Below are positions 1 through 24,000 of a stretch of DNA of 24,000 bases, in pieces. The number at the start of each line of letters is the position of its first letter. Positions within the stretch are counted from its first letter, which is position 1. This DNA is from an uncultured Halomicronema sp. (GTDB lineage Bacteria > Cyanobacteriota > Cyanobacteriia > Phormidesmidales > Phormidesmidaceae), in contig CALCCA010000087.1 in assembly GCA_937899725.1 (NCBI GenBank), forward strand, positions 61,979-85,978, read 5' to 3'. Both the position numbers and the translations under genes were made by a program. Below the pieces are notes generated by a model. That model saw nothing but the letters and a program-made list of their open reading frames with translations. It was not told the origin of the DNA and searched no databases.

Positions 1-540
1 ACGTTGGTTGGTAGTTATCGCAGGGTGTGCCATCGCCTCGCGTGACGCACTAAAACCAACACTGGCGGTGCTTTGGGCCAATAGCCCTCCGGGCATAGCT
101 TCGCTAACGTCCCAACACACCGTACAGCAATATTCCTTTATGGTCACCGACAGGCAGGCTTTGCCGACACGTTACGTTTCCCTGAGGGTACACAGCGCTT
201 TATCTGCCTCAAACGTGGGCTGAACTGGAGATCTCCTCTAACTCCCCCTTCGTAGCCTGAGTTCGGGATGGCATGAGGCAGGCTTAACCGCTCGTTGAGG
301 CCACAATCCTCTCTGGCGAAGGTGCCAAAGGTGGCGTGGGTGTCGCTCATCCTGCTGAGAGTGGTTCACCCAGCCCATTAGCTCTTCCCCAGAGGGAAAA
401 AACCGAGGTTTGGCTTAACCCGCACTGGCGTTAAGAAAGAAGTGGTAGATCGCTCTGCCATGCCCCAGGATTCGTCTAATCGCGAGCGTATTTTGGGCGC
501 GATCGCAGTAGAAGTGGATGGCTTTGCGGTAATTAGGTGC

Positions 541-566
541 ATAAAAAAGCCCTCGTCAAGAGGGCT
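541..566 (-). terminator. Intrinsic-terminator-like hairpin (AGCCCTC / GAGGGCT, 5-nt loop) followed on the minus strand by a T-run
   Basis: Plus strand reads aaaaaAGCCCTCgtcaaGAGGGCT (stem 548-554 / 560-566). The minus strand therefore reads as a stem-loop followed by TTTTTTAT. It is part of a duplicated module (see 838-893). Confidence 0.55.
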
Positions 567-595
567 GAGATGTTTGCTCTAACAACGTTTGATAA
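541..595. repeat. Copy 1 of a ~55-nt direct repeat (terminator hairpin plus conserved tail tgtttgcNctaacaacgtttgaNaa)
   Basis: 541-595 (ataaaaaagccctcgtcaagagggctgagatgtttgctctaacaacgtttgataa) aligns by eye with 838-893 (ttaaaaaagccctcctgaagagggctatgttgtttgcactaacaacgtttgacaa). Confidence 0.8.
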
Positions 596-837
596 AGGGT
601 TTATACCGATTTTCTAAAATCTAGCTATACATCCTTTCCCCTTTGCCCCCGTGCTCTCATAGCCCTCCACTACAATCTGTAGCTCTATTCTGGAGAACTG
701 GTATTAGCTGGGCTGACTAGAGCCACACATCAAGGAACCAGAAAAGGAGAGACCTCATTCATGCGCCACTGGCGCAGACAACAGCAACAAGCTAAAAAAT
801 CGATTTCATGCTCAGTCAGGCAAACTATCAGGAAAGC

Positions 838-893
838 TTAAAAAAGCCCTCCTGAAGAGGGCTATGTTGTTTGCACTAACAACGTTTGACAAG
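838..893. repeat. Copy 2 of the ~55-nt terminator-containing direct repeat
   Basis: Same alignment as for 541-595. The two copies lie 297 nt apart. Confidence 0.8.
839..863 (-). terminator. Intrinsic terminator candidate for the minus-strand operon ending with the DUF1257 gene
   Basis: Stem AGCCCTC (845-851) / GAGGGCT (857-863) with loop ctgaa. An A6 run on the plus strand gives a T-run after the stem on the minus strand. It lies about 165 nt downstream of the stop at 1028. Confidence 0.6.
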
Positions 894-1027
894 TTTGTCG
901 CTAGGACTGCAGGGCAAAAGTCTCCCAACCCTAGAACGGTGACCCACCTTGAACCTCAAACCTTGCACTCCAAGCCGCGAACCTTAAACCCAGTCATTGC
1001 CCACGGATAGCTGGACGCCGCCCGCGG

Positions 1028-1411
1028 CTAGCCCCAGCGCTGCACTAATAAGCGAATGGAGCCATCTTCGCGCTGCTGCTGCTCAGCCACTTCAAACCCT
1101 TGCTGCGCCGTCTCCTGCAGAACGGTGTGGTAGGCGTAGCGCTGGGTGATGAGCTGCAAAAACCCATCCACCGACAGGGGCTGCTGCCAAAACTGTAAAT
1201 CTGACACCAGGGCATATTCCTGACCATTCCAGGCGAAGCCGATATCGTGCTGATTGGGCTGCGCGATCGCCAGATCGACGCTGCAGGTTTGGCCCTGATA
1301 GCCTCTGACCTGAGCAGGGCCAGGCTGCCATTCGATCTCTAAATCAGTCAAGGCTAATTGCAGGACTTCTAGATTGCGCAGGCGAGTTTTGATGTGGCTA
1401 AAGTGAGACAT
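1028..1411 (-). CDS. DUF1257 / Ycf35-like small soluble protein (127 aa)
   Basis: N-terminus MSHFSHIKTRLRNLEVLQLALTDL..., VRGYQGQT and DIGFAWNGQEYALVSDLQFWQQP match my memory of the cyanobacterial and plastid DUF1257 (Ycf35) family. It is the last ORF of the minus-strand operon. Confidence 0.7.
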   Translation of the reverse strand: MSHFSHIKTRLRNLEVLQLALTDLEIEWQPGPAQVRGYQGQTCSVDLAIAQPNQHDIGFAWNGQEYALVSDLQFWQQPLSVDGFLQLITQRYAYHTVLQETAQQGFEVAEQQQREDGSIRLLVQRWG

Positions 1412-1459
1412 GGTGAACCTTGCAAAACGACAGACTTTTGGGTGCCGCTCAGGAGGGCG

Positions 1460-1606
1460 CTATTCGCGGTCGATGGGATAGGTTCTATAAGAATAAATCC
1501 CAAATACTAGACAGCCAATGAGCAGCAGAATGAGTGCTGAAACAATGCCACTAGCCGTCGAGCTAAAGTCACCTTCTCCGTAAGCTAAATAGAAAATATT
1601 AGGCAT
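1460..1606 (-). CDS. Hypothetical 48-aa single-pass membrane protein between psbH2 and the DUF1257 gene
   Basis: ORF 1460..1672 trimmed to the ATG at 1606, which follows GGAGGTAAAA (strong SD). Product is MPNIFYLAYGEGDFSSTASGIVSALILLLIGCLVFGIYSYRTYPIDRE, with one clear hydrophobic helix. I recognise no family match. Confidence 0.4.
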   Translation of the reverse strand: MPNIFYLAYGEGDFSSTASGIVSALILLLIGCLVFGIYSYRTYPIDRE

Positions 1607-1658
1607 TTTTACCTCCATGAACAGATAAGGAATCGCTGAAGTAATTTTCAGACTGGGT

Positions 1659-1880
1659 TTAATCCAAGTCAAATACCGGCGTCACGTCAAAATCATTTAA
1701 CAGGATGGTGCCGTTGTAGAGCTGCAGAATAATTATGATAAAAACTAGCAGCGACACCAGGAGGACTCCCATGAGGGGGGCAGTGCCCCAGCCTGGGGTA
1801 ACCCGACCCGCCTCGGAATTGAAGGCTCTCAGCGCATATTGCAAAGGAGCTGTCTTTTTGGAAACGTATTTTTGCTGCAT
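1659..1880 (-). CDS. psbH2: Photosystem II reaction-centre protein H paralog (PsbH, far-red type by context)
   Basis: 73 aa. ...[41 protein letters not shown]... aligns with the canonical PsbH core NSEYGKV.PGWGTTPLM...FL.IILQIYNS. Confidence 0.9.
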
Positions 1881-2142
1881 GAATAATTTCTCGGTTCAGG
1901 AATGGCAATTGTGTAGTCGTTGACGATGTCGTTTAGGCAACGTTATTGGGGCAGTTTGTTAGAGAGTTGCTGCTTTTGCAAAGCTGATGATTTTAGAAGC
2001 TGTTGAAAGCGATTAAGGAAACTGTATCCGCATCACAGATCAGGCACAGAAACCATGTTTGCCGGGGCTTGGCAGTGCCAAACCCCGGCGGCGATTGGGG
2101 CGGCTTTTTTAAGCAACTGTTGGGTTGGCAAGTCCGGTAATC

Positions 2143-2167
2143 GCGACAGCATGTTGCAGGCTGTCGC
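2143..2167 (-). other. 8-bp stem-loop about 19 nt downstream of the psbB2 stop
   Basis: GCGACAGC (2143-2150) / GCTGTCGC (2160-2167) with a 9-nt loop. There is no T-run, so this is more likely an mRNA stability or processing hairpin than a terminator. Confidence 0.4.
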
Positions 2168-2185
2168 CATTCGGTAGAAACCCCA

Positions 2186-3724
2186 TCAAATCGTGGTCGT
2201 GGGCGTTTGCCGCGAGGTGGGATCGCCCACCTTACTGAAGTAGCCCCACTCCACCTGTTCTTCGTTCAGATCTGGATCGATGCCCGAGAAGACATCTTGG
2301 AACAGGGCTCGCAGCCCATGCCAGATATGACCAAAGAACCACACCAGGGCAAAGCAGGCGTGGAAAAAGGCGAAGAAGCCCCGATTGCTGGTGCGGATGG
2401 CACCGTCGGAGTTGTACACAGTGCGGTCAAACTCAAAGGGTTCGCCCAACTGCGCCTTACGCGCATATTCTTTGACTTTTTGCGGCTCGGTAAAGGTCTG
2501 CCCGTCGAGCTGACCGCCGAAAAAGCTGACGGTTACGCCCGTTTTTTCAAACCCGTATTTGGCCTCCGATCGCCGGAACGGAATATCGGCCCGGACGATG
2601 CCTTCGCGATCGGTTAGTATCACTGGAAAGTTTTCAAAGAAGTTGGGCATGCGCCTGACCTCGAGCTCCCGACCTTCCTGATCTTTAAAGACCGGATGCC
2701 CGAGCCAGCCAGTCGCGAGGCCATCGCCATCGACCATGCGACCGACGCGGAACAGGCCGCCTTTGGCCGGGCTATTGCCGACATAGTCGTAGAAGGCGAG
2801 CTTTTGTGGAATAGCCGACCAGGCAGTCTCTAGGTTTTGACCGGCCGCTTCGGCAGCATGGACTCGGCGATCGATTTCTTCGTGAAAGTAGCCCTTATCC
2901 CACTGATAGCGGGTTGGCCCCCACAGCTCAATCGGGTTAGTCGCCGTGCCGTACCACATGGTGCCGGCGGCGATAAAGCCCGCGCCAAAAAAGACCGCGA
3001 GGCCGCTGGCCAGAGCCCCTTCGATATTCCCCATACGGAGGGCTTTGTAGAGGTATTCGGGCGGCCGCACCAGGATATGGAACAGGCCGCCAATAATGGC
3101 CACAATGCCTGCCGCAATATGATGGGCTACCACCCCGCCAGGATTTTGCGGATTAAAGCCAGCGGCTCCCCATTCGGGGGCAACGCCCTGCATATGGCCC
3201 GTCAGGCCATAGGGATCAGAGACCCACATGCCGGGGCCAAAGACCCCAGTTAAGTGGAAGGCCCCAAAACCGAAACACAGCAGCCCGGCCAGTAATAGAT
3301 GAATGCCGAAGACTTTAGGCAAGTCGATGATGGGCTCATCGGTTTTGGGATCAAAGAACGTCGCGACATCCCAGTAAACCCAGTGCCAGCAGGCCGCTAG
3401 GAATTCTAGGCCAGAGAACACAATGTGGGCGATCGCGACGGTTTCAAACGTCCAAAAGCCAGGGTCGGTAAAGGTTTCGCCGGTGACGCTCCAACCCTGC
3501 CAAGAGTTGGTGACGCCGAGGCGAGCGACAAAGGGCATCAAAAAGCACCCTTGTCGCCACATGGGATTGAGAATCGGGTCAGTGGGATCAAAGCGCGCTA
3601 GCTCAAAGAGCAGCATGGAGCCAGCGAATCCGGCGCAGAGGGCATTGTGCATGAGATGCACTGCCAGCAATCGGCCCGGATCGTTGAGCACGGAGGTGTG
3701 AACGCGGTACCAAGGCAGTCCCAT
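2186..3724 (-). CDS. psbB2: Photosystem II CP47 chlorophyll-binding protein paralog (PsbB)
   Basis: ORF 2186..3838 trimmed to the ATG at 3724. This gives the canonical CP47 N-terminus [20 protein letters not shown] and is preceded by AAGGAG. The product is 512 aa, with CP47-like blocks throughout (e.g. [13 protein letters not shown] near the C-terminus). Confidence 0.95.
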
Positions 3725-3804
3725 TAGGGTCTTCTCCTTGTATAGGGTGGACAGTCGGAAGGGGTTCGGAGGGGCGCGGCATTCGTGGGAATGCCGATCC
3801 GGAG

Positions 3805-3870
3805 GGGCGAGGCATTCTCGATTAAATATCTGGGTCAAAACCAGTCAGTTACCGCGAGAATGCCTCGCCC
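3805..3870 (-). repeat. 66-nt hairpin element, copy 1 (16-bp stem, 34-nt conserved loop), just downstream of the psbC2 stop
   Basis: GGGCGAGGCATTCTCG (3805-3820) pairs perfectly with CGAGAATGCCTCGCCC (3855-3870). The loop attaaatatctgggtcaaaaccagtcagttaccg is nearly identical to the loop of the copy at 7352-7417. Confidence 0.75.
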
Positions 3871-3898
3871 GTACGGCACGGGGAGAATGCCTGTCGCT

Positions 3899-5347
3899 TT
3901 AGCGCAGGCTGGGGTCGATCGGTGGCATCGACAGCACCGGCTCGTTCTCGCGATCGAGGCCGGTTTCAAAGCCAGCAGCTGTGGCGCGGGCGCGACCCGC
4001 GTGCCAGAGGTGCCCGACGAGGAAAAAGAAGGCAAAGATAAAGTGAGCCGTGGCCAACCAAGTCCGGGGTGAAACAAAGTTAAAGGCATTTGTTTCAGTG
4101 GCTAGCCCCGCGACGGAGTTAATGGAACCCAGCGGCGCATGGGTCATGTACTCGGCAGCGCGGCGCAGCTGCCAGGGCTGAATATCGTGCTTGATTTTCT
4201 CGAGGTCGAGGCCGTTGGTGCCCCGGAGCGGCTCTAGCCAAGGGGCGCGAGCATCCCAAAAGCGCATCGTTTCACCGCCAAAGATGATTTCGCCGGTGGG
4301 CGATCGCTGCAGATATTTACCAAGCCCGGTCGGCCCCTGAGCTGAGGCCACATCAGCTCCCAACCCTTGATCGCGGGCTAAAAACACTAAAGATTGCGCC
4401 TGCGAAGCCTCAGGAATCGTGGGGCCATAGAACACGCTGGGATAAGCCGTATTGTTAAACCAAATAAAGGCGGTAGCAATAAAAGCTTGACCAGCGACGT
4501 TACCCAAACTCTGAGAGAGATAGGTCTCGCCCGTCCAGGGAAAGAGGTTATAGGTCCAGCGGAGGGGCGGCACGAGAATGTGCCAGATGCCACCAATGAC
4601 TAGCAGGCTGCCAATCCAAATGTGACCGCCAATGACATCCTCTAAGTTGTTGACGCTGACAATCCAACCGCTACCGCCGGTCGGCAGGCGCAGCAGATAC
4701 CCAAAAATGACGCGGGGGTCGAGAGTGGGGCTCGTAATCAGCCGCACGTCGCCGCCGCCCGGTGCCCAGGGGTCATACAGACCGCCCCAAAACATCGCTT
4801 TGCCGACAAACAGCAGGGCAAAGATCCCCAGCATGAGAATATGAAAGCCGAGAATTTGGGCCACTTTCGCCCGATCAGTCCAGTCAAACTCGAAAAAGCC
4901 TGAGAGCTTTTCGGGGCCTTGAATGGCGTGATAAATACCCCCCGCACCCAACACGGCAGAGCCAATCAGGTGAGCGACGCCAATGGCGAAAAAGGGAAAA
5001 ATGTCAGTGACGGCTCCCCCTTGACCGACCCCAAAGCCCAGGGTCGCAATGTGGGGCATGAGAATGCAGCCTTGCTCATACATCGGCTGCGACAGGTTGT
5101 AGTGGGAGACCTCAAACAGGAGCATGCCGCCGGCCCAAAAGGCAATCAGGCCCGCATGGGCGATATGCGCTCCGAGAAATCGTCCCGTCAACTCAGAAGT
5201 AATAAATCGGGCATTACCGGCCCACCAGGCAAAACCGCTGGACTCTTCGTCGTAGCCAGCGCTAGCGGGGGCAAAGATCGAGCCTTCCTCTACCAGGGGC
5301 TGACTCGACGTGGCTACGCTCGGTATCGTTTCGATGGGTATTTCCAT
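3899..5347 (-). CDS. psbC2: Photosystem II CP43 chlorophyll-binding protein paralog (PsbC)
   Basis: 482 aa. Contains [52 protein letters not shown] and C-terminal [11 protein letters not shown], all CP43 hallmarks. GGAGG lies 9 nt upstream of the ATG. Confidence 0.95.
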
Positions 5348-5437
5348 CAGGGGTTAACCTCCTCAAAATATGACTGTTGGGGCGCGCGATATCGCCTGGC
5401 TGGCGTCGCGATCGCCCTCTCTTGGGCACACCGAAAC

Positions 5438-6496
5438 CTATTCACTAAAGCCCCGAGGTAGCACTTCTTCGGGGAAGACGAACTTCTTCGCAGGCTGATC
5501 CATCTCTGCCATCCAGGCCCGCACCCCTTCGTTGAGCAAGACATTCTTGGTATAGAAAGTCTCGTATTCGGGGTCTTGCGCGGCGCGGCGCTCCTGACTG
5601 ACAAAGTCATAGGCCCGCAAGTTGAACGACAAACCCACCATGCCAATGGCGCTCATCCACAGGCCAGTGACCGGCACAAACAGCATGAAGAAGTGCAGCC
5701 AGCGCTTGTTGGAAAAAGCGATGCCAAAAATCTGTGACCAAAAGCGGTTGGCGGTCACCATCGAATAGGTCTCTTCGGCCTGAGTGGTGGCGAAACCTTT
5801 GAACGTGTTTTTGCCCGTTGAGTCTTTGAACAGGGTGTTTTGGACGGTTGCCCCGTGAATGGCACAGAGCAGGGCTGCGCCTAACACCCCCGTTACCCCC
5901 ATCATGTGAAAGGGATTGAGCGTGTAGTTGTGAAACCCTTGGAAAAACAGTAAAAATCGGAAAATAGCGGTGACGCCAAAGCTAGGCGCAAAAAACCAGC
6001 TAGATTGCCCCAAGGGATACATCAGAAACGTGGCAACAAACACGGCGATGGGGGCCGAAAAGGCGATCGCGTTGTAAGGACGAATGCCGATCAGGCGAGC
6101 CACTTCGATTTGTCGCAGCATAAAGCCGATTAGGGCAAAGGCCCCGTGAAAGGCGGTGAAATTCCACAGGCCGCCGATTTGACACCAGCGCACAAAGTCA
6201 CCGTTGGCCTCCGGCCCCCATAGCAGTAAGAGCGAATGCCCCATGCTTTCGGCTGGGGTGGAGACGGCAACCGTCAAAAAGTTGCAGCCTTCGATATAAG
6301 AGCTGACTAAGCCATGGCTATACCAAGACGTCACAAAAGTGGTGCCGGTAAACCAGGCGCCGATCGCCATGTAAGCGCAAGGAAACAGCAGTAGCCCTGA
6401 CCAGCCCAGAAACACGAAGCGATCGCGCTTCAGCCAGTCATCGAGCTCAATTACCCAGCTCCGAGCTGGTTTTTGGGCTCCCATTGAAATTGTCAT
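5438..6496 (-). CDS. psbD3: Photosystem II D2 reaction-centre protein paralog (PsbD)
   Basis: 352 aa. Contains [61 protein letters not shown] and C-terminal FPEEVLPRG, colinear with D2 over its full length. Confidence 0.95.
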
Positions 6497-6575
6497 GGAT
6501 ATATTCCTCGTCGATCTAAATAGGTTTGGTTAAAGGCCACTCAGCTGGCCGGTCTCAACACCGTTAAACAGCCCG

Positions 6576-7109
6576 CTAAGCCACAGAATCGCTTTCGCCG
6601 GGGCCATCGTTCATGAAATAAGGCGTGCCGGGGAGCGCGAGCTCTTGAATGATTTCGTCAAAGTAAGGAATGATGGCCGCCGCATCAGTGGCGTCGAGTT
6701 GGGCGATCGCCTCCGCCTTCAGACAGCGCATGTACTGCAAGACGTTGGTTAGGGGAATGCCGACGTTGGTGTACAACTCCTTCATGCCCACGAGGCCAAT
6801 TTCTCGCAGGGGGCGATCGTCGCCCGCCAGCAGGCAATAGCTAATCAAGCGCACGTACCACCCCATATCGCGCTTAGCAGCGGCGGTTTTACGGCGATTG
6901 CCGCTATTGCTCGGCGTGCGGGGGCAAATGCGCCAAAATTGGCGAGTGCCTTGCTCCACGATGGTTTCGGCCTTTTGCTCTAGCGTTTTGGCGAGCCGTA
7001 CGCGCTCGGTGCCCGTTTTGCAAAAGGTGCGAATCGTGCGCAGCTCGCCGGGGGTGGGATAACGCTGCTCTTCGTCGGCGTTGAGAATGACCTGTTTCAC
7101 AATGCTCAT
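6576..7109 (-). CDS. apcD3: Allophycocyanin alpha-type subunit paralog (ApcD family) lacking the canonical bilin-binding Cys
   Basis: 177 aa. The globin-like phycobiliprotein fold motifs ICPRTPSNSG...KRDMGWYVRLISYCLLAGD are present. The position aligned with Cys81 (SCQRD / SCLRD in the two sister paralogs) reads AAKRD. The symbol comes from the known FaRLiP order apcA2-apcB2-apcD2-apcE2-apcD3. Confidence 0.82.
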   Translation of the reverse strand: MSIVKQVILNADEEQRYPTPGELRTIRTFCKTGTERVRLAKTLEQKAETIVEQGTRQFWRICPRTPSNSGNRRKTAAAKRDMGWYVRLISYCLLAGDDRPLREIGLVGMKELYTNVGIPLTNVLQYMRCLKAEAIAQLDATDAAAIIPYFDEIIQELALPGTPYFMNDGPGESDSVA

Positions 7110-7297
7110 GATTCTTCGGTTTCAGAAAGGGCGGTTTCAGCAACGGAGTAGATCCGCAGGCCCCCGAACCAGCCGATATGAATGCGGTAGTCCAAGGGGT
7201 TGCGGCTGCGGTACAAGGGCTGCAGCCGCGTCTGCGGGGTTTCGACGTCCGGCTCAATGACGGACAAAGGCGCGGTGGGATGGGAATGAATGTGCAT
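7106..7297 (-). CDS. Hypothetical 63-aa protein, translationally coupled (ATGA overlap) to apcD3
   Basis: The ORF fills the space between the hairpin repeat and apcD3. Its TGA (7108-7106) overlaps the apcD3 ATG (7109-7107). The C-terminal half ...YRIHIGWFGGLRIYSV... is only faintly reminiscent of the GG-x-I-x-x-V end of CpcD/ApcC small linkers. There is no clear SD. Confidence 0.35.
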   Translation of the reverse strand: MHIHSHPTAPLSVIEPDVETPQTRLQPLYRSRNPLDYRIHIGWFGGLRIYSVAETALSETEES

Positions 7298-7351
7298 GGT
7301 TTTGAGGAATAGGGGTCACGGCAGGGGCGAGGCCGGCGCGATTATGCGGAG

Positions 7352-7417
7352 GGGCGAGGCAGGCGCGATTCAATATTTGGGTCAAAACTAATCAGTTACT
7401 TCGCGCCTGCCTCGCCC
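7352..7417 (-). repeat. 66-nt hairpin element, copy 2, just downstream of the apcE2 stop
   Basis: GGGCGAGGCAGGCGCG (7352-7367) pairs perfectly with CGCGCCTGCCTCGCCC (7402-7417). The loop is attcaatatttgggtcaaaactaatcagttactt. A partial tandem copy of the left arm lies at about 7324-7342. Confidence 0.75.
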
Positions 7418-7449
7418 GTACGGGAGTGGGGAATCGCAAGGCCGCGCGT

Positions 7450-9822
7450 TTAGGCGGGATTGGTCGCAGTTTCTGGCTCCGGCGTGGTCGCAGCCGTCTC
7501 GCCGTTGTTGACAGCGGTTGGCGGGTCGGGGGTGACGGCGGCGGGTGGGGGCGGTGGCGGCGCTTGAACGGCCACCGCAGTGGTTGCAGCGACCGGCTCT
7601 GGGCTGGCTGCTGCCGACCCGGCACTGTGGTCGCGCCCGGTGTGGTGATTCGCAGTGTGACCCTGAGCCATTGCAGTTTTGGCGTAGGTTTGCATCCATT
7701 CCCCCGCGATCGCTGGATTTTCTCGAGGTTTGAACCAGCCGCTAGGCCCTTGGGGCGATCGCTGAGCATAGCCCTGCGGCGTCAGGTAGCGCTCATAGGG
7801 CACGATCATTTCACCAAAGACCGCCAGGTATTCGGCACTGTCGATCAGCTCATCGACCAAGGCATAAAAGCCTTGGCGGGCACAGAGGTCGTAGTACCGG
7901 GCCATTTCTCGGCGATCGCGGGTCGGGCGCCCCAGCAAGCGCCGGTGAATATATTCGATCGCCTTGGTGATGTAGAGCGTCTCCCAAGCCAGCTGGCGGA
8001 AGGGGCGCGATTTGGCCAACTGCCGCACAAATTCGCGCAGGGTGATATTGCCTGCCTTTAGTTGGGTCTCAGCCGTTTGCTGCCGCTGGCCAGCCCACAC
8101 CGCTCGCCCAAACACCTGGCGATAGGTCGCCTGAATCACCGCCTCAGGGGAGTGGTGGGTCAGACTAAAGCTGGTTTGGCGGGGTGGCTCACCGCCCGCC
8201 TTGCCGTTCAGGCCATTCGGGGAAACGACCGCTTCCCACTGCAGCCGCTGCTGTTCCATCGCACCGGGGGCGCGGCCAAGGTGGGCGGCATGGCGTTCGA
8301 CCAAGCCGTTGCCCACGCCGTTGCTGATCAAAATCCGGCGGCTGTCTTCGCTAAAGTGAGCGGGCTGCGGCTGCGGATCGCGCGTTTCCTGCGGGAAGAT
8401 GGCTCCAAACTGAATCTCCAGCGGATCGTTGCCCGCCCCGTAGGGATGCTGATTGGGCAGCGGTTGCTGATAGCCGCCAAAGGTCGTGACAAACTGCGGC
8501 ACCTTGCGCACCGGCGCACTGTATTTCAACAGATCGAGTTGGGGACCCCAGTTGCGGCATTCCTGCGCCTCTCGCCCCAAACCGCGCAGATAGGGCACCG
8601 TTTCTTCGCCAAAGTAGTCGGCATATTCTGGCGAGTCGATAAAGGCATCCACCAAGGCCGACAACCCGTGATCAGAGATGACGTCAAAGTACGTCTGAAA
8701 CTCTTCTAGGCAGCTCAGCCCGCGACCGAGAAAGTGACGGCAGGCCAGCTCAATGCTGCGGCTGATGCTGTAGGGCTCATAGAAAAGTTGCCGATACAGG
8801 CGCGATTTACCCAACTGCCGAATGAACTCTTTCATCGTCCCCAGGTCGCTTTTGACCTGAGAGACGGGCGCTGCCAGCAGGGTGCCGTGGGTCTGGATGA
8901 CATCGCGCTCAAACACTTGGCGGCAGGCCGCTCGCACCACATCATCTTTTTCGATGTCGGGCAAATCGGCTTTCATCACCCAGTGGGGCTGCAGACTGGC
9001 ACTATCGCGGTAGCTTTGGGGTAAGGGCAACCCCGCGTGATGTTTAGAAATCCCCAGTCGCAACTGCGGATTGGGTTTCTCGACCTCATAGTCATCAATC
9101 AAGACATCAAAGTAGCGCCCCACTAGCGCGGCGGCTTGTCCCTTTTTGGGAAAATAGGTCAGCGCTTTCCACTGCATTTCTCGCAGGGCGACGATGGTGG
9201 CCAGGGTGACATCTTCTGGAATCACGCCCCGCAGGCCGCGCGTATTGACGCTAATGATGCTGGTATCCCCCGCCACGATCGCATAGGTGATGTAGCGCAA
9301 AAACCAGCTCAGGTCGCGCAGCGATCGCTTCATCCGCACCGGGCCGTAGCGGCCAATATCGATCGTGCGAAAGCGGCTGGGTGCCGCAGGTCTACCGCCT
9401 GCAATCAGCCCTTGAAACCATTCCAGCAGCGGATTGGACTCGTCGATTAGCCGCGGGCGATCGCGATTTTGGGTTCGCGCTTTTTGCTGCCGGGTCACCG
9501 CCGAGAGATAGTCTTCAGCAATGAAGTAATCAGAGCCCGGTAGTCCCAACGACTCCTCGGGCGGCTCTAGATAGGCCATCGAGTTGCCGCCCACAAAGAT
9601 GCGGTTGGCCCCCGCTGCCACGATGCGCTCAGCGTGCTGGGTCAGGGTTTGGGCAATCGCGAGTCGCTTCATCCCAGCGCCAAAAAAAGCTAAGAGTTCT
9701 TGGCCTTCACCGCGGCTTAAATAGCGATCGCGCTGCATCGCTTCAGTGATGACGGCGGTTGGCACCGTGTGATACTGCTGGGGATGAATCACTGGACTGC
9801 CCCCATTAATCCGATCAGTCAT
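7450..9822 (-). CDS. apcE2: Phycobilisome core-membrane linker paralog (ApcE) with two REP linker domains and a Cys-free bilin domain
   Basis: ORF 7450..9906 trimmed to the ATG at 9822 (MTDRINGGSPVIHPQQYHTVP, the ApcE-like N-terminus). The product is 790 aa. The phycobiliprotein-like domain contains RYGPVRMKRSLRDLSWFLRYITYAIVAGD. Two linker repeats are present: ...ACRQVFERD...EYADYFGEETVPYLR and ...ATYRQVFGRA...EYLAVFGEMIVPYERY. Confidence 0.9.
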   Translation of the reverse strand: MTDRINGGSPVIHPQQYHTVPTAVITEAMQRDRYLSRGEGQELLAFFGAGMKRLAIAQTLTQHAERIVAAGANRIFVGGNSMAYLEPPEESLGLPGSDYFIAEDYLSAVTRQQKARTQNRDRPRLIDESNPLLEWFQGLIAGGRPAAPSRFRTIDIGRYGPVRMKRSLRDLSWFLRYITYAIVAGDTSIISVNTRGLRGVIPEDVTLATIVALREMQWKALTYFPKKGQAAALVGRYFDVLIDDYEVEKPNPQLRLGISKHHAGLPLPQSYRDSASLQPHWVMKADLPDIEKDDVVRAACRQVFERDVIQTHGTLLAAPVSQVKSDLGTMKEFIRQLGKSRLYRQLFYEPYSISRSIELACRHFLGRGLSCLEEFQTYFDVISDHGLSALVDAFIDSPEYADYFGEETVPYLRGLGREAQECRNWGPQLDLLKYSAPVRKVPQFVTTFGGYQQPLPNQHPYGAGNDPLEIQFGAIFPQETRDPQPQPAHFSEDSRRILISNGVGNGLVERHAAHLGRAPGAMEQQRLQWEAVVSPNGLNGKAGGEPPRQTSFSLTHHSPEAVIQATYRQVFGRAVWAGQRQQTAETQLKAGNITLREFVRQLAKSRPFRQLAWETLYITKAIEYIHRRLLGRPTRDRREMARYYDLCARQGFYALVDELIDSAEYLAVFGEMIVPYERYLTPQGYAQRSPQGPSGWFKPRENPAIAGEWMQTYAKTAMAQGHTANHHTGRDHSAGSAAASPEPVAATTAVAVQAPPPPPPAAVTPDPPTAVNNGETAATTPEPETATNPA

Positions 9823-9934
9823 GGTGTGTTCTAAACTCCGAATTAAAAATGTTGCTGAGAGAAACCAGATTTCTGATGAGGCCCGTTGAGTCGCGGGCTT
9901 GATCAAAAATCCTGACGGTGAACCCTGACTCGCC

Positions 9935-10414
9935 TTAGCGTCTGAGCCCTTCCATCAAGTAGTCAAAATAGGGCGCGACTTCTGCCGCATCATCAATGCT
10001 CAACAGGCTGAGGGCCACTTCTTTGAGACAGCCCATGCATTCCGCCACATTACTGAGAGGAATTTCGAGAGAGGTGTACATCTCCTTGACCCCGCGCACC
10101 CCACTGGCCTGCAGCGGGTCAATGTCGCCCACCACGACGGCATAGGAAATCAGGCGCAGAAACCAGCCCTGATCACGCAGGCACGAAGCCTGAAACCGGG
10201 GGTTATCGCTATTGCTGGGAGTCAGGGGACAGCGTTGCCAAAATCGCTGACTGCCTTGTTCCACAATCAGTTGGACGTTGCTAGTCAACACGGAGGCAAT
10301 GCGGAGGCGCTGTTGTCCGGCGTCAAAGAAATGACTGATCGCCTCCAGTTCGCCCCGACTGAGATATCGCGCTTCGCGATCGGCGTTGGCGATCGCTTGG
10401 GTAATAATGCTCAT
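9935..10414 (-). CDS. apcD2: Allophycocyanin alpha-type subunit paralog (ApcD family, far-red type)
   Basis: 159 aa. Contains MSIITQAIANADREARYLSRGELEAI..., RCPLTPSNSD...ASCLRDQGWFLRLISYAVVVGD and a C-terminal APYFDYL. The symbol is assigned from gene order. Confidence 0.82.
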   Translation of the reverse strand: MSIITQAIANADREARYLSRGELEAISHFFDAGQQRLRIASVLTSNVQLIVEQGSQRFWQRCPLTPSNSDNPRFQASCLRDQGWFLRLISYAVVVGDIDPLQASGVRGVKEMYTSLEIPLSNVAECMGCLKEVALSLLSIDDAAEVAPYFDYLMEGLRR

Positions 10415-10772
10415 GGCAAATCCTATTGTTATCAGGTTTTGATTGAGAGGTATCGCCGTTGCCAGGGCCGTTAAGACCAGCCGGCAAGTCGCTGGAATGA
10501 GGACTCAGCATCAGGATGATGCGAGGGTCGGAGCCACTAGGGCGTAAGCGCTGATGAGGCTCAGGCGAAGGCCAATACCGGTCAGAGAGGGAGAGCTCAC
10601 AGACCGGCATCAACCATCAAAGTCAGGCGGGGGGCGCGATCGCTTTAAGAGGGAGAGCTCTCAAACCAACCGGGGTGATCGGCCTGCGCCAACAGCAATG
10701 AGGTGACGAAGCCCAGGACTTCATGAACGCCTCACTTTGATCACCGGCCCCCTCGCGAGACTGTTTGCCGAG

Positions 10773-10794
10773 CTGACTGACCCCATACAGTCAG
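10773..10794 (-). other. 7-bp stem-loop 4 nt downstream of the apcB2 stop
   Basis: CTGACTG (10773-10779) / CAGTCAG (10788-10794) with an 8-nt loop. Confidence 0.35.
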
Positions 10795-10797
10795 TCT

Positions 10798-11283
10798 CTA
10801 GCTCAACCCTGAACAGATATGGTCGAAATAGACGCCCATCTCTTGACCGGCCTCAGCTCCCAGCATTTCACTGGCGACCTCTTTCATGGACTGCACCGCC
10901 CGCACCGTCGCCCCAACGGGAACGCCCAAGGAGTTATAGGTTTCCTTCAAACCGTTGAGCACGCGCTCATTCAAAATGGACGGATCGCCCGCCAGCATGG
11001 CGTAGGTGGCATAGCGCAAGAAATAGTCCATATCGCGAATGCAGGCCGCATAGCGACGGCAGGTGTACATGTTGCCGCCCGGAGCTGTGATATCGGTATA
11101 CAGCAAGGCTTTTGCAACTGTTTTGGTGACGATTTTGGAGGCATTAGCGCTCACCGACATGGCGGCGCGGGCTCGTAGATCGCCACTGCGAAAATAGTTC
11201 TGCAGGTTATCTAACGAGCTATCGTCCAAATATTTGCCCTGCATGTCAGAAGTATTGATCAGGGTCGTAATAGCGTCTTGCAT
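10798..11283 (-). CDS. apcB2: Allophycocyanin beta subunit paralog (ApcB)
   Basis: ORF 10798..11379 trimmed to the ATG at 11283, preceded by AAGGAG. This gives [20 protein letters not shown]..., the canonical ApcB start. The product is 161 aa and contains [37 protein letters not shown] and a C-terminal [10 protein letters not shown]. Confidence 0.93.
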
Positions 11284-11489
11284 TAAAGATCTCCTTAGGT
11301 ATTCAGAAAAAGTTGTAAGAGAGCGGCAAAAGTCAAAATGTGCAGGGTAAAAGGTCAGCGGGGCAAGGTCAGAGCCCATCAGTTAGAGCCTTGAACTTTG
11401 AACCCGCAGCCCTGAACCCATTCCCCAACTTGAAAGCAGCAGTGAGTTCTCGATAAAAGGGTGGAAGTTCAACGCCAAGCTGAGAACGC

Positions 11490-11966
11490 CTACGACAAAG
11501 AATGAATAATCAAATCGAAGTAGGGCGCGACCTCTTGGGCATCGTCGTCACTCATGACGGCCATCGCTTCCTCTTTGAGGCAGCGCATGCATTCGGCAAT
11601 ATTGCGAATGGGAATTTCTAAGTTGTTGTACATTTCCTTAATGCCGACGGTGCCGATTTCTTCTAGGGGCCGCTCACTGCCCGCCAGAATGGAATAAGCA
11701 ATCAGGCGCACATACCAGCCTTGATCACGCTGGCAGGAATTAGTCTTGCGATCGACGCCACTATTACTCGGGGTATTAGGACAACGCTCCCAAAACTTTT
11801 TGCTGCCGTTTTGCACGATGCGCTGTTCATTTTCGGCGAGCGCTTTAGCAATCCGAATCCGCTGTTCGCCGGTTTTTGCGAAGTCTTGAAAAATTCTCAG
11901 CTCTTTAGGGGCAGGATAACGGGCCTCACTATCGGCACTCAGAATCAGTTCCGTGACTAAGCTCAT
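11490..11966 (-). CDS. apcA2: Allophycocyanin alpha-type subunit paralog (far-red type), first gene of the minus-strand operon
   Basis: 158 aa with AGGAG upstream. Contains MSLVTELILSADSEARYPAPKEL..., RCPNTPSNSG...NSCQRDQGWYVRLIAYSILAG and APYFDLI. The symbol is by position upstream of apcB2; I cannot exclude an ApcD5-type identity without phylogeny. Confidence 0.75.
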   Translation of the reverse strand: MSLVTELILSADSEARYPAPKELRIFQDFAKTGEQRIRIAKALAENEQRIVQNGSKKFWERCPNTPSNSGVDRKTNSCQRDQGWYVRLIAYSILAGSERPLEEIGTVGIKEMYNNLEIPIRNIAECMRCLKEEAMAVMSDDDAQEVAPYFDLIIHSLS

Positions 11967-12891
11967 GACTAGATTTCTCCTAATTTAACGCTGCATGAAA
12001 GATCCATATCAAGCGATGGCTTGAATTATCTTGCTCCTAGAATTTGATATCTTTTCTTGAGTGAATTTTTTTGAAAATTTCATTTGAGAAATTTTAGTCA
12101 TCAAATTGTTATTCCAAGCCAGCCAACTTCTGATGAGAGGGTGCTTTGAGGGTTTGATACTTCTTGCTGAAGACGGCTTCAACATCAGCCAAATCTATTT
12201 CACAACCGCCGCTCAGAGAGTTGACGACTGATTCAAGACTGGACTCATAGAAGATGAACTTCACTCAAAGGGTCATCAAGAAAATTCAGCAGAGATCACC
12301 AGCATCTCGACTCAAAGTTCTTGACGTCTCTTCATTGATGAATACAGATAAGATTCCACTTAATCTAGAATCAGCTGCCTTAGCCTCTTTGAAAAGACTT
12401 CATCTTTTACTAGGTTTGAAAGGAGAATAAGCAAAAAAAATGAAGAACTTATGAACAGATTAAAATCGCTTAAAGAAACTTTTCGATAGGCCGCAGCGAA
12501 GGGGGCCTTCACCAGTTCTTTAGATCTTTCTGGTTTGATGCAAGTCACGCACTCGTTGGTATGGACCGAATTTGAGGCGTTTAAGTGATCGGTGTCAAGG
12601 CCATGCTCCTGGCTGTTTTATGTAAATTCAGCCAGCTTGTGAATGCCTAAATTGATGCCGAGAAAGAATATTCGGCGGGCAGTTTTTGGGTGACTGTGGC
12701 CGGATTAATCTGTTGGCTCTCCCTCAATTTATGGGCAACTCAGCCGTTAATCATTGAGGCCTTTGCCCGGCAAAGGCTGAGCTCAGGTTTTCAGAGCTTG
12801 ACTGCCTGGTTTTCACCCCTAATCCAGCAGGGGCAATCGGCTGCTGCTGAACTGCATGCCAATTACATGACATCTGAATTTGAGTAAAGAG

Positions 12892-13032
12892 ATGAAGAAC
12901 CGCGCTTTGATCCTCGTCTTGATTATTTTCTGTTTGAGTCTGTGGGCTGTCCGGATGAATAGTCTACGGATGGAAAGCACGTCACTCAGATATGAGGCGA
13001 TCAAACAGGAGATTAGCCTTGTTCAAATCTAG
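12892..13032 (+). CDS. Possible 46-aa membrane-anchored peptide (very tentative)
   Basis: Product is MKNRALILVLIIFCLSLWAVRMNSLRMESTSLRYEAIKQEISLVQI, an N-terminal TM helix followed by an amphipathic tail. It starts 5 nt after the stop of the GTG-started ORF 12690..12887 and is followed by the 13095-13152 terminator-like hairpin. I recognise no homology. Confidence 0.2.
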   Translation: MKNRALILVLIIFCLSLWAVRMNSLRMESTSLRYEAIKQEISLVQI

Positions 13033-13094
13033 CAGTGGCGCTGTCCTTAGCCGGATGTTAGGGAAAGCTGGTCATCTTGATGCCTTTATCCGAC

Positions 13095-13152
13095 AGTCCT
13101 CTCTTACCACCCAAGAGAGGATTTTTGGGTGGTAAGAGAGGACTCAGTTTTT
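13095..13152 (+). terminator. Perfect 20-bp stem-loop followed by a T5 run, about 55 nt upstream of the psbO2 start
   Basis: AGTCCTCTCTTACCACCCAA (13095-13114) pairs with TTGGGTGGTAAGAGAGGACT (13125-13144) around a 10-nt loop, then cagTTTTT follows. Confidence 0.5.
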
Positions 13153-13208
13153 GAGCTGACAGGCTCACGATCGCGCATTGCTGAATGGAGTTAGGAGTTA
13201 TTGAAAAA

Positions 13209-14057
13209 ATGAATTTGCATAAAGACATGAAATACCGTTCGTTAATGGCCCTCTTTTTAGCGACTTTTTTGGGCTTCCTGACGGCTTGTAGCAGCAGTCC
13301 CACCGCCAACAACGGCTCCTTGAGTTATGACGACATTCGAGGCAGTGGGCTGGCCAACAACTGTCCGGAGCTGTCGGAAGCAAGCCTTGATTCGATCGCG
13401 ATCGCCACCGACCAGTCTTATCAGCTCAAAGAACTGTGTTTAGAACCCAAAACCTTTTTGGTGAAGCGATCGCCCCGCATCAAACGGCAGGATAGTCAGT
13501 TTGAACTCACCAAACCCCTAACCCGAGAAAGTTTCACCCTTGATCAGGTGAGTGGCTCGCTCAAGGCTGCGCCCAACGGCATGCTGACCTTTACTGAGCA
13601 AGGGGGATTTGATTTTCAACCGGTGACGGTGCAGCTCCCCGATGGCGAACGGGTGCCGCTGTTATTCACCATTAAGGGATTAGTCGCGCAAAATCAAGAT
13701 TCTTCTGGTCGTCTCGGCCCCTCTAGTCGGTTGGCTGGTACATTTGATGTGCCACCTTATCGCACTTCGAGCTTTATTGACCCCAAAGGGCGCGGTCTGG
13801 CGATGGGCTACGATGTGGCCGCCGGTTTGCCGGTGAGTGCTGATAGCGAAGAATTTGCTCGCCCGAATACCAAGGTCTTTGATATTGGCCAAGGGTCCAT
13901 TTCTCTGCAGGTCAACCGAGTCAACCGAGCAACGGGCGAAATTGCCGGTTTGTTTGAGAGCGCCCAACCTTCGGACACTGACTTTGGCGCGAAAGAAGCC
14001 ATGGGCGTCAAAATCAAAGGACGCTTTTATGGCCGGATTGAACCGGAGACCATTTAG
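13209..14057 (+). CDS. psbO2: Photosystem II manganese-stabilising protein paralog (PsbO)
   Basis: Colinear with PsbO: LSYDDIRGSGLANNCPEL, ELCLEPKTFLVK, FDFQPVTVQLPDGERVPLLFTIKGLVA, FDVPPYRTSSFIDPKGRGLAMGYD, TGEIAGLFES and IKGRFYGRIEP. The start is uncertain. The ATG at 13209 lies 11 nt after AGGAG, and the ATG at 13227 (MKYRSLMALF...) matches known PsbO N-termini. The track start at 13185 is less likely. Confidence 0.9.
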   Translation: MNLHKDMKYRSLMALFLATFLGFLTACSSSPTANNGSLSYDDIRGSGLANNCPELSEASLDSIAIATDQSYQLKELCLEPKTFLVKRSPRIKRQDSQFELTKPLTRESFTLDQVSGSLKAAPNGMLTFTEQGGFDFQPVTVQLPDGERVPLLFTIKGLVAQNQDSSGRLGPSSRLAGTFDVPPYRTSSFIDPKGRGLAMGYDVAAGLPVSADSEEFARPNTKVFDIGQGSISLQVNRVNRATGEIAGLFESAQPSDTDFGAKEAMGVKIKGRFYGRIEPETI

Positions 14058-14093
14058 AGACTGTCATCAACGACGGGTCACCTAAACCGCGTG

Positions 14094-14219
14094 TAGATTG
14101 AGAACTGGAATTTGGCCATGCGGGAAAACCTCACCGCCTGCAGCACCTCTCCTTGTGAAGGAGAGGTTTATCCAGAACTCTGGTTCCTCTCCTTGAGAAG
14201 GAGAGGCTAGGTGAGGTTC
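14094..14219 (+). repeat. MITE-like nested-palindrome element, copy A (downstream of psbO2)
   Basis: tagattgagaactggaatttggccatgcgg...AACCTCACCgcctgcagcaCCTCTCCTTgtgAAGGAGAGG...CCTCTCCTTgagAAGGAGAGGctaGGTGAGGTT. The sequence matches the reverse complement of 23653-23801 almost base for base, apart from one internal indel. Confidence 0.8.
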
Positions 14220-14408
14220 TACAGCCCTTTGAACTACCGCAGCCGATCGGCAACCCCTTTTCCTAATCAGCTGTATAGCAACTTGCGCGCAAGAAATCGC
14301 CTCACTCAGATAAGGGGCAAGGTAGAACCTGATGGTTTGCCTGCGGCATGCCTTGATTCAGCCCCATCAAATTTTTCAGTATCTATTGCCAACAGAAGGA
14401 GAACGACC

Positions 14409-14543
14409 ATGACCAATCTCAACAATCAGCCCGAGGTAGCCTATCCGATTTTCACCATTCGCTGGCTAGCGGTACATACACTGGCGATTCCTACGGTGTT
14501 CTTTTTGGGGGCGATCGCCGCGATGCAGTTCATTCAACGCTAA
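14409..14543 (+). CDS. psbF2: Cytochrome b559 beta subunit paralog (PsbF), with no adjacent psbE
   Basis: ORF 14211..14543 trimmed to the ATG at 14409, 8 nt after AGGAG. The 44-aa product [44 protein letters not shown] is near-identical to canonical PsbF, including the heme-ligand His. Confidence 0.9.
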
Positions 14544-14565
14544 GAGAAAGACGCCTTTGATGGTC

Positions 14566-14586
14566 GGGTTGAGCATTGCTCAACCC
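14566..14586 (+). other. 9-bp stem-loop 23 nt downstream of the psbF2 stop
   Basis: GGGTTGAGC (14566-14574), loop att, GCTCAACCC (14578-14586). Confidence 0.4.
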
Positions 14587-14647
14587 TCATCGAACATCTT
14601 CTGCCTTGAGAAGACTGTTTAAACGCAGAGCGCTAATGCTACAGACA

Positions 14648-14690
14648 CCAAGCGCCCCCAGGATTTCTCAGGAATCCTGGGGGCGCTTGG
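14648..14690. terminator. Perfect 18-bp hairpin between convergent psbF2 and psbV2 (candidate bidirectional terminator)
   Basis: CCAAGCGCCCCCAGGATT (14648-14665) pairs with AATCCTGGGGGCGCTTGG (14673-14690) around a 7-nt loop. It lies 17 nt beyond the psbV2 stop. There is no U-tract on either side. Confidence 0.5.
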
Positions 14691-14706
14691 TGAGTCAATC
14701 ATCGAA

Positions 14707-15219
14707 TTATCGTTTGGGTTTTCCCCCAGCCCACTGGTCACCGACGATTCTCGGCTGCACTAAAATATGGCCCGCGATCGCGGTCAAATCAGATTGAGTC
14801 AGGTCACGCATTTTAGGAAAGAGATCCGTCCGCTGCGTCGATGGATGACTTTCTAAAATAGGCTGCAACCCATCGTAGGTTGTGGGGTTTTCCAAATAAT
14901 TAACGATGCTTTCTATCGTATTGCGAGGCGGGGTCGCAACCGCCAATGTTTCAGACGATAAATCAACGCTGGGATTCGTTTTTGTGACGCCGTCTAAATG
15001 ACATTGAGCACAGCTACCATTAAATTTACGCTGCCCGGTCAGCAGTTGTTTGGTCGTCAGGGTCATCTGATCGCCTGATGCATTTAAGGGTAGCGTTCGA
15101 GTCGCTTTATCAATTTCAGCCGCGTTAGCATTAGGCACCCAGGCGATTGCCGAAATCAACAATGCACAGGTTGGCAAAGCAACATATCTAAGTAATTTTC
15201 TTTTGAGATTAAAAAACAT
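14707..15219 (-). CDS. psbV2: Cytochrome c-550 (PsbV) paralog
   Basis: 170 aa. The signal peptide ends ...VPNANA/AE. The heme motif is CAQCH. Also present are LDGVTKTNPSVDL, LAVATPPRN, NPTTYDG, the distal-ligand His region ILESHPS, LFPKMRDLTQSDLTAIAGHIL and a GDQWAGGK tail, all colinear with PsbV. Confidence 0.88.
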   Translation of the reverse strand: MFFNLKRKLLRYVALPTCALLISAIAWVPNANAAEIDKATRTLPLNASGDQMTLTTKQLLTGQRKFNGSCAQCHLDGVTKTNPSVDLSSETLAVATPPRNTIESIVNYLENPTTYDGLQPILESHPSTQRTDLFPKMRDLTQSDLTAIAGHILVQPRIVGDQWAGGKPKR

Positions 15220-16080
15220 TAATTTCTAGCTCCAAAAATTTAGCTAATATCTTAAAAGTATCACAGCTTTTATTTGAGATTCATTAAAATAGTATTTCTT
15301 GAAAAGAATCTAGAAGAAATCGTTTTAGCAAATCAATAACTGGATTGTTGGATTTTTTGATTGACTATTTTCTGTTCAAATAAAAGGCTGCCATGGTCGA
15401 TGTTGTTCAGATTCTCCTTTGGCTGACCTGTCAAAGTCTCGCCAGCTTAATGACGGCATGACGGTATGAAGTGGACTGGTAATGAGGGCAGCTGCGTTTT
15501 TGAGCTGACCGACTGGCAGGAAGTCTCCTCGGTATAAGGACTCTCCAAAAAACCGATCAAGGATCTGCTTGAGCGCGATCGCCCGCTGCTGCAATCAGGT
15601 CTGCAGGCCTCTCAAAACCCCTCTAAATCAAAGGTCTATGGTCTGAGCGCTTGACCACAGGCAGCGAGATTTTGAGGGCTGAATTGCGCCGGTAAACGTG
15701 AGGTCATGGACGACTTAGCCCGGTGTGAAGCATGAGAGAAAGGGGTCGAGCTGCCGAGTGAATTGCTTGAAACGCTCATCGGTCAATGACCCTGGCTGTA
15801 ACTTTTTCTGAAGTGCTGATTCATCTTCACTAGTTTTTTATTTTTTTTGCTTACCTTGCTTTACTAATCGCGATCAGTCGATTCACCAATTCATTCTCTG
15901 CCTTCCCGATGATCTTGAGTAGCTTCAAGAAAAGTATGGCCGTCCTCTCCTCATAGAGGTTGGTCTAGGGAACTTACCTGCTGACTTTAAAGCGGGTGAG
16001 TTGAGAATATAAAACTTGCAGTTTTCTGTTTGAAGTGGCCCAAACTAGTCACGGCAAACAGCTCTGTTTTACTGCAAATT

Positions 16081-16119
16081 CCATTAATGTCTGTTTGCTT
16101 GAGAAGCAGGCATTAATGG
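16081..16119 (+). promoter_or_regulatory. Imperfect hairpin in the putative chlF leader, about 90 nt upstream of the ATG
   Basis: CCATTAATGtCTGttTGCTTgagAAGCAGGCATTAATGG. The outer arms CCATTAATG/CATTAATGG and the inner arms TGCTT/AAGCA are complementary. Confidence 0.35.
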
Positions 16120-16208
16120 ATAATTTCTGGCTTGGATTTGATGCCAGTAGAGAGCCAGTTAATAACACTTTTTGGCATCGAATAATTTATGCAAACAGGA
16201 GCTTTAAG

Positions 16209-17462
16209 ATGACACAGTTTGGTAGAGCGATCGCCCTCGATCGTCCTGACCAAATCGCAGGCGTCTCACCCTCTAGGAAACCCATAAGTGACGTGACTAT
16301 TGCACCTCCCATTCATTCTGACGATGCCAAAATTGCGCGCCCCATTAATGTGTGGGAGCGCTTTTGCCGCTGGGTTACCAGCACTGACAATCGCATTTAT
16401 GTCGGCTGGTTTGGCATCTTGATGATTCCGACCTTATCCACTGCGGCCATCGTCTTTTTGCTGGCCTTTGTGGCGGCCCCCCCGGTGGATATTGACGGCA
16501 CTGGCGGGCTCATCGCGGGGTCGTTATTCAGCGGCAATAATCTGATTACCGCTGCCGTCGTGCCCACTTCACCCGCTGTGGGGCTGCACTTTTATCCCCT
16601 TTGGGAAGCCGCTTCGATGCAGGAGTGGCTGGTCAATGGCGGCCCCTATCAACTCATCGTGCTGCACTTCTTGATTGGCATCATTGCCTATCAAGATCGG
16701 GAATGGGAACTCAGTTACCGACTGGGAATGCGGCCCTGGGTGTCGCTCGCCTTTACCGCCCCAGTGGCGGCCGCCGTGTCGGTGTTGCTGATTTACCCCA
16801 TTGGCCAAGGCGGCTTTGCTGCGGGCATGCCCTTGGGCATTTCGGGCACGTTTACGTTCATGCTGCAGTTCCAGGCTGATCACAACATCCTGGCTAATCC
16901 GTTTCACCAAATCGGCGTGATTGGGGTCTTTGGCGGGTCGTTTCTCTGTGCCGTGCATGGCTCATTGGTTACGTCGGCGCTGATTCGCCATCGCCCTACC
17001 CCGGCGGCGGCCCAGCGCCGCTGGCATGACAACCCCCACGGGGCCTATAGCCTCAGGCATCTGCAAATCAATCAACAAAAATTACTCTGGCGCGGGGCGA
17101 GTTTTAAGTCAGCGCGATCGCTGCATTTTTTCCTGGCGGCCTTTCCGGTGGCGGGCATCTGGTCGGCGGCGATGGGCATTGATATGGCCGCCTTCGGGTT
17201 TGATCAGTTTGCGAGTCAAGCGGCCGGGGGTGGCCTCCAAAAGGCGGTGGTGCCGACTTGGGCCGACATTGTGACCCAGGCCAATCTGGGCATGCATGTG
17301 CTGTCAGAGACTGAGCAGTCCACCTTTCCCATCTTTTTGGGCGAAGCCGCCACGCCTGAGGCTGCCCGTCTGGGGCTGGCGGTAGACCCCGATGCCCCGG
17401 CGCGGGCGCTCACGGGCCCACAGCTGTCCGGCGCGATCGCCCCAGCCATTCCCACTGTCTGA
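16209..17462 (+). CDS. chlF: Super-rogue D1 paralog with chlorophyll f synthase hallmarks (ChlF / PsbA4)
   Basis: D1 fold is clear ([58 protein letters not shown]). The OEC ligand positions are changed: D170->A (GQGGFAAG), E189->D (QADHN), H332->S, D342->F, A344->G ([20 protein letters not shown]). [10 protein letters not shown] carries Gln-Asp where D1 has Met127-Gly128. The QB/DE-loop is unrecognisable. Start is set at ATG 16209 (AGGAG 8 nt upstream), not the GTG at 16035. Confidence 0.88.
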
Positions 17463-17493
17463 CGAGTGCTGATCCACTCGCCGCCGACCTCGG

Positions 17494-17515
17494 CAGGGGG
17501 CCGCAGCGGCCCCTG
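17494..17515 (+). other. GC-rich stem-loop between chlF and psaA2
   Basis: caGGGGGCCgcagcGGCCCCtg, about 30 nt after the chlF stop. There is no U-tract, so read-through into psaA2 is plausible. Confidence 0.35.
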
Positions 17516-17567
17516 TTGCTACCCGTTCACCATCATCACTTTTATTGAGTAAACGTAGGAGGTTTTA

Positions 17568-19925
17568 ATGACTACCAGTCCTCCGAAGCAGAGGCAACCG
17601 GTGCGGGTCACCGTTGATGAAAACCCCGTGTCCACCTCTTTTGAGAAGTGGGCCAAACCGGGACATTTCGACCGCACCCTGGCCAGAGGCCCCAAAACCA
17701 CCACCTGGATTTGGGATCTGCATGCCGATGCCCATGATTTTGATACCCACACGGGTGATCTCGAAGATATTTCTCGCAAAATCTTCTCAGCTCACTTTGG
17801 GCATCTGGCCATTATCTTCATCTGGCTCAGCGGCATGTATTTTCATGGCGCTCGGTTTTCTAACTTTTCCGCTTGGATGGCCGATCCGATTAACCTCAAG
17901 CCCAGTGCTCAAGTCGTCTGGCCCCTCGTCGGCCAAGAGATTCTGAACGCTGATCTGGGGGGCGGCTTCCACGGCATTCAAATCACCTCGGGCCTCTTCC
18001 AAATGTGGCGTGGCCAGGGCTTTACCCATGAGTTTCAGCTCTTTTGGACGGCGATGGGGGCGCTGGTGATGGCTGCTGTCATGCTGTTTGCGGGCTGGTT
18101 TCACTACCATGTGCGGGCGCCCAAGCTGGAATGGTTCCGCAATTGGGAATCGATGATGAACCACCACCTGGCCGGCCTACTCGGTCTGGGCAGCTTAGGC
18201 TGGGCGGGGCATTTGATTCACGTGGCAGTGCCGACCAATCGGTTGATGGACGCGGGGGTCGCCCCGAACGATGTGCCGTTGCCCCATGAGTTCATTCTCA
18301 ATAAGAGCTTGATGATGGAGCTGTTCCCCAGCTTTGCCCAAGGCGTCAAGCCGTTTTTCACGTTTAACTGGTCGGCCTACACCGATTTCCTCACCTTTAA
18401 GGGTGGGCTCAATCCGGTGACGGGCGGCCTGTGGATGACGGATATTGCGCACCATCACGTGGCGATCGCCGTGCTCTTTATCGTGGCCGGCCACTTCTAT
18501 CGCACTAACTGGGGCATTGGCCACACTTTCCGAGAGCTGCTGGATGATGCCAGAACGCCCAAACTGTTTCCTCTGTTTAGTTTTCTGGGGCCAGTGGGGC
18601 ACCGGGGGCTCGAAAAAATCTTTGAGACCTCTTGGCACGCCAATTTGGCGATTCACCTGGTGCAGTTTGGCACCGCCAGCCTGCTGGTGGCCCATCACAT
18701 GTATGCGATGCCGCCCTACCCGTATCTGGCCACTGACTATGCCACGGTGACCTCGCTCTTTACCCACCATGTGTGGATTGCGGGCTTCTGTATTGTGGGC
18801 GGGGCGGCCCATGCGGCCATCTTCTTAGTGCGGGACTACAATCCCGCCGACCACGTCAATAATGTGTTGGATCGGGTGCTGCGTCACCGCGACACCATTA
18901 TTTCTCACCTGGTGTGGGTCTGCCAGTTCCTCGGTTTCCACAGTTTCGCCATGTACTGTCACAACGACACCATGCGCGCCTTTGGTCGCCCGCAGGACAT
19001 GTTCTCCGATACGGGGATTCAGCTGCAGCCGGTGTTTGCCCAGTGGGTGCAACACATCCACACGATGGCGATCAACAATCCAGCGGCGCAGGCCGCTCAG
19101 CCCTTGGGCGATGTGTTTGGCGGTCTCCGCAATATTGATTTGGTCGGGCTGGGCACCACCGTGCCACAGGTGGCGCAACCGATCAGCCATGCCTTTGGCG
19201 GCGGGGTCGTTGCCGTTGGCGGCAAGGTAGCGATGATGCCCATCCATCTGGGCACGGCAGATTTCTTAATTCACCACATTCACGCCTTCACCATTCACGT
19301 AACGGTGCTGGTGCTGCTGAAGGGTGTGCTGTTTGCCCGCAGTTCGCGACTGATTCCCGATAAGGGTGAGCTGGGCTTCCGGTTCCCTTGCGATGGCCCC
19401 GGTCGCGGCGGCACCTGCCAGGTCTCTGCTTGGGACCACGTCTTTCTCGGGCTGTTTTGGATGTACAACTGCCTGTCGATTGTGATTTTCCACTTCTTTT
19501 GGAAGATGCAGTCGGATGTGTGGGGTACGGTGAATGCCGACGGCACGATATCCCATATCACGGCGGGCAATTTTGCCCAATCATCCATTACCAACAATGG
19601 CTGGCTGCGCGACTTTCTCTGGGCGCAGGCGTCGCAGGTGATTGGCTCCTATGGGTCGGCGCTATCGGCCTACGGCCTAATTTTCCTGGCGGGGCACTTC
19701 GTCTTTGGTTTCAGTTTGATGTTCTTGTTCAGCGGCCGCGGCTACTGGCAAGAGCTGATTGAGTCCATCGTGTGGGCGCATAACAAACTGAAAATCACCA
19801 CGGCGATTCAACCCCGTGCGCTGAGCATCACGCAAGGACGCGCGGTGGGGGCGGCCCATTATCTATTGGGCGGCATTGTCACCACCTGGGCCTTTTTCTT
19901 AGCCCGCATGGCGGCGCTGGGGTAG
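17568..19925 (+). CDS. psaA2: Photosystem I P700 apoprotein A1 paralog (PsaA)
   Basis: 785 aa with TAGGAGG upstream. Contains [35 protein letters not shown], the FX loop [19 protein letters not shown] and a C-terminal [18 protein letters not shown]. Confidence 0.95.
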
Positions 19926-19969
19926 CGATCGCGGGTCGGGTTTCCCTGCCGAACCCCCCGCGCGGCCCA

Positions 19970-20004
19970 TGACTGAGAGCGGCACCGAAGGCGGCTCTCA
20001 GTCA
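19970..20004 (+). other. 11-bp stem-loop in the psaA2-psaB2 spacer
   Basis: TGACTGAGAGC (19970-19980) / GCTCTCAGTCA (19994-20004) with a 13-nt loop. Confidence 0.4.
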
Positions 20005-20055
20005 CCCCATTCATTTCCCGTTTGACATCTGTCTCTTTCAACCCAATTTCGAACT

Positions 20056-22287
20056 ATGGCGACAAAATTTCCGAAATTTAGTCAGGATTTGCAGCGAGAC
20101 CCGACCACTCGTCGAGTCTTTTATGCGATCGCCACGGCTCATGATTTTGAAAGCCACGATGGGATGACGGAGGAGAATCTGTATCAGCGGATTTTTGCCT
20201 CCCACTTTGGTCATCTCGCCATTATCTTTTTATGGATATCGGGCATTTTGTTTCATGTGGCCTGGCAAGGCAACTTCGAACAGTGGATTCAAGATCCGCT
20301 GAACACTAAACCGATCGCCCATGCCATTTGGGATGCCCAGTTTGGCCCCGCCGCGATCGACGCTTACACCCAAGCTGGCGCTCGCAACCCGGTCGATATT
20401 TGCTACTCCGGGGTGTATCACTGGTGGTACACCATCGGCATGCGCACCAACACCGACTTGTTTGTCGGCTCGCTATTTTTGCTGCTGCTGGCAGGCGTCA
20501 TGCTCTATGCCGGGTGGCTACACCTACAGCCCCGGTTTCGGCCCAGCTTGGCCTGGTTTAAGAATGCCGAATCGCGGCTCAACCATCACCTGGCCGGTCT
20601 GTTTGGCGTCAGTTCCCTGGCTTGGACGGGTCACTTAGTGCATGTGGCCATTCCCGAATCACGGGGACAGCATGTCGGGTGGGATAACTTCCTCTCGCTG
20701 CCGCCGCATCCGGCGGGACTAGGGCCATTCTTCACTGGCAACTGGGGCGTCTATGCCCAAAATCCCGATACGGCTGAGCATGTGTTTAACACCAGCCAGG
20801 GTGCGGGCACGGCCATGCTCACCTTTTTGGGGGGCTTCCATCCCCAAACGGAATCGCTGTGGCTGACGGATATGGCCCATCACCATCTGGCGATCGCGGT
20901 TCTCTTTATCTTTGCGGGCCACATGTACCGCACCAACTTTGGCATCGGTCACAGTATTAAAGAAATGACCGAATCCCTGCAGGGGCCAGGGTGGAAAGGG
21001 TTCTTCATCGCGCCGGATACTGGGCGCGGTCACCAGGGCATTTACGACACCTACAACAACTCCCTGCACTTTCAGTTGGGCTGGCATTTAGCCGCGTTGG
21101 GGGTGGTCTGCTCCCTGGTGGCGCAGCACATGTATGCCATGCCGCCCTATGCCTTTATGGCCCGCGATTACACCACCATGTCGGCGCTTTATACTCATCA
21201 CCAGTACATTGCGGGCTTCCTGATGGTGGGGGCCTTTGCCCACGGCGCGATCTTCCTAGTTCGTGATTATGACCCCCAGGCGAATGTCGATAATGTGCTG
21301 GCCCGCGTGTTGGATCACAAGGAAGCGATCATCTCGCACCTGAGCTGGGTGTCGCTCTTCCTCGGCTTTCATACCCTCGGCCTCTACGTGCACAACGACT
21401 GTGAGGTGGCCTTTGGCGCGGCTGAGAAACAGATCTTGGTAGAGCCGGTGTTTGCCCAATGGATTCAAGCTTTCCATGGCAAAGCGCTCTACGGCATCAG
21501 TTCGCTGCTATCCAACCCGGAGAGTGTGGCGACGACGGCCTGGCCGAATTACGGCAACGTTTGGTTACCGGGTTGGCTAGAGGGTATCAATAGCGGCGCG
21601 AACTCGCTGTTTTTGACCATCGGACCGGGAGACTTTTTGGTGCACCACGCGATCGCCCTCGGGCTCCACGTCACCACCCTCGTTTTGGTGAAAGGGGCGC
21701 TGGATGCGCGGGGGTCGAAGCTGATGCCCGATAAAAAAGACTTCGGCTACAGCTTCCCCTGTGATGGGCCGGGTCGCGGCGGCACCTGCGACATCTCGGC
21801 TTGGGATTCCGTTTATCTCGGCATGTTCTGGATGTTGAACTCCCTCGGGTGGATTACCTTCTACTGGCACTGGAAACATCTGTCAGTTTGGAGCGGTAAT
21901 GTCGCTCAGTTCAACGAAAGTTCGACCTACCTGATGGGCTGGTTCCGCGACTATCTGTGGCTGAATTCGGCTCAGCTGATCAACGGCTACAGCCCGACGG
22001 GCACAAACAATCTGGCCGTCTGGGCCTGGATGTTCCTCTTTGGTCACTTGGTCTGGGCGATCAGCTTCATGTTCTTGATTACCTGGCGGGGCTACTGGCA
22101 AGAACTGATCGAAACGCTGATGTGGGCTCACGAAAATACGCCGCTGTCCTTTGGCTATCCCAAAGACAAGCCCGTGGCCCTCTCTATTGTGCAGGCCCGC
22201 CTCGTGGGGCTCACCCATTTCACGGTCGGCTATATTGCCACCTACGGCGCTTTCCTGATTGCGTCTACGGCTAGCCGCTTTCCGTGA
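20056..22287 (+). CDS. psaB2: Photosystem I P700 apoprotein A2 paralog (PsaB)
   Basis: 743 aa. Contains [34 protein letters not shown], the FX loop [18 protein letters not shown] and a C-terminal [18 protein letters not shown]. Confidence 0.95.
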
Positions 22288-22296
22288 TGGCTCCTT

Positions 22297-22322
22297 GGCT
22301 GGGGGGCGATCGCTCCCCAGCC
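22297..22322 (+). other. Palindromic hairpin centred on a HIP1 site, 10 nt after the psaB2 stop
   Basis: GGCTGGGGgGCGATCGCtCCCCAGCC. The outer stem of 8 bp is perfect, and the core GCGATCGC is itself palindromic. Confidence 0.5.
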
Positions 22323-22359
22323 CCAACTCTGCGGACTCTCCTCGTCCCAGAATGAGTTC

Positions 22360-22447
22360 TGACTGAGGTTCAGCAGTGAGAACTCGATTTGCCAAACGAG
22401 TCCTGGTCGAGGTTCAGCGGTCGGGACTTCGTTTCCTCATTATTTCA
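22360..22447 (+). repeat. Two imperfect tandem ~44-nt units sharing GAGGTTCAGC in the psaB2-psaL2 spacer
   Basis: ctgactGAGGTTCAGCagtgagaactcgatttgcc... is followed by ctggtcGAGGTTCAGCggtcgggacttcgtttcc.... The GAGGTTCAGC cores are at 22365-22374 and 22409-22418. Confidence 0.6.
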
Positions 22448-22481
22448 GCGCTGAACGCACGCTAATTCAGAGGGCGACACG

Positions 22482-23051
22482 ATGACTGATACCTCGCAAC
22501 CGGCTTGGGCTGATGCCTACAGTCAAGAAGATTTTATTCAGCCCTATCAGGGCAATCCCTGGTTAGGCAATTTGGCCACTCCGATCAACAGCTCGGGCTG
22601 GGTCAAAGCCTACATCAACAACCTGCCAGCTTACCGTCCGGGTCTTACCCCGTTTTTACGCGGTCTCGAAATTGGCATGGCCCACGGCTATTTTTTGGTC
22701 GGGCCAGAAGTGGTAGTGGGGCCGCTGCGCGAGACGGCCCATGGGGCTAATCTCAGCGGTCTAATTACCGCCGTTTACATCACCGTCTCGGCCTGCCTGG
22801 GCATTTCGATCTTTGCCCTTGCCACCTTTCAAGGGGCTCCCCGAGGCGCTTACAACCTGCATTCCCAAGACCGGCTGCGGCCGCTCCGGCAAAAAGAAGA
22901 CTGGTTTCAGCTCTGCGGCGGCATCTTACTCGGTTCGATGGGCGGGGCCATCTTTGCCTATGTACTGTTGGAAAACTTCAGTGATATCGACGCCAGCTTA
23001 CGGGGCGCGGTGAATGTGAGTCAGGCGATCGTTAATGGAATTTTGGGGTGA
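22482..23051 (+). CDS. psaL2: Photosystem I subunit XI paralog (PsaL)
   Basis: 189 aa. Contains PYQGNPWLGNLATPINSSGWVKAYINNLPAYRPGLTPFLRGLEIGMAHGYFLVGP and a C-terminal ...AYVLLENF, colinear with PsaL. Confidence 0.9.
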   Translation: MTDTSQPAWADAYSQEDFIQPYQGNPWLGNLATPINSSGWVKAYINNLPAYRPGLTPFLRGLEIGMAHGYFLVGPEVVVGPLRETAHGANLSGLITAVYITVSACLGISIFALATFQGAPRGAYNLHSQDRLRPLRQKEDWFQLCGGILLGSMGGAIFAYVLLENFSDIDASLRGAVNVSQAIVNGILG

Positions 23052-23323
23052 TCAGGCAAGGGACTGGTCAGAGTTCTTGGTTCTTTTGGTTATTCGTTAT
23101 GGGTTCTTGGTTTTGATTTCGGAGTTCGGAGTTCACCCTCTGGTCTTGAGCACGGCCTGCGATCGCAAGCCGCCATCAGGTTGGGACAGCTTGGACTTCT
23201 GGAAGGCCCGTACAGTCAGCGTTTTAATTCCGAATTCCAAATTCTGCTACACCTCGACGTTAGCGAATAATCAGTCACCAGTAACGCATAACGAATCACA
23301 AACTTAATTCAAGGAGAAACATC

Positions 23324-23557
23324 ATGGCTGATATGACTCAACTGACCGGCGCCTATGCTGCGTCATGGTTGCCCTGGCTGATGATTCCGCTAATTTTTTA
23401 TATTCTGCCCTTCCCTGTATTTGCGATCGTTTTTCTTTGGATTGAACGCGAAGGCAACGGTGAGGCGGCGATGGGACAAGATGCGACTAGCTCATCATCC
23501 GGATTGTTAGCGGCCACACCCGGTGACATGGGCGCCGACCCCACCTCATCTGCCTAA
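23324..23557 (+). CDS. psaI2: Photosystem I subunit VIII paralog (PsaI) with a long C-terminal extension
   Basis: AAGGAG lies 7 nt upstream. GAYAASWLPWLMIPLIFYILPFPVFAIVFLWIEREG matches the PsaI core (..YAAS.LPW...P.......LF.YIE). The ORF is 77 aa, whereas I remember PsaI as about 38-40 aa. Confidence 0.8.
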   Translation: MADMTQLTGAYAASWLPWLMIPLIFYILPFPVFAIVFLWIEREGNGEAAMGQDATSSSSGLLAATPGDMGADPTSSA

Positions 23558-23652
23558 AAGATGAAAGTTCTTAGGAATGAGAGAGTTTTAAGTTCTTAGT
23601 TTTGAATTAAACCCCGTCGACTTTGAAAGCCCTGGTTTTGGCTGGCCGAGCC

Positions 23653-23801
23653 CACCTCACCTGACCTCTCCTGAGTAAGGAGAGGCACCGGAGCGTTCTT
23701 AAACCTCTCCTGACTGTTGGCGAAGCCTGCCCGGAGGGCTTAGGAGAGGTGCCGCAGGCGGTGAGGTTCGACCGCATGTCAAAATTCCAGTTCTCAATCT
23801 A
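23653..23801 (-). repeat. MITE-like nested-palindrome element, copy B (inverted, between psaI2 and psaF2)
   Basis: The reverse complement reads tagattgagaactggaattttgacatgcggtcgAACCTCACCgcctgcggcaCCTCTCCT...AGGAGAGGtttaagaac...CCTCTCCTTactcAGGAGAGGtcaGGTGAGGTg. It is colinear with 14094-14219, with a larger first loop of about 30 nt. Confidence 0.8.
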
Positions 23802-23961
23802 GATGAGCTTTAGCCGTTCAACTCAAAACTCAAAATTCAGAACTCAATTAATTCTGATTCCTTAACGTTCAGGTTTTTGAGTTGCTCATTCAATTCCGCC
23901 TTCCGCCTGGAAACTTTAGAACGCCCTAAATCCTTTTTAATTAGTAACAGGAGATCAGAGA

Positions 23962-24000
23962 ATGCGAAAGCTTTTTGCCATTGTGTTGGTGGTGTTTTTC
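23962..24000 (+). CDS. psaF2: Start of photosystem I subunit III paralog (PsaF), truncated by the window end
   Basis: AGGAGA lies 7 nt upstream of the ATG. MRKLFAIVLVVFF resembles PsaF signal peptides (MRRLFALILV...), and the position after psaI2 fits the FaRLiP order psaA2-B2-L2-I2-F2. Only 13 codons are visible. Confidence 0.5.
   Translation, partial: MRKLFAIVLVVFF

Follow-up and report, generated by a model that had tools for sequence, protein, structure and literature searches.

Canonical far-red light photoacclimation (FaRLiP) clusters are said to have been described in 2014 by Gan and co-workers, from Leptolyngbya sp. JSC-1, Chlorogloeopsis fritschii PCC 9212/6912 and Fischerella thermalis PCC 7521. 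The layout of the Nodosilineales, termed group VI, is exemplified by Halomicronema hongdechloris C2206 and Synechococcus sp. PCC 7335 in the available parts of a separate study (Antonaru et al. 2024, bioRxiv 10.1101/2024.05.15.594131). The stretch of DNA analysed here (24,000 nucleotides, referred to as the window) was found to match group VI, as set out in those parts, including the presence of psbO2, psbF2, psbV2 and psbH2'. We are highly confident that it represents the 23-kb middle portion of a complete FaRLiP cluster of the Nodosilineales group VI architecture, belonging to a Halomicronema-like filamentous cyanobacterium that is represented solely by a MAG and metagenome contigs. The analysis directly yielded the gene content, the paralogue types, the diagnostic residues, the copies of the motif and the synteny (Table 1), with gene identities taken from NCBIfam and Pfam profile searches and paralogue type from score gaps against solved PDB chains. 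As the E-values of the family matches ranged from about 1e-10 (psaI, the weakest) to 0, chance was not an issue. The original prediction of a FaRLiP-type cluster was borne out by the far-red paralogue scores, the signatures of Table S5 of Antonaru et al. 2024, the ChlF QD motif, the flanking genes and the promoter motif. Its list of 18 named genes required minor amendment, 17 being complete and psaF being present only as its first 13 codons. Its range of photosynthesis genes, beginning at position 1028, in fact opens with a DUF1257 gene, which is no recognised photosynthesis subunit, and psbH2', an intact open reading frame, had been omitted.

Table 1. Genes, promoter motifs and other elements located in the window.
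Feature	Position	Strand	Assignment and remarks
DUF1257 (Ycf35-family) paralogue	1028-1411	-	Pfam PF06868, 2.9e-42; tail of the apc-psb string
psbH2'	1460-1606	-	48 aa, one transmembrane helix; accessory FaRLiP gene
psbH2	1659-1880	-	NCBIfam PsbH, 2.8e-26; far-red 'AP.QY' present as APLQY
psbB2 (far-red CP47)	2186-3724	-	TIGR03039, 911 bits
psbC2 (far-red CP43)	3899-5347	-	TIGR01153, 723 bits
psbD3 (far-red D2)	5438-6496	-	TIGR01152, 702 bits
apcD3	6576-7109	-	Best PDB match 8UHE 'ApcD3', 282 bits (other paralogues <=190)
orf63, 63 codons	7106-7297	-	Between apcE2 and apcD3; conserved
apcE2	7450-9822	-	Two PF00427 REP domains; best PDB match 8UHE 'ApcE2', 981 bits, full length
apcD2	9935-10414	-	Best PDB match 8UHE 'ApcD2', 251 bits
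apcB2	10798-11283	-	Best PDB match 8UHE 'ApcB2', 308 bits
apcD5	11490-11966	-	Best PDB match 8UHE 'ApcD5', 323 bits
FaRLiP T-rich promoter motif, 'long' type	12423-12456	-	Upstream of apcD5; PWM score 40.4
Short FaRLiP motif copy	12507-12540	+	Towards psbO2; anchor match CTTCACCAGTTCTTTAG
psbO2	13185/13209-14057	+	Pfam MSP, 2.6e-96; position and orientation as in Table S8
psbF2 (cytochrome b559 beta subunit)	14409-14543	+	TIGR01333, 1.3e-24; between psbO2 and psbV2, as published
Near-perfect palindromic hairpin (I4)	14646-14692		23-nt arms, 96% complementary, 1-nt loop
psbV2 (cytochrome c550 paralogue)	14707-15219	-	TIGR03045, 201.7 bits, above cut-off
~61-bp 'chlF motif'	15797-15858	+	5' block (TGTAACTTTTTCTGAAG), gap, 3' block (CTTCACTAGTTTTTTATTTTTTTTGCTTACC); PWM score 33.6
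chlF (psbA4, 'super-rogue D1', chlorophyll f synthase)	16209-17462	+	QD and LAFT signatures
psaA2	17568-19925	+	Best PDB matches far-red PSI: 6KMX (1687 bits), 7S3D, 9EYS, 6PNJ
psaB2	20056-22287	+	6KMX 1628 bits, 7S3D 1607 (rest <=1483); motif TPLSFGY present
psaL2	22482-23051	+	NCBIfam PsaL, 180 bits; synteny retained in all group VI loci
psaI2	23324-23557	+	77 aa, C-terminal extension; NCBIfam PsaI, 7.6e-10 over residues 8-43
psaF2	23962-24000	+	First 13 codons (MRKLFAIVLVVFF), cut by window end

The genes were arranged as a minus-strand string, apcD5-apcB2-apcD2-apcE2-(orf63)-apcD3-psbD3-psbC2-psbB2-psbH2-psbH2'-(DUF1257), a plus-strand pair, psbO2-psbF2, a solitary psbV2 on the minus strand, and a second plus-strand string, chlF-psaA2-psaB2-psaL2-psaI2-psaF2. 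The window shares with group VI the order chlF, psa, rfp; the apc genes followed by psbD, psbC, psbB, psbH2 and psbH2'; psbO2 divergent from apc and followed by psbF2; psbV2 reversed before chlF, as published; and a long motif before both chlF and apc with a short motif directed towards psbO. The group VI layout was also found in thirteen of the related loci, which included the MAGs 'pac_S1C3486_1' and 'pac_S6C1340_1' of Antonaru et al. 2024, and about 15 independent assemblies (Nodosilinea, Vasconcelosia, 'Oscillatoria' CS-180 and others) carried the same arrangement. The source contig of the window has an accession prefix adjacent to that of the two MAGs. Both the cluster type and the present gene arrangement are already published. 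The suggestion that this instance is special for its extra members was not upheld, since psbO2, psbF2, psbV2 and psbH2' occupy identical positions and orientations in what is the published norm for the Nodosilineales. The window differs from published group VI clusters in having a DUF1257 gene after psbH2', orf63, an expanded apcD5-psbO2 spacer and 87- and 72-nt hairpin repeats, located in intergenic spacers. The two canonical clusters used for comparison (L042 and L046) resembled the window in their core paralogues, in the order apcD5-apcB2-apcD2-apcE2-apcD3-psbD3-psbC2-psbB2, in the QD motif of ChlF and the motif upstream of chlF, and in their adjacent rfp genes, with protein identities of 57-84%. 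However, their chlF and psbA3 lie directly upstream of apc, with psaA2B2 on the other side and in the opposite orientation, and no psbO2, psbF2 or psbV2 was detected within 10 kb of either cluster.

The window does not extend to rfpABC, psbA3, psaJ2 or the greater part of psaF2, which are known from near-identical contig sequence alone. MAG contig L005, which is 99.97% identical to the window, carries psaF2-psaJ2-rfpB-rfpA-rfpC directly downstream, and the 13 psaF2 codons of the window correspond to the start of its 160-aa PsaF gene. The Pfam architectures on L005 were those expected of a knotless phytochrome kinase for rfpA, of a DNA-binding regulator with two receiver domains for rfpB and of a CheY-type receiver for rfpC, and rfp orthologues also adjoin chlF in PCC 6912 and PCC 7521. 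On the other side, psbA3 was located about 120 bp before the start of the window (contig L011); its product carries 'FHYIPAL', and the ligand set is intact. With psbA3 upstream and psaF2-psaJ2-rfpB-rfpA-rfpC downstream, the 19 core genes are complete.

The motifs lying upstream of chlF in 20 other genomes served to build a PWM (shuffle maximum, 7.7), whose only matches in the window were at 15825-15858 (+) and 12423-12456 (-), before chlF and apcD5, respectively. The two motifs together form inverted repeat I2. The chlF motif could be aligned with the chlF-upstream regions of at least 20 genomes, including PCC 6912 and PCC 7521, and its layout was as published in the available parts of Antonaru et al. 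2024, where short motifs before psbO are also reported. The anchor of the short motif was conserved at the same place in seven of the thirteen loci mentioned above. As approximately 0.9 kb and a strong hairpin intervene between this motif and psbO2, it is less certain in this lineage that psbO2 is under far-red control. Hairpin I4, which separates the convergent psbF2 and psbV2, is likely to act as a bidirectional terminator.

It was considered whether the locus might be a decaying or non-functional FaRLiP cluster, in which, for example, the regulation of some members had been lost, or else a chimera of MAG assembly. The metagenomic source would allow for this, as would the insertion of several hairpin repeat elements into intergenic spacers and the state of the apcD5-psbO2 spacer, which has expanded to 1.2 kb, has a terminator-like hairpin directly before psbO2 and contains an apparently decayed 5' fragment of psbO2. 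However, all genes were full-length open frames that aligned end to end with the orthologues compared, the promoter motifs were intact, and several samples yielded independent assemblies with the same order and with proteins 97-100% identical. Decay or chimerism was therefore judged very improbable.

Even less credit can be given to the view that these are the sole, housekeeping copies of the genes, linked by chance into a 'supercluster' serving visible-light photosynthesis. All products do belong to ordinary PSI, PSII and allophycocyanin families, and the equivalog cut-offs were passed by psbB, psbC, psbD, psaA, psaB, psbV and psbF. The products compared were, however, nearer to far-red than to white-light structures. 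A far-red complex chain gave the top score for PsaA, PsaB, PsbB, PsbD, ApcE, the three Apc alpha subunits and ApcB, the top solved structures being 6KMX/7S3D for PSI, 7SA3/8EQM for PSII and 8UHE for the antenna core, all of which are from far-red complexes according to their structure papers. The best structural matches were the far-red complexes of H. hongdechloris C2206 and Synechococcus sp. PCC 7335. Chains of white-light complexes scored clearly lower, including 6KMW, the visible-light PSI of H. hongdechloris, an organism from which the far-red form (6KMX, the top PSI match) has also been solved. For PsaA2, white-light PsaA chains reached 1374 bits at most (6KMW, 1329) and the far-red motif was present. 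The gap for PsaB2 was modest, the far-red Fischerella PsaB (6PNJ) being no better than Thermosynechococcus PsaB. PsbB2, whose true start is internal to a 2186-3838 open reading frame, matched the far-red motif exactly and scored 1048 bits against 7SA3/8EQM (white-light CP47, <=889), while PsbD3 was separated from white-light forms by only a modest gap (729 bits against 7SA3/8EQM; other D2 chains in PDB, <=678). Three genes, psbC2, psaL2 and psaI2, were assigned by signatures and synteny only. PsbC2 matched the far-red consensus, including its deletion, with supporting synteny; PsaL2 is divergent, as it fell below every equivalog cut-off; and PsaI2 carried the far-red signature MIPLIFYILPF, its extension being variable among relatives (total length, 61-130 aa). 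The product of psbH2' was 90% identical (43/48) to 48-aa genes called in two related contigs (L001 and L013), and its position and size agreed with Table S8 of Antonaru et al. 2024. The psbO2 gene, called as 282 aa in L005, probably starts at 13209 or later. Every FaRLiP-specific signature listed in Table S5 of the same study was found in the products of the window and the flanking psbA3.

The divergent D1 provided further evidence against a housekeeping set. It scored 460 bits against an NCBIfam psbA cut-off of 596 and contained Q127/D128 together with the substitutions D170A, E189D, H332S, H337S, D342F and A344G, and is predicted to be unable to ligate the Mn cluster. Its earlier description as a D1 lacking Mn ligands holds for most of them, E333 being retained. 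It shared 59-61% identity with the D1 homologues that carry QD within the clusters of PCC 6912 and PCC 7521, and among 94 related loci the QD motif occurred only in D1 homologues borne on FaRLiP clusters, with lost OEC ligands. The rogue or sentinel D1 (rD1) of diazotrophic and other cyanobacteria is likewise a divergent D1 with altered Mn-cluster ligands; however, rD1, which was recovered among the more distant matches with the residue pattern LGYE[DN]HHH[AS]H, has no QD, keeps H332 and H337 and is not found inside a FaRLiP cluster. By its residues, the D1 of the window is of the ChlF type and not an rD1. The adjoining rfpBAC genes on L005 also argue against a housekeeping origin, as does the absence from the cluster of psbE, psbI-M, psbT, psbU, psaC, psaD, psaE, apcA, apcC and apcF, without which no complete complex can be built from the cluster alone.

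All five apc genes were of the far-red type, as predicted, pairing one-to-one with the ApcD5, ApcB2, ApcD2, ApcE2 and ApcD3 chains of 8UHE. ApcE2 had the VIPEDV signature and a Ser ('KRSLRDL') where the bilin-binding Cys would otherwise stand. The expectation of a Cys-free, two-REP ApcE was accordingly correct as regards the REP domains and the missing chromophore-binding Cys, but five other Cys are retained and the protein is not Cys-free. Loss of the bilin Cys is also not confined to ApcE, since ApcD3 has Ala at this position, as does the ApcD3 chain of 8UHE, and non-covalent binding of its bilin was confirmed in the structure paper for the 8UHE-type core. A LoLiP-type locus (apcD4-apcB3-isiX), in which far-red-absorbing allophycocyanin is made and the photosystems are not remodelled, shares far-red-absorbing allophycocyanin paralogues with the window, and the three Apc alpha subunits were divergent and below the NCBIfam ApcA cut-off, but membership was rejected as extremely unlikely because these subunits scored 251-323 bits against ApcD5/ApcD2/ApcD3 of 8UHE and 157-174 bits against 8DDY (confirmed in the literature as ApcD4), ApcB2 scored 308 bits against 8UHE and 220 against 8DDY_B, so that the Apc proteins do not belong to the ApcD4/ApcB3 type, and chlF, the psa/psb paralogues and ApcE2 are foreign to LoLiP.

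For the FaRLiP cluster, far-red induction, pigment synthesis and operon boundaries are inferred from sequence. The mechanism would be the one established for the family. The knotless phytochrome kinase RfpA would respond to light above 700 nm by signalling through RfpC to the DNA-binding RfpB, and RfpB would then activate promoters bearing the conserved T-rich motif, which in the window stands before chlF, apcD5 and psbO2. ChlF, as a D1 paralogue without a Mn cluster, is expected to photo-oxidise chlorophyll a to chlorophyll f, and chlorophylls f and d would be bound by the paralogous core subunits of PSI and PSII. ApcD5, ApcB2, ApcD2, ApcE2 and ApcD3 may assemble into bicylindrical cores, with absorption at about 710 nm, in which the bilins of ApcE2 and ApcD3 would be held non-covalently.

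The DUF1257/Ycf35 paralogue linked to FaRLiP, the conserved 63-codon ORF between apcE2 and apcD3 and several hairpin repeats look undescribed, and neither the DUF1257 gene nor orf63 appears in the accessory-gene lists within the available parts of Antonaru et al. 2024. The DUF1257 paralogue is no recognised FaRLiP gene. Its place after psbH2' was retained in five distinct FaRLiP contigs (68-91% identity), and the FaRLiP-linked copies formed one clade in a neighbour-joining tree. A search of orf63 against Pfam gave no family match. The ORF was found in the window and in 18 related loci (19 sequences), its core being Y[RH]I.IGWFGG, and its variable sites were distributed 7/3/13 of 14 by codon position, a pattern that makes orf63 look like a coding sequence.

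The window is very probably a far-red light photoacclimation (FaRLiP) gene cluster. This interpretation, made in the original prediction from the sequence alone, was supported by matches to solved far-red structures, by residues diagnostic of ChlF, by published signatures, and by the flanking genes, the gene architecture and a promoter motif. FaRLiP widens oxygenic photosynthesis to 700-800 nm, and is studied for crop and algal engineering and for early-Earth ecology. A gene map drawn from an ORF listing and family scans revealed a dense region of two gene blocks (see table), which confirmed the clustered photosynthesis genes already predicted, with small corrections. The predicted psaF is present, but only as a stub of 13 codons. 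An accessory gene after psbH2, designated psbH2', had been overlooked; it is intact and encodes a product of 48 aa with a single transmembrane helix. The same gene was left uncalled by the gene caller on L011, a near-identical contig. No tRNA genes were found in the window by a tRNA scan. Small ORFs at 23035-23307, 12690-12887, 15376-15594, 15636-15779, 8-223 and 864-1010 were rejected as genes, their conservation being limited to near-identical contigs, as was an ORF at 1735-1923 (plus strand), which is conserved only through its position opposite psbH2. The HIP1 octamer GCGATCGC occurs 31 times in the window against about 0.7 expected, an excess that fits a cyanobacterial origin.

Genes in the window (basis: a, ORF listing and family scan; b, sequence at the window end)
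Gene	Position	Strand	Basis	Remark
DUF1257 gene	1028-1411	minus	a	Ycf35 paralogue
psbH2'	1460-1606	minus		48 codons
psbH	1659-1880	minus	a	
psbB	2186-3724	minus	a	
psbC	3899-5347	minus	a	
psbD	5438-6496	minus	a	
allophycocyanin alpha gene, first	6576-7109	minus	a	ApcD3 type
orf63	7106-7297	minus		between apcE2 and apcD3
apcE	7450-9822	minus	a	two REP domains
allophycocyanin alpha gene, second	9935-10414	minus	a	ApcD2 type
apcB	10798-11283	minus	a	
allophycocyanin alpha gene, third	11490-11966	minus	a	ApcD5 type
psbO	13185/13209-14057	plus	a	beyond a 1.2-kb AT-rich spacer
psbF	14409-14543	plus	a	
psbV	14707-15219	minus	a	
divergent D1 gene	16209-17462	plus	a	
psaA	17568-19925	plus	a	
psaB	20056-22287	plus	a	
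psaL	22482-23051	plus	a	
psaI	23324-23557	plus	a	
psaF, first 13 codons	23962-24000	plus	b	

As both far-red and visible-light complexes have been solved, once from the same species, comparison of each product with all solved structures provided a valid paralogue test. The respective papers confirmed 6KMX, 7S3D, 7LX0/6PNJ, 8UHE, 8EQM, 9EYS and 9I1R as far-red complexes and 6KMW as the visible-light counterpart; 7SA3 was absent from the paper searched, and its PsbB and PsbD sequences are those of 8EQM. PsaA scored highest against far-red chains (6KMX, 1687 bits; 7S3D, 1552; 9EYS, 1547; 6PNJ, 1505), compared with no more than 1374 bits for white-light chains, and aligned to the far-red chains in a single piece and to most white-light chains in two. 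The top match, 6KMX, is the far-red photosystem I (PSI) of Halomicronema hongdechloris, whereas the visible-light PSI of the same species, 6KMW, scored 1329 bits. The same preference was seen for PsaB (6KMX, 1628 bits, and 7S3D, 1607, against at most 1483 for white-light forms), PsbB (7SA3/8EQM, 1048 bits, and 9T5T, whose far-red identity is unconfirmed, 1011, against 889) and PsbD (7SA3/8EQM, 729 bits, against 678). ApcE aligned over its full length with the chain of the antenna core 8UHE deposited as 'ApcE2' (981 bits), and the four small Apc proteins paired one-to-one with chains of that structure (ApcD5, 323 bits; ApcD2, 251; ApcD3, 282; ApcB2, 308), with big score gaps to every other paralogue among the solved structures. 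ApcE had been described as free of cysteine, which proved incorrect, as only the chromophore cysteine is missing and others are kept. The bilin-binding cysteine of other phycobiliproteins is replaced by serine in ApcE2 and by alanine in ApcD3; the ApcE2 and ApcD3 of Synechococcus 7335 show the same replacements and hold their bilins non-covalently. FaRLiP-specific motifs for ApcE2, PsbA4, PsbA3, PsbB2, PsbC2, PsbH2, PsaA2, PsaB2 and PsaI2 are listed in Table S5 of Antonaru et al. 2024 (bioRxiv 10.1101/2024.05.15.594131). All eight of those applicable to genes of the window were present, and the PsbA3 motif was found in a psbA gene just beyond it.

Two further products have unusual termini. PsaI2, at 77 aa, is longer than the 38-position NCBIfam PsaI model and carries an acidic, serine-rich C-terminal tail, which is also present but highly variable in relatives of architectural groups V and VI (total length 61-130 aa). 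The N-terminus of PsbO2 (13185-13300, plus strand) contains a lipobox-like FLGFLTAC/SSSP sequence, which suggests that this extrinsic protein may be anchored by a lipid and not soluble.

Since no solved ChlF structure was found, and all D1 chains scored about 405-443 bits against the divergent D1, its membership of ChlF rests on diagnostic residues and context. Relative to Thermosynechococcus D1, Q127/D128 replace M/G, and most manganese ligands are lost (D170A, E189D, H332S, H337S, D342F and A344G), while Y161, H190, H198, H215, H272 and E333 are retained; the protein had been called devoid of Mn ligands, which holds for most of them but not for E333. In a survey of about 105 D1-like sequences from 80 loci fetched with the divergent D1 of the window, the QD pair occurred only in homologues that lie inside FaRLiP clusters and lack H332, H337 and D342, including those of Chlorogloeopsis fritschii PCC 6912 and Fischerella thermalis PCC 7521. 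The remaining sequences showed a standard or 'rogue' ligand pattern. The published ChlF signature is also present (Table S5, Antonaru et al. 2024). Judged by these residues and its setting, the divergent D1 is ChlF. The nearest ChlF sequences (98% identical) belong to two MAGs, one labelled 'uncultured Halomicronema sp.' and the other from a marine cyanobacterium.

Exact-protein look-ups led to a 159-kb contig, JBHJIQ010000013.1 (GCA_050043345.1), which shares 99.97% identity with the window across a compared stretch of 11.5 kb. On its downstream side, psaF2 and psaJ2 are followed by three regulator genes, namely rfpB (644 aa; receiver, winged-helix, receiver), rfpA (an 853-aa GAF-PHY-PAS-kinase) and rfpC (127 aa, CheY-type). 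About 120 bp before the window start lies a 359-aa psbA, identified as psbA3 from its far-red D1 signature and complete Mn-ligand set. The window and its flanks on this contig together hold all 19 core FaRLiP genes. When window proteins were mapped onto the fetched loci, identical order and orientation were observed in about 15 assemblies, from Nodosilinea, Vasconcelosia, Leptolyngbya cf. ectocarpi, 'Oscillatoria' CS-180 and MAGs. Canonical FaRLiP strains share the apc-psb block with the window, whereas their chlF, psbA3, psa and rfp genes are arranged differently. The layout of the window is the one that Antonaru et al. 2024 describe as 'group VI, Nodosilineales', in which chlF is followed by psa and then rfp, psbO2 precedes the apc genes in the reverse orientation with psbF2 after it, psbV2 is reversed before chlF, and psbH2' follows psbH2. 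Two MAGs of that study were among the related loci, and the source contig of the window has a neighbouring accession prefix; the cluster itself was therefore probably catalogued before, from Pacific metagenome MAGs. Both the system and this variant of its architecture are already known. Readings as a low-light photoacclimation (LoLiP) locus and as a housekeeping photosynthesis cluster were both considered and rejected. As a further well-preserved example of the early-branching Nodosilineales-type cluster, the window has value as a reference instance; it opens no new question by itself. Its few leads are the Ycf35 paralogue linked to the cluster, the small ORF conserved among the apc genes and the hairpin repeats of the operon spacers.

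Upstream of chlF, a motif of some 61 bp has been described in which a gap separates a 5' block from a 3' block; 'long' copies precede apc in Nodosilineales, and 'short' ones precede psbO (Antonaru et al. 2024). A position weight matrix derived from the sequences upstream of chlF in 20 other genomes (scan threshold 12) matched the window only twice, at 15825-15858 (plus strand; score 33.6), 385 nt before chlF, and at 12423-12456 (minus strand; score 40.4), before apcD5, the shuffle maximum being 7.7. The 5' block of the chlF copy lies at 15797-15813. No motif before psbO2 was returned by this first scan, but a looser anchor search located a third copy, short and divergent, at 12507, which is directed towards psbO2 and kept in relatives. 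A weaker copy was found by matrix scan directly upstream of psbA3 on L011. These observations support at least three putative far-red-controlled transcription units in the window, and we infer that RfpB binds the motif copies. The apcD5-psbO2 spacer (11967-13184) measures 1218 bp, compared with about 260-320 bp in several relatives. It contains a 46-codon ORF (12892-13032), apparently a degenerate duplicate of the part of psbO2 that encodes the signal peptide (a 5' fragment), similar ORFs being present in three related loci (L017, L018 and L023). A perfect, terminator-like 20-bp hairpin with a T-run (13095-13144) stands just before psbO2 and could uncouple this gene from the short motif at 12507.

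It is possible, though only tentatively proposed, that the far-red apc-psb operon of this Halomicronema-like sublineage carries two undescribed FaRLiP accessory genes. The first, the DUF1257/Ycf35 paralogue, ends the apc-psb string after psbH2' and faces psbA3, a position kept in five distinct FaRLiP contigs (L095-L099) at 68-91% identity. The FaRLiP-linked copies group in a single clade, separate from about 65 homologues that lie outside FaRLiP clusters. In the literature searched, no relevant paper linked DUF1257/Ycf35 to far-red light, nor was the paralogue listed as a FaRLiP gene. The second, orf63, is a 63-codon ORF whose stop overlaps the apcD3 ATG. It was found in 19 sequences (18 group VI loci and the window) with products of 45-65 residues that vary at the N-terminus and share the core Y[RH]I.IGWFGG..[IV]Y, and matched no Pfam family. 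Variable sites by codon position number 7/3/13, of 14 codons, and this dominance of third-position variation suggests a real small protein. The core may bear a likeness to the 'NRLYIGWFGV' segment of the D1 N-terminus. Should both genes prove to be co-transcribed in far-red light, their products would become candidates for factors that assemble or dock far-red photosystem II or the bicylindrical antenna core.

Opposite psbC2, a match to the Rfam family IsrR, the antisense RNA of isiA, was recorded (4696-4882, plus strand; 116.9 bits). As all other FaRLiP loci tested show this match opposite their psbC2 as well, a specific antisense RNA was rejected, and the match most likely reflects homology between the isiA and psbC coding sequences. 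Several repeats occupy the spacers. An 87-nt element forming a long GC-rich hairpin is present in two copies, 82% identical, in the psbC2-psbB2 (3797-3883) and apcE2-orf63 (7344-7430) spacers, with a partial third arm at 7323-7343; it may serve in the processing or stability of RNA, or may be a small mobile repeat. A 72-nt sequence recurs inverted, with 86% complementarity, in the psbO2-psbF2 (14082-14153) and psaI2-psaF2 (23742-23813) spacers. Within the 1-kb non-coding stretch from the DUF1257 gene to psbA3, which lies outside the window, a 57-nt direct repeat (539-595 and 836-892; 86% identical) includes a hairpin that resembles a terminator (AAAAAAGCCCTC...GAGGGCT). A near-perfect 23-bp palindrome (14646-14692) lies where psbF2 and psbV2 converge and probably terminates transcription in both directions, and the apcB2-apcD2 spacer holds a 45-nt tandem-like direct repeat (10561-10605 and 10623-10667; 71% identical).

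Follow-up and report, generated by a model that had tools for sequence, protein, structure and literature searches.

Gene content of the cluster

The window, meaning the whole 24 kb stretch of DNA that was analysed, carries a FaRLiP cluster of an uncultured Halomicronema-like cyanobacterium. Its minus-strand arm comprises four apc genes together with apcE, psbD, psbC, psbB, and psbH, and its plus-strand arm comprises a chlF-type gene, psaA, psaB, psaL, and a psaI-like ORF. The chlF-type gene starts at about 16209 (+) and encodes a divergent PsbA-like protein with the sequence YQDREWELS. Between the two arms lies an island of three intact ORFs, psbO (+), psbF (+), and psbV (-). The psbO gene is immediately upstream of the apc operon, at 13209-14057 (+), and is oriented opposite to the apc gene at 11490-11966 (-). 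The psbF gene shares its strand with psbO and is flanked by psbO and psbV, while psbV is upstream of chlF on the other strand, so that it converges on psbF and diverges from chlF. The sequence-only reading had placed psbO, psbF, and psbV between the apc/psb arm and the chlF/psa arm, and this is borne out by the intact ORFs, their strong Pfam matches, and the neighbouring genes.

The three island genes probably correspond to psbO2-psbF2-psbV2, the far-red accessory set in a FaRLiP cluster of group VI (Nodosilineales type). The arrangement is already known for this cyanobacterial group, and the finding is correct and ordinary. The extra genes were reported by Chen et al. 2019 (PMC6416890), and psbO2, psbF2, and psbV2 with these positions and orientations appear in Table S8 of Antonaru et al. 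2024 (bioRxiv 10.1101/2024.05.15.594131). Possibly new are a conserved 46-aa mini-ORF derived from the psbO 5′ end and the lack of a FaRLiP motif upstream of psbV.

The psbO paralog

The psbO2 product is a far-red-cluster paralog of the Mn-stabilising protein and matches the Pfam family MSP/PsbO (PF01716) at 2.6e-96 and 322 bits, over model positions 2-242 of 242. It has 282 aa when read from 13209, a plausible start with TAGGAG 11 nt upstream, and 276 aa when read from the ATG at 13227, which is the start kept in most homologues. An N-terminal signal peptide with LTAC at its end is present, as are the two conserved Cys residues (GLANNCP ... ELCLEP). The LTAC lipobox was considered as a far-red-specific lipid anchor and rejected, as it occurs in 52 of 53 unlinked and 71 of 80 linked PsbOs.

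A neighbour-joining tree places the window PsbO in an 80-member FaRLiP-linked clade, whereas unlinked sequences form a separate clade of 53 members. Eight clade-specific signature residues separate the linked from the unlinked sequences. The dN/dS of psbO is 0.11 (window versus L002).

The putative psbF paralog

The psbF2 gene (14409-14543, +) encodes a 44-aa putative paralog of the cytochrome b559 beta subunit, with a match to Pfam PF00283 at 2e-16 and 59.6 bits against a cut-off of 30. AGGAG is found 8 nt upstream of the start codon. The protein comprises a single transmembrane helix with the heme-ligand His in RWLAVH, and this His is kept in 23 of 23 island PsbFs. The dN/dS of psbF is 0.15. 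The island contains no psbE partner for psbF2. PsbF2 is nearly canonical and, compared with standard copies, has no signature position and no clear far-red signature. An nblA paralog, which accompanies the island genes in Synechococcus 7335, was sought and dismissed, as the 351-nt psbO-psbF spacer has no such ORF.

The psbV paralog

The psbV2 gene (14707-15219, -) encodes a 170-aa cytochrome c550 paralog that matches Pfam PF14495 at 6.4e-51. Heme binding is represented by CAQCH at residues 70-74 and by the distal His125 in ESHPS, and none of the four residues varies among 26 island and 118 standard PsbVs. In a tree of these 144 sequences, the 26 from islands group together to the exclusion of all others. 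A standard PsbV is also encoded in five genomes with an island, at only 50-59% identity to the island copy of the same genome. Only one signature position was found in PsbV and none in PsbF; thus, no far-red-specific functional residues can be claimed for either protein.

The PsbV2 of the Thermosynechococcus type is a c550-like cytochrome with His/Cys-ligated heme, in which the sixth ligand is Cys. Compared with the description of that protein, the island PsbV differs in having the canonical distal His, not Cys, in 26 of 26 sequences. The retention of this His indicates that the name PsbV2, shared with the Thermosynechococcus protein, is a coincidence of nomenclature.

FaRLiP motifs

The window has exactly three motif cores, one each facing apc, psbO, and chlF, against a mean of 0.11 in shuffled sequence. 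The short motif facing psbO (12504-12541, +), with the core CTTCACCAGTTCTTTA at 12507-12522, is a putative far-red-responsive promoter element for psbO-psbF. The long motif at 12422-12487 (-) faces the apc-psbD-psbC-psbB-psbH operon and forms the other half of a divergent module. It was recognised by a PWM built from 13 chlF motifs, with 33.9 bits for the 3′ region versus a null maximum of 12.6. Of 27 loci, 25 have the psbO-directed core and all have the apc-directed core. The gap between these cores is 49-52 nt in 18 of the 25 loci and 50 nt in the window.

The chlF-type motif upstream of chlF (15794-15859, +) consists of CTGTAACTTTTTCT, about 12 nt, TCTTCACTAGTTTTTTATTTT, and then a -10-like box. 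It scores 76 bits in the window and is kept in register in 13 of 13 type-A loci. This motif sits in the spacer that chlF shares with psbV and is oriented away from psbV. Across 23 loci, a search up to 400 nt from psbV found no FaRLiP motif. A TGTGATACTTT block at 15255-15265 (-), which is not a FaRLiP motif, sits 46 nt upstream of the start of psbV and may serve as an extended -10-type promoter; a similar block with up to 2 mismatches is found in 9 of 14 type-A loci. It seems that psbV2 is regulated differently from psbO2 and psbF2. The sole Rfam match in the window, IsrR, is antisense to psbC2 and was rejected as an island RNA gene, since it reflects the homology of psbC and isiA.

The psbO leader and the intergenic spacers

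The psbO-facing motif is about 700 nt upstream of the psbO start in the window, as opposed to 105-145 nt. The long distance is due to extra DNA with a mini-ORF and a hairpin. The mini-ORF (12892-13032, +) encodes 46 aa (MKNRALILVLIIFCLSLWAVRMNSLRMESTSLRYEAIKQEISLVQI) and lies between the motif and psbO as a diverged duplicate of the first ~38 psbO codons. It is present in the window and in L001, L002, L004, and L008, and its gap-free alignment to PsbO from Met1 gives z values of 3.3-14.4. The window and L001 copies are identical at 139 of 141 nt, whereas their flanks are 92% and 86% identical. A profile search of 5.8 billion proteins matched only the L002 copy, and Pfam gave nothing.

A 20-bp hairpin followed by CAGTTTTTG (13096-13143, +) was found by a terminator scan 65 nt upstream of psbO. 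This terminator-like hairpin is lineage-specific; it has a shorter counterpart in L001 and none in L002, L004, or L008. Its location between the motif and psbO suggests that transcription from the motif may reach psbO inefficiently.

The psbO-psbF spacer is 351 nt long in the window versus 30-55 nt in most loci. It contains a MITE-like repeat (14082-14217, unstranded) with two CCTCTCCTT-loop-AAGGAGAGG hairpins, and an inverted copy is located at 23654-23813. Comparing this spacer with the window by blastn gives matches of 86% (72 nt) and 79% (61 nt).

Between the convergent psbF and psbV, self-complementary blastn matches and the sequence itself reveal a perfect-stem hairpin, AAGCGCCCCCAGGATT...AATCCTGGGGGCGCTT, at 14646-14692 (unstranded). 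Judged by its position and stem, it is likely a bidirectional transcript end, although the lack of a T-run means that it can be called only a presumed terminator. A second small hairpin is located at 14566-14586.

Conservation and selection across loci

A genome survey of 29 loci showed psbO and FaRLiP apc diverging in 26. Adding five more linked loci, L030 (Synechococcus 7335) and L032-L035, brings the total to 31 of 31 PsbO clade members with sufficient flanking sequence, every one in a FaRLiP cluster with psbO opposite apc. The clade spans two orders. The sequence-only reading had called for a survey of FaRLiP clusters for linked copies of the three genes, and the counts are 31/31 clade members for psbO, 22/30 loci for psbF, and 26/27 for psbV.

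The dN/dS values of the island genes are 0.09-0.15, which indicates clear purifying selection, and are two to four times those of the apc and psaA genes. The psbF gene is missing in 8 of 30 loci, and no psbF remnant was found in the seven psbO-psbV gaps searched. In L021, about 1 kb of inserted DNA, which codes for a transposase-like protein, splits psbO. This locus was considered as an intermediate in the birth of the mini-ORF and rejected, as its psbO is simply interrupted by the insertion. The island is evolutionarily dispensable, being absent from most FaRLiP lineages, having lost psbF in these eight loci, and having a broken psbO in L021.

Comparison with known systems

Antonaru et al. 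group VI: psbO2, psbV2, and psbF2 are described as accessory FaRLiP genes (Antonaru et al. 2024, bioRxiv 10.1101/2024.05.15.594131). The positions and orientations of all three genes in the group VI (Nodosilineales) set match those of the window. The order of chlF and the psa genes, the lengths of about 275, 45, and 170-185 aa, and the short psbO motif also agree. Nothing essential differs; the window has a distant motif (~700 nt) and a MITE-like separator between psbO and psbF.

Halomicronema hongdechloris: The FaRLiP cluster of this species, XM38_010770-010970, contains psbO (XM38_010880) and an extra psbV (PMC6416890). It belongs to the same order (Nodosilineales), and its psbO lies between apc and chlF as in the window. 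The genome has two copies each of psbO and psbV, far-red light raises the levels of the cluster-encoded PsbO and PsbV, and this PsbO is among the 20 most abundant proteins (PMC6416890). The H. hongdechloris PsbO (P0067) is 58% identical to the window PsbO and falls in the same clade. psbF is not mentioned in PMC6416890, and the closest sampled relative of P0067 (L034) has no psbF.

Synechococcus sp. PCC 7335: The three genes are orthologous to those in psbO1-psbF2-nblA-psbV of this strain, which adjoin and diverge from the FaRLiP apc-psbD-C-B-H arm. In contrast to the window, where psbV is on the opposite strand, psbV of this strain runs in the same direction as psbO at the edge of the cluster, and psbF and psbV are separated by an nblA paralog that is absent from the window. 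This operon was treated as outside the FaRLiP cluster, the two psbF genes were described as not modulated by FaRLiP, and PsbO2, PsbV1, and PsbF1 are encoded elsewhere (Gisriel et al. 2021/2022, PMC8689208, PMC9843442). The PsbV that was modelled in the far-red PSII, and that was more abundant, is the non-island paralog (PMC8689208, PMC9843442). Chain O of 8EQM and chain F of 7SA3/8EQM are 100% identical to the island-encoded PsbO and PsbF of this strain.

Core FaRLiP paralogs: The island follows the same logic as psbA3, psbB2, psbC2, psbD3, and psbH2, namely a second, far-red-dedicated copy of a PSII gene, located in the cluster and under the control of a common motif. The core paralogs bind or contact chlorophyll f/d and are universal in FaRLiP clusters, whereas PsbO, PsbV, and PsbF carry no chlorophyll, are restricted to group VI and some of group V, and were repeatedly lost.

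Role of the island in far-red PSII

The proposal that remodelling in far-red light extends to the lumenal cap and cytochrome b559 is supported by the comparative sequence data and the literature on relatives. It is consistent with the PsbO clade found only in FaRLiP clusters, the exclusive PsbV clade, the psbO-facing motif, the identity of chains O and F in the Synechococcus 7335 structures, and the far-red rise in H. hongdechloris. The psbV gene without a FaRLiP motif, the mostly non-island PsbV of Synechococcus 7335, and its psbF that is not FaRLiP-modulated are caveats to this reading.

Alternatively, the island genes could be the main, constitutive psbO, psbF, and psbV of the lineage, merely located beside FaRLiP genes and serving PSII in white as well as far-red light. 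In the papers on Synechococcus 7335, the island copies are called PsbO1 and PsbF2 and are regarded as not in, or not modulated by, the FaRLiP cluster; psbV has no motif, and PsbF2 is nearly canonical. In addition, cluster-member names and contig records led to no second psbO in any genome with an island. This explanation is nevertheless unlikely when second copies are considered. Such copies in island-bearing relatives were identified here for psbV in five genomes, and those of psbO and psbF come from the literature, including PsbO2, PsbV1, and PsbF1 elsewhere in Synechococcus 7335. H. hongdechloris has two copies each of psbO and psbV, and its cluster PsbO and PsbV rise in far-red light. A psbO-facing motif in 25 of 27 loci and a clade restricted to FaRLiP clusters across two orders also argue against a constitutive role.

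The losses across loci could instead point to a decaying ancestral relic that is weakly or not expressed and has little part in the far-red PSII of this organism. Most FaRLiP lineages have no island, psbF was lost in 8 of 30 loci with no remnant in the seven gaps searched, and the L021 psbO is interrupted by a transposase-bearing insertion. In the window lineage, psbO is surrounded by insertions, namely a MITE-like element and additional DNA that includes a terminator-like hairpin, and the dN/dS values exceed those of apc and psaA as given above. Against decay stand three intact ORFs that retain every cofactor ligand and good ribosome-binding sites, and a dN/dS of 0.09-0.15. Furthermore, orthologous PsbO and PsbF are physically present in the far-red PSII of Synechococcus 7335, and the cluster PsbO of H. 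hongdechloris is among the 20 most abundant proteins. A relic is accordingly very improbable, and the accessory far-red set is the preferred reading of the island.

Proposed mechanism

As such a set, the island genes would be induced in this organism by far-red light through the RfpA/RfpC/RfpB cascade, which would activate the conserved T-rich motif, presumably bound by RfpB, at its three copies facing apc, psbO, and chlF. Transcription from the psbO-facing motif would yield one transcript with a long leader (mini-ORF and hairpin), psbO2, the MITE-like spacer, and psbF2. The predicted psbO2-psbF2 co-transcript would end at the hairpins shared with the convergent psbV2, which would be transcribed from its own promoter of a different type. 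PsbO2 would be exported to the lumen and cap the Mn4CaO5 cluster of a far-red PSII whose core is expected to be PsbA3, PsbB2, PsbC2, PsbD3, and PsbH2. PsbF2 may combine with the single PsbE to form cytochrome b559, and PsbV2 could supply cytochrome c550.

A more speculative and rather doubtful joint reading concerns the sub-lineage of the window. Here, psbO2 may have gained the upstream 46-aa mini-ORF by duplication of its own ~38 codons (signal peptide and SLSYDDI), which would be under purifying selection within the long leader between motif and psbO2. Its product could be a new, small membrane protein belonging to far-red PSII, or could instead act as a leader peptide coupling translation or membrane targeting to psbO2 read-through. 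Separately, psbV2 would be independent of the RfpB-type motif.

Significance

The far-red PSII of Synechococcus 7335 already holds the cluster-adjacent PsbO and PsbF, though the structure papers place both outside the cluster. Thus, the existing structures can be mined for far-red-specific contacts. Further additions are that psbV2 is seemingly regulated differently from psbO2 and psbF2, and that a small psbO-derived ORF occurs in the psbO2 leader of one sub-lineage. Some far-red-acclimating cyanobacteria swap the donor-side cap (PsbO and possibly PsbV) and the cytochrome b559 beta subunit together with the chlorophyll-binding PSII core. The fact itself is already published, and this donor-side exchange is relevant to how water is still oxidised when the photons carry less energy.

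Cluster layout and island genes

The window is a far-red light photoacclimation (FaRLiP) cluster. Its minus-strand arm starts with psbH2 (1659-1880) and comprises psbB2, psbC2, psbD3, one apc gene, apcE2, and three further apc genes, reaching to 11966. The plus-strand arm has a chlF-like gene, psaA2, psaB2, psaL2, and a psaI-like ORF. The chlF-like gene is a divergent PsbA-like gene (ORF from 16035, probable start ~16209) and carries YQDREWELS, typical of chlF. Between the two arms, psbO, psbF, and psbV are present as three intact ORFs, exactly where the sequence-only reading had placed them. PsbO (13209-14057, plus strand) matches Pfam MSP over its full length (2.6e-96) and retains both the signal peptide and the Cys pair. 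PsbF (14409-14543, plus strand; 44 aa) matches Pfam cytochrome b559 (2e-16), and retains the heme-ligand His. PsbV (14707-15219, minus strand) matches Pfam cytochrome c550 (6.4e-51), and retains CAQCH and the distal His.

A few other features of the window were recorded. A 48-aa ORF downstream of psbH2 (1460-1606, minus strand) agrees in both position and length with the published psbH2'. After it comes a DUF1257 gene (1028-1411, minus strand), which L005, L006, and L017 also carry at this end of the cluster. The psaI-like ORF after psaL2 (23324-23557, plus strand) bears a C-terminal extension of ~35 aa. An Rfam IsrR match (116.9 bits at 4696-4882, plus strand), antisense to psbC2, is most likely owed to psbC/isiA homology rather than to a real antisense RNA gene.

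The psbO-psbF spacer is enlarged to 351 nt by a MITE-like repeat (14082-14217) with paired CCTCTCCTT...AAGGAGAGG hairpins, of which an inverted copy is found downstream of the psaI-like ORF (23654-23813).

FaRLiP linkage in related loci

One genome per species was scanned with the window PsbO, and the resulting 29 loci were annotated using the window's own proteins. The closest PsbO, at 99% identity, is that of L001, a 6.7-kb contig of an uncultured Halomicronema MAG; the copy in L002, a Leptolyngbyaceae MAG, is 88% identical. The intergenic DNA of the window and L001 is only ~90% identical, and the window therefore represents a population close to but distinct from L001.

In every locus of at least 62% identity (26 loci), psbO is divergent from the FaRLiP apc operon, with L026 as the sole exception. 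The L026 PsbO (MAG P01_A01_bin.84, 4.2-kb contig) falls within the FaRLiP-linked clade, and no window cluster gene was found in the 3.4 kb upstream of its psbO, making it the only clade member without visible linkage. The 51% identity matches L027 and L028 are unlinked. Four further members sampled across this PsbO clade (P0044, P0053, P0065, and P0068) are all FaRLiP-linked, including one Elainellaceae variant with rfp genes after psbO, and so is the psbO of Synechococcus 7335. Altogether, psbO is FaRLiP-linked in 31/31 clade members with enough flank, psbF occurs in 22/30 loci, and psbV in 26/27. In 18 loci psbV faces chlF as in the window, and in 8 it lies at the edge of the cluster in the same direction as psbO.

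In L021 (8747-10756, MAG J06638_28), a ~1 kb insertion encoding a transposase-like protein interrupts psbO after about residue 55, making it a recent pseudogene within an otherwise intact cluster. L022 and L023 are near-identical, one of them belonging to Nodosilinea sp. P-1105 and the other assigned to a Planctomycetaceae MAG; L022 is a cyanobacterial FaRLiP fragment, and its presence in the Planctomycetaceae MAG is probably a binning error.

Paralogy and selection

A neighbour-joining tree places 80 linked and 53 unlinked PsbOs in two separate clades, which 8 positions tell apart. Two psbO copies each are known from H. hongdechloris (PMC6416890) and Synechococcus 7335 (PMC8689208, PMC9843442). 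For PsbV, a search with the non-island protein of Synechococcus 7335 (PDB 8EQM chain V) found a second, standard copy on other contigs of five island-bearing genomes (P01_A01_bin.123, LEGE 07310, CS-180, P01_C01_bin.70, and P01_G01_bin.38). Inside one genome the island and standard PsbVs are 50-59% identical, and the island PsbVs of other genomes are 66-72% identical to that of the window. In a set of 144 sequences, the 26 island PsbVs group in a clade of their own. Between the window and L002, dN/dS is 0.11 for psbO, 0.15 for psbF, and 0.09 for psbV (dS saturated), compared to 0.03 for an apc gene and 0.05 for psaA. Purifying selection therefore acts on the island genes, although it is more relaxed than on the core genes.

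Promoter motifs

Upstream of chlF, 13 loci have in common, in register, CTGTAACTTTTyCT, ~12 nt, TCTTCATTAGTTyTyCATTTTT, and a -10-like box. A weight matrix built from this motif and run over the window found a second strong copy facing the apc operon (12422-12487, minus strand; 33.9 bits vs a null maximum of 12.6), and footprinting of the apc-psbO spacers revealed a third copy, a shorter one that faces psbO. The window has exactly three matches to the core YTTCAYNRGTTYTYYA, at 12441-12456 (minus strand), 12507-12522 (plus strand), and 15825-15840 (plus strand), whereas shuffled sequence has 0.11 matches on average. Of 27 loci, all have the apc-directed core and 25 have the psbO-directed core; the only two that lack the latter are L022 and L023. 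The cores stand back-to-back, and in 18 of the 25 loci they are separated by 49-52 nt, with a gap of 50 nt in the window.

In none of 23 loci do the 400 nt upstream of psbV contain a FaRLiP core (window region 15220-15790, minus strand). A TGTGATAYTTT-like block is common to this upstream region in 9/14 type-A loci, those with the island arranged as in the window, mostly ~45-57 nt before the start codon (window copy 15255-15265). This block and the absent core suggest a separate psbV promoter. psbO and psbF would belong to the motif-controlled regulon, and psbV would be controlled separately.

The psbO leader

The distance from the psbO-facing motif to psbO is 470-750 nt in the window, L001, L002, L004, and L008, compared to 105-145 nt otherwise. 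The extra DNA contains a conserved mini-ORF of 46 aa (12892-13032, plus strand), with counterparts in L001 (5290-5430), L002 (9728-9880), L004 (7924-8067), and L008 (9656-9793), and a length of 45-50 aa across loci. It aligns gap-free from Met1 to the PsbO N-terminus, with a z-score of 14.4 in L008 and 3.3-5.4 in the others. It is a diverged duplicate of the first ~38 psbO codons (signal peptide and SLSYDDI), to which a new tail is joined that is itself conserved, EIS(L/F)(V/I)Q(I/T). Between the window and L001 the mini-ORF is better conserved than its surroundings, with 139/141 identical nt compared to 92% and 86% in the flanks. In a database of 5.8 billion proteins just one copy is annotated as a protein, and a Pfam search with the mini-ORF gave no match. 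After it, 65 nt upstream of psbO, lies a terminator-like 20-bp hairpin with a T-run (13096-13143, plus strand). L001 has a shorter form of this hairpin, and L002, L004, and L008 lack it.

Far-red PSII of Synechococcus 7335

The structure papers name the products of the Synechococcus 7335 operon psbO-psbF-nblA-psbV as PsbO1, PsbF2, and PsbV, and treat the genes as not encoded by the FaRLiP cluster (PMC8689208, PMC9843442). In contrast, the sequence places this operon directly beside the FaRLiP apc-psbD-C-B-H arm, in divergent orientation (L030 10001-11812, DS989904.1). The island PsbO is 100% identical to PDB 8EQM chain O, and the island PsbF to chain F of 7SA3 and 8EQM, while chain V of 8EQM corresponds to the other PsbV paralog. 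The far-red PSII of Synechococcus 7335 therefore has island-type PsbO and PsbF, and mainly standard PsbV.

Relation to described FaRLiP clusters

For the H. hongdechloris cluster, Chen et al. 2019 described an additional psbO and an additional psbV, and showed that both proteins rise in far-red light (PMC6416890). In Table S8 of Antonaru et al. 2024 (bioRxiv 10.1101/2024.05.15.594131), psbO2, psbV2, and psbF2 appear as accessory FaRLiP genes, and the authors also describe a short motif upstream of psbO. In their data, all Nodosilineales and 16% of group V have psbO2; of the clusters with psbO2, 87% also have psbV2, and of those with psbV, 70% have psbF2. The gene positions and orientations of this set exactly match the window, and the frequencies agree with the independent counts from the loci surveyed here; the island finding is thus correct and already described. 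The proposal that psbO, psbF, and psbV are far-red paralogs remodelling the lumenal cap and cytochrome b559 is supported, and what is new may be the mini-ORF and the separate control of psbV.

Follow-up and report, generated by a model that had tools for sequence, protein, structure and literature searches.

A divergent D1 paralog in a gene cluster for far-red light photoacclimation is very probably a chlorophyll f synthase

Introduction

The 24-kb stretch of DNA analyzed here (the window) carries on its plus strand, at positions 16209 to 17462, a D1-family gene whose public label is merely "photosystem II q(b) protein". An earlier note on the same DNA had read its product as a candidate chlorophyll f synthase. 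Such an enzyme, ChlF, is well established: deletion of chlF abolishes the synthesis of chlorophyll f (Chl f), and heterologous expression of the gene confers it (PMC7242693). The question raised by this locus is whether its product is a ChlF, a D1 protein of another class, or a descendant of ChlF whose function has been lost or changed. The signature residues of the protein, the discriminators of Group 1 D1 proteins, its placement in a clade defined by a Gln-Asp (QD) pair and its far-red light photoacclimation (FaRLiP) context all support the reading as a chlorophyll f synthase. As judged from its sequence and surroundings, the gene very probably encodes ChlF (PsbA4, a D1 protein of Group 1, also called 'super-rogue'), the enzyme that makes chlorophyll f in a light-dependent manner during the FaRLiP response, and it is called chlF hereafter.

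Results

Gene model and translation start

The stop-to-stop open reading frame in the ORF listing of the window spans positions 16035-17462 of the plus strand, within which the coding sequence and its translation signal were placed as follows.

16209..17462, plus strand: CDS of chlF (psbA4), a D1 paralog of Group 1 ('super-rogue') with 417 aa and a stop codon
16197..16201, plus strand: Shine-Dalgarno sequence AGGAG, 7 nt before the ATG at 16209

The product of this ATG begins with a head of 15 residues, and most homologs share the same start. Together with the AGGAG located 7 nt upstream, this common head indicates that the gene model 16209-17462 is right, and that the reading frame proposed in the earlier note is a real gene. 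The block containing the ribosome-binding site, AGGAGCTTTAAGATG, is common to locus L001 and has one mismatch in locus L003. Moreover, the same gene model is found in a public record with the exact sequence (NCBI GCA_050043345.1, contig JBHJIQ010000013.1). A GTG start at 16035 was also considered and was supported by no homolog; the in-frame 'RSFK' ahead of the Met corresponds to the Shine-Dalgarno block read as protein.

A D1 homolog with an altered water-oxidation site

The 417-aa product matched the Pfam family Photo_RC (PF00124) with an E-value of 4.4e-77, and D1 chains in the PDB with E-values of about 1e-131 over query residues 45-387. Against the TIGR01151 psbA model the window protein scored 461 bits, under the cut-off of 596 bits, and its identity to standard D1 proteins was 52-58 %. 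Judged by these matches, it is a divergent D1 (PsbA) paralog, a reaction-center subunit with the predicted D1 fold. An AlphaFold2 model built from an 85-sequence alignment reproduced the five long helices expected of the fold, with the tails left unstructured; at a mean pLDDT of 61.7 and a pTM of 0.41, it contributes nothing that the match to solved D1 structures does not already give.

Residues were numbered after D1 from a HMMER alignment, in which query position n+35 corresponds to D1 position n before the DE loop and query position n+34 beyond it. The cofactor residues Y161, H190, H198, H215 and H272, listed as kept in the earlier note, are all present in this map, as are E130, Y246, S264, F265 and E333. 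In D1, H198 is associated with P680 and the pair Y161/H190 with TyrZ, E130 lies near the pheophytin, H215 and H272 belong to the non-heme iron, and S264, F265 and Y246 are found at the QB side. Positions involved in water oxidation are changed (D170A, E189D, H332S, D342F and A344G, all of which had been reported in the same note and are borne out here), and five of the seven Mn4CaO5 ligands are replaced. The CtpA processing site is also lost, with G344 followed by a tail of 39 residues. Other changes with respect to D1 are M127Q, G128D, H252Q, N298D and H337S. From the residues kept and replaced we infer that the window protein can still hold P680, TyrZ, pheophytin, the non-heme iron and a modified quinone pocket, and that both the binding of a Mn4CaO5 cluster and processing by CtpA are beyond it.

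The region on the quinone side was delimited as follows.

16989..17096, plus strand: DE loop and QB-side region (D1 about 226-262), with H252Q and with Y246, S264 and F265 kept

The DE loop (D1 about 226-262) is one residue shorter and could not be aligned with that of D1, in agreement with the earlier description of a loop replaced by unrelated sequence. As its length and sequence vary across all ChlF homologs, this divergence is a family trait and not a peculiarity of this gene.

ChlF signature residues

A 2023 analysis of 18 ChlF sequences described L117, Q127, D128, S144, L145, F147, Q252 and S285 as ChlF-specific residues (PMC10535343). All eight are present in the window protein, including the pair Gln127-Asp128.

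16692..16697, plus strand: codons of Gln162-Asp163 (QD motif), equivalent to D1 127-128, which are Met-Gly in standard D1

The Gln-Asp pair that had been placed at D1 Met127-Gly128 is therefore located at query residues 162-163. The earlier note had described this motif as important for Chl f synthesis by super-rogue D1. According to PMC10535343, which cites Trinugroho (2020), replacement of MG by QD in D1 yielded Chl f in vivo.

The linkage between this motif and the remaining changes was followed in an alignment of 219 D1-family sequences, which comprised 120 database matches, the 90 ORFs of this family found in 79 genome loci, and a small number of outliers. Across these sequences QD co-occurs with S144, L/M145, F147, Q/R252, S/C/T285 and altered Mn-ligand positions. 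D170 is replaced in all the QD sequences except one, and the full set of Mn ligands is present in every full-length, unbroken sequence without QD, the whole alignment being cleanly split by QD versus MG/LG at 127-128.

Compared with the eight Group 1 sequences that were known by 2015, the window protein departs at three lumenal positions, with T322 (instead of Asp), T334 (instead of Arg) and E335 (instead of Pro, His or Gln). These departures and the long Ala/Pro tail were counted against a plain ChlF identity.

Phylogeny and selection

About 346 well-aligned columns served for two neighbor-joining (NJ) trees, for which the D2 protein encoded in the window itself provided the root; both were evaluated with 200 bootstraps and covered no sequence of Groups 0, 2 or 3. 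Among the sequences covered, the QD proteins formed a monophyletic clade with moderate support (157/200 and 140/200, that is, 70-79 %). The nearest partner of the window protein was a relative with 98 % identity from 'Cyanobacteria bacterium J06626_4' (200/200), and both fall in a clade of 25 members, together with ChlF from Halomicronema hongdechloris and from Synechococcus PCC 7335 (189/200 and 183/200). The ChlFs of Chroococcidiopsis (PCC 7203 type, AFY86562.1) and Fischerella thermalis JSC-11 (EHC19225.1) were located elsewhere within the QD clade. These positions imply that verified enzymes exist both inside the subclade of the window protein and in other parts of the QD clade. The comparison with verified ChlFs that the earlier note had proposed thus places the protein inside the QD clade and, with 183-189 of 200 bootstraps, in the subclade of the PCC 7335 and H. 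hongdechloris enzymes.

Comparison of chlF with its 98 % identical ortholog gave a dN/dS of 0.11 overall, with values of 0.08 for the core and 0.27 for the tail, and the first 45 codons were unchanged between both genes. These values are those of a gene maintained by purifying selection, not of a copy in decay.

Genomic context

The window and its source contig hold nearly all of a FaRLiP cluster around chlF, the genes of which are listed below.

1659-1880, minus strand: psbH2, FaRLiP cluster
2186-3838, minus strand: psbB2, FaRLiP cluster
3899-5347, minus strand: psbC2, FaRLiP cluster
5438-6496, minus strand: psbD3, FaRLiP cluster
6576-7109, minus strand: apc gene, FaRLiP cluster
7450-9906, minus strand: apcE2, with the FaRLiP marker VIPEDV at residue 228
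9935-10414, minus strand: apc gene, FaRLiP cluster
10798-11379, minus strand: apcB-like gene, FaRLiP cluster
11490-11966, minus strand: apc gene, FaRLiP cluster
13209-14057, plus strand: psbO2, far-red PSII lumenal paralog
14409-14543, plus strand: psbF2, far-red PSII cytochrome b559 paralog
14707-15219, minus strand: psbV2, far-red PSII lumenal paralog
17568-19925, plus strand: psaA2, far-red PSI, downstream of chlF
20056-22287, plus strand: psaB2, far-red PSI, downstream of chlF
22482-23051, plus strand: psaL2, far-red PSI, downstream of chlF
23324-23557, plus strand: psaI2, far-red PSI, downstream of chlF

Past psaI2, the source contig continues with psaF2, psaJ2, a gene for an RfpB-like regulator with double receiver and winged-helix domains, and a gene for an RfpA-like phytochrome kinase. 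Within the 24-kb window and the 10 kb of source contig downstream of chlF, chlF is the sole D1-family gene. The same gene order was found at the chlF orthologs of 'Cyanobacteria bacterium J06638_28', Nodosilinea sp. LEGE 07298 and Leptolyngbya cf. ectocarpi LEGE 11479, synteny being kept across four related genomes. A 2024 preprint assigned the order chlF-psa-rfp, with an optional psbO2, to the Nodosilineales (bioRxiv 10.1101/2024.05.15.594131), and the cluster found here, which has this order and contains psbO2, is of that type.

Conserved elements upstream of chlF

Upstream of chlF and other FaRLiP operons, at distances of no more than about 440 bp, T-rich conserved intergenic motifs have been described (bioRxiv 10.1101/2024.05.15.594131). 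Two copies of such a motif and a hairpin were located in the window.

15826..15857, plus strand: T-rich FaRLiP intergenic motif, TTCACTAGTTTTTTATTTTTTTTGCTTACCTT, 383 nt upstream of the chlF ATG
12424..12455, minus strand: second copy of this T-rich motif, upstream of the apc/PSII operon on the minus strand
16080..16120, plus strand: 17-bp stem-loop in the interval from the T-rich motif to chlF, with its end 89 nt before the ATG

A global MAFFT alignment of the sequences upstream was uninformative; the motif emerged from k-mer voting and fuzzy pattern matching. No chance occurrences of it were expected. Homologous copies are present upstream of chlF in eight other loci belonging to several orders, and the block is 100 % kept in the 98 % relative, with divergence of the flanking DNA. 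A covariance model of the leader hairpin of other lineages produced no match in the window or in loci L001-L003 and L082.

Terminal extensions

Relative to D1, the protein is extended at both ends.

16209..16313, plus strand: N-terminal extension, residues 1-35 relative to D1, with a conserved 15-residue head followed by a variable linker
17343..17459, plus strand: C-terminal tail, 39 residues past the position of D1 A344, Ala/Pro-rich, lineage-specific and of low model confidence

Both lengths had been overstated previously. The N-terminal extension, given as about 45 aa, has 35, as query residue 45 corresponds to D1 residue 10. The C-terminal extension is indeed Ala/Pro-rich, with 11 Ala and 6 Pro in its 39 residues, but it does not reach the 60 aa or so that had been attributed to it; relative to pre-D1, whose tail has 16 residues, the excess is about 23.

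The conserved head was found in 74 of the 117 proteins of the QD clade, and its DNA is identical in this genome and in its 98 % relative. One could tentatively suggest, as a rather doubtful possibility, that the head is a regulatory module (e.g. a degron or an assembly gate) that limits the accumulation of ChlF, the Ala/Pro lumenal tail being perhaps part of the same module. A role of this kind would be consistent with the 14-fold increase in chlorophyll f that reportedly follows removal of the N-terminal extension, unrelated in sequence, from the PCC 7203 enzyme.

Discussion

Alternative readings of the gene

The loss of some Mn ligands and the E189D change are common to the window protein and to the Group 2 'rogue' or 'sentinel' D1 proteins, which would form a PSII inactive in water oxidation and would not synthesize Chl f. 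Expression of Group 2 proteins is associated with darkness, low oxygen or nitrogen fixation. According to Cardona et al. 2015 (PMC4408414), Group 2 proteins keep H332, lose E333 (replaced by Ala, Ser or Gly), keep H252 followed by a one-residue insertion at G253, keep N298 and have D or E at 170, and Group 1 proteins (super-rogue, from FaRLiP clusters) are the opposite at each of these discriminators. The window protein shows S332, a retained E333, Q252 without the insertion, D298 and A170, and is thus of Group 1 throughout. With the QD motif and a FaRLiP context also present in the window, membership in Group 2 is highly improbable, and the placement among the rogue or sentinel proteins that the earlier note had set against its own reading was negative on the published diagnostic residues. 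Proteins of Groups 0, 2 and 3 were not found in a search of a representative library, in which the family is collapsed at 50 % identity and consists mostly of fragments and chimeras. Real Group 2 sequences were likewise found neither in paper supplements, nor by a literature search on D1 classification, nor among the 90 D1-family ORFs of the 79 loci, nor by a second homolog search. As no real Group 2 sequence was obtained for the trees, Group 2 is excluded on the published diagnostic residues only.

A far-red D1 (PsbA3), or another standard D1 able to oxidize water, might be expected from the location of the gene, given that FaRLiP clusters are normally also home to psbA3. Its probability is negligible, as D170, E189, H332, D342 and A344 are all absent and the protein scores under the TIGR01151 cut-off. 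Furthermore, the far-red D1 proteins that adjoin chlF in loci L005, L011 and L013 have the full ligand set and lie outside the QD clade. A protein that belongs to Group 1 by descent but whose function has been lost or changed, either as a decaying copy or as a structural or regulatory subunit no longer making Chl f, would account for the divergent C-terminal lumenal region and for the faster evolution of the tail (dN/dS of 0.27). We consider this unlikely, although less remote than the other readings: the ORF is intact, the core has a dN/dS of 0.08, every signature and cofactor residue is retained, synteny is kept in the four related genomes, and the putative regulatory T-rich motif is conserved. 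In addition, the gene is the only one of the D1 family in a stretch that holds nearly the whole FaRLiP cluster, which would be useless without Chl f.

Proposed mechanism

The synthesis of Chl f depends on light and is DCMU-sensitive, and its formyl oxygen has been reported to derive from O2 (PMC7242693). Preparations of ChlF have been obtained in two forms, a homodimer and a monomeric PSII-like 'super-rogue' complex with ChlF in the position of D1, a matter that is debated (PMC11946780, PMC12096807). If the window protein is an active ChlF, far-red light would turn on the cluster through RfpA/B/C, and chlF would be transcribed, probably together with psaA2B2. The protein would then assemble in one of these two forms, as a homodimer or, substituting for D1, within the monomeric 'super-rogue' complex, and light-driven charge separation would generate a strong oxidant, with no Mn cluster to reduce it. 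This oxidant could be used to oxidize chlorophyll(ide) a at its C2 methyl group, which would become the formyl group of chlorophyll f. The oxidation would take place near the QD pair, which is the probable pocket of the substrate or of the product, and the electrons may leave through a modified, DCMU-sensitive quinone site toward plastoquinone. Finally, the Chl f produced would be incorporated into far-red PSI and PSII, which the neighboring genes encode.

Significance

Knowledge of ChlF, of the QD motif and missing Mn site of the protein, and of the FaRLiP location of its gene dates from 2012-2020, and the Nodosilineales-type layout has already been described. What is mildly new here is peripheral, namely the conserved motif of the N-terminal head, the lineage-specific Ala/Pro tail and the leader hairpins. 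The residue set checked in this work provides a clean rule for relabeling this gene and its relatives, entered in public records as "photosystem II q(b) protein"; some chlF orthologs appear there as "photosystem I reaction center subunit IX". The source organism, a Leptolyngbya-like cyanobacterium of marine or mat origin represented by a metagenome-type assembly, is marked by this locus as a likely far-red, chlorophyll f-producing phototroph. As a divergent ChlF with 59-72 % identity to the studied enzymes, the protein is also a candidate for the engineering of chlorophyll f synthesis.

Comparison with known systems

The standard D1 proteins, such as PsbA1 and PsbA3 of Thermosynechococcus from solved PSII structures, share with the window protein the fold, the five-helix topology and the residues of P680, TyrZ, pheophytin and the non-heme iron. 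They differ from it in having the full set of Mn4CaO5 ligands, MG or LG at 127-128, H252 and CtpA cleavage after A344, and in the lack of an N-terminal extension. The Group 2 'rogue/sentinel' proteins have an impaired Mn site and E189D as found here, but none of their discriminator traits is present in the window protein.

Within the ChlF family, the enzymes of the Chroococcidiopsis thermalis PCC 7203 type and of Fischerella thermalis PCC 7521/JSC-11 are active when expressed heterologously (PMC11946780). They are 59-60 % identical to the window protein, belong to the same QD clade and have likewise lost the Mn site. Their N-terminal extension is shorter and unrelated (22 aa in 7203), without the MTQFGRA head, they have almost no C-terminal tail, and the architecture of their clusters differs from that of the window.

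The ChlF of Synechococcus sp. PCC 7335 (UniProt B4WP19, 'Light-dependent chlorophyll f synthase'), the deletion of which abolishes Chl f, is 59 % identical over the full length by BLASTP, 63 % in the multiple alignment and 66 % over the trimmed core columns. Both proteins have the QD motif and the signature residues and are extended at either end, with a long tail at the C-terminus and, at the N-terminus, a long extension that begins in PCC 7335 with the related head MIQTGFGRTSALEGFEQ; they fall in the same well-supported subclade (183/200). They differ in the length and sequence of the DE loop, in their unrelated tails, and at positions 322 and 170, which are T322 and A170 here compared with N322 and S170 in PCC 7335. 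The closest named relative is the ChlF of Halomicronema hongdechloris, modeled in PMC10535343, with 72 % identity. The entry for this protein begins at the D1-like core (MHPWERF...), with no annotated N-terminal extension, and its tail is shorter; the two proteins agree at every one of the eight signature residues and at A170, D189, Q252 and S264.

Sequence and structure elements upstream of chlF

Two kinds of element were found in the window upstream of the candidate chlorophyll f synthase gene, a stem-loop in its leader and a T-rich motif with a second copy at the divergent apc/PSII operon:

16080–16120 (+), 17-bp stem-loop, ending 89 nt 5' of the chlF ATG
15826–15857 (+), T-rich motif TTCAYNRGTTYTTYATNTTTTTTGCTTAYYYT, upstream of chlF, found by sequence
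12424–12455 (−), second copy of the T-rich motif, upstream of the divergent apc/PSII operon, found by sequence

The entire 142-nt chlF leader folds more stably than its shuffled versions (z = −3.6), and the 17-bp stem-loop is kept in the 98% relative (L082/L083). The stem-loop may serve to control transcription or translation, or it may be a terminator-like structure.

In FaRLiP clusters outside the Nodosilineales, a hairpin of about 40 nt with a GGAAAC or AGAAAC loop lies about 55 nt 5' of chlF, with compensatory changes at 5 of its 13 pairs. A covariance model built from these chlF copies gave further matches upstream of psbA3 and psaA2; scanned against the window and its close relatives, the same model gave zero matches.

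Positions of the GGAAAC/AGAAAC-loop hairpin in the compared genome loci
L004: 9915–9976
L005: 9745–9806; 8469–8529; 2488–2552 (−)
L006: 2807–2868
L007: 9869–9930
L009: 9825–9886
L010: 9849–9911
L011: 396–457
L013: 9876–9937; 8406–8467

The T-rich motif is also present 5' of chlF in eight other loci (L001, L002, L003, L004, L006, L007, L009 and L010). Its start resembles two TTCA-type half-sites spaced by about 11 bp, and in this half the chlF copy of the window (TTCAC...TTTTAT) is more degenerate than the apc copy. Such a layout would be expected at a target site of RfpB or of another response regulator with a winged helix.

Conservation and divergence of ChlF

Comparison among homologues delimited a conserved N-terminal head:

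16209–16253 (+), ChlF N-terminal head, residues 1–15

This head is kept in 74 of 117 proteins of the QD clade, the D1 paralogues with Gln127-Asp128, and is followed by a linker freely variable in both length and sequence; the ChlFs of Nostocales and Pleurocapsales carry a different head. At the nucleotide level, codons 1–45 of chlF show 0 changes relative to the 98% relative, against about 4 synonymous changes expected. Synonymous divergence from L082 was 0.12 for chlF (16209–17462) compared to 0.39 for the adjoining psaA2 (17568–19925), a threefold gap that hints either at recent recombination or a sweep across chlF and its leader, or at constraint at the nucleotide level.

A ChlF-like protein of another locus, P0002 (L081 3441–4625; ENA ERZ4903328, contig NODE_13655, coverage 2.7x), is identical to the window ChlF as far as approximately residue 311, then continues with a standard D1 C-terminus (WPVIGIWFTALGIS...HERNAHNFPLDLA), and the gene downstream of its own is no longer psaA2. 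P0002 is probably an assembly chimera formed via the conserved HFFLAA region; a genuine chlF/psbA recombinant is the lesser possibility.

In RefSeq, several ChlF orthologues (from Fischerella thermalis, Fischerella sp. PCC 9605 and Synechococcus PCC 7335) are named 'photosystem I reaction center subunit IX', a label that looks like a mistake in annotation. The window ChlF and most of its relatives are named solely 'photosystem II q(b) protein'.

Other genes in the window and an Rfam match

The full-length Rfam match to IsrR at 4696–4882 (+), antisense to psbC2, scored 116.9 bits against a gathering score of 52. The gene isiA, which encodes a homologue of CP43, has IsrR as its antisense RNA; homology between the coding sequences of psbC2 and isiA, rather than a true antisense RNA, most likely accounts for the match. 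Further genes were located as follows:

1028–1411 (−), DUF1257 protein of 127 aa, immediately past psbH2 at the cluster edge
13209–15219, psbO2, psbF2 and psbV2 (far-red lumenal/cytochrome b559 paralogues), between the apc genes and chlF

psbF2 stands in the window without an accompanying psbE2. The far-red paralogues psbO2, psbF2 and psbV2 are optional in FaRLiP and have been reported chiefly in the earliest-branching lineage.
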